From positions 1 through 53,017 of the IMG/VR virus record IMGVR_UViG_3300042465_003316: 53,017 nucleotides of DNA. The stretch is one strand, 5' to 3'. Positions 1-53,017 of the stretch are shown piece after piece. The DNA comes from a virus (lineage: Duplodnaviria; Caudoviricetes). Position 1 is the first letter of the stretch. Each line of letters begins with the position of its first letter. The position numbers and the translations under genes are program-made. The notes below the pieces were generated by a model, which worked only from the letters and a program-made list of their open reading frames with translations, searched no databases and was not told the DNA's origin.

Positions 1-1
1 G

Positions 2-124
2 CTGACGGATGAGGAAATCTGGGAAATCCACGACCGTTGCATACCGCATACCGAGGGTTATGTTTTCCCGGTTGACTTTGCCCGAGCCATCGAAGCCGCC
101 CACAACATCAAGGAGCAACCATGA
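2..124 (+). CDS. 5'-truncated small early protein of the GLTDEE...FARAIEA family
   Basis: Hand translation LTDEEIWEIHDRCIPHTEGYVFPVDFARAIEAAHNIKEQP*. Stop overlaps the next ATG (ATGA). Confidence 0.75.
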   Translation: MTDEEIWEIHDRCIPHTEGYVFPVDFARAIEAAHNIKEQP

Positions 125-447
125 CTGACTTAAGACAAGCCGCGCAACAGGAGCCGGTGGCGTGGATGTTTCAACACGACGAAACAGGGCGTATGAATTA
201 TGTGAGCAATGATGGAATGAACACGCCCAAATTGTTTTTAAAAGGAAATCCACGATATGCGCTTGTATGTCCGCTTTACGCCACCCCACCCGCAGCACAG
301 CGCCCGTGGCAGGGGCTGACGGATGGGGAGATTTACACAGCGTACATCACCGCTGCAAACCAAACACTACGCCCACAAGACGAACGGATTGCGTTTGCTT
401 TTGCCCGAGCCATCGAAGCCGCCCACGGCATTAAGGAGGGGACATGA
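121..447 (+). CDS. small early protein (EPVAW N-terminus plus WQGLTD...FARAIEA C-terminus)
   Basis: AAGGAG RBS, ATGA coupling, motif shared with neighbours. Confidence 0.8.
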   Translation: MTDLRQAAQQEPVAWMFQHDETGRMNYVSNDGMNTPKLFLKGNPRYALVCPLYATPPAAQRPWQGLTDGEIYTAYITAANQTLRPQDERIAFAFARAIEAAHGIKEGT

Positions 448-881
448 CACAAGAACGATTGACGGCCCTTGAAGATGTTGCTGCCTTGGCAACAATTGGG
501 GCGACTTATCCGGAACTGATGCTTTATTTGCAAGCTGAAATGGCGAAGTGTGAGCAAGCCCTTGCAGCACAGCCAGAACAGGAGTTTGACTACAAATTAG
601 CTTTTGGTGAGTGGTTGGACAAAACAGAGTGGGTGCAGGAAAAGATAAATAGTGGGCACTTAGGGGTGCGCTATCTAGGGATGCACAGAGCGGATGTACT
701 GCGCGATCTTGCGTATCCAAATACGGTGACAGGTAAAGCCCCGCAACAGCGCAAGTGGCAGGGGCTGACGGATGAGGATGTAAACAGAGAGTCTACCCCG
801 ATTACTTCACAGATGAAGCTGGCATTTCACGCCGGGATGTACGTAGCTCAACAGGTACTGAAGGAGCGCAACAATGGATGA
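444..881 (+). CDS. small early protein, WQGLTDE family
   Basis: AAGGAGG RBS, coupled to upstream stop, shared motif. Confidence 0.75.
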   Translation: MTQERLTALEDVAALATIGATYPELMLYLQAEMAKCEQALAAQPEQEFDYKLAFGEWLDKTEWVQEKINSGHLGVRYLGMHRADVLRDLAYPNTVTGKAPQQRKWQGLTDEDVNRESTPITSQMKLAFHAGMYVAQQVLKERNNG

Positions 882-1089
882 AGATGAATGGCGCAAAATT
901 AACAGAAGGTGTAGTCATGGTTGGTTGCGAAGTGAGCAGTGCGAAATCTGCAATGCACCCAAGCGTGAGTGGATAGGGCTGACACCAGAAGAGATACTTG
1001 ATTTGTTTGACAGGAACAATGTCTACGGCAGCAAATGGATTGAGTTTGCCCGTACTGTGGAAGCCAAACTAAAGGAGCGCAACACATGA
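874..1089 (+). CDS. small early protein, WIGLTPEE family, Cys-containing N-terminus
   Basis: AAGGAG RBS, CxH...CxxC, shared C-terminal motif EAKLKERN. Confidence 0.75.
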   Translation: MDEDEWRKINRRCSHGWLRSEQCEICNAPKREWIGLTPEEILDLFDRNNVYGSKWIEFARTVEAKLKERNT

Positions 1090-1298
1090 TCGCTGATGAA
1101 GCCTGCTGGGAGAGGGGGTGCGCCTGCCACGATAGCCGGGACAGTCCGGGTGTTGAGCTTGTGCTTAAGCGTGAATGGGTAGGGCTGACTGATGAAGAGA
1201 TCACAGAACTTAGGCTTAAAACTTTCGATGCAGTTGCAACAAATTACGAAAGCTATCGAGCCATCGAAGCCAAACTGAAAGCTAAAAATGATCACTGA
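1086..1298 (+). CDS. small early protein, WVGLTDEE family
   Basis: AAGGAG RBS, ATGA coupling, shared motif. Confidence 0.75.
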   Translation: MIADEACWERGCACHDSRDSPGVELVLKREWVGLTDEEITELRLKTFDAVATNYESYRAIEAKLKAKNDH

Positions 1299-1533
1299 AG
1301 ACGACGAGTTTGAGCGAATCGAAATGGAGCAGAAGTTCAGGCTGGACAGCACCAAGGCAGCCGTGGTTTCCACCGACTATTACTGGATACCGATTGACCA
1401 CACAACACCAACCGGCGTAAAAGTCCTGCTGCTTGGGCGCGGTGGCGTGGCTTCGCTGGGTCAGTATATTCATCGTCCCGGTGAGACACAGTTCTGGGAT
1501 TTTTGGGCGCCCCTACCTCGAAAGCGCCCGTGA
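1288..1533 (+). CDS. hypothetical protein, DUF551-like (WxPI...P...VLL...W.PLP)
   Basis: Motif pattern recognised by eye; overlapping operon arrangement. Confidence 0.6.
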   Translation: MITEDDEFERIEMEQKFRLDSTKAAVVSTDYYWIPIDHTTPTGVKVLLLGRGGVASLGQYIHRPGETQFWDFWAPLPRKRP

Positions 1534-1766
1534 AGACCGAACTCCTCGTGCGCAACACGCTGCGATTCAACCCCGACGGGCTAACCCTCAACGAGATCGC
1601 GCAGCAGAGCGGCATCCCCTACCGTTACGTCCACCGCGCGGTGGTCCAGATGCCTGACGTCTACATCGACCGGTGGAAACCACCGGTGGGCGCGTCCCCC
1701 TACCAAGCCGTCTGGTGCGCCGTAGAGGTGCCCGACAATTGCCCACACCCAAAGGAACAGACATGA
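1530..1766 (+). CDS. small HTH DNA-binding protein
   Basis: GTG start coupled with upstream TGA; GLTLNEIAQQSGIPYRYVHRAV is HTH-like. Confidence 0.6.
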   Translation: MKTELLVRNTLRFNPDGLTLNEIAQQSGIPYRYVHRAVVQMPDVYIDRWKPPVGASPYQAVWCAVEVPDNCPHPKEQT

Positions 1767-1981
1767 GCGACCTCTCAGGCATCGACCAAGCAATCCGGGC
1801 CATTGGCTCTCAGGCCAAGCTGGCCGCCGCGCTGGGCTGCACCCAGCAGAACATCTCAGCATGGCTGCGCAGGGGCTACGTGCCCCCGGCAAAGGCCATC
1901 GCCATCGAGCAGGCCACGGGAGTCAGCCGAGCCCTGCTGCTGGACCCCCGTATCGTGGAACTGCTGACCGACGGCATCTAG
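1763..1981 (+). CDS. Cro/YdaS-like HTH regulator
   Basis: AAGGA RBS; GSQAKLAAALGCTQQNISAW...AIAIEQATG is a typical Cro/YdaS pattern. Confidence 0.85.
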   Translation: MSDLSGIDQAIRAIGSQAKLAAALGCTQQNISAWLRRGYVPPAKAIAIEQATGVSRALLLDPRIVELLTDGI

Positions 1982-1983
1982 GG

Positions 1984-2081
1984 TACACTGCCCGAGAACC
2001 CGGCTAGTGTGTGCTGATCCCACGCATGAACGCGCCTTACCCACGCCCGCCGTTGTTCCTTTTCTGGGTAGCACACGGGTA
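1984..2081 (+). promoter_or_regulatory. putative -10 (TACACT) and structured 5' leader of the primase gene
   Basis: TACACT at 1984-1989 followed by nested complementary segments at 1996-2058. Confidence 0.45.
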
Positions 2082-2086
2082 GACAC

Positions 2087-4114
2087 ATGACACAAACGAC
2101 GCCAGACCTGCCGCCCATTGGCCGGGTCTTCAACGGCTCCAACATCCCACCAGAACTCAAAGCAATGCGCCGCTGGGCGGTCTGGAAAGCGATCTGGAAC
2201 GACTCCAGACAGAAGTACGACAAGATTCCCTTTGATGCCCGACACTACGGGCTGTCCACGAAAAAGGTCAGCGATTGGGGCGACTACGAGTCGGCTGCCG
2301 CCACGCTGGCGCTGAACCCCACCCGCTACGCGGGCCTCGGCTTCGTGCTGACCGACGTCAAGGACGTGGTGGGCATCGACCTCGACAACTGCCGCAAGGA
2401 CGGCCAGATAGCCCCGTGGGCACGCGAGATCATCGAGTCGATGGGCAGCTACACCGAGATCAGCCCCAGCGGCAACGGGCTGCGCATCCTCGCCCACGGC
2501 AACTTCGAGACGGACTGGAACAACCACGAGGTGGGCATCGAGGTCTACTCCGGCCACTCCCCCCGCTTCCTGACCATCACCGGCGACACCAAACGCGTGC
2601 GGCCCATGGTGCAGGCCCAGCCGGCGGTGCTGCAGGCCCTGTTCACGAGCCTGCGCAAGTCCAGCATCCCGGCGGCCAACGTCATCGCGCTGGAGATGCC
2701 AGAACTCATCCCCGAGGTGCTGCTGCCGGACATCGAGGCCCTCGACATCTCCCCGATGGCCCGGGAGTTCCTGCTGCACGGCCCGGAGGCCGCCGCCGAT
2801 CGCTCCGGCACCCTGCACATGTGCGGGGTCCAGTTGTACAGCGCGGGGCTGGACGACGCCACCGTGCTGTCGATGCTGGCCGTCAACGACCACGCCTTCG
2901 ACGTGGCCCTCGCGCACCGCAACCAAGACCCCGACCGGGCGCTCCAGTACCTGTGGGTCGAGCACTGCCAGAAGGCCAGACCGAAGGCCACCACCCGGGC
3001 CGGCATGCTGGCCGGGTTCGACGACATCTCCCAGAGCCCCGAGCTACTGCAAGCAGACAAGAGCGTGCGGGAGGTCACGGCAGCGCGCGAGGAGCGATTT
3101 CGGCTCAAGGACACCACCGAATTCATTAAGAGGCAGAAGTCAAGCTGGATCGTCAAGGGCCTGATCCCCAACGCCTCCCTTGGCGTGATCTACGGCGCCT
3201 CGGGCTCGGGCAAGAGCTTCTTCGTGCTCGACCTCATGGCAGCAGTGGCCCGGGCGGTCGCGTGGCGGGACCTCAAGGTGAAGGGTGCCCGGGTGTGCTG
3301 GATCGCAGCGGAGGGGCAGGAGGACATGCGCAAGCGCGTGCAGGCCTACTGCATGCACAACGGCATCCAGTCCACCGACCTGCCGATGGAGTTCATCGAT
3401 CAGGCACCCAACTTCTTGGAGGACGTGGACATCAAGGCGGTGATCAAGCAGATGCGGGCCAAAGGCAAGTTCGATCTGGTGGTGGTGGACACGCTGGCTC
3501 AGGTCATGGCCGGGGGCAACGAGAACTCCGGCGAGGACATGGGCCGGGTATTGGCGTACTGCAGGGAGATCACCCGGCTGACGGGCGCCATGGTCATCCT
3601 GATCCACCACAGCGGCAAGGACGAGTCCCGGGGCGCCCGGGGCTGGTCCGGGCTGCGTGCTGCCGCAGACTTCGAGCTTGAGATCATCCGGGCGGACGAG
3701 GACCGCGTCGCCACCGTCACCAAGATGAAGGGCGGGGCCGACGGCGACGAGTACGGCTTTCGGCTGCAGACGATCGTGGTGGGGCAGGACGAGGAGGGCG
3801 ATAACGAGACGACCTGCATCATCACCAGCACCGACAGCACCAGAGCCAGCGTGGCCGTGGCGGCGGGGCCCAGCGGGGGCAACCAGCGCGTGATCATGGA
3901 GCAGGCGGTGGGCCTGATCGACGTGGCCGGGGCCGGCGTGACCTTCAACGAGATCGTCACGGTGGTCTGGCCGCTGTACCCCCGGGGCGATGAAACCAAG
4001 CGCGATCAGCGCAAAACGAACGTCGCAAGGGACCTCAAGGGGCTCATTTCGAGCGGGTTTTTGGCCCAAAACGACGCGGGCGTTGTCAGTTTACCAACCA
4101 AAACTAAGGGGTGA
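2087..4114 (+). CDS. primase-helicase: N-terminal AEP primase-polymerase domain plus RepA/AAA_25-type helicase
   Basis: GIDLD, YTEISPSGNGLRI and GIEVY...RFLTITG primase motifs; Walker A GASGSGKS, VVVDTL, LIHHSGKD, RGARGWS. Confidence 0.92.
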   Translation: MTQTTPDLPPIGRVFNGSNIPPELKAMRRWAVWKAIWNDSRQKYDKIPFDARHYGLSTKKVSDWGDYESAAATLALNPTRYAGLGFVLTDVKDVVGIDLDNCRKDGQIAPWAREIIESMGSYTEISPSGNGLRILAHGNFETDWNNHEVGIEVYSGHSPRFLTITGDTKRVRPMVQAQPAVLQALFTSLRKSSIPAANVIALEMPELIPEVLLPDIEALDISPMAREFLLHGPEAAADRSGTLHMCGVQLYSAGLDDATVLSMLAVNDHAFDVALAHRNQDPDRALQYLWVEHCQKARPKATTRAGMLAGFDDISQSPELLQADKSVREVTAAREERFRLKDTTEFIKRQKSSWIVKGLIPNASLGVIYGASGSGKSFFVLDLMAAVARAVAWRDLKVKGARVCWIAAEGQEDMRKRVQAYCMHNGIQSTDLPMEFIDQAPNFLEDVDIKAVIKQMRAKGKFDLVVVDTLAQVMAGGNENSGEDMGRVLAYCREITRLTGAMVILIHHSGKDESRGARGWSGLRAAADFELEIIRADEDRVATVTKMKGGADGDEYGFRLQTIVVGQDEEGDNETTCIITSTDSTRASVAVAAGPSGGNQRVIMEQAVGLIDVAGAGVTFNEIVTVVWPLYPRGDETKRDQRKTNVARDLKGLISSGFLAQNDAGVVSLPTKTKG

Positions 4115-4117
4115 TCC

Positions 4118-4456
4118 ATGGACGATTTAGGGGTATCAATCAGCAATACAGGCGTGGACCGGCTCGGGGAGGTGCTCGGCAGGATCGCCCAACTGACGCT
4201 GGAAGCTAACGACATAAAGGCCAATCTGAAGGCCCAAGCCGAGCTTATCGGGGACCGGGTAACCTTCACCGGGGGCACTTATTTGGCGACCGTTGTGACC
4301 CGTCCGACCAAGAAAGTTAATTGGCAGGGGATCGTTTTTGAGCTAAAAGTGCCCCAAAAGAAGGTGGATGCGTACACAACGACCTCAATTTTGCAGGTGT
4401 GTTCTGTGAAAAGGCAGGGCGGAGGGCTCTTGCGTATTGTTGCGTGTTCGCAATAA
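4118..4456 (+). CDS. hypothetical protein, paralog of 4708-4992
   Basis: DRLGEVLGRIAQLTLEANDIK resembles DRLGMLLSQIADLTAEADAIK. Confidence 0.65.
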   Translation: MDDLGVSISNTGVDRLGEVLGRIAQLTLEANDIKANLKAQAELIGDRVTFTGGTYLATVVTRPTKKVNWQGIVFELKVPQKKVDAYTTTSILQVCSVKRQGGGLLRIVACSQ

Positions 4457-4462
4457 AAAGCG

Positions 4463-4650
4463 TGCTTCAAATGCTTCAAACTGCTTCAAGCTGCTTCAGA
4501 AGAAGCTGCTACTGCTTCATTCGCTTCACCCCTGTATACAGGGTGAAGCATGAAGCATCGGCTGAAGCGGATATTGTGAAGAAAACAACAGATAAAAATA
4601 AATTAGAAATATTTTGCAGAAAGCAGATAAAACAAGAAAAGCGTTGTATA
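4463..4650. repeat. putative replication origin: TGCTTCA iterons, central palindrome, AT-rich flank
   Basis: TGCTTCA at 4463, 4472, 4482, 4492 and 4513; GCTTCACCC(C)TGTATACAGGGTGAAGC palindrome; inverted TGAAGC copies at 4544, 4551 and 4563; A-rich tract follows; lies just downstream of the primase-helicase. Confidence 0.75.
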
Positions 4651-4707
4651 CTTCAGTCATCGCAGCAAACGCGGCGATACAACCTAAACACACAAACGGA
4701 GTTGATC

Positions 4708-4992
4708 ATGGCAAAAGCAAAATTGGTGGTGGAGTTGAACGAAGGCAGCGCTGATCGTCTGGGCATGTTGCTCTCCCAGATCGCAGACCTGACGGCGGAA
4801 GCTGACGCGATCAAGGACGCGATCAAAGAATCAGGTGCAAGCATTGAGGGCTCGTTCTACAAGGCCACCTACAGCGAAACTGACCGCAAGAGCTTTGACA
4901 AGGACCTGTTCATCAAGGCGTACGGTGCTGACACCTACGACCGGTACCAAAAGACCTCGGCAGTGTTCTCGGTGAAAGTTACCTCCCGCTAA
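4708..4992 (+). CDS. hypothetical phage protein (coiled-coil N-terminus)
   Basis: GGAG RBS, upstream TATACT -10, downstream terminator. True start is ATG 4708, not 4399. Confidence 0.75.
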   Translation: MAKAKLVVELNEGSADRLGMLLSQIADLTAEADAIKDAIKESGASIEGSFYKATYSETDRKSFDKDLFIKAYGADTYDRYQKTSAVFSVKVTSR

Positions 4993-4999
4993 ACCCCCC

Positions 5000-5020
5000 G
5001 CCCCTTCGGGGGCTCTTTTT
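5000..5020 (+). terminator. intrinsic terminator
   Basis: GCCCC-TTCG-GGGGC followed by TCTTTTT. Confidence 0.7.
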
Positions 5021-5033
5021 GAAAGACCTCATC

Positions 5034-5900
5034 ATGTTCCGTTACGCATCCGCCTCCAAGCAGTCCGAGTTCCGCTCGAACCATCCCCTGACCAACAGCC
5101 AGATCGCCTTCCACGCCCCCAGCGTGATGGCCGGTGAGGCCCACGAGAGCCGTGGCGACCGCTACGCTTTCATTCCCACGATCCAAGTGATCGACGGCCT
5201 GCGTGCCGAGGGCTTCGAGCCCTACGAGATTCGGCAGACCAAGGTGCGCGACGCCGGCAAGCGCGAGCACACCAAGCACATGGTGCGCATGCGTCACGCA
5301 AGCCAGATCGTCACCCAGACCGAGGTGCCCGAGGTGATCCTGCTGAACAGCCACGACGGCAGCAGCAGCTACCAGATCATGTCCGGCGTGTTCCGGTTCG
5401 TGTGCAGCAACGGCCTGATCGCTGGCGACATGTTCAACAACATCCGGGTGCGGCACTCGGGCAACGTGGTAGACGACGTCATCGAGGGCGCCACCCGGGT
5501 GCTGGAGGACGCGAAGCAGATCGGCAGCCGCATCGGCGACTACAAGGCGATCACGCTGTCCCGTGATGAGCAGATGGCGTTCGCCACCTCCGCGCTGCAG
5601 GTCCGCTGGGGTGACGACGCCCCCGTGGTGCCCGGTAGCGTGCTGCGTGCACATCGCTGGGAGGACCAGCAGAACGACCTGTGGACCGTGTACAACCGCG
5701 TGCAGGAGAACATGCTCAAGGGCGGCGTGTCGGGCCGCTCTAGCACCGGACGGCGCACCACGACCCGGGCGGTCGGTGGCGTCACGGAGAATGTGAAGCT
5801 GAACAAGGCACTGTGGACGCTGGCGGACACCATGGCGGCCCTGAAGCTGGACAAGGCCACAGACGAGTTCGCAGCCCGCTACGAGCACTCTTTCGCGTAA
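5034..5900 (+). CDS. DUF932 (YafZ/YfjQ-like) family protein
   Basis: HESRGDRYAFIPT, HTKHMVRMR, ILLNSHDGSSSYQ, FRFVCSNGL, LWTVYNRVQEN, LNKALW. Confidence 0.88.
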   Translation: MFRYASASKQSEFRSNHPLTNSQIAFHAPSVMAGEAHESRGDRYAFIPTIQVIDGLRAEGFEPYEIRQTKVRDAGKREHTKHMVRMRHASQIVTQTEVPEVILLNSHDGSSSYQIMSGVFRFVCSNGLIAGDMFNNIRVRHSGNVVDDVIEGATRVLEDAKQIGSRIGDYKAITLSRDEQMAFATSALQVRWGDDAPVVPGSVLRAHRWEDQQNDLWTVYNRVQENMLKGGVSGRSSTGRRTTTRAVGGVTENVKLNKALWTLADTMAALKLDKATDEFAARYEHSFA

Positions 5901-5907
5901 TCAACCC

Positions 5908-5923
5908 GGGGGCTTCGGCCCCC
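5908..5923 (+). other. cUUCGg-capped hairpin (mRNA stabiliser or weak terminator)
   Basis: GGGGGC-TTCG-GCCCCC with no U-tract. Confidence 0.5.
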
Positions 5924-5939
5924 ACAACCGGAGCAGGAC

Positions 5940-6140
5940 ATGAACAGCACGCTGACGATTGAGGAACAGGAACGCATTGCCTACATCAAAGGGGACCCAA
6001 ACGCGGCGTTGCTGGGTGCAATACTCGCGGCCCAAGAGGAGCGCGACGCCATGGAGGAAAAACTCGACGCCATGGACCGGGAGCTTGAAATCGCTGAGGT
6101 TGATCTGGCGGACGCCTTGGACAGGTTGGGAGCCCAATGA
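5940..6140 (+). CDS. hypothetical protein
   Basis: RBS GGAG/AGGA; coupled to next gene. Confidence 0.7.
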   Translation: MNSTLTIEEQERIAYIKGDPNAALLGAILAAQEERDAMEEKLDAMDRELEIAEVDLADALDRLGAQ

Positions 6141-6373
6141 GCACCCCTACCCCCAAACCAGCCGCAAAACGGCCCAAAACGGCCTCTGCGGCCTCCACGG
6201 AGCCCGTGGCGGAGTACAGGATGCCTGCGGAGGTGGCGGACTGGATCAAGCAGGCGGAGGCCCGTCTGACCTACCTGACCACAAAGGTGGCCGAGTTGAA
6301 GGACGAGAACATCAAGCTGCGCAAGGCCAACAAGGTCATGGAAGCCCGCGTCATGGGCAATTCACAGGAGTAA
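6137..6373 (+). CDS. hypothetical coiled-coil protein
   Basis: GGGAG RBS, ATGA coupling. Confidence 0.7.
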   Translation: MSTPTPKPAAKRPKTASAASTEPVAEYRMPAEVADWIKQAEARLTYLTTKVAELKDENIKLRKANKVMEARVMGNSQE

Positions 6374-6376
6374 GAC

Positions 6377-6634
6377 ATGAGCAAACCAGAACTATCCCCA
6401 CTGGCCCGGCAATTGCTGGGCACCGCAAACCACGTGAAATTTTTCACCCAGCAGGAGTTCGACGAGGCGCTGGCTATTGCCAAGGCGGAGATGATGACGG
6501 TGGCGATCCAGACGACCAAGCACGCGATCGCCATCGAGAACGAGGCCTGCGCGTGCATGGCCGACAACTGCGTGGAGATCGAGAAGCTGGGCGACGCCAT
6601 CCGCAACCGCTGGAAGCGGCCCACCGTTCAGTAA
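6377..6634 (+). CDS. hypothetical protein (IAIENEACA...AIRNR pattern)
   Basis: AGGAG RBS; ExEACA...AIR pattern common in small phage proteins. Confidence 0.7.
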   Translation: MSKPELSPLARQLLGTANHVKFFTQQEFDEALAIAKAEMMTVAIQTTKHAIAIENEACACMADNCVEIEKLGDAIRNRWKRPTVQ

Positions 6635-6705
6635 GGGTAAAATAACGAAACCCCAAGGGCCGGCAAGCCACGTGGGGTTTCTCATCACAACGAAAAGGCC
6701 TTCGC

Positions 6706-7179
6706 ATGACTGACCGTATTTTAACCCAAGCGGACATAAAAACTCTCGTCGATTACGACCCCGAAACAGGCTTTTTTAGCAAAAAGGGTTTAGCGGTGGG
6801 TAACTACAACAACGGGTATTTGGTCATAAACCTACGAGGTAAGCCCTACAAAGCCCACCGAATGGCATGGACGTATATGTACGGGGAGTGGCTTTTGGAC
6901 GAGGCTATCGTTGATCACAAAAACGGTTTACGGCACGATAACCGAATAGAAAATTTAAGGGTGGTTAACCATCAAGAAAACATGCAGAACAAGGTAAAGC
7001 CGCAAGGGGACAACCCTTTTTTAGGCGTTACTTACGACCGTTTTTCCAAAAAATGGAAAGCAGCAATAACGGTGGACGGCAAAAGGATAGGGTTGGGCTG
7101 CGCGTTTGCAACACCCGAAGAAGCAAGCGAAACGTATTTAGCCGCTAAACGAAACTTGCACAAAGGATTCTTAGGGTAA
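6706..7179 (+). mobile_element. free-standing HNH homing endonuclease with AP2-like C-terminus
   Basis: YDPETG, YKAHRMAW, VDHKNGLRHDNRIENLR, GVTYDR..KKWKAAI; AT-rich relative to neighbours. Confidence 0.9.
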
Positions 7180-7270
7180 ACACCTAAAAAATAGTTGGTA
7201 AAAATCAAACTTTTAGTTTGATTTTGGCTATACTAGAGGCTCTTCAACACACCCACACAGGAGAATCACA
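7173..7270 (+). promoter_or_regulatory. promoter unit 1 (AGGGTAAACACCTA box, inverted repeat, TATACT -10, AC-rich leader)
   Basis: Same architecture as 7660-7757 and 8157-8251. Confidence 0.7.
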
Positions 7271-7452
7271 TGGAAACGATCATCAAGACGGAAGACGGCG
7301 TAAGGGTCAGCGTCGACTCATGGGACGAAGGCGGCGCGTGGCTGCACCTGTCGACGATGCACGGCACAAGCTCTGCGATCTTTACCCGGGCAGAGGCCCA
7401 GAAGCTGTTGGCGGGCCTGCAGGCCGTGCTGACCGAAGAGGTGGCAGCATGA
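7270..7452 (+). CDS. hypothetical early protein
   Basis: AGGAG RBS downstream of promoter. Confidence 0.7.
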   Translation: METIIKTEDGVRVSVDSWDEGGAWLHLSTMHGTSSAIFTRAEAQKLLAGLQAVLTEEVAA

Positions 7453-7661
7453 GCGCGGTGCTCACCTCCCCGGTCCCACACAACGTCTACGTGGACGGCG
7501 TGTGGTTCGCCGAGGTGCTGGCGTTCGACGAGGACGAGGCCGTCGAGCAGCTTACCGAGCGGATGGTGTACCCCCCGTCGGTGGTCTTCACCGCCGAGTT
7601 GGTGGAGGGCTCCAACGAGGACATCGAGGACTACTACCCGCGCAGCCTGTACGGGAACTAG
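7449..7661 (+). CDS. hypothetical acidic early protein
   Basis: GAGG RBS, ATGA coupling; start 7449 preferred. Confidence 0.65.
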   Translation: MSAVLTSPVPHNVYVDGVWFAEVLAFDEDEAVEQLTERMVYPPSVVFTAELVEGSNEDIEDYYPRSLYGN

Positions 7662-7757
7662 GGAAAACCCCTAGAAAATAAATCCAAAACAAGGGTTTCA
7701 CAACGAAATCCTTGTTATACTTCAGTCACACCAACACACACACTGGAGCAAACAAAA
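7660..7757 (+). promoter_or_regulatory. promoter unit 2 (extended -10 TGTTATACT)
   Basis: About 55 bp near-identical to unit 3. Confidence 0.75.
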
Positions 7758-7939
7758 TGATCACACTTAGCTATGTCTACTACATCACATTCACAAACGC
7801 GGCGGGTCAGCCTGACTGCGAAAAAGTGGAAGTGAAGCGCGATTACGACACCACGGACCAAGATCAAGCAGAAGAACTGGCAGTGCGTGGTTGGGTCGCT
7901 CCGGCCAATTACATTGATGGCACTTTGACAATCTGCTAA
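7757..7939 (+). CDS. hypothetical early protein
   Basis: GGAG RBS; lower GC. Confidence 0.65.
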   Translation: MITLSYVYYITFTNAAGQPDCEKVEVKRDYDTTDQDQAEELAVRGWVAPANYIDGTLTIC

Positions 7940-7960
7940 CCAACACACCCACACCGGAGA

Positions 7961-8173
7961 ATGAAGATGAGCTACGCAACCTGCCACCAGACCTTCCAGC
8001 ACAAGGTCCGCGACTACGACGCCGGGACCTGCCAGCGGGCGCTGATGGACTGCCACGATACCCTGAAAATCTGGGGCGAGGAGATCGACTCGGATTACGC
8101 GGTCAAGTTGTGGGCGGAGATCGACGCCCTGCGTGAGCGGCAACTGAAACTGAGCAAGGGTAAACCCCTATAA
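7961..8173 (+). CDS. hypothetical early protein
   Basis: GGAG RBS after AC-rich leader; start may be 7967. Confidence 0.7.
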   Translation: MKMSYATCHQTFQHKVRDYDAGTCQRALMDCHDTLKIWGEEIDSDYAVKLWAEIDALRERQLKLSKGKPL

Positions 8174-8251
8174 GATATTTTCAGCAACAAGGGTTTCACA
8201 ATGAAATCCTTGTTATACTTCAGTCACACCAACACACACTGGAGAACAGCA
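8157..8251 (+). promoter_or_regulatory. promoter unit 3 (extended -10 TGTTATACT)
   Basis: Repeat of unit 2. Confidence 0.75.
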
Positions 8252-8859
8252 TGTCAGACCTTCAATCCCTCGATTCCGGCGAAATCATGTACCCGGCTGC
8301 ATACGCAGCGGCCACCAAAAACAGGATCATCGCCAACGCGCAGAAGACTTGGCGCAATGTCACCCCACGCCACGGTGAGATCGAGGACGCTTTGGACCAA
8401 GGGCGCGATTACGACCGGGGTTACGTGGACGGGTTCATGGGCTCCATGGCCTCTGCCTTCGACACCTACGGCAAGCTTACGCCCAACCAATGCGCAGCTA
8501 TCCTCAAGGGCATCGACGCCCGTGCAGCCCGCAAGGCCGAGTGGGCCAACGAGAAGGCCGTTCTGGACGCCAAACGCACCCACGTGGGCACCGTAGGCCA
8601 GAAGGTGACCCTGACCCTCACCATCGCCCACGTCGTCGTCCTGAACGGCATGTACGGCACCACCTACATCCACATCATGGAAGACGCCGACAAGAACGTG
8701 GTGATCTACAAGGGGAACTCGGAAGCGGTGGGATGGACGCCCGAGGGCCAAGCCCGTGGCAAGGGCGACACCTTCACCGTCACCGCCACCGTCAAGGAGC
8801 ACGGCGTGCGCGATGGCGTCAAGCAGACCGTCATCCAGCGCCCCACAGTGCCTAAGTAA
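8251..8859 (+). CDS. hypothetical protein with probable C-terminal OB-fold
   Basis: GKLTPNQ; HVGTVGQKVTLTLT...ATVKEHGVRDGVKQTVIQRP beta-rich pattern. Confidence 0.7.
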   Translation: MSDLQSLDSGEIMYPAAYAAATKNRIIANAQKTWRNVTPRHGEIEDALDQGRDYDRGYVDGFMGSMASAFDTYGKLTPNQCAAILKGIDARAARKAEWANEKAVLDAKRTHVGTVGQKVTLTLTIAHVVVLNGMYGTTYIHIMEDADKNVVIYKGNSEAVGWTPEGQARGKGDTFTVTATVKEHGVRDGVKQTVIQRPTVPK

Positions 8860-8917
8860 GCCAAACCCGCTAAACTACCCTCCAACGCGCTGAGAGATGC
8901 GCTTGGAGGGTTTTTCA

Positions 8918-9409
8918 ATGGCAACGAGCAAAACGGGGAAGAAAATGGGACGCCCGTCCCTCTACAACGACGGGCTTGTGGACGAGATATGCGGACGGCT
9001 GGCCTGTGGTGAACCAATGGCGAAGATCGTGCAGTCCGCACACATGCCGGACTCTGTCACTGTTTACAAATGGCTCAGGACCAAGCCTGAGTTTGCACAG
9101 AGGTACGCGGACGCGCGGAAAGATGGAGCCCACTGTTTGGCGGACCAGATACAGGAAATCGTGGACACCGAGCCGCTGGCCGTGTTCGACGAGGCCGGCA
9201 ACAAACGCTACGACGCAGGCAGCATCGCGCACAACCGGCTGCGCATGGACGCACGCAAGTGGCTGGCCTCCAAGTACCTGCCCAAGGTCTACGGCGACCG
9301 CACGGTGGTGGCCGGCGACGAGGACGCACCGCTGGCCGTCGAGGTGTCGTTCGGCGTGTTCGACGAGGTGCTCAAGAACATGGCCCTGACCCGCGCAGCC
9401 AGTGAGTAA
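8918..9409 (+). CDS. terS: terminase small subunit (Sf6 gp1-like)
   Basis: GRPSLY...EICGRLACGE...MPDSVTVYKWL...RLRMDARKWLASK; directly upstream of terL. Confidence 0.88.
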   Translation: MATSKTGKKMGRPSLYNDGLVDEICGRLACGEPMAKIVQSAHMPDSVTVYKWLRTKPEFAQRYADARKDGAHCLADQIQEIVDTEPLAVFDEAGNKRYDAGSIAHNRLRMDARKWLASKYLPKVYGDRTVVAGDEDAPLAVEVSFGVFDEVLKNMALTRAASE

Positions 9410-10823
9410 CGCAGCCGCCGTGCTGCTGAAGGACCCCAAGGTCCGCGAGCAGTACGCACGACTCAAGCCTGAGCAGCGTGCGGCCTTCGAGTGGCGCGCC
9501 CGGTGGCTCATGGCGGCCCACAAGCACCAGCTAGAGCCACTAACTGACAAGTGGTCGATCTGGCTCATGTGCGCAGGCCGTGGCGCCGGCAAGACCCGGG
9601 CAGCCGCCGAGAACCTAGGCTGGTGGGCGTGGGAGCAGCCCAACACCCGCTGGCTCGTCTCAGCCCCCACCAGCGCCGACCTGCGGGGCACGTGCTTCGA
9701 GGGCGACTCCGGCCTGCTGTCGGTGATCCCGGCGGCACTGGTGGCGGACTACAACAAGAGCCTGCACGAGTTGACGCTGGTCAACGGGTCGCTGATCAAG
9801 GGCATCCCGGCGTCCGAGCCCGAGCGGTTCCGGGGCCCACAGTTCCACGGTGGCTGGCTCGACGAGTTGGCCGCTTGGGAGTACCTGCAGGAAAGTTGGG
9901 ACATGATCCAGTTCGGCATCCGGCTGGGCAGCCGGACCAAGCTGATCGCGTCCACCACCCCGAAGCCCAAGCCGGTGGTGATGGACCTGATCTCCCGCGA
10001 GGGCGACGACGTGGTGGTCAGCAGGGCCAGCACCTACAGCAACATTAAGAACCTCGCGCCCAGCTTCCAGAAGCAGATTCTGCAGTACGAGGGCACCAAG
10101 CTGGGCCGCCAAGAGATTCACGCGGAGATCATTGACCCGGAGGAGGGCGGCATCGTCCGGCGTGAGTGGTTCAAGCTCTGGCCGGCGGGCAAGCCGCTCC
10201 CGAAGTTCGAGTTCGTGCTGCAGTCGCTGGACTGCGCAACCAGCGAGAAGACGATCAACGACCCGACGGCGCACATCACGCTGGGCGTGTACAAGCCCGA
10301 GGACGGCGGCATGTGCGCGCTGGTGATCGACTGTTGGCAGGAGCACCTACAGTACCCCGACCTGCGGCCCAAGGTCCTCGACGAGTACGAGGTGGTGTAC
10401 GGCGACGGCAAGAACAAGAAGCGCGTCGACCTGCTGCTGGTCGAGGACAAGAGCGCGGGCATCAGCCTGATACAAGACCTGCGCAGGGCCGGCGTGCCCG
10501 TGATCCCGTACAACCCGGGCAAGGCGGACAAGGTCCAGCGGCTGTCGATCGTGGCGAACATCATCAAGGCGGGCCGGGTCTGGATACCCGAGTCCAGCAA
10601 CCGTAAGGGCTATGTAAGGGACTGGGCGGAGGGCATGGTCAGCCAGATATGCAGCTTCCCCGACGGCTCCGAGCACGACGATTTTGTTGACGCCATGAGC
10701 CAAGCCCTGCGATACTTGCGCGATGCGGGCTGGCTGACCATCGACTTCCCCAGAGAGTGGGTGGACGAGGACGACTACGAGGACGCCAACCCGCGCAAGA
10801 GAGAAAACCCGTACGCGGTATAA
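9402..10823 (+). CDS. terL: terminase large subunit
   Basis: Walker A AGRGAGKT, RFRGPQFH, Walker B WLDELAAW, nuclease motifs SLDCA, VEDKSAG, HDDFVDA. Confidence 0.95.
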   Translation: MSNAAAVLLKDPKVREQYARLKPEQRAAFEWRARWLMAAHKHQLEPLTDKWSIWLMCAGRGAGKTRAAAENLGWWAWEQPNTRWLVSAPTSADLRGTCFEGDSGLLSVIPAALVADYNKSLHELTLVNGSLIKGIPASEPERFRGPQFHGGWLDELAAWEYLQESWDMIQFGIRLGSRTKLIASTTPKPKPVVMDLISREGDDVVVSRASTYSNIKNLAPSFQKQILQYEGTKLGRQEIHAEIIDPEEGGIVRREWFKLWPAGKPLPKFEFVLQSLDCATSEKTINDPTAHITLGVYKPEDGGMCALVIDCWQEHLQYPDLRPKVLDEYEVVYGDGKNKKRVDLLLVEDKSAGISLIQDLRRAGVPVIPYNPGKADKVQRLSIVANIIKAGRVWIPESSNRKGYVRDWAEGMVSQICSFPDGSEHDDFVDAMSQALRYLRDAGWLTIDFPREWVDEDDYEDANPRKRENPYAV

Positions 10824-10850
10824 AATGCAAGAAACCACCGGGATTGATCC

Positions 10851-13685
10851 ATGGAACCAACACCAGACCAGATGCGGGAAGAACTGCAGGCGGCCAAAGA
10901 CCAACCAAAGCGGGTGTTGATCCCGGCGGAAGGCCCGGGCGGCGTGAAGGGCATCAAAGTCCCCCGGCACATGCTTGAAGGCGGCAACAAGGCGGAAGGC
11001 ATGAACGCCATCAACGCCGCACGGGCGCAGGTCTACGGGTCCGAGAACCGGCCACCGATCAACATCGGCCAGATGGGCCGCATCCACAAGAACACGCTGG
11101 ACGAACACTTCCAGAAGCCGTTGGACGCCCAATTGGACATCGAGGGCAAGGCACTGCAGCGGCTGCAGGCGGCCAAGCACATCGGGCGGACGGCGGACAC
11201 GCTGGACAAGAGCGAGAAGCTCGACACCGTCAACCACGAACACGATGAGCAGGGGCGCACCTACACCGGCATGGCGTCCAAGGGGATTGCCGGCCACGCG
11301 CTGTACACGTCCGGCCATGGTGCCAACGAGAAGCGGCACGTCCTGAATACCTGTCCCGGGCAGACCGCCGGCTGTGGGGGCGGGACTGACCAGAACGGCG
11401 TGGTGGACACCGCCAAGGGCACGTGCTTCGCGCCCAACGCCGAGTCGCAATACGTGAACGCCGCCGTCCGGCGGGCTTGCCATGCGCAGGCCAAGCACGA
11501 CCCGGCCATGACGCAAGACTGGATTCTGGCGCACACCGGCTCAATGCGCAACGCGGCACGGCTGGCGGACAACAAGGACAAACGCCTGCTGTTCCGGCCC
11601 AACGTGGTGGATGAGACAGACGTGTCTTCCCGGCACGTCATCAAGCACCTGAACAAGCAGCGGGCGCTGGAGGGCAAGCCGCCCATCACGGCCAACTCGT
11701 ACGGCAAGACCAACGAGATGCACGACCCGGCCAACGGGTACTACGTGACGCACTCCAACATCGGGCCCAAGGTCAAGAAGGGGGCGTCGGTGCAGGAGAA
11801 CATCGACCGCGACAAGCAGCGCGTCAGCCGCACCGTCACGGCGGCGTCGGCCAGCGGCAAGGACTTTGTCAACGATGAAGGCGAGAAAACGCCGCCCAAG
11901 AACTCCTACATGGTGACCGACGTCAAGCGGGACTCCCCGTTCGACAAGAAGATGCAGGGCGCGATCACGCACGCCAAGTACTGGTCCACCGGGCGTGCTT
12001 CAAGCGAGTTGGACGAAGACGAACGCAAGGAAGGGCCGGAGGGGCACTACGCCCCGGGCAACAAGCCCACTACGCCCGACAAGGCGCACTACGGCCACAC
12101 CACGCACGAAGGTCTGCGGTACGATTACCAGAAGCAACACATCCTGCATCCCCGGCTGGTGCAAGTGGGCAAGAACGACGACGGCACGCCGCACATGATC
12201 CCGACAGACTCCCGGTTCAAGGACGAGGAGTTCCTGCCCAAGAACCGGTTCAAGACCAAGAACGGCAAAGTGGCTGGCGCCATTCTGATGACCACGCCGA
12301 CTACATCAACCAGCAACGTCGGCCACCAGACATCGTTTACCCACCACGTGGGCGAGCACCATATTGAGCACGCGCTGAAGAACAACGGCGAGTACCAGAT
12401 CGACCCTCCGCATGAACAAGCGGCCAGTGCCGGCAAGGAGTACGCCCCACCACAACCCATCAAGTTTGTGAAGCGATTGGCGTCGGGCGGCTCTGTCGGA
12501 CACGACCAAGAGGCAGAGGCATTTGACGGGCACATGGCATTTCCCGAGCGGAGCTTTGCAGCCCAGCATCGGCTGGCGTATCGGCACGATCCGGAGGAGA
12601 TGGGTGAAATTGGCCTAAGAACCTACCGCGCCGGCGCCAAGCACATTGCGTCGATGGCGGGACAATCTACCGGCGTTCGACGGCGCATGGCTCAAGGCGG
12701 CAGCGTGGAGCCGAGCCAAGACGAGATGCTGGCCCGCGTCATGCTGCGCAAAAACGACATAAACCTCAAGGACATTGGTGCCAACGAGGCACCCAACATG
12801 AACGTCAAGGCCTACGCACCGCCGTCCGGAGGACCGGGTTTCCCCGTAGGCGGCGTCGACTTCCAGCCCGAGACTATGGGCCAACAGATGCTGCCGGGAG
12901 CCCCGGGGCAACCACCCGGCCAACCGCCACAAGCGGGCGGCCTACCCGGGGCTCCCGGCCAGCCACCAGCGCCAGCGGGCGGCCTACCCTCCGGCCCGCC
13001 CTCCGGCCCGCCCGGGGCACCGCCGCCCGGCGGCCCACAAGGCGCGCCCTCGCCGATGGCACGGGGCCCACAAGGGCCGCAGAGCAACATCCTGAGCATG
13101 ACCCGCCAAGGGCAGGCCCTGCAGGCCATGCGGCCCAACCCGGCGCCCGTGCGGCCCGGGATGCCGATGCCCAAGATGGCGGACGGTGGCAGCGTGGACG
13201 ACATGCGCAGGGCCATCGCCAATGCCGCGAAGTCGGCGGGCATGAAGGCACCGGTGGTGGCGAACAAGAACCTGACCACGATGCAGGACACTTACGAATC
13301 GTTACACGACAAGGTGCGCAAAGGCGCCGCCGACATGCAGGACATGATCGAGTCCATGCCGTACAAGTACGACGTAGGGCACCACGTGTTTACCGCCCAC
13401 AGCGCCAAGAACAACCTGCCGCCGTTCAAAGTGGTTCGCAAGGCGCTGGTGGGGAATTCCCCCATGCGCGAAGACTCCAAGATTGGGCCGGGGATGGGCA
13501 AGCCCATCAAGGACCCGGCAACCGGCAAGACCAAGCGCACGCCTTACGAACCCGGCTACGATGTTCGTAGGGAGCACAAAGGAGAAGTGCAGGAAATGCG
13601 CATCCCCGAGTCCGCAATCCTTGACAAGTTGGCCCGTGGTGGCACCGTTGGGAGCCACATCAAGCTGACGGAACGCAAGCTATGA
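10851..13685 (+). CDS. giant multidomain protein: Gp88-like Cys domain, Pro/Gly-rich linker, four xAxGGxV motifs
   Basis: Long ORF with phage-typical codon use between terL and portal; TCPGQTAGC...CF, FRPNV, YGKT, YYVTHS. Confidence 0.75.
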   Translation: MEPTPDQMREELQAAKDQPKRVLIPAEGPGGVKGIKVPRHMLEGGNKAEGMNAINAARAQVYGSENRPPINIGQMGRIHKNTLDEHFQKPLDAQLDIEGKALQRLQAAKHIGRTADTLDKSEKLDTVNHEHDEQGRTYTGMASKGIAGHALYTSGHGANEKRHVLNTCPGQTAGCGGGTDQNGVVDTAKGTCFAPNAESQYVNAAVRRACHAQAKHDPAMTQDWILAHTGSMRNAARLADNKDKRLLFRPNVVDETDVSSRHVIKHLNKQRALEGKPPITANSYGKTNEMHDPANGYYVTHSNIGPKVKKGASVQENIDRDKQRVSRTVTAASASGKDFVNDEGEKTPPKNSYMVTDVKRDSPFDKKMQGAITHAKYWSTGRASSELDEDERKEGPEGHYAPGNKPTTPDKAHYGHTTHEGLRYDYQKQHILHPRLVQVGKNDDGTPHMIPTDSRFKDEEFLPKNRFKTKNGKVAGAILMTTPTTSTSNVGHQTSFTHHVGEHHIEHALKNNGEYQIDPPHEQAASAGKEYAPPQPIKFVKRLASGGSVGHDQEAEAFDGHMAFPERSFAAQHRLAYRHDPEEMGEIGLRTYRAGAKHIASMAGQSTGVRRRMAQGGSVEPSQDEMLARVMLRKNDINLKDIGANEAPNMNVKAYAPPSGGPGFPVGGVDFQPETMGQQMLPGAPGQPPGQPPQAGGLPGAPGQPPAPAGGLPSGPPSGPPGAPPPGGPQGAPSPMARGPQGPQSNILSMTRQGQALQAMRPNPAPVRPGMPMPKMADGGSVDDMRRAIANAAKSAGMKAPVVANKNLTTMQDTYESLHDKVRKGAADMQDMIESMPYKYDVGHHVFTAHSAKNNLPPFKVVRKALVGNSPMREDSKIGPGMGKPIKDPATGKTKRTPYEPGYDVRREHKGEVQEMRIPESAILDKLARGGTVGSHIKLTERKL

Positions 13686-15946
13686 AGGGCTTCTACTCTC
13701 CCATCGACCGGCTCATGGAGCAGTCCACGCGTCCGCGTGGCACCGGGGCAGAGTACATGGCCGAGCTATCCAAGAAACCCGGGTACAAGCCACAGGAGGC
13801 CGAGGACCGCGACCTGCAGGCGCTCATGACGCTACCCAAGATGGAGCGGGCGGCGTTCATGGCAAAGCTCAAGGCCAAGCCGGCGGCCATGCCGGAGGAA
13901 AATACGTTTGCCAAAAGCATCCTAAAAAACCGTGGCTTAAACGTAGTACCAGACACAGAACCGCACCACGAGGACTACACCCTACCGGGCGGCACCAACT
14001 ACCGGGAGATACTGCTCCAGCACCCTAAGGGCGGTTTCTCCGGCGTCGAGGCGCACTTCGGTGGGGCGCCCAACGTGCTGGCTAGTATCCGTGCCAAGGA
14101 CCGAGTTGGGCCCAATGGCGAGAAGATACTGCACCTCGAGGAAATCCAGTCGGACTGGCACCAGCAGGGCCGGGAGAAGGGCTACCACCCCAAGGGCGTG
14201 GACATGGACAAGACGCTGGACGCAGCAAAGAACAAGCACAGCACTCTCCAGCGCCAGCTACAGAGTGCCAAGGCAAACGCAATAGCCGTGGAGCAGCGCA
14301 AGGCCGCTGCGGCCAACCCGGAGGAGCAGGCCCTCCACGACCGGATTCTGCAGGGCTACAACCGCAGCATCATGGACCTGATGCCGCAGGTCATGCGGGC
14401 GGACGAGGAGCTACGCAAGACCCAGCAACTGGCGTCAAGCGGCGTGCCGGATGCCCCGTTCAAGAAGGACTGGCACGAACTGGCCCTCAAGAAGATGATC
14501 CACCACGCCGCCGAGAATGGCTACGACCAGATTGCCATCACCCCGGGCGCGGAGCAGGCCAAGCGGTATAGGCTGAGTAAGCAGATCGATGAGTTGCGCT
14601 ACGGCGACGGGATGCTTGTGGCTACCAAGGGCGGCACCCTTGTCGTCAACAAGGAAACCACGCCCGCCGAGCTTTCTGACTTGGTCGGAAAAGAAGTTGC
14701 GGAGAGGCTTCTCAATTCACCGACTAGCGTCACTGGCAGCGGGTACAACGTGCTTTCAGGCCAAGACCTGAACATTGGCGGCGAGGGCATGAAGGGCTTC
14801 TACGACAAGATGGTGCCGGCGTTCCTGAACAAGTTCGGCAAGAAATACGGCAGCCAAGTCGGGCAAGTTAAGCTACCGGGCGATCCCTCCCAACGCGGTG
14901 ACGCCGCTGAGGCGCTCGGGGTAGCGCACGTACCTTTCACCGGCATGACCCCGCAGCAAATTGCGGAATTCAACCGAAAGCTGGACGACCATAGCGCCAC
15001 AACGCTGCATACCTTCAACATCACACCCCAGATGCGCGAGGACGTGGTGAAGAACGGCATCCCGCTTTATGCCAAGGGCGGCTCGGTTGAGGAAGATGTT
15101 CCACGTGAAACAACCAAGGCTTACAAGATGTTTCGGGTAGACAAGAAGCAGCCGGGTAAGTTGTTCCCGCTGTTTGTGGATGCCGATACCCCGGTGGAGA
15201 TGGGCAAGTGGATTGCGGCCAAAGAAGGCGAGAAGTCCGCCGCAAACACCAAGAAGGTTAAGTCCAAGATCGGCGACTTGGCGTACCGTCCGGGCTGGCA
15301 CGCGGGCGACCTTCCTGTCGCCACCCATATCGGTGAAAAGGATGAGGAGCAGAAGGCGGAAACCCAGCGCGTCAGGGCAATGCGTGACGCGCACGCGGCA
15401 ACGCTTGGCAACACCAAGGCTGCCAAAGCCATAGCCCGGAAGGAGCACCCGTACCCGTCATGGGTGAACGCCCCGCGTTTGCGCAACCCTAACCACATCT
15501 GGGCCGAGGTGGAGATGCCCAACGACGTGGACTGGCAGTCCGAGGCCACCAAACGCGGCTACAACGACCAAGGCAAGCTAATTGCCAGCCAAGCGCACAT
15601 CACCGACCAGTTGCCCAAGGGCGGGCACTACCGCTACAAGACTAACTCCAACATGCTGGGGAACTGGTTGATTGGGGGCTCGATGAAGGTCAACCGCATC
15701 CTGCGGGACGAAGAGGTCGAGGCAATCAACAAAGCCGCTGGTGCAGCCGACCTGCCGCGTGCTAAAGCCATGAACCAGAAAGCCTTTGGCTTTGCCGCAG
15801 GCGGCACCGTCGGGCCAGAGGAGTGGATGTCCGAGGAGCACGTGAATCACAAGCCCGGTAACCGCTCTGTAGTCAAAGAGAAAGTTACACTATCACCTAA
15901 CATGGATGTGATGCAGTACGAACTGCTTACCAAGAAAGCAAAATAA
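13682..15946 (+). CDS. giant two-domain polyvalent-type protein (EEIQSDWH domain plus AYRPGWH domain)
   Basis: GFYS...GGTNYREILL...EEIQSDWHQ...DAPFKK...GMKGFYD; domains separated by YAKGGSV and FAAGGTV. Confidence 0.75.
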   Translation: MKGFYSPIDRLMEQSTRPRGTGAEYMAELSKKPGYKPQEAEDRDLQALMTLPKMERAAFMAKLKAKPAAMPEENTFAKSILKNRGLNVVPDTEPHHEDYTLPGGTNYREILLQHPKGGFSGVEAHFGGAPNVLASIRAKDRVGPNGEKILHLEEIQSDWHQQGREKGYHPKGVDMDKTLDAAKNKHSTLQRQLQSAKANAIAVEQRKAAAANPEEQALHDRILQGYNRSIMDLMPQVMRADEELRKTQQLASSGVPDAPFKKDWHELALKKMIHHAAENGYDQIAITPGAEQAKRYRLSKQIDELRYGDGMLVATKGGTLVVNKETTPAELSDLVGKEVAERLLNSPTSVTGSGYNVLSGQDLNIGGEGMKGFYDKMVPAFLNKFGKKYGSQVGQVKLPGDPSQRGDAAEALGVAHVPFTGMTPQQIAEFNRKLDDHSATTLHTFNITPQMREDVVKNGIPLYAKGGSVEEDVPRETTKAYKMFRVDKKQPGKLFPLFVDADTPVEMGKWIAAKEGEKSAANTKKVKSKIGDLAYRPGWHAGDLPVATHIGEKDEEQKAETQRVRAMRDAHAATLGNTKAAKAIARKEHPYPSWVNAPRLRNPNHIWAEVEMPNDVDWQSEATKRGYNDQGKLIASQAHITDQLPKGGHYRYKTNSNMLGNWLIGGSMKVNRILRDEEVEAINKAAGAADLPRAKAMNQKAFGFAAGGTVGPEEWMSEEHVNHKPGNRSVVKEKVTLSPNMDVMQYELLTKKAK

Positions 15947-18435
15947 TGGCAGACACCTACGACAACCAAGACGACAACGATCCCGAGTTGAACGAAGACG
16001 GCTCGGCTGACGTGGACCTCGCAGAGGACATCTCCGACGTCATGGAGATGCCCGACGGCTCTGCCGTGGTGAACATGGAAACCAGCGGCCCGGAGGAGTC
16101 CCCGGACTTCTACTCCAACATGGCCGAGGAGCTTGACACGTTCGACCTGAACGCCATGGGCCTGCGCTACACCGGCCTGCTGGAGAAGGACAAGAACGCC
16201 CGCGAGGAGCGCGACAAGCAGTACGAGGAGGGCATCCGGCGCACGGGTCTGGGCAAGGACGCCCCCGGCGGGGCCAACTTCCTTGGTGCCAGTCGTGCGG
16301 TACACCCGGTCATGGCCGAGGGCTGCGTGGACTTCGCCTCCCGGGCGATCAAGGAGCTATTTCCCCCGGACGGCCCGGTGCGCACCAAGATCATCGGCAA
16401 GGTGGATGACCTCAAGCAGGAGCGTGCCGAGCGCAAGCGCGACTTCCTGAACTGGCAGATCACCGAGCAGATCGAGGAGTTCCGCGACGAGCAGGAGCAG
16501 ATGCTCACCCAACTGCCCCTCGGTGGCTCCCAGTACCTGAAGCTCTGGTACGACGAGCAGAAGAAACGCCCTTGCTTGGAGTTCCTGCCCATCGATCGGA
16601 TGATCCTGCCGTTTGCGGCCAGCAACTTCTACACCGCCCAGCGTGCCGCCGAGGTCCACGAGATCACCGAGTGGGAGTACGACCGGCGCATCGCCAGCGG
16701 GATGTACAAGGACGGGTCGCATGTCACCTCCGGCCAAGAGCCCGAGCAGACCCGCGCCCAGAAAGCCAACGACAAGATCGAGGGGCGCAAGTTCCAAGAC
16801 AACGAGGACGGGCTGCGCAAGGTGTTCCACATCTACACGTGGCTGGAGCTAGAGGACGACACGCACTCCAAGGGCGAGATGGCCCCGTACATCATGATGG
16901 TGGACGAGCAGTCCAACGAGGTCATCGGGTTGTACCGCAACTGGGAGGAGGGCGACGAGACGATGACCAAGCTCGATTGGATCATCGAGTTCAAGTTCAT
17001 CCCGTGGCGTGGCGTGTTCGCCATCGGCCTGCCGCACCTCATCGGCGGCCTGAGCGCGGCCCTGACAGGCGCCCTGCGTGCGCTGCTGGACTCCGCGCAC
17101 ATCAATAACGCCGCGACCATGCTCAAGCTCAAGGGAGCCAAGATCAGCGGCCAAACCCAGCAGATCGAGGTCACTCAGGTGGCCGAGATCGAGGGTGCAC
17201 CCGGTGTGGACGACATCCGCAAGATCGCCATGCCCATGCCGTTCAACCCACCGAGCCCGGTGCTATTTCAGCTTCTGGGCTGGCTGGACAGCGCCGCCAA
17301 GGGGGTAGTGACCACCAGCGAGGAGAAGATCGCTGACGTGACCTCCAACAGCCCCGTGGGCACCACACAGGCCCTGATCGAACAAGGTGCCGCCGTGTAC
17401 TCGGCGATCCACGCACGGCTACACCAGTCGCAGGCGCGGCTGATTAAGGTGCTGTGCCGGCTCAACCGGTGGCACTTCAAGGAGATGCGCAAGGGCGACA
17501 TGGTTGCCGACTTGGCGATCGAGAAGGAAGACTTCGAGAAGAACACCGACGTCATCCCCGTCAGCGACCCACACATCTTCTCCGAGACGCAGCGCATGGC
17601 GCAGATGCAGGCCGTGCTATCCCGGGCGGACGCCAAGGCCGACCTGTACGACGCCAAGGCGGTCGAGGAGCGGTTCCTCAAGCAACTCAAGATTCCCAAC
17701 GTCAGCGAGTTGCTCAAGAACGTCCCCGAGCCCGAGCAGCGCACGCTGGCCGACGAGAACGCGGCCATGTCCATGGGCCACCCGGCCTACGCCTACATCC
17801 AGCAGGACCACATTGCGCACATCCAAGGCCACCTGATGTTTGGCATGGACCCATCTTTTGGTGCCAACCCGTTCATTGCCCCGGCGTTCCTGCCCAACGC
17901 AGTGGAGCACATCAAGCAGCACATGACGCTGTGGTACCTGAACCGCATGAACGGCTACGTCACCAACCTACGCGGAGGCAAGCCCGTGGACGACTACGAG
18001 AACCCCAAGCTCACGGCGGTCATCGACAAGCTCTACGCCACCGTCGGGCAGCACGTAGCCATGGACAGCCAGCAGGTGTTCTCGCAGATTCTGCCGCAGC
18101 TACAGCAACTCCAGCAGGCCCTGCAGCAGAACAAGACCTCGCCGCCACTGCCACCCGATGCGCAGGTCGTCAAGGACACAGCCATGGCCGAGACACAGCG
18201 CAAGGCCGCCAAGGACCAGCAGGACGGCCAGATCGCGCAGGCCAAACTGCAGGACAGCCAGCAGCGCGGCCAAGCCGACATGCAGGCCAAGGCGCAGGCT
18301 GCGCAGCAGTCAGGGCAACTACAATTGCAAATCGCAAATATCAACAATCAGGCGCGAATTGAAATCGAGAACGCCAAGTTGATGCACGAAACCATTAACC
18401 AACCACAGCAAGGAGTTCCAAATGGCAGTATCTGA
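15946..18435 (+). CDS. portal protein
   Basis: HPVMAE, ELFPPDGPV, LPLGG...KLWYD, PVGTTQALIEQG, Gln-rich C-terminal barrel typical of P22-like podovirus portals; position. Confidence 0.9.
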   Translation: MADTYDNQDDNDPELNEDGSADVDLAEDISDVMEMPDGSAVVNMETSGPEESPDFYSNMAEELDTFDLNAMGLRYTGLLEKDKNAREERDKQYEEGIRRTGLGKDAPGGANFLGASRAVHPVMAEGCVDFASRAIKELFPPDGPVRTKIIGKVDDLKQERAERKRDFLNWQITEQIEEFRDEQEQMLTQLPLGGSQYLKLWYDEQKKRPCLEFLPIDRMILPFAASNFYTAQRAAEVHEITEWEYDRRIASGMYKDGSHVTSGQEPEQTRAQKANDKIEGRKFQDNEDGLRKVFHIYTWLELEDDTHSKGEMAPYIMMVDEQSNEVIGLYRNWEEGDETMTKLDWIIEFKFIPWRGVFAIGLPHLIGGLSAALTGALRALLDSAHINNAATMLKLKGAKISGQTQQIEVTQVAEIEGAPGVDDIRKIAMPMPFNPPSPVLFQLLGWLDSAAKGVVTTSEEKIADVTSNSPVGTTQALIEQGAAVYSAIHARLHQSQARLIKVLCRLNRWHFKEMRKGDMVADLAIEKEDFEKNTDVIPVSDPHIFSETQRMAQMQAVLSRADAKADLYDAKAVEERFLKQLKIPNVSELLKNVPEPEQRTLADENAAMSMGHPAYAYIQQDHIAHIQGHLMFGMDPSFGANPFIAPAFLPNAVEHIKQHMTLWYLNRMNGYVTNLRGGKPVDDYENPKLTAVIDKLYATVGQHVAMDSQQVFSQILPQLQQLQQALQQNKTSPPLPPDAQVVKDTAMAETQRKAAKDQQDGQIAQAKLQDSQQRGQADMQAKAQAAQQSGQLQLQIANINNQARIEIENAKLMHETINQPQQGVPNGSI

Positions 18436-18574
18436 TCAAGAACAAAAGTCGGTTAATGTGCCGCAGCACAAGCGTATCGCCATGGGGGCAAAACTCGACG
18501 GCACCAGCCTGCAGCCCAAGGGCGAGCAAGCCAAGCCCAAGGGCGGTTTGAGCCACTTGTCCAAGAAAAAGTGA
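18422..18574 (+). CDS. small basic protein (50 aa, absent from ORF track)
   Basis: AAGGAG RBS; MAVSDQEQKSVNVPQHKRIAMG...LSKKK*. Confidence 0.6.
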   Translation: MAVSDQEQKSVNVPQHKRIAMGAKLDGTSLQPKGEQAKPKGGLSHLSKKK

Positions 18575-18741
18575 TCTCAGAACTCATTCACCAAATCCAA
18601 GTGCGGCAAGCGGAAATCCGCATGTCGTTGGTGAATAACCCGGTGGGCGACCACCACATATATTCCCGCGTCGTTGGGGAGTATCAGGGCCTGCAATGGG
18701 TCCTCGATACCCTCAACGCAAAACTCGCCGAAAACGAATAA
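18571..18741 (+). CDS. small helical head-module protein (56 aa, absent from ORF track)
   Basis: GTGA coupling; Y..VVGEYQGL...L pattern; lies between portal and the GroES-like gene. Confidence 0.65.
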   Translation: MISELIHQIQVRQAEIRMSLVNNPVGDHHIYSRVVGEYQGLQWVLDTLNAKLAENE

Positions 18742-18817
18742 GGCCGCAAGGCCCCAAGCCGCGCTGAAATATGCGCATCTCGAACCTGAAATATGGTTTA
18801 TGTCGACAGGAGTGAGT

Positions 18818-19273
18818 ATGAGTGAGCAGAAGGTGCCTACTATTGTGGGTACACAACAGACGTCCGATCCAACTGAGTTGGCGTGGGCATTTCCAGAGAT
18901 ACAGGCCGGTCAAGCCCCATTTGGGGGACGCGTCATTGTTCAGCTTCGCCGCATCAAGAAGAGCGCGGGGAAGATTATTCTGGTGGAAGAAACCAAAGAG
19001 AACGAGAAGTGGAACAACATGATTGGAAAGGTCGTGGCTATTGGGCCATTGGCTTTTAAAAATCGTGACACCATGACATCGTGGCCGGAGGGTAGTTGGG
19101 CGCAGGTAGGTGACTACGTCCGCGTCCCGCGCTGGGGCGGCGATCGCTGGGAACGCTTTGTTTCCACCGAAGAAAACGGCGACCTAAATCCCGTTTTGTT
19201 CATGACGATCAACGACCATGAACTAATCGCCCGGGTCACCGACGATCCGCTCTCATTCAAAGCCTACGTCTAA
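18818..19273 (+). CDS. GroES-like co-chaperonin
   Basis: PFGGRVIVQ...GKIILV...GKVVAIGPLA...WAQVGDYV...INDHELIA; AGGAG RBS. Confidence 0.85.
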   Translation: MSEQKVPTIVGTQQTSDPTELAWAFPEIQAGQAPFGGRVIVQLRRIKKSAGKIILVEETKENEKWNNMIGKVVAIGPLAFKNRDTMTSWPEGSWAQVGDYVRVPRWGGDRWERFVSTEENGDLNPVLFMTINDHELIARVTDDPLSFKAYV

Positions 19274-19282
19274 GGAAATACC

Positions 19283-20218
19283 ATGGCAAACGACAAAGAA
19301 GACGACTTGCACGTCGAAGAAGGTCAGGACGGCACCGCTACGGTGGAGCTTCCTGAGGGCATTTTGCCCAAAAACGAGGGGGAAAACACCTCGTCGGACG
19401 ACGGCGGCGACGTCGATCATCCCGATGACAGCGAGGCGGTGCGTGCCGCACGCCGCGCACGCCGCCGGTCCAAGAAGGACCTGATCCGAAAGACCAACGA
19501 GGAGAAGGACGTCCGGCTGCAGGCCATCCAACGCGAGAACGAGGACCTCCGCAACCGTCTTTCCCGGGTAGAACAGCGCACCCAAGGCGCCGATTTGGCT
19601 CGTTTGGACAAGACGATCGAGGACCAGCAGGTTCGGCTTGAGTACCACCGCATGAAACTGGCGGAAGCCACCAGTGCGGGTGACGGCGAGTCGGCTGTCA
19701 AGGCCCAAGAGGCGCTCTACGAGTCCCGGCAGCAGCTTGATCAGCTTGCAAGGCTGCGAAAACAGGCCGAACAGTCGGATAAGGCGCCCGCGCAGACCAT
19801 CGACCCGGGTGTTCAGCGCAACGCGTCCACGTGGATTGACCGGAACAGTTGGTATAAACCCGATTTGTCGGATACCGACAGCAAAATCGCCAAACAGGTC
19901 GATGAGGTGCTCACAAAAGAGGGCTGGAACCCGTCCGATCCCGATTATTGGGACGAATTGGACAATAGGTTGCAAAAATATTTGCCACATCGATATAATG
20001 GTGCGGACAAGCGTGAATCCAGTCAACGAACACCTAGGAACACCGTGGGAAGCTCAGGACGCGAGGCATCTGCCGCATACGGGGGCACAAACCGGACTTT
20101 TACTCTCTCCGCTGAACAAGTGCGAGCGATGAAAGACGCTGGTATGTGGGACAACCCCGAAAAGCGGGCCAAGATGATCAAACGATATGCAGCCGAATCA
20201 CGTAACCGGAGTAACTAA
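19283..20218 (+). CDS. putative capsid scaffolding protein
   Basis: Acidic N-terminus, long coiled coil, position between portal and capsid. Confidence 0.65.
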   Translation: MANDKEDDLHVEEGQDGTATVELPEGILPKNEGENTSSDDGGDVDHPDDSEAVRAARRARRRSKKDLIRKTNEEKDVRLQAIQRENEDLRNRLSRVEQRTQGADLARLDKTIEDQQVRLEYHRMKLAEATSAGDGESAVKAQEALYESRQQLDQLARLRKQAEQSDKAPAQTIDPGVQRNASTWIDRNSWYKPDLSDTDSKIAKQVDEVLTKEGWNPSDPDYWDELDNRLQKYLPHRYNGADKRESSQRTPRNTVGSSGREASAAYGGTNRTFTLSAEQVRAMKDAGMWDNPEKRAKMIKRYAAESRNRSN

Positions 20219-20767
20219 ATGACTGAATCACGCCTGAAAAAATCTCTCAATGCCGGCGGACGCAACGATCGCGCAAGCGAGGACGCAAGCCGTGCGGCAC
20301 CCGAGGATAAGTTCGCTTCTACGCAAGAACGTCGCAAGATGTGGAACGAGGAGTGGACGCAATCAGCGTTGCCTAAACTACCCAGCCTGAGTGGGTGGCA
20401 TCTTTGCTGGCTCTCAACAACCAACACTTACGACTCCATCGACAAAAGGATTCGCCAAGGGTACGTTCCAGTGAAAACTGAAGAGTTACCCGGGTATGAA
20501 GACCTGCGCGTGAAGACCGGTGAGCACGTTGGATATATCTCCTGCAACGAGATGTTGCTGTTCAAACTACCCATGGATGTCTACCAAGAGATCATGGCGT
20601 ACATGCACGACGAGAAACCCCGTGAGGAAGCGGAAAAAATCCGCGTCCAAGTGGAGCAACTCCAAGGCGCAAGGGACAGCAACGGCAAGTCGCTGGTGGG
20701 CATTGAGGGCGACGGAATGGGCAATTTTGACAAGCAAACCAATCGCACGCCGGTATTTTCCGGCTAA
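20219..20767 (+). CDS. conserved head-module hypothetical protein
   Basis: W...LP...GWHLCWLS...GYVPV...LLFKLP; operon position. Confidence 0.7.
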   Translation: MTESRLKKSLNAGGRNDRASEDASRAAPEDKFASTQERRKMWNEEWTQSALPKLPSLSGWHLCWLSTTNTYDSIDKRIRQGYVPVKTEELPGYEDLRVKTGEHVGYISCNEMLLFKLPMDVYQEIMAYMHDEKPREEAEKIRVQVEQLQGARDSNGKSLVGIEGDGMGNFDKQTNRTPVFSG

Positions 20768-20780
20768 TTAAGGAGTCTCT

Positions 20781-21362
20781 ATGAGTTCAACCTCTGCTCC
20801 GTTTGGCTTGCGTCCTGCGTTCCACCCTTCTGGTCTGGATCGCGCACAGGCGCTCGCTAACGGCATCGCTTCGACTTACGGGTCGAATATCTTGAAGGGC
20901 CAGCCCGTCAAGTACAACCCCTCTGCTGGCACCATCGTCATCGCCACCGTTGGGGCTATTTGGTCCGGCGCCTTTGCTGGTGCTGAATGGACTGACACAA
21001 CCGGTCGTCGCAATATCAGCAACTTTTGGCCCGCTACCACGGCGTACCAAACGGGGTCCTGTATTGCGTATTTCTACAACGACAACAAAATCGTTTACGA
21101 AATCCAATCCGACGCCACCATTGCTCAGACCTCTATTGGCAACGAGTACAACTTCTCGAACATCGCCAATGGTTCCGTAACCACCGGACTGTCGCAGGCC
21201 ACCTTGGGTGTCTCGACTGCCGTCGGTAACGGCAACCCCGGCGACATGCGTGTCGTTGATATCGCTCCCTACCCGGATAACGCTTGGGGTGACTCTTTTG
21301 TGATCGTTCGGGTTGTGAACTCACGTTCGCAGTTCTTCGGCACCTTCAACGCTATTGCATAA
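20781..21362 (+). CDS. putative capsid decoration/cement protein
   Basis: APFGLRP N-terminus, beta-rich, strong RBS, immediately upstream of the major capsid gene. Confidence 0.65.
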   Translation: MSSTSAPFGLRPAFHPSGLDRAQALANGIASTYGSNILKGQPVKYNPSAGTIVIATVGAIWSGAFAGAEWTDTTGRRNISNFWPATTAYQTGSCIAYFYNDNKIVYEIQSDATIAQTSIGNEYNFSNIANGSVTTGLSQATLGVSTAVGNGNPGDMRVVDIAPYPDNAWGDSFVIVRVVNSRSQFFGTFNAIA

Positions 21363-21374
21363 GGAGAATAAACA

Positions 21375-22289
21375 ATGGCTGCACCAATGAGAAGTACGGA
21401 CTTCCGAAGCATCGTCGAACCAATTTTGAACGAATGCTTCGATGGAGTCTACGACCAACGCGCCGACGAATGGTCACGGGTTTTCCGTGAAGAAGACGGC
21501 ATCCCCCGCAACTACCACGAAGAGCCCGTCCTGTACGGTTTCGGCGCGGCACCTCAACTGCCTGACGGCACCCCGGTGACGTACCAACAAGGTGGTGTGC
21601 TGTTCCTGAAACGCTACGTCTACAAGGTCTACGGTCTAGCTTTTGCCCTGACCAAGGTCCTCGTGGAAGATGGCGACCACATCCGTCTGGGTCAGGTGTA
21701 CGCACGTCACTTGGCGCAGTCTCTGGTGGAAACCAAGGAACTGCTGTCCGCCAACGTCTTGAACACTGCCTTCAACAGCGCGTACCCCGGCGGCGACGGC
21801 GTGTCGCTGATCAACACCGCTCACCCCATCGTGAACGGCACGTTCAGCAACCAGTTGGCAACCGCCGCTGTGCTTTCGCAAACCTCCCTTGAGCAGATGC
21901 TGATCCAAGTACGCCAAGCTGTGGACAACAACGGCAAGAAAATCCGTTTGGTGCCCAAGCAACTGGTCGTGGCTCCGGGCAACGTCTTCCAATCGGAAGT
22001 GCTGCTGAAGTCGGTTCTGCGTGCCGGCAACGCCAACAACGACGTCAACCCCATCAAGTCTATCGGCTTGCTGGACGGCGGCGCTACTGTGCTGAGTCGT
22101 CTGACCAGTGCCAACGCATGGTGGGTCCAGACCGACGCTCCCGAGGGCCTCAAGCTCTTGATGCGCCGTCGTCTGGAGAAGACCATGGAAGGCGACTTCG
22201 AGACCGACTCGATGCGTTACAAGGCCACCGAGCGCTACGACGTGGGCTTCACTGACCCCCGCGCAGCCTACGGCACTCCGGGCATCTAA
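21375..22289 (+). CDS. major capsid protein (HK97 fold)
   Basis: AAGGAG RBS, highly biased codons; GGDGVSLINTAHP, PKQLVVAP, DFETDSMRYKATERY..GFTDPR. Confidence 0.9.
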   Translation: MAAPMRSTDFRSIVEPILNECFDGVYDQRADEWSRVFREEDGIPRNYHEEPVLYGFGAAPQLPDGTPVTYQQGGVLFLKRYVYKVYGLAFALTKVLVEDGDHIRLGQVYARHLAQSLVETKELLSANVLNTAFNSAYPGGDGVSLINTAHPIVNGTFSNQLATAAVLSQTSLEQMLIQVRQAVDNNGKKIRLVPKQLVVAPGNVFQSEVLLKSVLRAGNANNDVNPIKSIGLLDGGATVLSRLTSANAWWVQTDAPEGLKLLMRRRLEKTMEGDFETDSMRYKATERYDVGFTDPRAAYGTPGI

Positions 22290-22303
22290 TGCCCACGGGC
22301 TCT

Positions 22304-22332
22304 GGCGGGGAGCCTTAATCCCCGCCACTTTC
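22304..22332 (+). terminator. terminator after major capsid gene
   Basis: GGCGGGGA-gccttaa-TCCCCGCC followed by ACTTT. Confidence 0.65.
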
Positions 22333-22365
22333 TAAACATCGGTCAAACTTTTCAAGGAGCAGACC

Positions 22366-23331
22366 ATGCCTCAGTTTTCAGACGATCTCTTCTTAGGTAC
22401 CGCCAACGGCTACCAAGGCACCGGCTTGTACTGCACCAGCGCTGTTTTCACAGGCTCGGTAGCTACAACCACTCTCACCGTCACCGCGATGCTCTCAGGC
22501 GATCCAATCGTTCTGGGCATGTTCATCGGCGGTACCAGCGTAACCGCAGGCTCGTACATCACGGCTTTCGGTACGGGCTCAGGGGGCACAGGTACCTACA
22601 CGGTATCGGCTTCGTCTACGGCCAGCAGCACCACCATCTACGGTACGATCCAAGCTCCGCTGCAAGACCCGTCTCCGATGCCACAAGGTGTTGGTCCTCT
22701 GGGCCGTGTGTATGTCTGGGATTGCGTGCCCCAAGCCCTTGGCCTGTCCAACGTGGCCGCTTCGCAAACTGCTGCCGGCGCACAAAGTGTGGTTCTGACC
22801 GCTGGCGCGGGCACCCAGTCCGTTCGCCGCGCAGATGGCGTCACCGTGGTTCAGCTTGACTGCCCTCGCGCGGTGCAGGTTAACTGCGCAACTACGGCGC
22901 GGGCCTTTACGGTCAGCGGTTACGACGCCTACGGCCAGCCCATGTCCGAGGTGATTACCGTGGCCGTGGCAGGCACTGCCGTGTTGGGCACCAAGGCTTT
23001 CTTCCAGATTTCTGGCGCCACCATCGCGGGCTCCGCTACAGCGGTGCTGATCGGCACTACTGACAGGTTCGGCTCCCCAGTGCGGTTCACCGACCGTTCC
23101 TACGTAGTCCGTTACGGCTGGAACAACGCCACGACTGACGACACTTCGGGCACCTTGACACCGGCTGTTATGACCACCGCAACCACTGCCACCGGCGACG
23201 TTCGCGGCACTTTTGCCCCTAGCTCTGTGGCTGACGGCATCAAGCGCTTCGTGATCACCATCGCTCTCCCAGCCATCGCCACAGGCCCCTATGCAACTCG
23301 CACGGGTGCTTACGGTGTTACCCAAGCCTAA
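22366..23331 (+). CDS. virion structural protein (head decoration or fibre-like)
   Basis: Thr/Ala/Gly-rich and beta-rich, strong RBS, follows the major capsid gene. Confidence 0.65.
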
Positions 23332-23341
23332 GGAGTAAATC

Positions 23342-24658
23342 ATGGGTCAATTCAAACCAATGGTGAAGATGGAAACCACCGAGCCCTCGGTGATCCTGAA
23401 GCTGAAAAAGGGAGGCCACGTTTCGTCCGACAAAGACGAAAACGGCCACACCAACATGAAGGGCGCTGGCTTCAAGGCCAAGTATTCCGAAGAGGCTTGC
23501 GAAGGCGAGTCTCCCAAGAAGCCCTCGATGATGGATCGCCGCAAGGCAATGTCCGGTGCCATGCTGAACTCCAAAAACGGCGGCAAGGCCGAGAAAAAGG
23601 CCATGGGTGGCATGATGGGCAGGCCGGCGATGGCCGCGCCCGCTATGGACCCCCGCAGGGCGGCCATGATGAAAGCCATGATGGCCCGCAAGGCCGCTAT
23701 GGGTGCTGTTCCAATGGCAGCCCCGATGGCGGCCCCCGGCATGCCTGCCATGAAAAAAGGCGGCAAGGCTGACATGGACCAAGACAAGGCCATGGTCAAA
23801 AAGGCTTTCAAGCAGCACGACATGCAGGAGCACAAGGGCGGCAAGGGCGGCAAGGGCACCAAGCTCAAGCTGGCTACGGGCGGCTTGACCAACCCAATGA
23901 AAAAGGGGGGTTCCATCAACGATTTTCTCCACACCAAAACCGTGAAGATGAAGACCGCTGAGGGCTACCAAAAGTACGCCGAAGGTGGCGCTGTTAGTGG
24001 AAACGCTTTGAAAACCGTGAACATGGTTACGGCGGGCAAGGCCACTGGTGGCTTGACCAACCCAATGAAAAAGGGGGGTTCCATCAACGATTTTCTCCAC
24101 ACCAAAACCGTGAAGATGAAGACCGCTGATGGCTACCAAAAGTACGCCGAAGGTGGCGCTGTTAGTGGAAACGCTTTGAAAACCGTGAACATGGTTACGG
24201 CGGGCAAGGCCACTGGTGGCGTGGTAAATGGCATGGCTACGGGCGGTCTGACCAATCCTATGAAAAAAGGCGGTGCCGCAAAAAAGCATTTCGCCACGGG
24301 GGGCAGTGTTAGCACTGGCCGCGCCGTGGCAATGCCCAAGCATCCTGTCTCTAAGCCGGTAAGCAACACCGCCCAATCCGGCACCTTCAAAGAGGGCGGA
24401 AAGGTGAGTAAATTTCAGGTTGGAGGCGGGGCCGGGAACACAGACATGGGGACGGACATGACCGGCGGTGGGTACGATAGGTACTACACGGACCTTGAAA
24501 AAGGTAACGTGAAAGACCGGGAAGCCATTACTGGTTTGCCCGGTAGGGCTTACTCCGCCGCTAAACGGTTGTTAGGCATCAAACCTGAGGCAGGGGCCGG
24601 CAGGGGGAATGTAAACCCCCCTCTTGTCCGCAAATCGGGCGGCAGCGCTAAACGGTAA
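23342..24658 (+). CDS. Lys/Met/Gly-rich repeat protein with about 17 xxxGG motifs
   Basis: MKKGG, YAEGG, FATGG and KATGG repeats; AAGGAG RBS; downstream terminator. Confidence 0.8.
   Translation: MGQFKPMVKMETTEPSVILKLKKGGHVSSDKDENGHTNMKGAGFKAKYSEEACEGESPKKPSMMDRRKAMSGAMLNSKNGGKAEKKAMGGMMGRPAMAAPAMDPRRAAMMKAMMARKAAMGAVPMAAPMAAPGMPAMKKGGKADMDQDKAMVKKAFKQHDMQEHKGGKGGKGTKLKLATGGLTNPMKKGGSINDFLHTKTVKMKTAEGYQKYAEGGAVSGNALKTVNMVTAGKATGGLTNPMKKGGSINDFLHTKTVKMKTADGYQKYAEGGAVSGNALKTVNMVTAGKATGGVVNGMATGGLTNPMKKGGAAKKHFATGGSVSTGRAVAMPKHPVSKPVSNTAQSGTFKEGGKVSKFQVGGGAGNTDMGTDMTGGGYDRYYTDLEKGNVKDREAITGLPGRAYSAAKRLLGIKPEAGAGRGNVNPPLVRKSGGSAKR
23882..24220 (+). repeat. 168-bp near-perfect tandem duplication (56 aa)
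   Basis: GGCTTGACCAACCCAATGAAAAAGGGGGG at 23882 and 24050; I see a single GAG/GAT difference. Confidence 0.9.
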
Positions 24659-24659
24659 C

Positions 24660-24690
24660 AAGTAAGGGGCTTAAAATGCCCCTTACTTTC
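24660..24690. terminator. intrinsic terminator
   Basis: AAGTAAGGGGC-ttaaaat-GCCCCTTACTT. Confidence 0.75.
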
Positions 24691-24704
24691 AATTGGAGAA
24701 AATT

Positions 24705-24989
24705 ATGTCAACATTGACAAACGTATTTTCCGTTCATGAAGATGCGACTGGCACGATTTACGCTGGCGCAACAAATCTTGCTGGGTACCAAATAGCGCCC
24801 GGTGGAACGGCTGGTGAAATTGTGTTTCGTGATGGCGGTTCTGGTGGCACTGTGCGATTGCGCTTGAATATTCCTGCTGCCCCATTAACCCCAATTTCAA
24901 CGCTGATCCCCGGCAACGGTATCCGCTTCACAACCAACATCCATGTAACTTTGCCAGCAAGCGCGGCTGTAACCATTTTCTGCGGTTAA
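24705..24989 (+). CDS. small beta-rich structural protein
   Basis: GGAG RBS; IPGNGIRF..NIHVTL...VTIFCG pattern. Confidence 0.7.
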   Translation: MSTLTNVFSVHEDATGTIYAGATNLAGYQIAPGGTAGEIVFRDGGSGGTVRLRLNIPAAPLTPISTLIPGNGIRFTTNIHVTLPASAAVTIFCG

Positions 24990-24991
24990 TC

Positions 24992-25639
24992 ATGCCAAGC
25001 AAATCACCGGCCCAACATCGTTTGATGCAAGCCGCTGCCCACACCAAGGGCGGCTTTGGCGGCGTCCCGCAGAAGGTCGGCAAAGAGTTTGTCAAGGCCG
25101 ACAAAATGGCAGAAGGCGGAGTGGTTCAGTCTTTGAAAAAAGCTGGGTTTTATGAAACAGGGAAAGATAAAGCAGAACGCCTAAAAATCATCGATAACGT
25201 AACAACCAAACCTCAACGGGTGCAAATTGTGGAAAAACTATTTTCAACCAAGAAAATGAAAGAGGGTGGTCTGTACGCCAACATCCATGCCAAGCAGGAG
25301 CGTATTGCCAAGGGCTCAGATGAGCGCATGCGCAAACCGGACAGCAAGGGCGCGCCAACTGCCACGGCTTTCCGGGATTCGGCAAAGACCAAGCGGATGG
25401 CCGATGGCGGCGTTGCAAGCCTTGGGGGCATGGTTTCCAGCACGCCCAACACACCAACGGTAGCCTCGCGTGATAACAGCCGAGCACCGCAAAACATGTT
25501 GGACGGTGCCCAACAGACAGCGGATAACGACATTGAAGGTGGTGACGGTGAAAAGATGTACGGCTACAAGAAGGGTGGTCACATCACCACCCGGCGTATG
25601 TCTACCTGCAGCCCATCCAAGAAGTCTTCCAACTGGTAA
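24992..25639 (+). CDS. basic modular protein with four xxxGG motifs
   Basis: MAEGGVV, MKEGGL, MADGGVA and YKKGGHI separate short modules. Confidence 0.75.
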   Translation: MPSKSPAQHRLMQAAAHTKGGFGGVPQKVGKEFVKADKMAEGGVVQSLKKAGFYETGKDKAERLKIIDNVTTKPQRVQIVEKLFSTKKMKEGGLYANIHAKQERIAKGSDERMRKPDSKGAPTATAFRDSAKTKRMADGGVASLGGMVSSTPNTPTVASRDNSRAPQNMLDGAQQTADNDIEGGDGEKMYGYKKGGHITTRRMSTCSPSKKSSNW

Positions 25640-25644
25640 AGGCC

Positions 25645-25899
25645 ATGGCAAAGAAGTCCCCCTCTTTAGCAATTGGCCGGGGCGAGAAGCTGCCCGTGTC
25701 CAAGGGCGCCGGCCTTACTGAAAAAGGACGCGCCAAGTACAATCGAGAGACGGGGGCGAATCTGAAGGCCCCACAGCCCAAGGGAGGCGCCCGCAAGGAC
25801 TCGTTTTGCGCTCGCATGAGCGGCGTGGTGGAACACTCCAAGGGTGACGCACCCCGCGCAAAGGCATCATTAAAACGCTGGGATTGCCCCGGCTGGTAA
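25645..25899 (+). CDS. small basic phage protein, DUF6321-like
   Basis: GLTEKGRAKYN...NLKAP...RKDSFCARM...LKRWDC. Confidence 0.7.
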   Translation: MAKKSPSLAIGRGEKLPVSKGAGLTEKGRAKYNRETGANLKAPQPKGGARKDSFCARMSGVVEHSKGDAPRAKASLKRWDCPGW

Positions 25900-25908
25900 G
25901 GACACAAC

Positions 25909-26982
25909 ATGGCGTACTCCGGCACCGTCGGTCAGACCGTAATCTCCGTCCAGACGCTGATCGATCACGGTGCGCGTCGTTGCGGCAAGCTGGCCGAAGA
26001 GTTGGCGGTCGAGCAAGTGCAATCGGCCAAGGAGTCGCTCTTCTTTTTCCTGTCCAATCTGGCGAACCTTGGGATCAACTACTGGGCCATCAACAAGACC
26101 GTCATTGGCCTGAACGCTAACCAGTACATCTACAGCCTCCCGGTGGGCGCTGTGGACGCCCAGAACGTGCTCTACAGGCAGATGAACAGGCCGGTGGGTA
26201 CCTACACCTCATCCGCAGGCGGAACGGCCTCCAACGCCGCTGACAACGACCTGACCACGTACTGCCAGCAGACATCCACCAACGGCAACATCGCCGTGGA
26301 TTTTGGCGTTACGGACCCGCAGTACATCGGCTCCATCGGGTTCATGCCCTACGTTGCCGGCGGCGGCAGTGCCACGTGGAACTACGTGCTGGAATACTCC
26401 ACGGACGGTGTGGCATGGAACAACCTTGCCACGGGCGTTAACGTAGCGGTGTCGGACATGGCTTGGGTGTGGACGGACATCGACCCCGGCCAGAACGTCG
26501 AGTTCTACCGCATGCGTGCCACCAATGGCACCACGCTGTCCCTGCGCGAGTTGTATTTTGGCAACAACTCCCGCGAACTGCAGATGTCCCGGCTGAACCG
26601 CGACGACTACACCAACCTGCCCAACAAGAATTTCACGGCCAACCAGCCTTTCCAGTTCTGGTTCGATCGGACCATCCCCCAGCCCACGATGTACCTGTGG
26701 CCGGTGCCGTCTGACCCATTCGTGCAGATGACGGTGTGGTACTCACGCCAGATCATGGACGTGGGTGCCCTGAACGGCCAGCTAGAGATACCCCAGCGCT
26801 GGTACGAGGCGGTCCTGATGAACCTGTCCCACCGGATGAGCTTGGAGCTACCGGGCGTGCCCTTGGATCGCGTTGGGTACCTTGAGAAGATGGCCGCCCA
26901 GTATCTCAATGACGCCGAGAGCGAAGAACGGGATAAATCTCCGATTTATCTGGCCCCGAATATTTCAGTTTACACACGCTGA
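25909..26982 (+). CDS. putative head-tail adaptor with inserted F5/8 (discoidin)-like domain
   Basis: N-terminal helices; LNRDDYTNLPNK...P.QFWFDR...YLWPVP; central LEYSTDGVAW...YRMRA insert. Confidence 0.65.
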   Translation: MAYSGTVGQTVISVQTLIDHGARRCGKLAEELAVEQVQSAKESLFFFLSNLANLGINYWAINKTVIGLNANQYIYSLPVGAVDAQNVLYRQMNRPVGTYTSSAGGTASNAADNDLTTYCQQTSTNGNIAVDFGVTDPQYIGSIGFMPYVAGGGSATWNYVLEYSTDGVAWNNLATGVNVAVSDMAWVWTDIDPGQNVEFYRMRATNGTTLSLRELYFGNNSRELQMSRLNRDDYTNLPNKNFTANQPFQFWFDRTIPQPTMYLWPVPSDPFVQMTVWYSRQIMDVGALNGQLEIPQRWYEAVLMNLSHRMSLELPGVPLDRVGYLEKMAAQYLNDAESEERDKSPIYLAPNISVYTR

Positions 26983-27257
26983 TGCCACGCTATCTTGACA
27001 CCGAAGGCAATGCGTCCCTAGCCATCGCGGTATGCGATCGGTGCAAGATGAAGCGTGCGTTCTCGTCACTGGGCTCGGACCCCAACGTCCCGGGCCTGCG
27101 CGTATGCGATCAGGGGTGCGCGGATCAGCTTGACCCCTACCGGCTCGCCGCGCGGCAGACAGAACGGATAAACTTGAGGTTCCCGAGGCCCGACGTAGAC
27201 CTGACTGGCTTTGATGACCAGTCCCCGGCCTACGAGGGGAAATACGGGCCTCCCTAG
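26982..27257 (+). CDS. small Cys-rich (Zn-binding) tail-region protein
   Basis: VCDRC...GLRVC...C.D..DP...RPD. Confidence 0.7.
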   Translation: MPRYLDTEGNASLAIAVCDRCKMKRAFSSLGSDPNVPGLRVCDQGCADQLDPYRLAARQTERINLRFPRPDVDLTGFDDQSPAYEGKYGPP

Positions 27258-27272
27258 CTCTAAGGCAAGAAC

Positions 27273-30200
27273 ATGGCACAAACTGGTTACACCCCAATAT
27301 CTCTGTATTACTCGGCAACAGGTGCTGCGGTTCCTACGGCTGGAAACTTAGCTGCCGGCGAATTAGCGCTGAATACCAACGACGGCAAGCTGTATTACAA
27401 GAACAGTTCGGGGGTAGTGACACTTCTGGCGGGGGCAACCGCAGGCCCCGCTGGCGGCTCAACCACGCAGATTCAGTACAACAACGCTGGCGCGTTGGCT
27501 GGCAACGGGGCCATGACGTTCAACAGCGGGACCAGCACCACTACGCTGACGAGGCTGAACCTCACCAATGCCCTTGGGGTGGCCTACGGGGGCACAGGTC
27601 TTACCGCAGGCACCTCCGGTGGTGTTTTAGCGTATACCGCCACAGGCGTACTGGCATCATCCGCTGCATTGGCAGCAAATGCCTTGGTCATTGGTGGCGG
27701 GGCTGGTGCGGCTCCAAGCACCACAACCACAGGCACGGGGGTTCTAACTTTCCTTGGAACACCCTCAAGTGCCAACCTTGCAGCGGCGGTAACAGATGAA
27801 ACAGGCTCTGGCGCGCTGGTGTTTGGAACATCGCCCACATTCACTACGTCAGTGGTTGGCGGCGCGACGATGGCGGTATTCAACACAACCAGCACAACGG
27901 TGAATGCCTTTGGCGCAGCCACCGCGCTGAACATTGGCGCGGCCACGGGCACGTTGACGGTAGCCAACACCACCCTTGCAGCCAAGGCCCTCACAGCTAC
28001 TTCCATTGCCAACTCTGCCCTAACGGCTACGCGCTTGGTCTACAGCGGCACAGCGGGTCTTGAGGTTGACTCGGCCAACCTGACATTCAACGGCACAGAC
28101 CTGACTGTCTCTGGTGCAGTGAACGCCGGTTCTATCAACGCCACCACGCTTGATCTGACAAACCTTGAGGTCACCAACATCAAGGCCAAGGACGGCACTG
28201 CTGCAATAACTATTGCTGACTCGACTGGTGCGGTAACAGTTTCATCTGCGTTCTCTACACAAGGCAACACAACCCTTGGCGATGCCACTACAGACACTGT
28301 GACGGTGAATGGGTATATGGGTGTGGGGGGTGCTCCAGCAGCTTCAACTTCGGTGTATGTTGGTTCAACCGCACTTTCTGGAACAACGCAAAGCGGATTT
28401 CATTCAAACATCACTGGCACTTCAGCGGCTACAAGTAATATTCTGGGTTTTTATGCCTCGCCAAATACCGCCGCTTCTGCTTTTACAGTTTCTAATCTTT
28501 CTGGTTTTCGTGTTGACAGCGCAATACTTGGCGCAGGTTCAACAATTACAAATCAACATGGTTTGTATATTTCAAACCTTACTACGGGAACTAACAACTA
28601 CGGCATTACATCCCTAGTTTCCAGCGGCACAAACAAGTGGAACATCTACGCCTCTGGTACTGCGGCTAACTACTTTGCTGGCAGTGTTGGGATTGGGACA
28701 AGTTCGCCGAGTGCAAAGCTAGACATTGAGGACCTTGGTAACACTGTGGCCGCCCACATATTTACCTCCGACAACGTATCCGGCGCGACAGCTTCTCTTG
28801 TTTTTGGAACCACTCCCGGATCAAGAACCAAGGCCAGCATTAACATGGTCAACAGTAACACGGGCAACGCTGAAGGCGACTTAGCCTTTTTAACAAATAG
28901 CGGCGCTTCCCTTGCAGAACGTGTGCGAATTCTTGGCACAGGCAACGTAGGTATTGGAACGAGTTCGCCTACCAACACCCTGTCTGTAACAGGCTCTGCT
29001 AACGTCACAGGCAACGTAACCCTTGGTGATGCCACCACAGACATCGTGACAGTAAATGGGTATATGGGGGTGGGTGCGGCTCCGCTTACCAATTACGGAC
29101 TGTTCGTTGCACCAACTGCACTAGCCAGCACCTTGCAGGTCGGTATCGGTGGCAGTCCGACAATTACGTCAGCCGCTACTTCTGTTGGCATTGGTGTACT
29201 CAGCAGTGTCTCCACCGCCGCCGCTGCATTTACGGTCAGCAATGTTTACGGGCTGTATGTAGCTCTCGGAACCAAAGGCGCTGGCAGCACCATCACCAAT
29301 CAGCACGGCCTTGCTATCGTTGACCAAACCCAAGGCACCAACAACTACGGCATTACATCCCTAGTTTCCAGCGGTACAAACAAGTGGAACATCTACGCGA
29401 GTGGGACTGCTGCGAATTACTTTGCTGGAAATGTGCAGTTCGCTGCTGGCACTGCTGCTGCTCCGGCACTTACTCGGTTTGGTGACGAGAATACAGGCAT
29501 CTTCTTCCCCGCCGCTGACACCATTGCTTTTGCTGAAGGTGGCGCGGAGGCTATGCGTATCACCAGCGCAGGTAGCCTGTTAATAGGGGCAACAGCACTA
29601 GCGTTTGCTGAAACATTCCAGATGTACGGTAACTACGCCGTATTTAACAATGCAAGCTATACAGGATTTATTGGTGGAGGCACTTCTCTTGGTACGGCGA
29701 CGGCTTCAGATTTTGTAATTAGATCGTCCAACGCACTAGCGTTTTTAAGTGGTGGTGCAACAGAACGCATGCGTCTTGACTCCTCCGGCAACCTAGGCTT
29801 AGGGGTTACTCCTAGTGCAAGTGCTACATGGGCTGGAGGGGGTTCTATCCCCAGTATTGATCTGGAAAAATCCGCAACGTATGCCCCAATATTAGCTAAA
29901 ACATATTCCAACACCGCTACTTCTGGCGGTATGTTGGTGCTTGCACATTCAAGATCGAGTGCTGTAGGAACTCAAGTAGCTAATTCTCCCGGTGACAACC
30001 TTGGGTTTATTTCTTTTGAAGGCGTTAATACTTCATCTGCAATAGCGGGTTCTTCTTATATTACAGGCGTGGTAGATGGTGCAAACGGCGCTACATATAT
30101 TCCGGGCGCGCTAGTTTTTTTTACAGGTACAAATGCTGCTAATCCGGCAGAACGCATGCGCCTAGACAGTTCCGGCAACGTAGGTATTGGGACAAGTTCG

Positions 30201-30539
30201 CCTGAGCAAAAATTAACAGTTAATGGCATTGTCCAAGCAAGAACAGCCGTTACAGCCGTTGCTATAGCGAATGGCGCTACGGCAACAATTATCACCCCAC
30301 CAAGAGGATTTTCGTACATAAACATCTCACGCTCTGACACAGCGGCGCAAGGTCTTTTGCTTCTTGTTTTTAGAACCACGACAACACTTGAAATTGTCAG
30401 TACCGTGAGCGACAAAACATCCGCAAGTTACTCTGCCACTGTAAGTGGTACTGCTTTGCAAGTTACCAATTCTTCAGGAGCAACAGTATCGTTTTACGCT
30501 TCCTGCGTCTGCCTTGCTTATGGTACGGGCGGCGGCTAA
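27273..30539 (+). CDS. tail fibre / receptor-binding protein
   Basis: GELALNTNDGKLYYK N-terminus; repeated ERMRxDSSGNVGIGTSSP motifs; NTGIFFPAADTIAF; internal duplication. Confidence 0.85.
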   Translation: MAQTGYTPISLYYSATGAAVPTAGNLAAGELALNTNDGKLYYKNSSGVVTLLAGATAGPAGGSTTQIQYNNAGALAGNGAMTFNSGTSTTTLTRLNLTNALGVAYGGTGLTAGTSGGVLAYTATGVLASSAALAANALVIGGGAGAAPSTTTTGTGVLTFLGTPSSANLAAAVTDETGSGALVFGTSPTFTTSVVGGATMAVFNTTSTTVNAFGAATALNIGAATGTLTVANTTLAAKALTATSIANSALTATRLVYSGTAGLEVDSANLTFNGTDLTVSGAVNAGSINATTLDLTNLEVTNIKAKDGTAAITIADSTGAVTVSSAFSTQGNTTLGDATTDTVTVNGYMGVGGAPAASTSVYVGSTALSGTTQSGFHSNITGTSAATSNILGFYASPNTAASAFTVSNLSGFRVDSAILGAGSTITNQHGLYISNLTTGTNNYGITSLVSSGTNKWNIYASGTAANYFAGSVGIGTSSPSAKLDIEDLGNTVAAHIFTSDNVSGATASLVFGTTPGSRTKASINMVNSNTGNAEGDLAFLTNSGASLAERVRILGTGNVGIGTSSPTNTLSVTGSANVTGNVTLGDATTDIVTVNGYMGVGAAPLTNYGLFVAPTALASTLQVGIGGSPTITSAATSVGIGVLSSVSTAAAAFTVSNVYGLYVALGTKGAGSTITNQHGLAIVDQTQGTNNYGITSLVSSGTNKWNIYASGTAANYFAGNVQFAAGTAAAPALTRFGDENTGIFFPAADTIAFAEGGAEAMRITSAGSLLIGATALAFAETFQMYGNYAVFNNASYTGFIGGGTSLGTATASDFVIRSSNALAFLSGGATERMRLDSSGNLGLGVTPSASATWAGGGSIPSIDLEKSATYAPILAKTYSNTATSGGMLVLAHSRSSAVGTQVANSPGDNLGFISFEGVNTSSAIAGSSYITGVVDGANGATYIPGALVFFTGTNAANPAERMRLDSSGNVGIGTSSPEQKLTVNGIVQARTAVTAVAIANGATATIITPPRGFSYINISRSDTAAQGLLLLVFRTTTTLEIVSTVSDKTSASYSATVSGTALQVTNSSGATVSFYASCVCLAYGTGGG

Positions 30540-30560
30540 TTTAACCCCAAAGGAACCACC

Positions 30561-30887
30561 ATGACAAATATCACTTGGACAATTACGGCTTTGGATTGCC
30601 TGCCCCTCGCGGACGGCGTGACCAACTACGCCATCACCGCTCACTGGACATGCTCTGGTACTGACGGCACCTACACCTCGTCGGTTTACTCAACCTGCTC
30701 CTTCCCTGCACCAACTGGCCCAACGAGCCAGTACACCCCTTACGCTGATCTGACGCAAGATCAAGTGCTGGGCTGGGTATGGGCCAACGGCGTGGATAAA
30801 GACGCTACCGAGGCCGCTGTGCAGCAGCAGCTTGACAACCAGATCAATCCACCGGTGGTGACCCCGCCACTGCCTTGGGTCGCATAA
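30561..30887 (+). CDS. small tail-fibre-associated protein (PYADLTQDQVLGWV...LPW)
   Basis: AAGGA RBS; motif typical of genes following fibres. Confidence 0.7.
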   Translation: MTNITWTITALDCLPLADGVTNYAITAHWTCSGTDGTYTSSVYSTCSFPAPTGPTSQYTPYADLTQDQVLGWVWANGVDKDATEAAVQQQLDNQINPPVVTPPLPWVA

Positions 30888-30934
30888 CGGGACGCTGCCA
30901 CCCGCTCTTGGCAGCACACTGAAAGGAAAGCGAT

Positions 30935-31162
30935 ATGGAAAACAAAAAGCCCCAGATCGTCACGATAGACGGTGTTGAGCATGACGCCAACACTTTTACT
31001 GAACAGCAAATCCTGCTGCTGAACCACACGGTTGACCTTGATCGCAAGATTGGCTCAACCCAGTTTCAACTACAGCAACTCCAAGTCGGCAAGGATTCGT
31101 TCCTGAAGCTGCTCAAGGAAGCGCTGGCAACCACTGAAAAAGTCGAAGCCGAAGCTGTATGA
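30935..31162 (+). CDS. small coiled-coil protein (possible fibre chaperone)
   Basis: VTIDGVEH...QQ...DLDRK; RBS AAGGA. Confidence 0.65.
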   Translation: MENKKPQIVTIDGVEHDANTFTEQQILLLNHTVDLDRKIGSTQFQLQQLQVGKDSFLKLLKEALATTEKVEAEAV

Positions 31163-31419
31163 AGACCGCTCCCCTGCCCGTTCTATGGTTCTTGAACCTC
31201 GCTGGTGCCTTGGCTGTAACAACGCCTTGGAAGACGGTGTACTGCCGACCCGGCGAAGAACTGAACTACGCCCTTGCTGCCCACGAGGCGGTGCATGTGG
31301 CGCAGATCGAACGGGATGGGGCTGTTAAGTGGACCGTCAAGATTTTCTACTACCTGCTGCGTTACGGGTACCTAAAAAGTCCCTACGAGGTAGAAGCGCG
31401 AACGAAAGCTGGATACTGA
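31159..31419 (+). CDS. small HExxH zincin-like protein
   Basis: LAAHEAVHVAQ...Y..SPYEVEAR. Confidence 0.7.
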   Translation: MKTAPLPVLWFLNLAGALAVTTPWKTVYCRPGEELNYALAAHEAVHVAQIERDGAVKWTVKIFYYLLRYGYLKSPYEVEARTKAGY

Positions 31420-31421
31420 AC

Positions 31422-31877
31422 ATGCTTGACCTCACCAAGGCCATTGGAGCGGTTGCAGCAAGCGTTGCTGCATTGGGCGGCAGCTACACCCTTGCCGACA
31501 AGTTTGGTTGGTTTGATCGTGCTATCTTGGAGTGGGCACCAGAGCATTTTAAAATCACAGCAGCCGTTGGACAGCCGATCACAGTCACTGTTGCTCGGAT
31601 CAAGAAACGTGATGATTGCTCGGTAGAAAGTTTTACCCCGAGCGTTCGAGATGCCGCAGGTATGGTGCATGAAGCCACCACCACGGCCAGCAAATTCAGC
31701 GGCCCAGCAGGGCCAACAATTGATACGTTCACTTACCAACTCACCATGGTGAGGAAAGAAAAGATTGCCCCCGGCACGGCAACTCTTCTGGCAACCATTA
31801 AGTACAAATGCCCCGAGGGGGAGCGCGTGGTGCAGTACCCCCGCCACGCAAACTTGTCATTTTTGTTGGAGAAATAA
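31422..31877 (+). CDS. N-anchored membrane protein with beta-sandwich domain
   Basis: N-terminal hydrophobic helix, two Cys; start ATG 31422. Confidence 0.6.
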   Translation: MLDLTKAIGAVAASVAALGGSYTLADKFGWFDRAILEWAPEHFKITAAVGQPITVTVARIKKRDDCSVESFTPSVRDAAGMVHEATTTASKFSGPAGPTIDTFTYQLTMVRKEKIAPGTATLLATIKYKCPEGERVVQYPRHANLSFLLEK

Positions 31878-32380
31878 TGGATCAGCTACTTAATATGCTC
31901 AAGGGCTTTGCCCCCACCATTGCTACTGCGGTGGCTGGCCCCCTTGGTGGCGCGGCTGTGTCGATGATTGCAAAAAAGTTCGGCGTTGAGGACTCTGTAG
32001 CTGCTGTAGCCCAAGCCATTGCCGGTGACCCAGAGGCAGGCAAGAAGCTGCGCGAGATGGACATGGAGTACGCCAAGTTGCACCTTGAGAACGTCAAGGG
32101 TGCGCGTGACATGCAGGCTGCTGCGCTCGGTCAGTCGGATGTGTTCTCCAAACGGTTCATCTACTACTTTGCTGCCTTCTGGTCAGTGTGCGCGGTTGTT
32201 TACATTGCGTGCATCACCTTCGCCACCATCCCAGAGCAGAACGTCCGCTTTGCCGACACCATCCTTGGGTTCCTGTTGGGGACTGTCGTTGCCACAATTT
32301 TGAATTTCTTCTATGGCACCAGCAAGAGCAGTCAAGACAAGACCGACAAGATGGCTGAGATGGCAAAGGAAATGCGATGA
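31877..32380 (+). CDS. putative holin-like membrane protein
   Basis: APTIATAVAGPLGG; two C-terminal TM segments; FFYGTSKSSQDK; adjacent to endolysin. Confidence 0.65.
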   Translation: MDQLLNMLKGFAPTIATAVAGPLGGAAVSMIAKKFGVEDSVAAVAQAIAGDPEAGKKLREMDMEYAKLHLENVKGARDMQAAALGQSDVFSKRFIYYFAAFWSVCAVVYIACITFATIPEQNVRFADTILGFLLGTVVATILNFFYGTSKSSQDKTDKMAEMAKEMR

Positions 32381-32886
32381 AAGAGAACTTTGTTGATGCG
32401 CTGGCCCACGTACTGAAACACGAGGGTGGCTTTGTAAACCACCCCAAAGACCCCGGTGGTATGACGAATCTGGGCGTGACCAAGGCTGTCTGGGAAGAGT
32501 GGGTGGGCCGTGAGTCCAACGAGAAAGAGATGCGCTCCCTGACGCCCGAGATGGTGGCCCCGCTGTACCGTAGGAAGTATTGGGACAAGATTCAGGGCGA
32601 TTCACTGCCCGATGGTCTGGACTACGCGGTGTTCGACGCCGCCATCAACAGTGGCCCGGGAAGGGCCGCCAAGTGGCTCCAGACGGTCGCGGAGGTCACC
32701 CCTGATGGTGCCATAGGCCCGAAGACCTTAGCGGCTATAAACGCCAAGCCGGTCCAGCAGTTGATCACCCAATATAACGATACGCGGTTACAATTCTTGG
32801 AGGGTCTTCCGACGTGGGGAACCTTCGGCAAGGGTTGGGGAAACCGGGTAGCGCAAGTCCAATCGCTCGCTTCTCAATTAGCCTAG
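32377..32886 (+). CDS. endolysin, glycoside hydrolase family 108 plus PG_binding_3
   Basis: HEGGFVNHPKDPGGMTNLGVT, YW, FDAAINSG, DGAIGPKT, FGKGWGNR. Confidence 0.93.
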   Translation: MKENFVDALAHVLKHEGGFVNHPKDPGGMTNLGVTKAVWEEWVGRESNEKEMRSLTPEMVAPLYRRKYWDKIQGDSLPDGLDYAVFDAAINSGPGRAAKWLQTVAEVTPDGAIGPKTLAAINAKPVQQLITQYNDTRLQFLEGLPTWGTFGKGWGNRVAQVQSLASQLA

Positions 32887-32894
32887 GAGCAGCC

Positions 32895-33116
32895 GTGGAT
32901 ATACAGGTGTTTTTTAATATCGTTTTGGGCCTCGTCGCTTTCTTAGGGGGGTGGGTGGTAAATAGCATCACCCGAGCCATCGACAGGCTTGATGCGGACG
33001 TCCGATCCCTGCAAAAAGAGTTTGTAACCAAGAGCGATTACCATCGGGACATCGACGAGATCAAGGCTATCTGCAAACAGATTTTTGACAAACTTGATGC
33101 TAAGGCTGACAAATGA
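32895..33116 (+). CDS. small membrane protein with coiled coil (holin/antiholin-like)
   Basis: GTG start with AGGAG RBS; one TM segment; FVTKSDY...IFDKLD.KADK. Confidence 0.65.
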   Translation: MDIQVFFNIVLGLVAFLGGWVVNSITRAIDRLDADVRSLQKEFVTKSDYHRDIDEIKAICKQIFDKLDAKADK

Positions 33117-33754
33117 CTACGCCTGCCGCCGCGCTAACTTACGACAGCCTCACCTCCACGGTGCTCCAGTACCTAGAGCGTACCGATCCAGCGGTGGTCG
33201 CCTTCATACCCACGGCCATCATGCTGGCCGAGTTTGAGATCGCAGAGAACATAAAGACACTGGGGCAACTACTGGTGGCGGATGGCACTATGAACATCAA
33301 CAACCCTGTGATTGCCAAGCCGGCGCGTTGGCGTAAGACGGTATCCATGACCCTTACGACGACGGCGGGGCAGAAGCAACCCCTGTACTTGCGTAAGCTG
33401 GAGTATCTCAGCAGCTATGCCCCAGATGTAACGGCTTTGGATACCCCTCTTTACTACGCAGACTATGACGCGGATCATTGGTTTGTGGCGCCCACGCCGG
33501 ATTCGGCTTTTGCGTTTGAGACGTTGTGCTACACCCGGCTCCCGCCGTTGGCATCGGACAACCAGACAAACTGGCTCACGCGAAATGCCCCTAACGCTAT
33601 GCTGTATGGCACCCTAAAACAAACCGCGCCGTTCCTCAAGGACGACGCTCGGTTACAGGTATGGGGCGGCCTGTTTGACGCCGCCATGGCCGCGCTTAAA
33701 GTAGAGGACCAGCTTCGAGTTGGCGATCGTCAGGCCATCGTACAGGACTCCTAG
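33113..33754 (+). CDS. tail adaptor / tubular protein A-like
   Basis: TYDSL...YL.R...FI...AE; PLYYA; VAPTPD; TNWLT...P..MLYG. Confidence 0.75.
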   Translation: MTTPAAALTYDSLTSTVLQYLERTDPAVVAFIPTAIMLAEFEIAENIKTLGQLLVADGTMNINNPVIAKPARWRKTVSMTLTTTAGQKQPLYLRKLEYLSSYAPDVTALDTPLYYADYDADHWFVAPTPDSAFAFETLCYTRLPPLASDNQTNWLTRNAPNAMLYGTLKQTAPFLKDDARLQVWGGLFDAAMAALKVEDQLRVGDRQAIVQDS

Positions 33755-33756
33755 CC

Positions 33757-34992
33757 ATGACCTCGTATATCAATCCCTTTTCGGGTCAGACGATTAGCCC
33801 CTCGTCGACCAGTTATGAGTCGTTGACGATCAGCAGCAACACGACGCTGCAGTGGCCGGTGAACGGCAACAACAACACCCCGGTCAGCAACATCATCGAT
33901 GTGACAGCCACCGTGGCGAGCCTATTGCTGCAGCTTCCGCCTGCAACGCAAGTGTCTACCGGGCAGTCGGTGTTAGTCCGTAACGTAGGCTCAAACACCT
34001 TCACGGTTGCCGATAATTCCGGCAACACCATCGTGTCCATCGCGTCGGGTATTGCGAACTTTATCTGGCTCATCGACAACACGACCACCAATGGGGTCTG
34101 GGCTTCGGTAGTGTTTGGGGCGGGCACGTCATCGGCAAATGCCTCCGCGTTGGCTGGCGCTGGGCTGGTGGCATCCGGGCTAACCCTCAACCAGTCATGC
34201 CCGGTAGTGACGTATAACTCTACCGGCAACATCTCCGTTAATGATCGTGCTGGGTTGGACGTGTGGGCCGGCGGCGCTGGGTCGCTTACGCTCCCATCGG
34301 CAGGGACGGTAGGCGCTAATTGGTTTGTGACAATCCGCAACGGCGGCACCGGTGTGCTGACAATTTTCCCCAACGGCTTGGACCTAATCGATGGGAATGC
34401 AAGCCAGCAGTTGCAGCTTACGGAATCCCTGACGGTGGTGTCCACCGGCACCGGGTGGGATACCTTCGGCATAGGCCGGTCGAACAGCTTCGTGTACACC
34501 CAACTCGCGCTGACGGTAACAGGGGGCACTCTGACCCTCACCTCCGTACAGGCCGCCAACACGATCCAGTTCTATTCGGGCGCTCTTACGAGTAATCAGG
34601 TGGTAGTGGTCCCGTCCACGGTGCAGTTGTACTCGATCACCAACAGCACGACAGGCGCTTTTACCTTCGTAGTGAGGACGGCATCGGCGGGTGCCGCTAC
34701 GGTCACCATATCGCAGGGCGACTCCCTGATAGTTATCTGCGACGGCACGAACGTCTATAACGCCGCTTCGGGGTCATCCAGCAGTATTGTGTCGCTCACC
34801 GTCGGCAACGGCAGCTTGGCGGTGCCCTCCATCAAGTTTTCGGGGGATTTGAACTCTGGTTTTTACTTGCCGTCTTCAGGTAAGGTAGGTTTTGTAATCG
34901 CCAACACCGAGGTGGGGTACTTTAACGCCTCGGGCCTCACTATGGCGGGGACGGTAACTGCCCTTGGTGGCATCAGCGGAGGTACCTTCTAA
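33757..34992 (+). CDS. tail structural protein
   Basis: Beta-rich LTLP...NxG repeats; tail operon position. Confidence 0.65.
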   Translation: MTSYINPFSGQTISPSSTSYESLTISSNTTLQWPVNGNNNTPVSNIIDVTATVASLLLQLPPATQVSTGQSVLVRNVGSNTFTVADNSGNTIVSIASGIANFIWLIDNTTTNGVWASVVFGAGTSSANASALAGAGLVASGLTLNQSCPVVTYNSTGNISVNDRAGLDVWAGGAGSLTLPSAGTVGANWFVTIRNGGTGVLTIFPNGLDLIDGNASQQLQLTESLTVVSTGTGWDTFGIGRSNSFVYTQLALTVTGGTLTLTSVQAANTIQFYSGALTSNQVVVVPSTVQLYSITNSTTGAFTFVVRTASAGAATVTISQGDSLIVICDGTNVYNAASGSSSSIVSLTVGNGSLAVPSIKFSGDLNSGFYLPSSGKVGFVIANTEVGYFNASGLTMAGTVTALGGISGGTF

Positions 34993-37013
34993 TGACCCAA
35001 AAAGTCATTGCGATGGAGATTCCGGCGGGTATTCAGCGGGATGGAACAAGATTCAATTCGCCTTGCTTTACAGACGGCAAGTGGGTGCGCTTTCAACGCA
35101 ACCGGCCCCGCAAGATTGGCGGTTATGACGCCGTGTTCCTGAACGCCACGGGGGTTTCCCGGGGCATGACGATGACCGCCGTCAACGGCTTCAACTACGT
35201 GGTGTCGGGCTACAACAATGGCCTTCAGCAGTGGATCACCGGCTCCAGTGGGGGCATCGGGTCGGGGCCGTATAACTATCTTCTGAACAACTTTACTGCC
35301 AGTGACAATAACCTGTGGCAGTTTGATATCGCCTACGATTCAACCGGCAACAACACCAACAACATGGTGGCGCATCCCGGGCAGAATCTCAGGCACATAA
35401 CGGCGAGCACCAACACCCCGGTGCTGTACGGCACCTTTCCAAGCGGCTTTGGCATCTTGACGGGGGTAACGATAACCGGGGTTGCTGGCACGTTTGCGTG
35501 CTCCTTATCGAGCGTCGCCCTTATCGTTAATCAGCAGATCACGATAAGCGGTACCTTCGGCGGGACCGGAAGCATAGCCGGTTACACCAACCCCACAACG
35601 TACTTCATCATCGCCACCGACGGCTCGTCGACTTTTACGCTGTCGACCAGCTTTGGCGGAACTCCTGTCACCACGACGGCGGGCACGCCCACCGGCCTGA
35701 CCTTTACCGCCATCGCCTCGATGTCCAAGGTCGGTTTGTTCACGGCGGCAGCAACAACCAACGGCACCGCTGTTTTGACTTTAGCGGCTGCCAACGTGCG
35801 CGTGGGCGCGGGGCAGAGCGTATCGGGCACCGGCATACCTGCGGGTACCACGGTGCTATCCGTATTGGGCGCCGCAGTCACCATGTCCGCCGCCGCAACG
35901 GGCAGCGCCAGCATCGTCGCTACATTCGACAACAACATCGCCGTGTCGGGCGGGTGCGTGGTGCTGCACCCCTACCTGTTCATCTACGGCAACAACGGCC
36001 TGATCCAGAACTCTAGCGCCGGGGATTTTTCTAACTGGGTGTCACCGGACGCCAACTCCAACAACGTGGCTACTGGCAAGATCGTCAAGGGGTTACCCAT
36101 CCGGGGCGGCTCTACGTCCCCCTCAGGCCTGTTCTGGGCCTCTGATGCCCTCATCCGCGTGTCCTTCCAGCCGTCCTCCGCTGGAGGTATAAACTACTTC
36201 TGGACGTACGACTTGGTGAGCAGCCAGACGTCCATCATGTCGTCCAGCAGCGTCATTGAGTACGACGGCATTTACTACTGGGCTGGCGTAGACCGGTTCC
36301 TAATGTACGGCGGTCAGGTGCAGGAGATCACCAACGAACTGAACCAGAACTACTTCTTCGACAACGTAAACATGGTCCAGCGCCAGAAGGTATGGGCCAC
36401 CAAGGTGCCCCGGTACGGGGAAATCTGGTGGTTCTATCCCAAGGGTGACGCCACCGAATGCACGGACGCCATTATCTACAACGTGCGCGAGAAGACGTGG
36501 TACGACGCCGGGGAGGCGCTGGGCGCCCGACGTTCAGCCGGCGTGTTCTCTGAGGTGTTCCCGAAGCCCCTGTGGGCCGGCAACGAGGCTAACGGTGCAG
36601 GCACGTACACCCTGTGGCAGCATGAGACGGGCTATGACGACATCAACCTGACCTCCGTGACGGCCATTGAAAGCTACTTCGAGACTAACAGCATCGGAAC
36701 CATGGGTGGGCTGGTGGGCAGCCAGCAGCAGCCCGGGGATAACCTGTGGACCCGGTTGGAGCGCATCGAGCCCGACTTCGTGCAGACCGGCACTATGAGC
36801 GTGATCGTAACCGGCGAGGGCTACGCCGACGACACCACGGTGGAGTCGGAGCCGTACCCCTTTACGCCGTCCACGTTGAAAATAGACATGCGTGAGCAAC
36901 GCCGGGAAATGCGACTGCGGTTCATCTCAAATGAAGCCGGCGGCACGTATCAGACGGGCCGAATCTTGCTCTCCATGACGACTGGTGATACACGCGGGAC
37001 AGGCAACCCATGA
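34992..37013 (+). CDS. tail nozzle / tubular protein B-like with inserted beta domains
   Basis: DGKWVRFQRNRPRKIGG; FLMYGGQV; EIWWFYP...IIYN...WY, propeller-type motifs. Confidence 0.75.
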   Translation: MTQKVIAMEIPAGIQRDGTRFNSPCFTDGKWVRFQRNRPRKIGGYDAVFLNATGVSRGMTMTAVNGFNYVVSGYNNGLQQWITGSSGGIGSGPYNYLLNNFTASDNNLWQFDIAYDSTGNNTNNMVAHPGQNLRHITASTNTPVLYGTFPSGFGILTGVTITGVAGTFACSLSSVALIVNQQITISGTFGGTGSIAGYTNPTTYFIIATDGSSTFTLSTSFGGTPVTTTAGTPTGLTFTAIASMSKVGLFTAAATTNGTAVLTLAAANVRVGAGQSVSGTGIPAGTTVLSVLGAAVTMSAAATGSASIVATFDNNIAVSGGCVVLHPYLFIYGNNGLIQNSSAGDFSNWVSPDANSNNVATGKIVKGLPIRGGSTSPSGLFWASDALIRVSFQPSSAGGINYFWTYDLVSSQTSIMSSSSVIEYDGIYYWAGVDRFLMYGGQVQEITNELNQNYFFDNVNMVQRQKVWATKVPRYGEIWWFYPKGDATECTDAIIYNVREKTWYDAGEALGARRSAGVFSEVFPKPLWAGNEANGAGTYTLWQHETGYDDINLTSVTAIESYFETNSIGTMGGLVGSQQQPGDNLWTRLERIEPDFVQTGTMSVIVTGEGYADDTTVESEPYPFTPSTLKIDMREQRREMRLRFISNEAGGTYQTGRILLSMTTGDTRGTGNP

Positions 37014-37240
37014 GGATTGCGCAGGTCTACGACCCCCGCAATCTCACGTGGGACGCATGGTGTGCGCTCATGTCCGAGTTGTTTGCGGCAAACCAGCTTG
37101 GCGTTTCACCGGAAAGCGAGTGGCACCAGTGGGCGGACGCGGTGTCCGGTATCGGTCGATTTGCGGGGGTTCCGGGCAGCACCGGCTTCGGAACATGGCA
37201 AGATTGGGCCTTCGCCTTCGCAAATGCCTTACGACGGTAA
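37010..37240 (+). CDS. small Trp-rich tail-region protein
   Basis: DPR.LTW..W...W..WA...WQDWA; ATGA coupling. Confidence 0.7.
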   Translation: MRIAQVYDPRNLTWDAWCALMSELFAANQLGVSPESEWHQWADAVSGIGRFAGVPGSTGFGTWQDWAFAFANALRR

Positions 37241-37251
37241 GATAAAGCACC

Positions 37252-40200
37252 ATGAACATCCTAGAACTAAAGCGCAGCGCCCGGGGATACTCCTACCGCG
37301 AAGGCGGGGATCAGTTTAACTATCCAACAACAGCGCCATCAACACTTGGGACTTACCAAGGCGATGACGAGAGTAGGTACCCTGCGGTTGTTCAACCTGC
37401 GCCCGTTGTGGTTGCTCCACCTGTAATTGCTCCATCTGCGCTCTCCGTAGTACAACCTACTGTTGCAGCGGGAATTGCCAAAAACGGCCCTTCTGCGGGC
37501 CAACAGTTAGGAGCTGTTATTGGTAGAACGGGAGGCGGCGGTCCCAATGTTGATATTCCGGTTACCGAATACATCGAGGCATACGAATCCGTTAACCCTG
37601 ATGGGACCATCAACAGGTACGACACCCAAGGGAATTTCGTTACCACGTATACATCGAATGGCAGCGATATTGTTGGTGACTTTTTTGCCGGGATCGACTC
37701 TTCGTTGGGGTTGTCTAGCGGGCTTACCTCTATTGGCAAGGGTTTAGAAAACTTGGACAACACCTTGGGCTTGTCTAGAAACGCCCCGGCCATTGTTGGT
37801 ATGGCTGCTTCGTACTTTTTACCCGGGATCGGGCAGGCGCTTGGGCAGTCGTTGGTAAACGCCGGGGTTCTTACGGGTGCAGCCGCCACCCCCGCTATGG
37901 CAACAACCATAGGCACAGCGTTAGCGCAAACAGGGGTTAGCGTAGCTCAAGGACAACCCCTAGACAAAGCTCTTGGCAGCGCCATCATTTCTGTAGGATT
38001 GGGGGCTTATGGCGCAGATATAAAATCAGCCATAGGCCAAATAACCACTAACCCGATTGCTCAGAACGCCATTTTTAAAGCTGGGACTGACGTTGTAACC
38101 GCAGTGGCCCAAGGCAAAAGCGGGGATGAAGTGCTGCAGGGTATTGGGCAGTCTATAGTTTCTACGGTAGCTAACTCTGCCGCCACTGAAGCTGTAAAGA
38201 ACATCCCCGGAATAGATAACTTATCCCCTGCCCAACAGAACATCGTTAAGACTGGCATTGCCACCTCCATCCAAGGTGGCGACGGCACTAAGTCGATGCT
38301 CAATTCTGCGATCAACGCAGGGGCAAACTACGTACTAGACGCGGTGACAGCTACCCCCGGTGCATCCGCAGCTAACCCCATGTCACAAGACCCGGCGCAA
38401 CGGGCTGCGTCCGCAGACACAACAGCAAGCGCCACCACACCCACCCCAAGCATTACAGACATCCTCGCTGATGCAAGATTGAGCGAGCCTAATCTATCGC
38501 CCGAAACGGTCGCGGATATTCTTGGCACGCCGGGAGAGGTTCAACCGGGGTATGTTACCGCAGGGCTTGATACTGGGGTTGTAAGCGATGCTGGGGGCGG
38601 CGGTGGCGCACCTGCTTATATTAGTAGCGGGCGTCCTATCTACTCCGAGGACAGCCGCGCATCAACTGTCGTACCACCTGAAGGTTTTGAGGTCTTATCC
38701 GCAGAGAAAGCTGATAATAAACCTGCCGGATCGTATTACGACGCGGAGTTGAATGCTTGGCTTACACCACAAGCGCCGTACCCAATCGAGTCTGATATTC
38801 CCGACTACCTTGGCACGGGTTCGGACGCGGTTGACTTGCCCGACGAGCAAATTCCGAGCGATAAGGTTACGACGGATTTTGAAGATTTAGTAGCCGCTGG
38901 TGTCGATCCTAATTTGGCTCTTCAACTAGCCATGCAGGGGAATACCGGCACCGGTTCTGTGGCCGGTGGCGGCACAGGCGGTGCTACCGGCGGCGGTGGC
39001 GATCTGACGGATGGTGGGGGTCTACCCTCAACGGTAGTCGACATCCCAGATTACATCGGGGGTGGCGATCTGACGGATGGTGGGGGTCTACCCTCAACGG
39101 TAGTCGACATCCCAGATTACATCGGGGGTGGCGATCTGACGGATGGTGGGGGTCTACCATCAACGGTAGTCGACATCCCAGATTACATCGGGGGCGGTGA
39201 CCTGCCCGGTGGCGGCGGGGGTCTACCATCAACGGTAGTCGACATCCCAGATTACATCGGGGGTGGTGGCGCTCTGCCACCGCTATCCGACTTGCCCTTG
39301 ACGGATGTTGGGTCGCCCGGGCCTGTGACAAACGTAATCGCCGACCTGCCGCCACTATCCGACTTGCCCTTGACGGATGTTGGGTCGCCCGGGCCTGTGA
39401 CGGAAGTAATCGCGGATACTCCCGCGCCGGTGACCCCGGTGACCCCGCCGCCAGTGACCCCGTTGCCAGTGACCCCGGTGACCCCCGTCAAGCCAACCGT
39501 TACACCGACTGTTACGCCAACCGTTACAAGCAGCGGTGGGCTGCCCACTTTAAAATACTCAGACCCGTCTGTTATTTCCGGGGGCGGCCTTCTACACGTA
39601 GGGAAAATGGGGCAAGATATGAACGACCGTCAGCTAAAACAACTCTACGACAGTATCGTAAAAGACACCTCACCGGATTACGACTACGTGGAGGACACGA
39701 AACCAGAAACGGTGGATATTCTCAGAGCAAATACCCTGCCCTTTTCCACGCCGCAGCCCAACTACTCAGGATTCTCGGGGTACTCAGGCTACGCCCAAGG
39801 CGGCCCGGTTCAGAACCTCGCCGAGGGTAGCCAACCCGACCAGTCCTACGCCGTGCGGGACACCATGGCCGCACTGAAGGGCCTCGGCGCCTTGGGGTTC
39901 GATGGTAAGCCCGATCGGCCCCAGCTACTGAAGCAGGGCCAGATGGGTGGGACCCACAACCCCAAGGTGCTTCCCCAGCTTGCGGCACTCCTGCGGGCCC
40001 GGGGAATGACGCTCGCCGAGGGCGGGCAGCCGGACGACCACACCCACCCGAACTACGACGGCGTGCCCCTGCTGCGCACGGGGGGCCTGAGCGGCTTGGG
40101 TGGCAAGTACGTGGAGGGCAAGGGCGACGGCACCAGCGACGATATCGCGGCGATGCTTGCCAACGGTGAGTACGTGTTTTCGGCGGACGTGGTGGCGGCA

Positions 40201-40359
40201 CTGGGGAACGGCTCGAACAAAGCCGGAGCGGAAGAACTTGACAGGATGGTGCGAGCCATCCGCTCCCGGGCCCGGTCTGCGCCACCGGACAAACTGCCCC
40301 CGGATGCCAAGTCTCCGCTAGAATACCTGAAGTCCTCAAAGGGGAAAACGCATGGCTGA
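37252..40359 (+). CDS. internal virion/ejection-type protein with tandem repeats and C-terminal GxGDGTSD...NGEYV domain
   Basis: Gly/Ala membrane-like segments, acidic repeats, C-terminal domain; position after nozzle. Confidence 0.7.
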   Translation: MNILELKRSARGYSYREGGDQFNYPTTAPSTLGTYQGDDESRYPAVVQPAPVVVAPPVIAPSALSVVQPTVAAGIAKNGPSAGQQLGAVIGRTGGGGPNVDIPVTEYIEAYESVNPDGTINRYDTQGNFVTTYTSNGSDIVGDFFAGIDSSLGLSSGLTSIGKGLENLDNTLGLSRNAPAIVGMAASYFLPGIGQALGQSLVNAGVLTGAAATPAMATTIGTALAQTGVSVAQGQPLDKALGSAIISVGLGAYGADIKSAIGQITTNPIAQNAIFKAGTDVVTAVAQGKSGDEVLQGIGQSIVSTVANSAATEAVKNIPGIDNLSPAQQNIVKTGIATSIQGGDGTKSMLNSAINAGANYVLDAVTATPGASAANPMSQDPAQRAASADTTASATTPTPSITDILADARLSEPNLSPETVADILGTPGEVQPGYVTAGLDTGVVSDAGGGGGAPAYISSGRPIYSEDSRASTVVPPEGFEVLSAEKADNKPAGSYYDAELNAWLTPQAPYPIESDIPDYLGTGSDAVDLPDEQIPSDKVTTDFEDLVAAGVDPNLALQLAMQGNTGTGSVAGGGTGGATGGGGDLTDGGGLPSTVVDIPDYIGGGDLTDGGGLPSTVVDIPDYIGGGDLTDGGGLPSTVVDIPDYIGGGDLPGGGGGLPSTVVDIPDYIGGGGALPPLSDLPLTDVGSPGPVTNVIADLPPLSDLPLTDVGSPGPVTEVIADTPAPVTPVTPPPVTPLPVTPVTPVKPTVTPTVTPTVTSSGGLPTLKYSDPSVISGGGLLHVGKMGQDMNDRQLKQLYDSIVKDTSPDYDYVEDTKPETVDILRANTLPFSTPQPNYSGFSGYSGYAQGGPVQNLAEGSQPDQSYAVRDTMAALKGLGALGFDGKPDRPQLLKQGQMGGTHNPKVLPQLAALLRARGMTLAEGGQPDDHTHPNYDGVPLLRTGGLSGLGGKYVEGKGDGTSDDIAAMLANGEYVFSADVVAALGNGSNKAGAEELDRMVRAIRSRARSAPPDKLPPDAKSPLEYLKSSKGKTHG
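38992..39530 (+). repeat. coding tandem repeats: 4 x 66 bp, 2 x 72 bp, then PVT/TPTV low-complexity
   Basis: GGGDLTDGGGLPSTVVDIPDYI x4 (D codons at 39001, 39067, 39133, 39199); LPPLSDLPLTDVGSPGPVT..IAD x2. Confidence 0.9.
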
Positions 40360-41620
40360 TTTGACCGAATCGTCGCAGGTAACAGCGACGACGACACCCC
40401 AATACTACACCGACTACCTATCCAACCTTGCAACCAAGGGGACGGCAGCCGGTGCCGCCACTGATGTCGCGGCATGGAATACGGCACCGCTTCAAAGTCA
40501 GGCTTTCACCGGTGTAGCGTCCAACGTCGGCAACTACAAACCCGGCATCGCCCAAGCTGGGCAGTCATTTCAGCAGGCTGGCGGGACGGATATTACGGGC
40601 GCAGCCAGCCCGTTTCTAACGGCTGGTACGACCACCAGCGGCCTGTCGCAGGCCAACCCATACCTGCAGGGTGGGACCTCAAGCGCGGCGGACTTGGTGG
40701 GCGGGTACATGAACCCCTACACCACCAACGTGGTCGACCAAATCCGGCTGGCGAACCAGCAAAACATCCAGCAAAACTTGTCCCCGGGCATCACCGCCGG
40801 GGCCGTTGGTGGAGGCCAGTTTGGATCGCAGCGTGGCGCCAACGCGCTGGCGCTGGGCATCTCCAACGCCAACATCGGGGCTCTGGGACAGCAGGCAGCA
40901 GCGTTGCAGTCCGGCTACTCCGAGGCCCTCAAGGCGGCCCAGCAACAGCGCCTCAACCAGCTTGCCGCCGGTCAGACGGCGGGCACCCTGCAGAACCAAG
41001 CCAACGTCAATCAGGTGACTGCGGGTCAGACGGCGGGTAACCTTGCCGCCCAGCAGGGCCAGTTGTACCGTGACGTGGGCACCGGCCAAGCGGCCTTAGC
41101 AAACCAGCTTCAGACGCAGGGCTTGGCCGACGTCAACGCCTTGGCGACCCTTGGCGATCAACAGCGGCTCATCGCCCAGAGCAGGCAGCTTGCGCCGTTG
41201 GAAATCCTTGGCAAGCAGGCCAGTGTCATGTCCGGCGCGAACATCCCGACCACCGTCACCAGCACCATGAAGGGCTCGCCGTTGTCGATGATCGCGGGCT
41301 TGGGTGCCACAACGGCGGGTATCTTCTCAAAGCCAGTGGTTGGTAGAAACCCGGATGGAACAAGTATCCTTGGGGACAGCCTGTGGACAACCATCAAGAA
41401 TCAATTCGGGAGCGCTGTGGCGGATGCAGTAGCGGGGGCCGCTGGCGGGGCCGCTGGCGGGGCCGCTGGCGGCGCTAACGATACGGTGCCGGGCGCAGAA
41501 ACCGATCCCAACAATCCGCTTTATGGGGTTGACGGTACAGCAACGACCGGCATGGAGCACCTTAACTGGAGTGACGACACCGGCACCATGGTCGACGGTG
41601 TGTGGTACCCGAACGAATAA
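40352..41620 (+). CDS. DNA ejection/pilot protein (P22 gp7/gp20-like position)
   Basis: YMNPY..NVV, GQFGSQR, Gln/Ala-rich helices. Confidence 0.7.
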   Translation: MADLTESSQVTATTTPQYYTDYLSNLATKGTAAGAATDVAAWNTAPLQSQAFTGVASNVGNYKPGIAQAGQSFQQAGGTDITGAASPFLTAGTTTSGLSQANPYLQGGTSSAADLVGGYMNPYTTNVVDQIRLANQQNIQQNLSPGITAGAVGGGQFGSQRGANALALGISNANIGALGQQAAALQSGYSEALKAAQQQRLNQLAAGQTAGTLQNQANVNQVTAGQTAGNLAAQQGQLYRDVGTGQAALANQLQTQGLADVNALATLGDQQRLIAQSRQLAPLEILGKQASVMSGANIPTTVTSTMKGSPLSMIAGLGATTAGIFSKPVVGRNPDGTSILGDSLWTTIKNQFGSAVADAVAGAAGGAAGGAAGGANDTVPGAETDPNNPLYGVDGTATTGMEHLNWSDDTGTMVDGVWYPNE

Positions 41621-41630
41621 GGAACAGATC

Positions 41631-43439
41631 ATGGCCGATAAAATTATGCAGCCCGGTCTGCCCGACCCAAAAAACCTCAATTTGTACGGTGCCGAGCCAT
41701 CTGATATTTCCGAATACCAGAAGTCCCTGCAGGCCAGCGTGGACGCGTTGGAGCAGCGCTACGCCAACCCGAACTGGTTCAACGTAGCCGCCGGGTTTTT
41801 CAAACCCCAACTGGGTGGTTTTGGTGCGTCCTTGGGCAGCGCCTCGCAGGCGCTGGGCGAGAACCTTGAGAAGCAGCGGGAGAGCCAATTACCCATAGCC
41901 CAAATGCGTGCCCAGTTGGCCGCCTCGAAGATCGCCATGGGCCAAGGCTCGTCTGCTGCCAAAGCATTTGCGGATTGGAAGGCTACCGGCCAGCCCATGA
42001 ACGAGGCTACTGCCTCGCACATCATAGGTCTGGCGCCAGACTCCGCATCAGCAACCGCTGTAAAGGCCGCCCTTGACGCCGAGCGGAAGCTGCAAGACCA
42101 ACGTACCGCCCAGCAAGGGGTGCTTGCTTCCCAGTACAACGCCGACCTGACGTTGCTTATGAACCTCAAGGGGTCTATACCTGCTGTTGAGTTCAATAAA
42201 CGGTTGCAGGACTTGCAGACGGAATACAAAAAGTTGCGCCCGCCAGTGGTCCCTCAAGGGACTACTGAGAACGTGGCAGACCCCCGAAAAGATACTAGGG
42301 TTCCAGCACCGGGCGCTGCGGCTTCAAATGCTGGTGAGCCTGCTGGTCCCCAATTATCCGGCGCGGTTACCTCCCCGATCCGTCTTAACGCGGTCGTTCC
42401 TGAACCTGTTGTCCCGGGTACCCCACCCAACTTTATTGCAGGCGCTCCGCTCCCGCCTCCTCCTGTCGGCTCTGCTGCTGCTGCCCCAGAAAAACAACCC
42501 GCTACTTGGACAGGAGGTGTTATACCCCCCGCGCAACTAGCCCTTGTTCAAAAATTGGCTATGTCCAATGACCCCAAGGTTGCAGAAGAAGGTAAAGCCA
42601 TTTTGAAGGCATACCAAGAATCTCAAATTGCAAAAGGCGATAAAGTAACGGCGCCCCCTGCTGCTGCAGAAAAATTGGATACGTCCACTTTTGTGATTAA
42701 ACCGAGTTTTGATAGAAGCAAACTTCTTAAAACCCCGCAAACTGAAGAAGAAATAGACTTCAATGCCTCTTATAAAGCAAACGCGGCCAAAGCGGAAAGT
42801 AAGTATGCAGAAGATTATGTTAATTTACAAAAAATAAATCAATCCGTAAATTTTGCTACCGCAAAAGAGGCTAACAATTATGTGCTTAACGCAATAGACA
42901 CCGACCCCGATTCCGCCGCAAGTGCTGCGGAGATATTACGTAAAGAAGGGCCGTTGGCTACCTTATTGGCTGGGGGAATTGGTGTGTCTGTAGGCCCCTA
43001 CGGCGCAACTTTTAGCTTAAAAGGCCTAGCTCCGGCTTTGGTGGCGGGACTTGACCAAGATAAACGGAATTACTACGATAGGTTGCTTAATGCTGTATCA
43101 AAGAGTGTTTACTACGATTTAATAAGTCGCGGGATTGATCCTGAAAAAGAAGGAGCAGAGAAATTTGGGCAACGTATGCTACAAGAAACAAACTTGAGTC
43201 AAGGCATATCGGCTATCAGGCTTGCCGTTAAACAAAACGACATACGTTTGGATCATAACGCCGCGCTATATGATGCGTACAACAAGGCCCTTCCCCAAGC
43301 TGTTTCGGAAAGGTCAATGACGCCCTTGCGCGACATAGCTCTGCAGCACCCTGAAGTAAAAATACTCAACGGGTTACTTCTTAGAAACTTAAAAAAAGCA
43401 TCAGATAATGCTTCGCTGAAAAAGGAAAGCAAGCCATGA
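41631..43439 (+). CDS. putative ejection/internal virion protein
   Basis: AAGGA RBS at 41631; VAAGFFKPQLGGFGASLG N-terminus; low-GC C-terminal half. Confidence 0.65.
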   Translation: MADKIMQPGLPDPKNLNLYGAEPSDISEYQKSLQASVDALEQRYANPNWFNVAAGFFKPQLGGFGASLGSASQALGENLEKQRESQLPIAQMRAQLAASKIAMGQGSSAAKAFADWKATGQPMNEATASHIIGLAPDSASATAVKAALDAERKLQDQRTAQQGVLASQYNADLTLLMNLKGSIPAVEFNKRLQDLQTEYKKLRPPVVPQGTTENVADPRKDTRVPAPGAAASNAGEPAGPQLSGAVTSPIRLNAVVPEPVVPGTPPNFIAGAPLPPPPVGSAAAAPEKQPATWTGGVIPPAQLALVQKLAMSNDPKVAEEGKAILKAYQESQIAKGDKVTAPPAAAEKLDTSTFVIKPSFDRSKLLKTPQTEEEIDFNASYKANAAKAESKYAEDYVNLQKINQSVNFATAKEANNYVLNAIDTDPDSAASAAEILRKEGPLATLLAGGIGVSVGPYGATFSLKGLAPALVAGLDQDKRNYYDRLLNAVSKSVYYDLISRGIDPEKEGAEKFGQRMLQETNLSQGISAIRLAVKQNDIRLDHNAALYDAYNKALPQAVSERSMTPLRDIALQHPEVKILNGLLLRNLKKASDNASLKKESKP

Positions 43440-44911
43440 CTACGTCCGTAAGCGAAGAGCAAATACAGGCTGAAATAAATCGTCGCTTTGCTGCGGATAA
43501 CGAGGCTGCTCCGGCTGCCCCTGCGGCTGCCCCTGCGGCTGCCCCTGCGGCTGCCCCTGCGGCTGCCCCTGCGGCTGCCCCTGCCCCTGCGGCTTCTGAC
43601 GCTGAAGATTCCGACGCAGAGGCCTATGTAAAGCTACGAGCCGCCGAAGCCAAGCTAAAGGCCACCGGCGATAAAAACAAGTCATCAATTCCGGGAATGG
43701 AAACCTACAACAAACTACCGGAAGACGCTAAACCCTACGCCCTTGGTGCAGCGGGGCTATTGGGGGGTAAGGTTTTACGCAGCACACTACCCCAAGAAAA
43801 AGTATTTGGTACGCCCGAATACAACATAAAGCAACAGGATTATAAAAATCTGGTTTCTGTTGATCAGCCACGGGCATCTCAAGCCGTACAAAATGCGCAA
43901 GATTTAGTAAGGAACGCTCAGGAACAACACCAAGCCTCGCAAAGGGCTTTGCAAACTCAGCACCAAACTGCGTACCAAACACACGCTGATAATTTAGCTG
44001 AACTAGACCGTGCCCAAAGGCAACACGCCTACGCGCAAACCTTGACCGCCGAGGATGAATTGGCTAGACGCCAGCCGCCAAGAACAGGGGCCCTGTCGGC
44101 TCCCGCGCCCGCACCCGGGTTAACGCTTCTCCCACGGGGCGGAGAAGCCACGGCCAATTACTCTGAAAGATTTGGAGCAACCCCACAAGAAGCCCGCGTG
44201 GTGTCTAGTATGTCCGCCATGCAGCAACAAAACATACCCGCCCAACAGCGGGCTTGGTCAAAGATACCCTCTATTGCCCCGGGTTTTGAGCCGGTAAAAG
44301 AAAGCCCTTTGTTGCTGGGTACAGAAGGCCAACAAGCCACCCGTGAAAAAATGGCGGCCCAAGCGGCAGAAGACCAGCGTAAAGCGGCGCTGGCGGCACA
44401 AGCAGACGCGGAACTAAAACGTGCGCAAGCCGAAATAGCTCGACAAAAAGCTGATGCGCAACTTCGTTTGGAAAATGCCCAAAAGAACATGGGGTCAAGC
44501 CTGAAGGCCACCTTGGCAGCCAATAAGGCGATTGATACCCATTCGGCTACCCCTCCTGTTTCGCCAGCGCAACAGACTAACCTAAGCGCCACGCAAGCTG
44601 ATCTTCAAGCATTGCAAGACCGAATATCCAGTGGCGCCCCGGGTGTGCTAACTAAGCTCGGCAAATTTATTTTGCCTCGTATTACTCCCGGGGTTGGTGC
44701 TGCCTTTGCACCTATATCGGCGGCTAAAGCGAGAGAGGAATGGTTAGCCGGTAACCCATGGCGTGCCGCTGCTTATGGGGTAGGCTCGGCGGGCTCCTTG
44801 ATGCAGGCTACCGGTATACCGCCCCTCATGGGTATAGGGAATGTAGCGCAACTTGCGCCCTTAGCGGCGATGGCCTACGATTACTCTAATGAGCAAAAAG
44901 ATAAGCCATAA
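43436..44911 (+). CDS. putative ejection/internal virion protein with AAPA repeats
   Basis: ATGA coupling; coiled coil and hydrophobic C-terminus; last gene of the late operon. Confidence 0.65.
   Translation: MTTSVSEEQIQAEINRRFAADNEAAPAAPAAAPAAAPAAAPAAAPAAAPAPAASDAEDSDAEAYVKLRAAEAKLKATGDKNKSSIPGMETYNKLPEDAKPYALGAAGLLGGKVLRSTLPQEKVFGTPEYNIKQQDYKNLVSVDQPRASQAVQNAQDLVRNAQEQHQASQRALQTQHQTAYQTHADNLAELDRAQRQHAYAQTLTAEDELARRQPPRTGALSAPAPAPGLTLLPRGGEATANYSERFGATPQEARVVSSMSAMQQQNIPAQQRAWSKIPSIAPGFEPVKESPLLLGTEGQQATREKMAAQAAEDQRKAALAAQADAELKRAQAEIARQKADAQLRLENAQKNMGSSLKATLAANKAIDTHSATPPVSPAQQTNLSATQADLQALQDRISSGAPGVLTKLGKFILPRITPGVGAAFAPISAAKAREEWLAGNPWRAAAYGVGSAGSLMQATGIPPLMGIGNVAQLAPLAAMAYDYSNEQKDKP
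43514..43585 (+). repeat. 12-bp tandem repeat GCTGCCCCTGCG (about 6 copies)
   Basis: Read directly from sequence; encodes AAPA. Confidence 0.9.
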
Positions 44912-44959
44912 CCACGCTGCCAACAAACCACACGAGCAGGCATATTGCAAAGTAACGAA

Positions 44960-45202
44960 TCACATCCCACCCCGCTTCTCTTGCAGGGCTTGGGCCACCG
45001 TGGCGTTCAGTGACTTCACAAACTTGATGCACTCGGCCCGCTCCTTGCGGGCGTAGTTCAGCGCCACCAGCGCCTCGACCTTGTGGCCGAACTCGATGAT
45101 GTCGAGGTTGTTGGTGTAGAGCCCGTTGGGGTCAATCGGCCCGCTGGGGTCTTGGCACTTGCAGTCCATCAGGACACGTTTCAGGTCGTCTTCGGTAAGC
45201 AT
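44960..45202 (-). CDS. hypothetical protein
   Basis: AGGAG RBS on - strand; KERAECIKFV pattern. Confidence 0.7.
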   Translation of the reverse strand: MLTEDDLKRVLMDCKCQDPSGPIDPNGLYTNNLDIIEFGHKVEALVALNYARKERAECIKFVKSLNATVAQALQEKRGGM

Positions 45203-45215
45203 GCTTTCTCTCCTG

Positions 45216-45243
45216 TTGATCTAACTTGGGGTTTGATTATAAT
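45216..45243 (+). promoter_or_regulatory. sigma70 promoter for a leaderless Cro-like gene
   Basis: TTGATC-N16-TATAAT; ATG begins 7 nt after the -10. Confidence 0.65.
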
Positions 45244-45249
45244 GCGGGA

Positions 45250-45450
45250 ATGACCCTCGTTGAATACTTCAAGACCGACGTGCGGGGTGCCAAGTCAGAG
45301 ATGGCCGAGCACCTCGGCGTCACCCCGACGTGGATGGCCCTGCTCATCTCTGGGCGGCGGAAGGCATCCCCGCTGCTGTCGGTGAAGATCGAGGAGGCAA
45401 CGGGTGGTCTGGTGACCCGTCAGGAACTCCGGCCAGATATCTTTCGGTGA
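45250..45450 (+). CDS. second Cro/YdaS-like HTH regulator
   Basis: MTLVEYF...MAEHLGVTPTWM...IEEATGGLVTRQELRPDIF. Confidence 0.85.
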   Translation: MTLVEYFKTDVRGAKSEMAEHLGVTPTWMALLISGRRKASPLLSVKIEEATGGLVTRQELRPDIFR

Positions 45451-45571
45451 CCGCCTGCCGCCACGCGGCCAGCAGCAGCTTGTTGTCTTCTCGCAACACC
45501 CGGTTCTCCTCGCTCACCTCGGCGGCGTAGGCCGCCAAGTTCTCCTGCTTCCAGCTTGCAAAGTCAGCCAT
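45344..45571 (-). CDS. hypothetical protein (FASWKQENLA...)
   Basis: GGAG RBS, overlaps helicase end; 3' end overlaps the Cro-like gene. Confidence 0.6.
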   Translation of the reverse strand: MADFASWKQENLAAYAAEVSEENRVLREDNKLLLAAWRQAVTERYLAGVPDGSPDHPLPPRSSPTAAGMPSAAQR

Positions 45572-46946
45572 TCTTCTTTCTCCGTTTCTTCATTGCGTCC
45601 AGCAGGATGTCCTGCGTCCTGCGCTTGGTGGTGAGCCGGTCCAGCACCAACTCGTCCACGGTGTCGCGGGCGATTATCCGGTGGATGAACACCGGTCTGT
45701 CGTAGCCCGACTGCATCTGCCGGGTGGGTCCGATCCGCTCGATGATCTGCAGGTGCTCCTCAAGGTTCCAGTTGGGCGAGAAGAACACCAGTATGTTGCC
45801 GCCGTGCTGCAGGTTCAGGCCGTGGCCGGCGCTGGCCGGGTGGGCGAACAGCACCGGTATCTTCCCGGCGTTCCAGTCCGATATGGTGCTCGGGTCCTTG
45901 TCCAGATGCCGCCCCTGCGGGAAGGCCTTCAGAAGCCGCGCTAGGTCGCTCTTGAAGTTGTAGGCGACCAGCACCGGCATGCCGGCGGCCTCCTCCACAA
46001 TCGACTCCAGCGCCTCCAGCTTGACCTTGTGCGTCTCCGTCCACTTGGTGCGGGTGTCGTCGGTGTAGGCCGCCCCGGCGGCCAACTGCAGGCACTTGAT
46101 GGTCTTGGCCGCCGCGTTGAACGCCTCGACCTCGATGCCCTCAAGCTCGGTGTACATCTCGTCCTCCATGTCCCGGTAGTGCTTGCGGGCCTTGGGCGGC
46201 AGGTCCACCAAGATGTCGTTGACGATGGGCTCCAGCAGGTCGAACCAGTCCTTGGCCTCGATCGTCAAGCAGACGTCGCGCAGCTTGTCTTGGATTTCGG
46301 TCTGGGCCGACGGCACCGGCACCAGACTGAAGCCGTCGAAGCCCTCCCGGAACCAACGCTGGCTGAAGGCGCTGTAGCTGCGCCCGAGGCGCGTGCCCGC
46401 GTCGATGAACCACGCCTGCCCCCAGAGGTCCTTGAGCCCGTTGCTGGCCGGCGTGCCGGTCAGTTCGATCAGCCGCTTGATCTTGGTGTGGGCGATGCTG
46501 CCCAGCGCCTGCGCCCGCTTGCCGCCCTGACGCAGCCGGAAGTTCTTGACCTTGGTGGACTCGTCCAGCACCACGGTCGCGTAGGGCCACTTGTCACCCC
46601 AGTATTCCACCAGCCAGACGATCTGCTCGTAGTTGGTGGCGTAGACCGCCGCAGGCGCCTTGATGGCCGCTATGCGCTCACGCTCGGTGCCCGTGATCAC
46701 GGACACGTTCATGCCGCGCAGGTGGTTCCACTTCAGCACCTCGTTGGGCCACGTGTCGCTGGCGACCCGCAGGGGCGCTATGACCAGCACAGGGCCGTCC
46801 TCGACCATCTGGAGCGTGTCTATGGCCGTCAGGGTCGCCACGGTCTTGCCGGTGCCCATGCCGGCCCATACCGCGCACCGGGGGGTGTCTAGGATGTGGT
46901 CGATGATCATGCCCTGATACGGGCGGGGGGTGAACTCAGTTCGCAT
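45564..46946 (-). CDS. SNF2-like SF2 helicase
   Basis: PRPYQ, GMGTGKT, VVLDES, LTGTP, SAGHGLNLQ, RIG..RQ. Confidence 0.92.
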   Translation of the reverse strand: MRTEFTPRPYQGMIIDHILDTPRCAVWAGMGTGKTVATLTAIDTLQMVEDGPVLVIAPLRVASDTWPNEVLKWNHLRGMNVSVITGTERERIAAIKAPAAVYATNYEQIVWLVEYWGDKWPYATVVLDESTKVKNFRLRQGGKRAQALGSIAHTKIKRLIELTGTPASNGLKDLWGQAWFIDAGTRLGRSYSAFSQRWFREGFDGFSLVPVPSAQTEIQDKLRDVCLTIEAKDWFDLLEPIVNDILVDLPPKARKHYRDMEDEMYTELEGIEVEAFNAAAKTIKCLQLAAGAAYTDDTRTKWTETHKVKLEALESIVEEAAGMPVLVAYNFKSDLARLLKAFPQGRHLDKDPSTISDWNAGKIPVLFAHPASAGHGLNLQHGGNILVFFSPNWNLEEHLQIIERIGPTRQMQSGYDRPVFIHRIIARDTVDELVLDRLTTKRRTQDILLDAMKKRRKKNG

Positions 46947-47211
46947 TGGAGTACAGCGCGTCAACGCCCCCCTTGCTGTCGACCACGAACACCGTCTGGC
47001 CCATGTCGCGCATCCGCTTGTGTTCGCGTAGCTGGTGCGGCTCGGGAACCTTGCCGGTGGCCTTCAGTTCCACCCACTCGGTGTGGTCGGGCGGCATCAT
47101 CACCAGCCGGTCCGGTGCCCCGCGCCGGCCAATCCACTTGACCTTGCGGACCTCGCCGCCCAGTTCCTTGACCCTCTTGACGAGGTACTTCTCAATCTCT
47201 GACTCACGCAT
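46936..47211 (-). CDS. VRR-NUC domain nuclease
   Basis: MRESEIEKYL...GAPDRLV...WVELK...Q. Confidence 0.9.
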   Translation of the reverse strand: MRESEIEKYLVKRVKELGGEVRKVKWIGRRGAPDRLVMMPPDHTEWVELKATGKVPEPHQLREHKRMRDMGQTVFVVDSKGGVDALYSNAN

Positions 47212-47255
47212 TTTTGTTCCTTTCGTGTACATATGCGGGCATACGTGTTAACTTT

Positions 47256-49346
47256 TCAGCCTTTTTTATACCTGTACGTCTCAAAACCCGCTGCTGCCAA
47301 CGGCATGTCTAGCGCCCACGCTGGGGGCGCGGCCAGTAACCCGGCCATGTGCTCGACGTTGTACTGCGGCTCGTCCGGCGTCTCCGCGATGATCTCGTCA
47401 TGCACCGTGAGGATGATCGCGTAGCCCGCCGCCTCGATCAGCGGCATGTTGGCGGCCATCACGTCCCGGGCGATCGCCTGCACGATGTTCTCGAACAGCT
47501 TGCCGCCGTGGGTGCTGATCCGGGTCCACTTGCGTGTGTACTGGTCGATGCCCATGTAGCTGATGGCGCCGTCCTCCGCGACCCGTGGTGACGGGTAGCA
47601 CAGCGTGCGGCCCGAGGGCAGCCCGATCAGCAGCCAGTTCTTGCTGGCCCTGACCTTGAGCCCGATCTCGTTGAATGTGTTGCCCCGGTTGGCGAGCGCC
47701 TTTCCCGCCACGTTCTTGAGCTTGTGCCAGTACCCCGTGATGTTGGGGTGCGCGTCCCGCCACATCCGCTTGAGGACGTCGCAGGCCACGAAGGCGTCGT
47801 CGGACAGCCCGTAGCGGGGCCGCTTGTCCTTCTTGGCCCACTCAAGGAACTTGTCCGCCTTGGCGACGATCTCCTCGGAGGCCTCCGGCAGCACCTTGTC
47901 CGCTAGGTCGTCCAGATCGATGCTGTAGGTCTTGGCAAAGGTCGCAAAGGCACCCACGCCGCCCTCATAGGCCAGCGCAAGCTCCTGCACCTTACCGACC
48001 TGCCTCTGGTCGTCTGTGACGGCCTCTGGCTTGATCTTGAAGGACTTCGCGTAGGCCAGCTTGTACAGGTCGGGCCCGAGCCGGATGGGCTTGCCCTTGG
48101 CGTCCTGCCCGGTGATAGTGTCAAAGTCGCGGAAGGCCTTGAGCTTCCACTCCTCGTTCGCCAGCCACGCCTGTACCCGGCCCTCGATGTTCGCCAAGTC
48201 GGCCACCACCAGCTTCTTGCCCGGGGCCGCCACGATGCAGCTACGGATGCAGGAACTCACCAACTCCATGACGTTGCCGACGGTCAGGTGTGCACACCCG
48301 GCCCGCAGCGCCTCAATGCCGGCGTCGATCGCCTTCTGCTTGAGCGTGGGCCGGGGCAGGTTCTGGGGCTGGAATAGCCTCCCCGCCCAGCGCCCGGTGC
48401 GGATGGCACCACAGAACTGCAGCAACCCGCGCAGGCGCCCGTCGAGGCTGGTGCCGCGCTGCAGCACCCGGTACTTGCTGGTGCTGGTGCTGCTGGCCTG
48501 CAGCCGGATCAGCAGCAACTCGCGCATTGCCGGGTTCAGGTCCGTCTCGGACAGCGCCTTCTCGATGGTCGCCATCTGCAGGTCGGGCAGGTCAATGCCG
48601 AACGCCTCGAACAGGTGCAGCCGGAAGACCTCGGTCAGCGTGGTGCTTGACACGCTGCCCTCGGTTATCTCCTGCGTCCGCCCGGACAGTTCGTGCTTGG
48701 CCCTGTCGATCGCCTCGATGGCCGACCTCACCAGAGCCAGATCGATGCGCACGCCCCGGTCGTTGATGCGCTGGTCAAGCTGCCATAGCTCGCGCTCGGC
48801 GGGGGTGAAGTTGATCACGGGCATGCGCTTCTTGACCTCGCGCATGGCCTCGATGTCGCTGGCGGCGTAGGCCTTGAACCGCTCCCACTCGGCGGGGTGC
48901 GTCTCGCGGGTAGCCCGGTCCAGCTTGCGGTTCTTGCCCAGCGGCTTGCAGAACAGTTGGATGAGCCGCTTGCCGTCCTTGTCCTTGGCCTTGTCGGCGG
49001 GCAGGCCCAGCACCTCGCAGAGCATGCCAAGGCTACCCGGCAGGCTGTGCGCCATGGCCTGCACCATGGTGTCGTGGATGTGGTCGGTGGGGATGTCGAC
49101 GCCCCAGACGTGCCGGATCACCGTGCGATCGAAGTGAGAGTTGTGGATCACCACCTCGGCGTCGGATAGCCCCTTGAGGACATCGTCGGGAAGTTGCTCG
49201 CCTGCGGTGAAATCGGTGACCTGTACCGGGGCATCGTCCCATGCCCATGCCGCTAACAGGATCGCTGCATTCGCGGCATAGGCATGGGTGCCGTGGGTTA
49301 TGGGCGTCTCGGAGAATGTCTCCAGATCGAGATAAAGCGTTCGCAT
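47256..49346 (-). CDS. polA: DNA polymerase family A (phage type, 3'-5' exonuclease plus polymerase)
   Basis: DLET, HNSHFD, RTGRWAG, DLANIEGR, RQVGKVQELALAY, ENIVQAIARD, VHDE. Confidence 0.95.
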   Translation of the reverse strand: MRTLYLDLETFSETPITHGTHAYAANAAILLAAWAWDDAPVQVTDFTAGEQLPDDVLKGLSDAEVVIHNSHFDRTVIRHVWGVDIPTDHIHDTMVQAMAHSLPGSLGMLCEVLGLPADKAKDKDGKRLIQLFCKPLGKNRKLDRATRETHPAEWERFKAYAASDIEAMREVKKRMPVINFTPAERELWQLDQRINDRGVRIDLALVRSAIEAIDRAKHELSGRTQEITEGSVSSTTLTEVFRLHLFEAFGIDLPDLQMATIEKALSETDLNPAMRELLLIRLQASSTSTSKYRVLQRGTSLDGRLRGLLQFCGAIRTGRWAGRLFQPQNLPRPTLKQKAIDAGIEALRAGCAHLTVGNVMELVSSCIRSCIVAAPGKKLVVADLANIEGRVQAWLANEEWKLKAFRDFDTITGQDAKGKPIRLGPDLYKLAYAKSFKIKPEAVTDDQRQVGKVQELALAYEGGVGAFATFAKTYSIDLDDLADKVLPEASEEIVAKADKFLEWAKKDKRPRYGLSDDAFVACDVLKRMWRDAHPNITGYWHKLKNVAGKALANRGNTFNEIGLKVRASKNWLLIGLPSGRTLCYPSPRVAEDGAISYMGIDQYTRKWTRISTHGGKLFENIVQAIARDVMAANMPLIEAAGYAIILTVHDEIIAETPDEPQYNVEHMAGLLAAPPAWALDMPLAAAGFETYRYKKG

Positions 49347-49370
49347 GTGTGTATGTGCTGCGAGACAATT

Positions 49371-49562
49371 CTATGCCGGTCCGGTGTCTTTTGCTTCCAC
49401 CAGACGGTGGAAGGCCTCGCTGATCTGGAACGCCCCAAAGGCGGTCTGCTCGGCCTGCATCATCCGCCCCACCAAGTCGGGGTTCTTCTTTGCGTAGCCT
49501 TCGCCGAACACATCGTCGATGGTTTCGACCATGGTCCATAGCTGTTCTTTCATCGCGCTCAT
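49371..49562 (-). CDS. hypothetical protein (IDDVFGEGYAKKNPDLV)
   Basis: GGAG RBS before ATG 49562. Confidence 0.7.
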   Translation of the reverse strand: MSAMKEQLWTMVETIDDVFGEGYAKKNPDLVGRMMQAEQTAFGAFQISEAFHRLVEAKDTGPA

Positions 49563-49646
49563 GTGTATATCTCCAGTGTGTAAAAGGTGGGGGTACTTGC
49601 TGTAAAGCGGCAACTGCAAATTGAAACGTAGCTTTCCCCCCGAAAA

Positions 49647-50189
49647 TCAGACCAAGTCGTCGATGCCCAGATCGTCAAAGCCGTCGTCGGACGGAACGCT
49701 GGCAGAGAACGGCTCACCGTCCCGGGCAAACTGGATCACCGAGAAGCTGGCGCGTACGCCCGCATTCTCACCCGTCTGGCAATAGATTTCGACCTTGGCG
49801 TTGACGTAGCAGCCGCCGTAGGGCTTGCTGTCGTCGCTGGTCAGGGGGCTCTTGTCCCGGTCAATGACCAGCGGGCGGGTCAGCTTGGCCGAGCGGTGGG
49901 TCGCCAGCACCATCTTGCCTTGGTACTCCTCGTTGGCCTTGGTGCTGCCGTCGGTGTAGCAATACTTGTTGGACTGCCCGAGCATGCCCTTGAGCATGGT
50001 CGGGGCCTTGACGCCCCATACGGCCTTGGCCTCAGACTCGATGGCCGCCTTGATGTGCTTGTCGTTGTCGCTGTCCGGCTCGATGATGAACGCAGCGCTC
50101 CAACGCGGCTTGCCGTCGCCGGCCTTGAACTCACGGGCTTGGAACAGAGTGGGGTACGACAGGCGCACGTCTTTGATGATGATTTCCAT
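49647..50189 (-). CDS. DUF2815 single-stranded DNA-binding protein
   Basis: VRLSYP.LF, YGGCYVNA, IQF.RDGEPF, acidic tail. Confidence 0.9.
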   Translation of the reverse strand: MEIIIKDVRLSYPTLFQAREFKAGDGKPRWSAAFIIEPDSDNDKHIKAAIESEAKAVWGVKAPTMLKGMLGQSNKYCYTDGSTKANEEYQGKMVLATHRSAKLTRPLVIDRDKSPLTSDDSKPYGGCYVNAKVEIYCQTGENAGVRASFSVIQFARDGEPFSASVPSDDGFDDLGIDDLV

Positions 50190-50206
50190 GATTGTCTTTC
50201 AGAAAG

Positions 50207-51358
50207 TTAAAGGGATGTCACGTCATCAAACCCAGAGGCATCCACTGACGTGACCAGTGCGGGACGCTTGTCGGATGCCGGGGCCACGGATGGCTGGCCG
50301 GCGCTTTGGGTGATCAGGGCCTGAATCTTGGTCCACTGGCGTGGTCCAATCTCGTCCGCCTTGACCAACTTCTCGATGCTGGTGGGGCTCGCCAGCTTGT
50401 AGTCGTACATCATGTCGTGCTTGATGCGCATCGCCTTGAGCGTGGCCTCGGCCACCTCCGGACTCTCCCACATCCGGTTGCCGCGCTTGCCCTGCACCAG
50501 CTTGTAGCCCTTGACGGGCGTGCCGGCCAACAACCTGCGCTCGACCTCGGCACGCACGGCCTTGACCCAGTTCTCGATCATGTCCGCGTTAGCCATCACC
50601 CGGGCAAGGTCGTCCTCGTCCGCCGTCTCCGGCACGACCACATCGAAGTCGGCCAGCACGTCCTCGCGCAGGGCGGGGCAGGTGGCCTTGGCACGGCACC
50701 ACTGGCAGCCCTTGGGGGACGGCACCAGCTTCTCCGGCTCTATGTCGACCGCCTGCGACGCCGCTATCACGCTGACGACAAAGTCGTGCAACTCGTCCGG
50801 GGTGCAGGTGTACTCCGGCTTCGCCAAGAGCCGGGGCTGGCTGATCACCACCCGGATGCGCTCGAAGTCATAGGCCACCTTCAACTCGTCGTGAGCCGCC
50901 GCCGCGTAGATCAGCAACTGGGGATTGCGCTCGGCATCCACCTCCTTGAACCCAAACTTGGCGTCCACGATGATCAACTCGTTGGGCGTCACGATGACGG
51001 CGTCCGCCGTGCCGTGCGCGTCCTTCTCGCTGGTCATCCACCAGATGGGCAGCCGCTGCTCGATCCGCAGTTCGCCGTTGGTCGCCTTGACGATGTCCCG
51101 GACGTGGTCCACGTAGAACTGCACGTCCGCGACCTGCTTGACCTGCAGGGTCAGGCCCGTGTCCTTGTCGGTGGTGCCCACGTAGTCGATGGGGTCGGTG
51201 CCCGTCTCAAGGCACTTGGCCGCGATGGCGTGCATCATGCTGCCCTCGTCGGCGTTGCTGGACGACTTGTCCTCGATGCCCTCGGACAGCGCGACGCTGC
51301 CCGGGCAGGTCATCCACCGCACCGCGCTGCTGGGTGACAGCTTGGCGTGTCCGCTCAT
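50207..51358 (-). CDS. DUF2800 Cas4-like PD-(D/E)xK nuclease
   Basis: HAKLSPSS..RWMTCPGS, GTAD, IVDAKFG, NPQL, QPR, CQWCRAKATC. Confidence 0.9.
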   Translation of the reverse strand: MSGHAKLSPSSAVRWMTCPGSVALSEGIEDKSSSNADEGSMMHAIAAKCLETGTDPIDYVGTTDKDTGLTLQVKQVADVQFYVDHVRDIVKATNGELRIEQRLPIWWMTSEKDAHGTADAVIVTPNELIIVDAKFGFKEVDAERNPQLLIYAAAAHDELKVAYDFERIRVVISQPRLLAKPEYTCTPDELHDFVVSVIAASQAVDIEPEKLVPSPKGCQWCRAKATCPALREDVLADFDVVVPETADEDDLARVMANADMIENWVKAVRAEVERRLLAGTPVKGYKLVQGKRGNRMWESPEVAEATLKAMRIKHDMMYDYKLASPTSIEKLVKADEIGPRQWTKIQALITQSAGQPSVAPASDKRPALVTSVDASGFDDVTSL

Positions 51359-51579
51359 GGCTTGGGCTCCACGTCGATGACGTCAGTGGCACCAAGTTCA
51401 ACAACGGCGTCCGGCTGGGCGGGTGGAGCGTTGTCCACGCTCAGTTCACGCACAAAGTCCAGAATCCGAGCCGCCAACACCGTGGCCGGCGTGGGCTCCA
51501 GCCCCTCGGTGGTCCAGTTCACGTCCACGACGCCCTCGATGGCGGTCGAGTCGATCAGATTGATGTTGACGGTGCTCAC
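51355..51579 (-). CDS. hypothetical protein
   Basis: Coupled starts and stops, AAGGAG RBS. Confidence 0.6.
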   Translation of the reverse strand: MSTVNINLIDSTAIEGVVDVNWTTEGLEPTPATVLAARILDFVRELSVDNAPPAQPDAVVELGATDVIDVEPKP

Positions 51580-51947
51580 GCGGCCAACTCCTTCAAGAAA
51601 GCGGCGTAGTCGGCAGGCTTGAGTTGCGGACCCTTGGCCGCGCCGAACTTAGCCAGCACCGCAATCACCTTGGCCCGGTCCACTTTAAAGACGTCCGTGA
51701 TGGCCTTTGCCACCGCTGCGTACTCGATGGCGTCAGAAGGGGGTGCCGTAGCAGGCGCGGGCTTCACAGGCTCGGTCACGGCTGCAGGCGGGGTAGCTGC
51801 AGGCTTTGGGGGCGCCACCTCGGCCTTGGCCGGCGCGGCGGTATCGATGACGGTAAAAGTGTGGACCTTTCCGAATGCCGCTGACAGGGCTTCTGACAGG
51901 GCTCCCAACGCTGCCGTGCAGCGCTGCAGTTCAAGCTCTAGGCTCAT
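51576..51947 (-). CDS. hypothetical protein preceding DUF2800 (Ala/Pro linker, L.KFGA...LKP.DY C-terminus)
   Basis: GGAG RBS; typical first gene of DUF2800-DUF2815-PolA modules. Confidence 0.75.
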   Translation of the reverse strand: MSLELELQRCTAALGALSEALSAAFGKVHTFTVIDTAAPAKAEVAPPKPAATPPAAVTEPVKPAPATAPPSDAIEYAAVAKAITDVFKVDRAKVIAVLAKFGAAKGPQLKPADYAAFLKELAA

Positions 51948-51959
51948 GTGTGTATCTCC

Positions 51960-52110
51960 GTTAAAACGACAACGGGATTGTTGTCGCTGGGCCTGATCAT
52001 ACCCACTTTTTGGGAAATGTGAACATTTTTACGAAAAAAGTATTGTGGAGTACAAAAAGTCGTTGTATGATTCGTACCAGCAGCAACGTCGCTGCTTACA
52101 CATAGGACAC
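51960..52110. promoter_or_regulatory. divergent promoter region
   Basis: AT-rich; TATGAT on - strand (51994-51999) and + strand (52066-52071), each followed by a hairpin. Confidence 0.7.
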
Positions 52111-52114
52111 CCAC

Positions 52115-52393
52115 ATGAACATGAAAAACCTAAACGTATTCCGCCGCCTCGATGAACTCGAAACCGCAAACCTGCATCTGCAGGTCATGCTGAAGAGCGT
52201 ACGCATGGAGGTCGACAACCTGAAAAAACAGCTTGCGGCCACACCAGCACCTGTAGCATTCAAGATAAAACCCGGCCCGAAGCCCAAGGCAGTCAAGCCC
52301 ATGGAGACGTTGGAGAGCACCCGCGCAAAGAAGGCGGCCTACGCCCGCACGTACTACGCCAAGAAGCGAGCCGCAGCAAAGGCAGCAGCATGA
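52115..52393 (+). CDS. basic hypothetical protein
   Basis: AGGA RBS; coiled coil followed by YARTYYAKK. Confidence 0.7.
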   Translation: MNMKNLNVFRRLDELETANLHLQVMLKSVRMEVDNLKKQLAATPAPVAFKIKPGPKPKAVKPMETLESTRAKKAAYARTYYAKKRAAAKAAA

Positions 52394-52545
52394 AGATCAA
52401 CATGCTTACCCGAGTGCGTAAGCACTTCAACAGTGGTATGCGCCACATCGACCGCCACAACCAACGCGCATGGGTCAAGTCCGTGCGCTTCCTCGGCACG
52501 AAATGGCTGCTGCATCCAGAGAACATGATTGGGAGAACGAAATGA
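52390..52545 (+). CDS. small hypothetical protein (51 aa, absent from ORF track)
   Basis: MKINMLTRVRKHF...RHNQRAWVKSVRFLGTKWLL; ATGA overlaps at both ends. Confidence 0.7.
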   Translation: MKINMLTRVRKHFNSGMRHIDRHNQRAWVKSVRFLGTKWLLHPENMIGRTK

Positions 52546-52805
52546 GTATTTTGGAAGAGATAAAGGTTAACAGAACGCCCACTCACATGGTGCGTACCCC
52601 GAGCCTCACACTTAGCCGGGAAGCTCGGCAAAGCATGGGTAAGTACACCGAGCGCGAGAAACAGCCCGGTGAAGTGAAGGCCCCAGAGAACGATCTCTGG
52701 CAGCGTGACACCTACCGCACAGGCGACGGCGACTACACGGCCCAAGTGCCGAGAGAAGGTAGCCTTGTTGCTTTTAGTCTGCCGAGCCGGGGGAATCGGA
52801 CATGA
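52542..52805 (+). CDS. hypothetical protein (REGSLVAFSLPSRG C-terminus)
   Basis: GGGAG RBS, start 52542. Confidence 0.7.
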   Translation: MSILEEIKVNRTPTHMVRTPSLTLSREARQSMGKYTEREKQPGEVKAPENDLWQRDTYRTGDGDYTAQVPREGSLVAFSLPSRGNRT

Positions 52806-53017
52806 CAACAAACACAGGAGGCCCAGCGTTCCCCCATGAATACAAATACGGAGACGGCACTGCACAAAGGTGTGACGGCATGACCCTGCGCGACTACTTT
52901 GCTGCCAAGGCGATGGAGGGGATGTTGGCCTATTCCTACTTACACCCATTAAGCATGGAGGATGGGTGTGCCCGTGACGCCTATGATATGGCAGACGCAA
53001 TGCTGAAAGCGAGGGAA
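52802..53017 (+). CDS. 3'-truncated GGPAFP...GMTLRDYFAAKAM phage family protein
   Basis: Hand translation shows the recurrent phage motif ending AYDMADAMLKARE. Confidence 0.85.
   Translation, partial: MTTNTGGPAFPHEYKYGDGTAQRCDGMTLRDYFAAKAMEGMLAYSYLHPLSMEDGCARDAYDMADAMLKARE

Follow-up and report, generated by a model that had tools for sequence, protein, structure and literature searches.

The window analysed here, a stretch of DNA of 53,017 nucleotides, is the podovirus-like genome of a phage from an uncultured clade found in freshwater. Five of its ORFs share a seven-residue linear pattern in which Tyr, then Phe, Met and Leu in falling order of preference, is followed by Ala more often than Lys, a polar residue, Gly-Gly, a second polar residue and, at the last position, Val far more often than Ile. 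This motif is lineage-wide, restricted to cargo-type late proteins and placed at almost all junctions of exchangeable modules. In our best reading, to which we give a little less than even confidence, it is an endoproteolytic processing site of a polyprotein cargo system, which a phage or host enzyme would cut; the main rival is a docking tag.

We defined the strict motif by the regular expression [FYML][AK]xGGx[VIL] and a relaxed five-residue core by [FYML][AKR]xGG. The strict expression matched 16 times, always within ORFs 10851, 13682, 23342, 24992 and 37252 (4, 2, 7, 2 and 1 copies, respectively), and produced no match in the remaining 36 window ORFs. As a control, 2000 per-protein shuffles of the 41 ORFs (15,534 aa) gave a mean of 0.60 strict matches and a maximum of 5, and 0 of 2000 shuffles were as high as 16, so that the shuffle comparison suggested by a sequence-only reading of this DNA came out in favour of the motif. 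The relaxed core occurred 25 times in the five bearer ORFs (3,386 aa; shuffle mean 1.6, maximum 6) and twice in the other 36 (12,148 aa). Since two pairs of strict copies in ORF 23342 lie inside a tandem duplication, about 14 copies in the window are independent. The sequence-only reading had counted about 30 copies, about 17 of them in ORF 23342; both figures were too high, this ORF having 7 strict copies, 11 relaxed ones and 20 GG dipeptides. The peptides that it had named in ORFs 23342, 24992 and 37252 were found there, and the copies do use different codons, as it had noticed. Codon usage thus varies from copy to copy, which places the conservation at the protein level.

Two of the bearers, all of which are encoded on the plus strand like every other feature described here, sit between the genes for the terminase large subunit (9402..10823) and the portal protein (15946..18435), both assigned by profile searches and both devoid of the motif. 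The earlier description of the bearers as late, cargo-type proteins was supported. Polyvalent cargo protein A (10851..13685, 944 aa; profile search, AF2 and alignments of relatives) begins with a folded domain (about aa 1-530), followed by a 70-aa segment and a Pro/Gln-rich spacer; a second folded domain (about aa 782-928) then precedes a 13-aa tail. Its strict copies are LASGGSV (nt 12477-12497), MAQGGSV (12687-12707), MADGGSV (13176-13196) and LARGGTV (13629-13649), exactly where they had been reported. In the AF2 model, disordered spacers set two folded regions apart, and 4 of 4 copies lie at domain edges, in stretches with pLDDT below 50. Alignments with relatives break off at about aa 545-550, 610-620 and 782-815 (HSP limits).

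Polyvalent cargo protein B (13682..15946, 754 aa; PHROG matches, AF2 and relatives) starts in overlap with the stop of protein A, and its own stop overlaps the portal start. It comprises a conserved domain c1 (aa 1-467), a module matching phrog_30118 and phrog_12224 (about aa 470-706) and a conserved C-terminal tail, with strict copies YAKGGSV (nt 15068-15088) and FAAGGTV (15791-15811), again at the positions first given. The AF2 model of c1 reached a pLDDT of 84, with the motif copy at the end of the domain in a low-confidence stretch; no fold match was found for it in the PDB, and none that was protease-like. As modelled, c1 is a novel fold, and it is the most conserved module, yet it is missing from 18 of 63 loci. 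The family evidence for the two window proteins consists of a weak GP88-like resemblance of the N-terminal domain of protein A, under the cutoff (E 4.3e-4), and a match to a PHROG profile of 2564 aa. By their sequences, proteins A and B are polyvalent proteins, predicted strings of effector-type domains. Among 103 polyvalent-type ORFs, 58 have their last motif at most 51 aa from the C-terminus, often only 13 aa, and two conserved classes of C-terminal tail adjoin it.

The third bearer (ORF 23342, 23342..24658; regex, ESM Atlas and homologs) is a motif-dense protein of 438 aa, rich in Met, Lys, Ala and Gly, with strict copies of 21 nt each at nt 23402, 23897, 23975, 24065, 24143, 24290 and 24386. 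Its ESM Atlas model (pLDDT 0.36, pTM 0.13) predicts disorder throughout. The first 25 aa, ending in LKKGG, were almost invariant in a 31-homolog alignment, and 35 homologs carried 1-8 strict copies, most often 5. ORF 24992 (24992..25639, 215 aa; PHROG matches and stand-alone homologs) is a string of mini-proteins with strict copies at nt 25106-25126 and 25565-25585 and relaxed ones at 25256 (MKEGGL) and 25397 (MADGGVA). Its aa 1-39 match phrog_16759 and its aa 90-134 match phrog_16028, the latter unit occurring in 79 phage records. Stand-alone ORFs of 51 aa and 52 aa, in Synechococcus phage S-SBP1 and Stenotrophomonas phage BUCT555, span its inter-motif units, and the existence of these units as separate genes elsewhere argues that they function as free proteins.

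ORF 37252 (37252..40359, 1035 aa) is an ejection- or internal-type protein by weak matches to phrog_6090 and phrog_3547. The four peptides reported in it are all present, but in the alignment relatives keep only YAQGGPV (nt 39790-39810), which lies upstream of a conserved C-terminal domain resembling tape-measure and internal-protein families; this copy is kept in L087, L091 and MW202545 and is absent from Caulobacter phage RW. No motif copy was found in the ejection-type ORFs 40352, 41523 and 43436. The five bearers had been called otherwise unrelated, which needs qualifying: ORFs 10851 and 13682 share one architectural class, that of polyvalent effectors, and the other three are a disordered repeat protein, a mini-protein string and an ejection-type protein in which one copy is conserved.

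The same protein classes bear the motif in related phages. It was present in the terminase-portal interval of 60 of the 61 IMG/VR loci in which this interval is complete, and homologs of ORFs 10851, 13682 and 23342 contained 112 (n=56), 95 (n=56) and 195 (n=36) strict copies, respectively. Among the homolog sets it was absent from 82 portals, 65 terminases, 41 capsid proteins and 74 GroES-like proteins. The distant lineage MW202675, with a portal 25% and a capsid protein 32% identical, carries it in four post-portal cargo proteins. The motif system is absent from the only cultured relative, phage RW.

Within protein A and at the end of c1 of protein B, the motif is located in predicted disordered linkers at domain edges, and the AlphaFold boundary check thus bore out the earlier statement that the copies sit between recognisable domains. 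As had also been anticipated, relatives exchange modules at the motif. In total, 15.1% of 4025 internal BLAST alignment ends fell within 5 aa of a copy, as against 2.1% for random positions (maximum 2.8%), so that breakpoints are about seven times over chance. The motif-bounded segments formed 106 clusters, arranged in dozens of different orders, and most clusters are without a known family. A family search of 69 module representatives returned ART-PolyVal in 8, ASCH in 4, and LPD23, GNAT and GDSL in 1 each; a match in relatives to the signature domains of the polyvalent class had an E value of 3.7e-12. Since the modules include these domains, we class the bearers as 'polyvalent' virion cargo proteins.

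Position-by-position composition was determined over 390 distinct motif contexts. Four non-glycine positions were strongly constrained, with the choice of Y, F, M or L at the first position set by the search definition. The residue preceding GG was never Pro, Ile or Leu (27, 14 and 24 expected), with hydrophobics almost absent, and the second residue after GG was Val in 320 of the 390 contexts. Directly after GG, larger residues were also allowed. With constrained residues on both sides of GG and a following residue that need not be small, the scissile bond cannot be read from the sequence.

PHROG, Pfam and other profile searches detected no peptidase family in the window ORFs searched, and among these neither an S77/S78/S80 prohead protease nor a ClpP-like one, in agreement with the earlier remark that no conventional prohead protease is evident. 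Pfam gave no match to a clan CE cysteine protease in the window, the 69 module representatives matched no peptidase family at E<=0.001, no protease is annotated in the complete relative MW202545, and no motif-reading receptor was identified. Modules with HExxH were rare (two clusters, 3 segments). In the head module, ORF 20219 (20219..20767, 182 aa) encodes a conserved protein whose 38 homologs share invariant His61, Asp72, Cys109, Asn110 and Glu111; its phage RW counterpart has Val instead of Cys at position 109, and family and structure searches with it gave no match. It is a speculative candidate for the motif-reading enzyme, proposed from these residues as a lead only. Its upstream neighbour (19283..20218) is, by resemblance, a coiled-coil, scaffolding-protein-like product without the motif in the window copy; its 72 homologs have 11 strict copies in total, about 30-40 aa from the N-terminus where present.

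According to the processing-site reading, an endoprotease would recognise the motif and split the precursors into modules, in the capsid as it matures or once they have been injected. The conserved terminal peptides that adjoin the first or last motif could be removable targeting pieces; in ORF 23342 this would be the 25-aa N-terminus, and in the polyvalent proteins the C-terminal tails of the two classes. The polyvalent proteins would be packaged in the head and then injected with their effector-type domains. T4 internal proteins likewise have removable capsid-targeting sequences, comparable to the short, nearly invariant terminal peptides seen here, and polyprotein processing classically shows itself by a site at each joint, as in phiKZ and SPN3US head proteins, adenovirus and African swine fever virus. 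An identical joint on every module would allow exchange among proteins and phages without loss of processing. Since capsid protein and portal are without the motif, this is not a general head-maturation protease system. Against the processing-site reading stand the searches that gave no peptidase, the rarity of HExxH modules, the loss of c1 from some loci, a spacing unlike that of known GG-specific sites and the absence of the system from phage RW. What we infer are the cleavage itself with its scissile bond, the responsible enzyme, which may be a new phage protein or a host protease, and the packaging and injection of the cargo. More tentatively still, and with rather low confidence, these phages, an abundant freshwater clade, may use the seven-residue joint as a universal plug-and-play code by which injected effector modules and small peptides are assembled, exchanged and later separated. 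Its reader would be a protease of undescribed kind: a host enzyme hijacked by the phage, or a new head protein of the phage itself, for which ORF 20219 is the one candidate. Capsid loading may be a further function of the motif.

The position of the last motif bears directly on the main rival. A cut near the C-terminus would only trim a short tail, and the retention of the motif there, often 13-37 aa from the end, suits docking no less than cleavage, except where the tail has a targeting function. The motif would then stay uncut and bind a repeated site in the procapsid interior (the inner face of the capsid protein, the scaffold or the portal), tethering the modules, with disordered ORF 23342 as a multivalent internal thread. 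We regard this as somewhat unlikely overall. Groove-docking peptides typically have, as the motif does, hydrophobic anchors around a GG turn and polar residues separating the two, the searches yielded no protease, and the disordered, multi-copy ORF 23342 recalls CsoS2. The major capsid protein (21375..22289; matches to major head protein PHROGs, no motif) is 87-99% identical across relatives whereas the cargo diverges, as for a fixed receptor with changing ligands. However, a tag needs no place at every joint or between mini-proteins that are encoded separately elsewhere, other conserved terminal peptides could be the real packaging signals, and the three ejection-type ORFs are without a copy. 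Moreover, phage RW keeps the same head genes without any motif-bearing ligand, and no receptor was identified.

The location in disordered linkers and the coincidence of homology breakpoints with the motif would also suit a favoured flexible GG-hinge linker that recombination has spread along with its modules and that nothing reads specifically. We consider this improbable, as generic linkers keep no pattern like that of the four constrained non-glycine positions, the differing codons indicate that what is conserved is not homology for recombination at the DNA level, and the motif is common to lineages whose portals are 25% identical. Mimicry of a GroES-type mobile loop, or of some other peptide recognised by the host, to recruit a host machine to each module is highly improbable: a GroES-like co-chaperonin (18674..19273 by profile searches, with its true start probably near nt 18818) is encoded beside the portal in every clade member and GroES mobile loops have GG followed by hydrophobic residues, but in the motif an aromatic residue lies upstream, GG is directly followed by a polar residue and there is only one Val, phage RW has the GroES-like gene without the motif, and the many-copy disordered protein has no obvious folding need.

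Polyvalent proteins are regarded as a major route for the delivery of counter-defence and takeover enzymes together with phage DNA, and, to our knowledge, their loading and their separation into working units are largely unexplained. A clade-wide junction motif makes both directly testable, and could point to a new protease or receptor. It also offers an easy way to delimit unknown effector modules in phage genomes from metagenomes, as done here for the 106 clusters, and, if the joint is portable, it would lend itself to the design of phage heads loaded with foreign proteins.

Several known systems resemble the processing-site reading in part. The prohead proteases of T4 (gp21), phiKZ and SPN3US process internal head and ejection proteins at consensus sites. 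Here too, one consensus runs across several predicted internal proteins, some of them many-sited, with terminal propeptide-like peptides near the site; in contrast to those substrates, the motif chemistry is different, there is no S77/S78/S80-type gene, and capsid and portal are motif-free. Adenain of adenovirus and pS273R of African swine fever virus are clan CE proteases with the consensus (M/I/L)XGG. A hydrophobic residue upstream of Gly-Gly is common to both systems, their site-bearing proteins end up with DNA inside the capsid, as proposed here, and small basic peptides are possible products. Yet in all 390 contexts the hydrophobic residue, by the search definition, stands three positions before the first Gly and not two, with Ala or Lys and a polar residue between, a Val is conserved two positions after GG, and the clan CE family was not detected in the window. 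ORF 20219 has invariant His61, Asp72 and Cys109 in that order, although it matches no family or structure.

Encapsulin loading peptides are usually single and terminal, and CsoS2 is a multivalent disordered shell-binding protein. The likeness lies in a short motif on cargo, an HK97-fold shell (ORF 21375) and a disordered multi-copy protein; unlike encapsulin peptides, the copies here are mostly internal, multiple and placed at joints and exchange points, although many proteins keep one near the C-terminus. Polymorphic toxins have demarcation motifs, VENN in CdiA and PxxxxDPxGL in Rhs, the latter also a cleavage site. These also mark, by a short conserved motif, the point at which variable cassettes are exchanged, but theirs is one junction before a C-terminal toxin, whereas here there are several per protein, in predicted phage virion components.

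The closest counterpart is offered by the polyvalent proteins, which are predicted to be packaged, injected and processed into units (Iyer et al., 2017; PMC5512222). In the main text of that article, processing is credited for the most part to the proteins' own zincin-like MPTase domains, MPTase being present in about 36% of the set, and neither a GG motif, a linker nor glycine is mentioned in the article text (PMC5512222). The 69 module representatives matched no peptidase family, a feature that is frequent and not obligatory in the class. As far as that text describes the class, the present proteins resemble it in being large late proteins encoded near the portal, with disparate effector-type domains strung together, and the signature domains ART-PolyVal (8 of 69) and LPD23 (1 of 69) are present in the modules of relatives.

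The strict motif [FYML][AK]xGGx[VIL] matched 16 times in the window, in ORFs 10851 (4 copies), 13682 (2), 23342 (7), 24992 (2) and 37252 (1), each named by its start nucleotide, with no match in the remaining 36 ORFs. Enrichment over shuffled controls was evident: in 2000 per-protein shuffles of the 41 ORFs, the number of matches averaged 0.60, peaked at 5 and never reached 16. With the relaxed core [FYML][AKR]xGG, 25 copies were counted in the five ORFs versus 2 in the others (12,148 residues). The peptides and coordinates listed in the sequence-only reading were all found in the window; its totals ('about 30' overall, 'about 17' in ORF 23342) exceed the actual counts, yet the phenomenon is still clear. 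Codon usage differs from copy to copy, as had been stated, and a DNA-level repeat or recombination signal was rejected for this reason.

The window is one whole record of a viral contig collection and comprises 53,017 bases, with a completeness estimate of 88%. Its closest public record is the uncultured phage MW202545, the annotation of which includes P22-type adaptor and 'stabilization' proteins; Caulobacter phage RW is more distant. On the plus strand, a primase-helicase (2087-4114) precedes an HNH endonuclease located between replication and packaging genes (6706-7179; phrog_99, E 1.3e-51), the small (8897-9409) and large (9402-10823) terminase subunits, the large ORFs 10851 (10851-13685) and 13682 (13682-15946), the portal (15946-18435), a GroES-like protein 3' of the portal (18674-19273), a coiled-coil scaffold-like protein (19283-20218), two small head-module proteins, one of which is ORF 20219, and the major capsid protein (21375-22289). 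ORFs 22366, 23342 and 24992 lie between the latter and the adaptor (25909-26982), which is followed by tail fibre, endolysin and virion structural proteins, in that order, and there are four large ejection-type ORFs (37252-44911), all on the plus strand; replication genes at the right end are on the minus strand. Stop/start codon overlaps join the genes of both cargo proteins, ORFs 10851 and 13682, and the portal gene (13682-13685 and 15946), which suggests that translation of cargo and portal is coupled.

Several other features were observed in these genes. An F5/8 type C (discoidin-like) domain is inserted in the adaptor, with a Pfam E-value of 5.5e-6, just below the cutoff. In the ejection-type protein ORF 37252, about four tandem copies of GGDLTDGGGLPSTVVDIPDYI followed by two of LPPLSDLPLTDVGSPGPVT are located, together with Pro/Thr/Val-rich tracts, within residues 570-720 approximately (window 38950-39300). 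The GroES-like protein has a mobile-loop-like segment (KKSAGKIIL), and its gene adjoins the portal in all relatives, RW and the distant lineage MW202675 included; the TTG start listed for this ORF (18674) probably precedes the true one, since sequence conservation sets in only around residue 49. An acidic peptide, DG[ST]AxV[DE]L, is common to the N-termini of the portal (DGSADVDL and DGSAVVNM; 15946-16100) and of the scaffold-like protein (DGTATVELPE; 19283-19370), and may serve as a portal-scaffold contact.

A portal-based scan of viral contigs retrieved 440 relatives, the best 80 of which, with portals 64-98% identical, were examined after calling their ORFs anew and assigning them by best hit to the window proteins. 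Within these 80 relatives, the strict motif was present in 112 copies in 56 homologs of ORF 10851, 95 in 56 of ORF 13682, 195 in 36 of ORF 23342 and 9 in 23 of ORF 24992, as well as in 11 copies in 72 scaffold-like proteins and 30 in 551 unassigned ORFs, counts which include near-duplicate loci and are thus not independent. It was absent from the 82 portals, 65 terminases, 41 capsid proteins and 74 GroES-like proteins of the same set. The terminase-portal interval contained at least one motif in 60 of the 61 IMG/VR loci holding both genes (median 3, range 0-7). In MW202675, which is far more distant (portal 25% and capsid 32% identical), the motif was found in four large proteins 3' of the portal, one of them Lys-rich and carrying many copies. 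RW has the head genes in common with the window; its terminase and portal genes are only 383 bases apart, and it has neither the motif nor a homolog of ORF 23342 or 24992. At the place of ORFs 22366/23342, RW encodes GP085c (locus L002, 33153-34658), a Cys-rich protein of 501 amino acids that resembles a nuclease-type insertion. Homologs of ORF 23342 also sit on MAG-binned contigs (L097-L108), mostly labelled Betaproteobacteria, Burkholderiales or Burkholderiaceae, with single labels of Hyphomicrobium, Porticoccaceae and Dechloromonas. These labels are a weak hint at freshwater Burkholderiales-type Betaproteobacteria as hosts, because binning of phage contigs is unreliable.

The position of the motif relative to folded domains was analyzed in structural models. 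The AlphaFold2 model of ORF 10851 (47-row alignment, mean pLDDT of 64.7) comprises two folded regions, at about residues 1-530 and 782-928, and all four motif copies (residues 543, 613, 776 and 927) lie at their edges with pLDDT below 50, in line with the placement between domains described in the sequence-only reading. Similarly, in the model of c1, the N-terminal domain of ORF 13682 (pLDDT 84), the motif is at the end, where confidence falls, and ORF 23342 is predicted to be disordered (Atlas model pLDDT 0.36). When 175 motif-bearing ORFs were split after each GG and the pieces clustered at 60% mutual coverage, 106 clusters were obtained, arranged in many different orders (c1-c13, c1-c8, c1-c10-c8, c12-c6-c5 and c9-c11-c5, among others). 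In a set of 113 large proteins, the internal ends of BLAST alignments (4025 distinct ones) were within 5 residues of a motif in 15.1% of cases, compared to 2.1% for random positions (maximum 2.8% in 200 trials), an effect of about sevenfold in which pairs of relatives are not independent. Related phages therefore exchange modules at the motif, a behaviour about which the sequence-only reading had asked. An apparent helix (…EEMRRAL…) after the motif, similar to the C-terminus of the scaffold-like protein, was discarded as a companion feature, being present in just 14 of 419 contexts and belonging to a few module families.

The exchanged modules were searched for known families using 69 cluster representatives, each 80 residues or longer. 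ART-PolyVal was recognised in 8 of the 69 and ASCH in 4, whereas LPD23, GNAT acetyltransferase, GDSL lipase, DUF6321, DUF3990 and, weakly, GP88 were matched in one each. One module cluster carries an HEGRHR signature, which we take to be ParB-like. In ORF 24992, two stretches (residues 1-39 and 90-134) correspond to PHROG families with profiles of just 58 and 50 positions; the 90-134 unit is present in 79 phage records, the majority of them from T7-like cyanophages, pelagiphages and roseophages. The motif-delimited units of this ORF are spanned by stand-alone proteins of 51 and 52 amino acids from Synechococcus phage S-SBP1 and Stenotrophomonas phage BUCT555. The module families place the two ORFs upstream of the portal, 10851 and 13682, in the class of polyvalent proteins described by Iyer et al. 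(2017). The text of that paper (PMC5512222) proposes that polyvalent proteins enter the virion, are injected and then undergo processing, chiefly by zincin-like peptidase domains of their own, and mentions neither a glycine nor a linker motif. The motif is missing from Roseobacter phage CRP-212 and Pelagibacter phage HTVC028P, cultured marine phages that have related modules; it is therefore clade-specific, shared across the whole clade but not by polyvalent proteins in general.

Conserved peptides were found at the protein termini. In ORF 23342 homologs, the N-terminal 25 residues, ending in LKKGG, are almost invariant, whereas the remainder diverges to 36-83% identity. The C-terminus of many of these homologs is …[KR]xGGxA[KM]C, with Cys last; the window copy (24646-24658) ends in SGGSAKR. 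In 58 of 103 distinct polyvalent-type proteins, the last motif is at most 51 residues from the C-terminus, and two conserved tail classes were distinguished, …KDYIRITER(K/P)L and …VTVSPxLDxMxYEL…K. Given the ATGA overlaps, the former is probably due in part to the ribosome-binding site and start codon of the following gene, which overlap it.

Collectively, these results establish that the phages have a modular cargo system, with a conserved linear motif under specific constraint at its joints. Of the functions considered, which include the cleavage site and the capsid-loading tag proposed in the sequence-only reading, we tentatively favour a proteolytic processing site, at slightly under an even chance, because the motif is present at every joint, even between units that are free proteins elsewhere, and because conserved short terminal peptides adjoin the outermost copies.

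The main weakness of a processing site is the missing protease. No protease family was detected when window ORFs were compared with PHROGs and/or Pfam, and the annotation of the complete relative MW202545 lists none. Since HExxH modules are rare and none of the 69 module representatives has a peptidase family, a general role for MPTase-type processing was rejected; self-cleavage by N-to-O acyl shift was likewise discarded, since Ser, Thr or Cys follows GG in only about a third of the contexts. The most conserved module, c1, has several invariant polar residues. It was rejected as a universal cis-protease, because 18 of the 63 loci in which the terminase-portal interval is complete lack it. At E<=0.001, fold searches of the PDB retrieved nothing for either c1 (ORF 13682 residues 1-468, AlphaFold2 pLDDT 84) or the entire ORF 10851 model, and profile searches of PDB sequences with c1 and ORF 20219 gave nothing significant. 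ORF 20219 (20219-20767, plus strand), a head-module protein of 182 residues, has His61, Asp72, Cys109, Asn110 and Glu111 invariant in 38 relatives, and Val is at position 109 in RW, which lacks the motif system. The order His61, Asp72, Cys109 recalls that of His-Asp-Cys proteases, and this protein may be an unrecognised enzyme, which we offer as a lead only. Families, folds and the ESM Atlas gave it no support, Atlas look-ups with ORFs 23342 and 20219 returning only unnamed viral clusters, and no clear homolog was found in MW202675.

A docking tag, which we consider rather unlikely, would account for the motif copies retained near the termini and for a multivalent disordered protein such as ORF 23342, but leaves copies at every joint without explanation. 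Cleavage and docking could both apply. Even less probable is a passive linker, hard to square with the positional constraints seen in 384-390 distinct contexts: Y>F>M>L, A>K and a polar residue (never Pro, almost never hydrophobic) at positions 1-3, followed by G, G, a mostly polar residue and V (320/390) or I (60/390) at positions 4-7. A chaperonin or host-factor motif, whose sole basis is the co-occurring GroES-like gene, seems very improbable, and the probability left over was assigned to mechanisms beyond those considered.

The polyvalent protein class is already known. No relevant account of a GG motif acting as a junction or cleavage site in phages emerged from our literature search. What is new is a universal motif at the junctions, found together with a disordered protein of many motif copies and a string of mini-proteins, and the lack of a known processing enzyme. 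The presence of the motif at every joint and the terminal peptides parallel the known processing of polyproteins and internal proteins in phages and other viruses.

What the first reader, a model, noticed from the sequence alone, without database searches (positions are those of the whole stretch)
24992..25639. Mini-polyprotein of modules that resemble stand-alone small phage proteins
Module 1 (MPSKSPAQHRLMQAAAH...PQKVGKEFVKADK) and module 3 (GLYANIHAKQERI...MRKPDSKGAPTA.AF.DSAKT) resemble ~40-50 aa basic proteins that I recall as separate ORFs in other aquatic phages. Here they are joined exactly at MAEGG, MKEGG and MADGG. Module 2 (about 25130-25260) is visibly AT-richer, consistent with a cassette inserted between two motifs. 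This is the cleanest test of the polyprotein idea.
Basis: partly seen in the sequence, partly recalled or inferred. Interest (0 to 1): 0.7.

Follow-up and report, generated by a model that had tools for sequence, protein, structure and literature searches.

The report
Modular basic phage protein, Gly-Gly joints
This small late gene of an uncultured freshwater-type phage strings together tiny basic protein modules that other phages encode as separate genes, and close relatives reshuffle the same parts at one conserved short joint, but nothing yet shows that the chain is cut there.

Summary
ORF 24992-25639 (+, 215 aa) is a real gene under purifying selection. It reads module A, joint, module B, joint, module C, joint, disordered spacer, joint, 19-residue Trp-ended tail.

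- **Stand-alone parts:** A and C match PHROG families of 58 and 50 positions and are separate 48-53 aa ORFs in cultured phages.
- **No collinear homologues:** none among 79 phage records. Only 1 of 150 library representatives, the window's own cluster, has this architecture.
- **Reshuffled slot:** 68 countable relatives show 17 arrangements of the same parts, with exact in-frame indels at the joints.
- **Module B:** a 150-nt cassette with GC3 0.33, against 0.63-0.72 for the rest.
- **The joint depends on fusion:** module D has Gly-Gly in 0 of 14 cases at a protein start and 36 of 37 cases when internal.
- **New here:** 85 of 89 chains from this slot end in Trp, and unrelated slot proteins share a joint-plus-tail tag.

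The "polyprotein" reading is only partly supported. No protease was found and no cleavage is shown. My best reading is a miniature polyvalent or cargo-type chain.

This scan noted the same Gly-Gly joint before on other DNA (crAss-like phages and a 93-kb phage).

The parts
24992..25639 (+). 215-aa ORF: chain A - joint - B - joint - C - joint - spacer - joint - C-terminal tail
   Evidence: pN/pS 0.12-0.37 against 4 relatives
24992..25105 (+). Module A (res 1-38), basic (pI 10.3), nearly always N-terminal
   Evidence: phrog_16759 E 4e-11; stand-alone 52-aa CDS in Stenotrophomonas phage BUCT555; N-terminal or whole protein in 40 of 46 occurrences
25106..25120 (+). Joint 1, MAEGG
   Evidence: lies inside the 150-nt indel together with B
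25121..25255 (+). Module B (res 44-88), three helices, AT-rich cassette
   Evidence: GC 0.37, GC3 0.33; AlphaFold2 pLDDT 80 when folded alone; absent in A-C-T relatives by an exact 150-nt indel
25256..25270 (+). Joint 2, MKEGG
   Evidence: its Met aligns with the start Met of stand-alone module C
25271..25396 (+). Module C (res 94-135), basic (pI 10.4)
   Evidence: phrog_16028 E 8e-20; stand-alone 48-54 aa ORFs in S-SBP1, Bylgja, S-RIP1 and DSL-LC05
25397..25411 (+). Joint 3, MADGG
25412..25564 (+). Ser/Thr/Pro/Asn-rich spacer (res 141-191), predicted disordered, hypervariable among relatives
   Evidence: pLDDT below 50; variable
25565..25579 (+). Joint 4, YKKGG
25580..25636 (+). 19-residue C-terminal tail ending in Trp, shared with unrelated proteins of the same slot
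25645..25899 (+). Module D as a separate gene (84 aa, DUF6321, ends in Trp); fused to C, A or B in many relatives
   Evidence: PF19846 E 4.8e-17; fused and split states
23342..24658 (+). 438-aa very basic protein R with 11 joints and a 168-nt tandem repeat (23882-24220)
   Evidence: its N-terminus and a mid-section recur with module C in P0080
24693..24989 (+). 98-aa ORF U without joints; its stop lies 2 nt before the start of the 215-aa ORF
   Evidence: detected in 10 of the 80 fetched loci
10851..13685 (+). 944-aa protein with 4 joints (each GG followed by Ser/Thr-Val) between apparent domains
13682..15946 (+). 754-aa protein with 2 joints
   Evidence: phrog_7348 region
37252..40359 (+). 1035-aa repeat-rich protein with 2 joints and a tape-measure-like C-terminal motif
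21375..22289 (+). Major capsid protein (context)
   Evidence: PF25209 E 1.1e-11; 88-99% identical in 19 relatives
25909..26982 (+). Adaptor-like protein with an F5/8 type C insert (context; anchor used to fetch relatives)

Best explanation
The ORF is a real late gene. It encodes one chain of three small, basic, helical modules (A, B, C), a disordered spacer and a short Trp-ended C-terminal tail. A conserved five-residue joint (bulky residue, Ala or Lys, any residue, Gly, Gly) sits at every junction.

Shown here:
- The modules are independent evolutionary units.
- Elsewhere they are separate genes.
- In close relatives they are gained, lost, fused and split by exact in-frame indels placed at the joints.
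- The Gly-Gly is present only where two parts are covalently joined.

Inferred:
- The chain is a miniature polyvalent or cargo-type protein that is loaded into the head and leaves with the DNA.
- The modules act independently, probably on nucleic acid given pI of about 10.
- The Trp-ended tail, and perhaps N-terminal module A, is the per-chain signal for incorporation into the particle.
- The joint is a helix-ending flexible connector. It keeps modules autonomous and gives a common register for in-frame cassette exchange.

I put cutting at the joints at about 1 in 3.
For: - **Gene and context:** the ORF lies in the late operon between the capsid gene and the adaptor gene, and no + strand terminator was found in 22300-27400. 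pN/pS is 0.12-0.37.
- **Stand-alone modules:**
- **Shuffling across the library:** 1395 hits at E<=1e-3 in 1.84 billion representatives. The best 150 are 56-1407 aa long and fall into 30 architectures.
- **Shuffling in the slot:** 68 countable of 80 fetched loci give 17 arrangements, while the capsid protein stays 88-99% identical.
- **Exact indels:** B plus its joint is 150 nt. The split and fused C|D states differ by 42 nt inserted directly after GG. Module D alleles are closer across states (212/225, 210/225) than within a state (197/225, 201/225).
- **Joint conditional on fusion:** for D, Gly-Gly is present in 0 of 14 at a protein start and 36 of 37 internal. For B it is 20 of 21 internal, and for T 32 of 32.
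- **Protein-level conservation:** 92 distinct 15-mers among 143 joints.
- **Concentration of joints:** they fall in 5 of 40 window proteins, all in the packaging-to-tail gene block.
- **Per-chain Trp end:** 85 of 89 slot chains end in Trp, against 2 of 37 window ORFs. When D is split off, the upstream chain gains its own 7-residue Trp cap.
- **Shared tail:** 51 distinct slot proteins with unrelated bodies carry the same joint-plus-tail.
- **Cargo link:** larger relatives carry ART-PolyVal, InPase, SLT and NUDIX domains. Module A heads two PHROG families annotated as virion structural protein. DUF6321 ends proteins annotated 'structural protein' or 'virion protein' in cyanomyoviruses.
- **Model:** helix 73-90 stops just before the Gly-Gly of joint 2.
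Against: - No experiment or proteome places this protein, or any close relative, in a particle. The 'structural' labels are depositors' annotations.
- The function of every module is unknown. Fold and PDB searches found nothing.
- A plain hinge does not obviously need a conserved bulky residue at -5 and Ala/Lys at -4, nor the same five residues in phage lineages as distant as crAss-like viruses. That pattern fits recognition by some factor better.
- Joints also precede the tail and follow short N-terminal leaders. That is where a tag-removing protease site would sit.
- In T7-like phages, modules C and D lie in an accessory-gene hot spot beside hli and psbA, so head association is not assured.
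Confidence: 0.5

Rival explanations
1. True polyprotein. After synthesis, or after loading into the prohead, a protease cuts at or after Gly-Gly. This releases A, B and C as separate small basic proteins and removes the tail, as a targeting tag is removed in some phage heads.
For: - Fused and separate states of the same modules alternate among close relatives, as if the end products were equivalent.
- The joint has site-like conservation at -5, -4, -2 and -1.
- Joints lie exactly between payload and tail, and after short N-terminal leaders in the 438-aa and 1035-aa proteins.
- Processing of packaged polyvalent proteins is discussed for phage P1 DarA and DdrB (PMC5512222, passages).
Against: - No peptidase family was found in 59 window ORFs by Pfam. 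PHROGs and NCBIfam gave none for the unknown head-region ORFs. The record is 88% complete, and many ORFs have no family.
- Only 1 of 239 related proteins ends at Gly-Gly, although a stop there would give the same product without a protease.
- A joint before a 4-7 residue cap would release a useless peptide, unless the cap acts before cutting.
- Another lineage fuses module C without any joint.
Confidence: 0.3
2. The joint is a repeated docking or packing handle. Each copy binds a head component (portal, capsid interior or scaffold), so chains are loaded in proportion to their number of joints.
For: - Joints are concentrated in proteins of the packaging-to-tail block: 11 in the 438-aa protein, and 4, 4, 2 and 2 in the others.
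- Residues after GG are needed, since chains almost never end at GG.
- A bulky residue often recurs two positions after GG in the window's large proteins.
Against: - Stand-alone modules lack the joint entirely.
- Positions after GG are poorly conserved overall.
- No partner has been identified.
Confidence: 0.15
3. Not particle cargo. The modules are cytoplasmic small nucleic-acid-binding or host-takeover proteins made late in infection. Fusion is a neutral by-product of tightly packed small genes whose stop codons are easily lost.
For: - The Met of the joints aligns with the start Met of the stand-alone forms.
- In T7-like cyanophages, C and D sit among accessory genes.
- In T4-like cyanophages the DUF6321 protein family is described as part of a mobile cassette (PMC3037559, passage).
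Against: - Neutral read-through would not create Gly-Gly at 36 of 37 internal D junctions and at none of 14 starts.
- It would not give each chain a Trp end.
- It does not explain the same joints in the 944-, 754- and 1035-aa proteins, or the ties to polyvalent-protein domains.
Confidence: 0.15
4. The joint Mets are internal translation starts, so one mRNA yields a nested set of products.
For: Met is the commonest first residue of the joint (84 of 143).
Against: - No Shine-Dalgarno-like pairing precedes the three joint Mets of this ORF (-3.0, 0.5 and -1.7 kcal/mol). The neighbouring late genes with a taaggag-type site give about -8 to -9.
- Phe, Tyr, Leu and Lys replace Met in 59 of 143 joints.
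Confidence: 0.05

Closest known systems
Polyvalent proteins of phages and conjugative elements (Iyer, Burroughs, Anand, de Souza, Aravind 2017, PMC5512222; abstract and passages read)
   Same: Several autonomous units sit in one polypeptide. Architecture varies greatly among relatives. The genes lie beside virion genes. Larger relatives of this ORF carry the catalogued ART-PolyVal and InPase domains.
   Different: This chain has no catalogued domain (Pfam: none), no metallopeptidase domain, and units of only 38-45 residues. A text search of the paper gives 0 occurrences of 'linker' or 'glycine', so the Gly-Gly joint and the Trp-ended tail are not mentioned in its main text. Its supplementary files were not seen.
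Cargo proteins C1/C2 of Bacteroides phage crAss001 (Bayfield et al. 2023, PMC10172136; passages read) and the Gly-Gly joints noted by this scan in crAss-like phages
   Same: Proteins stored in a podovirus particle and ejected. Earlier notes of this scan report the same bulky-x-x-Gly-Gly joint between swappable modules.
   Different: This is a different phage lineage: the portal is 46% identical to Caulobacter phage RW and 30-35% to HTVC023P/CRP-901 types. The chain is far smaller. A text search of the crAss001 paper gives 0 occurrences of 'cleav', 'proteoly' or 'protease'.
Internal proteins of phage T4 with an N-terminal capsid-targeting sequence removed by the prohead protease (recalled, not checked here)
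   Same: Small basic proteins loaded into the head by a short terminal tag, with a processing site next to the tag, and injected with the DNA.
   Different: Here the candidate tag is C-terminal and ends in Trp, the motif is Gly-Gly, and no prohead protease was found.
Cargo-loading peptides of encapsulins (recalled, not checked here)
   Same: A short C-terminal peptide behind a flexible linker targets unrelated cargo proteins to the inside of an HK97-fold shell. The shared joint-plus-tail on unrelated slot proteins has the same logic.
   Different: No sequence likeness was tested, and binding to the capsid protein is not shown.
Gly-Gly-directed polyprotein processing in large eukaryotic DNA viruses (African swine fever virus pp220/pp62: PMC10308890, listing and abstract start only; adenovirus protease: recalled)
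   Same: Structural precursor chains carry Gly-Gly at the junctions of core or basic proteins.
   Different: Those systems have a dedicated cysteine protease. None was detected here, and cutting is untested.

Membership tests
Polyvalent proteins (Iyer et al. 2017) | Two or more autonomous domains in one polypeptide of a phage or conjugative element | tested here: met
   A, B and C each occur alone or in other combinations.
Polyvalent proteins (Iyer et al. 2017) | Contains domains of the published catalogue (MPTase, ART-PolyVal, InPase, LPDs and others) | tested here: not met
   Pfam finds no family at E<=1 for the 215-aa ORF. Only larger relatives that share modules carry ART-PolyVal or InPase.
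Polyvalent proteins (Iyer et al. 2017) | Encoded beside virion or late genes, with rapidly varying architecture among relatives | tested here: met
Polyvalent proteins (Iyer et al. 2017) | Packaged in the particle and delivered to the host | not testable with these tools
   Only depositors' 'structural' or 'virion' labels on distant relatives are available.
Viral polyprotein | One ORF holding several units that also exist as separate products | tested here: met
Viral polyprotein | Conserved motif at every junction | tested here: met
   4 of 4 junctions in the ORF carry it. Internal D junctions 36 of 37, B 20 of 21, T 32 of 32.
Viral polyprotein | Cognate protease encoded by the virus | tested here: inconclusive
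   No peptidase family in 59 ORFs by Pfam, and none from PHROGs or NCBIfam. Many ORFs are unassigned and the record is 88% complete.
Viral polyprotein | Chain is cut into mature products | not testable with these tools
   This needs proteomics or expression experiments.
DUF6321 (PF19846) | Match above Pfam's gathering score | tested here: not met
   The 215-aa ORF has no match. The neighbouring ORF 25645-25899 does (62.8 bits against a cut-off of 28.5).
PHROG 16759 / PHROG 16028 (small phage proteins of unknown function) | Profile match over most of the profile | tested here: met
   Residues 1-39 match profile positions 1-41 of 58 (E 4e-11). Residues 90-134 match positions 2-46 of 50 (E 8e-20).
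Double-glycine leader peptides cut by C39 peptidase transporters | Single N-terminal leader ending in Gly-Gly, with a C39 peptidase/ABC transporter nearby | tested here: not met
   The joints are internal and multiple, and no peptidase or transporter family is found in the window.
SAP / helix-extended-helix DNA-binding motif (my recalled lead for module B) | Fold or profile match | tested here: inconclusive
   Pfam finds none. Foldseek best E is 2.3. VIA-align best Z is 4.5 with no such family among the top rows.

The most novel reading that the evidence does not exclude
The bulky-x-x-Gly-Gly joint and the short Trp-ended C-terminal tail together form a cargo code used by unrelated podophage lineages. 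The tail loads a whole chain into the prohead. The joints are then cut by an unrecognised protease, phage or host, releasing a set of small basic DNA-associated proteins. Because units carry their own joints, phages can re-assort their injected protein repertoire by in-frame cassette exchange.
Probability: 0.22. Interest if true: 0.85.

Novelty: new variant of a known kind. Interest (0 to 1): 0.6.

Why it matters
- **What phages carry besides DNA:** how tailed phages choose and load the proteins they carry in the particle is known for only a few model phages. This lineage is abundant (545 relatives of the adaptor protein in IMG/VR) and shows a readable grammar: a usual N-terminal module, swappable payload modules, one conserved joint, and one Trp-ended tail per chain.
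- **A natural experiment:** the same parts are fused, split or missing in close relatives. That makes the open question, whether the joints are cut or not, directly testable with simple proteomics or tagged expression.
- **Scale:** it assigns a common framework to over a thousand library representatives (1395 at E<=1e-3), each standing for a cluster of tiny 'hypothetical' phage proteins.
- **Practical use:** if the tail proves to be a loading signal, it could be used to pack foreign proteins into phage heads.

Tried and rejected
- **Folds:** the AlphaFold2 model of the whole chain is poor outside B and part of C (pLDDT 59.5). Foldseek on it gave nothing (best E 3.1). Module B alone folds well (pLDDT 80) but has no convincing match (Foldseek best E 2.3; VIA-align best Z 4.5). 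My recalled likeness of B to SAP-type motifs is therefore unsupported.
- **PDB profile search:** alignment A1 gave only ribosomal protein L40E at E 0.42.
- **Complex prediction:** capsid protein against the last 40 residues of the chain returned no answer. It says nothing either way.
- **Protease hunt:** Pfam, PHROGs, NCBIfam and the ESM Atlas gave no peptidase for the unassigned head-region ORFs.
- **Internal initiation:** rejected.
- **DNA microhomology only:** rejected as the sole cause, because joint codons vary (92 distinct 15-mers of 143).
- **AT-richness of B from amino-acid content alone:** rejected by third-position GC.
- **Nearest cultured relative by portal:** Caulobacter phage RW has none of these modules at the matching place.
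- **Earlier notes by place:** nothing on this genome.
- **Literature:** 'DUF6321' is in 0 papers. 'bacteriophage + polyprotein + Gly-Gly + virion' is in 5 papers, none on phage joints by title or abstract start.
- **Supplement not seen:** Table S8 of PMC3037559 may say whether the cyanophage DUF6321 protein was detected in particles. Supplements are closed.

Full report
**Setting**

The window is a whole virus record of 53,017 bases, CheckV 88% complete. PHROGs and Pfam give the following layout:
- Small and large terminase: 8897-10823
- Two large unassigned proteins: 10851-15946
- Portal: 15946-18435
- Capsid protein: 21375-22289
- SU10-type adaptor-like proteins: 25909-26982 and 33113-33754
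- Tail fibre: 27273-30539
- Lysin: 32377-32886
- Replication genes on the minus strand beyond 45 kb

The portal is 69% identical to an uncultured spring-water phage. It is 46% identical to Caulobacter phage RW and 30-35% identical to Roseobacter CRP-901/902 and Pelagibacter HTVC023P/027P. The finding lies in the late operon between the capsid and adaptor genes. No + strand terminator-like site was found in 22300-27400.

**The observation**

I divide it as follows:

| Part | Residues |
|---|---|
| Module A | 1-38 |
| Joint MAEGG | 39-43 |
| Module B | 44-88 |
| Joint MKEGG | 89-93 |
| Module C | 94-135 |
| Joint MADGG | 136-140 |
| Ser/Thr/Pro/Asn-rich spacer | 141-191 |
| Tail ending in Trp | 197-215 |

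- The pattern [MFYL][AK]xGG occurs 4 times against 0.07 expected; 0 of 500 shuffles reach 4.
- Pfam finds no family.
- PHROGs matches residues 1-39 to phrog_16759 (58 positions) and residues 90-134 to phrog_16028 (50 positions).
- A, B and C are basic, with pI 10.0-10.4.
- The ORF is under purifying selection, with pN/pS 0.12-0.37 against four relatives. Synonymous divergence differs by module, for example 0.15 for C against 0.52 for A and 0.72 for T with L017. That is a sign of separate histories.

**Are the modules stand-alone elsewhere?**

Yes. tblastn against 50,697 phage records finds 79 records, and none covers 80% of the query.
- Module C is a separate ORF of 48-54 aa in T7-like phages. 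It is S-SBP1 gp28, just after a stand-alone DUF6321 gene, and Bylgja gp4, between the scaffold and capsid genes. It is also separate in S-RIP1.
- In phage DSL-LC05, module D, module C and a second N-terminal type (A') are three separate genes.
- Module A is a 52-aa CDS after the portal-sized gene of Stenotrophomonas phage BUCT555.

A full HMMER scan of 1.84 billion representatives gives 1395 hits at E<=1e-3. The best 150 are 56-1407 aa long and fall into 30 module architectures. Only one, the window's own cluster, is A-B-C-T. Position preferences:
- A is N-terminal or the whole protein in 40 of 46 occurrences.
- D is C-terminal in 7 of 7.
- C occurs anywhere.

**The natural experiment**

The adaptor protein has 545 relatives in IMG/VR. 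I fetched 80 loci at 73-94% identity and mapped the window's modules onto their + strand ORFs. Twelve loci too close to a contig end were set aside. The other 68 show 17 arrangements of the slot just upstream of the adaptor:

| Arrangement | Loci |
|---|---|
| [A-C-D] | 17 |
| [A-T][C-D] | 7 |
| [A-C][D] | 6 |
| [A-B-C-T][D], the window's form | 5 |
| [A-B-C][D] | 5 |
| [A-C-T][D] | 4 |
| [A-C] | 4 |
| [C-D] | 4 |
| [A-D] | 4 |
| Eight rarer forms, one of them empty | 12 in all |

The capsid protein of 19 of these relatives is 88-99% identical to the window's. So the slot changes far faster than its surroundings.

DNA alignments show how the changes happen.
- B with its upstream joint is an exact 150-nt in-frame indel.
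- The split and fused states of C|D differ by an exact 42-nt indel placed right after Gly-Gly. It encodes a 7-residue Trp cap, a stop, three bases and a new five-residue start.
- D alleles are more alike between a fused and a split locus (212/225 and 210/225) than between two fused (197/225) or two split (201/225) loci. So the states have interconverted, or the small cassette has moved, more than once.

**Module B as a cassette**

- GC is 0.37 in the window and 0.395 on average in 11 distinct loci. The other modules average 0.55-0.60.
- At third codon positions the window has 0.33 for B against 0.68 (A), 0.72 (C) and 0.63 (T). So the dip is not only an effect of amino-acid content.
- In some relatives C is also low, which suggests B-C came together.

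**What the joint is**

*Conditional on fusion.* Among 239 distinct proteins (89 from the loci, 150 from the library), Gly-Gly within the 12 residues before each module is distributed as follows:

| Module | At a protein start | Internal |
|---|---|---|
| D | 0 of 14 | 36 of 37; the exception is an over-long ORF call |
| B | 0 of 2 | 20 of 21 |
| T | no cases | 32 of 32 |
| C | 2 of 28 | 72 of 106 |

The C exceptions are mostly over-called starts, plus a separate lineage that fuses C through acidic linkers without a joint.

*Met of the joint.* It aligns residue for residue with the start Met of the stand-alone forms.
- Phe, Tyr, Leu or Lys replace it in 59 of 143 joints.
- No ribosome-binding site precedes the joint Mets of this ORF.

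*Protein-level conservation.* There are 92 distinct 15-mers among 143 joints, and all four Gly codons are used.

*Where joints occur.* In the window they are confined to five of the 40 ORFs tested, apart from one match in the tail fibre that is at the chance level (181 of 500 shuffles). The five are this ORF (4 joints), the 438-aa basic protein upstream (11), and the 944-, 754- and 1035-aa proteins (4, 2 and 2). In the three large proteins they fall between apparent domains and are usually followed by Ser/Thr-Val.

*In the model.* The long helix of B (residues 73-90) stops just before the Gly-Gly of joint 2.

- 85 of 89 distinct slot proteins end in Trp whatever their last module is. In the window only this ORF and the DUF6321 ORF do so, out of 37 ORFs checked.
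- Only 1 of 239 proteins ends at Gly-Gly.
- Other genes that some relatives carry in the same slot have unrelated bodies of 100-266 aa. They share the same ending: a joint, then about 19-21 residues with a conserved Ile/Val, Ser/Thr-Thr and Lys-Lys, then Trp or Phe. In all, 51 distinct proteins carry this ending with 44 distinct tails.
- The ending occurs in 65 of 389 ORFs of at least 60 aa in the slot, against 10 of 943 elsewhere. Of those ten, three are the 438-aa-type protein and seven are Gly-rich fibre ends that look like chance matches.
- When D is split off, the upstream chain acquires its own Trp cap.

I read the Trp end as a per-chain requirement, most simply a signal for incorporation. 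This is an inference.

**Link to known systems**

- Larger library relatives that share A', C or D carry ART-PolyVal, InPase, SLT, NUDIX and DUF2213 domains. The first two were defined on polyvalent proteins (PMC5512222; abstract and passages).
- Module A heads PHROG families 22033 and 25121, both annotated as virion structural protein.
- DUF6321 ends 444-530 aa proteins of T4-like cyanophages, which depositors label 'structural protein' or 'virion protein'.
- The polyvalent-protein paper's main text does not contain 'linker' or 'glycine'.
- The crAss001 atlas does not contain 'cleav', 'proteoly' or 'protease' (PMC10172136).
- This scan noted the same joint before on other DNA: seven crAss-like windows and one 93-kb phage among the notes shown. 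None of those notes showed cutting.

**Cut or not?**

For cutting:
- Fused and split states look equivalent.
- The joint has site-like conservation.
- It sits between payload and tail, and after short leaders.

Against cutting, or neutral:
- No peptidase family was found in 59 ORFs, nor in the unassigned head-region ORFs by PHROGs, NCBIfam or the Atlas.
- Chains almost never end at Gly-Gly.
- A cut before a 4-7 residue cap makes sense only if the cap acts first.

I therefore keep the modular cargo-chain reading as best (0.5), with cutting at about 0.3.

**Limits**

- No function is shown for any module.
- Particle association rests on gene position, shared domains and depositors' labels.
- ORF starts in the loci are my own longest-ORF calls.
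- The module boundaries rest on phmmer with the window's own modules, so divergent module types (A', the E-like insert in A-T-T forms) are under-counted.

Noticed in passing
window 25580-25636 and 25645-25899; loci L005-L084: 85 of 89 distinct proteins from the slot upstream of the adaptor end in Trp. In the window only these two of 37 ORFs do.
   Followed up: partly
L028:4943-5992, L036:4928-5992, L041:5304-5992, L045:888-1676, L060:5191-5991, L071:1297-1602, L081:3067-3372: Some relatives carry extra genes in the slot. Their bodies are unrelated, but all end with a Gly-Gly joint plus a conserved tail of about 20 residues ending in Trp or Phe. PHROGs finds no family for them.
   Followed up: partly
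window 23882-24220: A 168-nt tandem repeat (2.0 copies, 99% matches) inside the 438-aa basic protein duplicates a 56-residue unit that itself holds three joints.
   Followed up: no
window 37252-40359: The 1035-aa protein has four tandem copies of a Gly/Asp-rich unit of about 22 residues, a Pro/Thr/Val-rich stretch, and a C-terminal motif that weakly matches tape-measure PHROGs.
   Followed up: no
window 10851-15946: Two large unassigned proteins lie between terminase and portal. Their joints are each followed by Ser/Thr-Val. The 944-aa protein also has a long Pro/Gly/Gln-rich stretch.
   Followed up: no
window 21375-22289 against the slot 24992-25899: The capsid protein is 88-99% identical in 19 relatives, while the slot 3 kb downstream takes 17 arrangements in 68 relatives.
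   Followed up: yes
L091:1507-2007 (uncultured phage MedDCM-OCT-S04-C24): An annotated 166-aa CDS (501 nt) is module C read straight through, without a joint, into a signal-peptide-like protein. That protein is a separate gene in S-SBP1.
   Followed up: no
L086:1379-2710 (syn9 gp114), L087:1127-2716 (S-P4): T4-like cyanophage proteins of 444-530 aa end in DUF6321 and contain other short basic Cys/Trp-bearing segments. The family (T4-GC119) is described as part of a mobile cassette with an endonuclease (PMC3037559, passage).
   Followed up: no
L085:2445-5247 (Caulobacter phage RW): The large terminase is annotated as two CDSs separated by a SAM-dependent methyltransferase gene.
   Followed up: no
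window 1673-1978 and 6706-7179: A Cro/YdaS-type helix-turn-helix ORF and an HNH endonuclease ORF lie in the early region.
   Followed up: no
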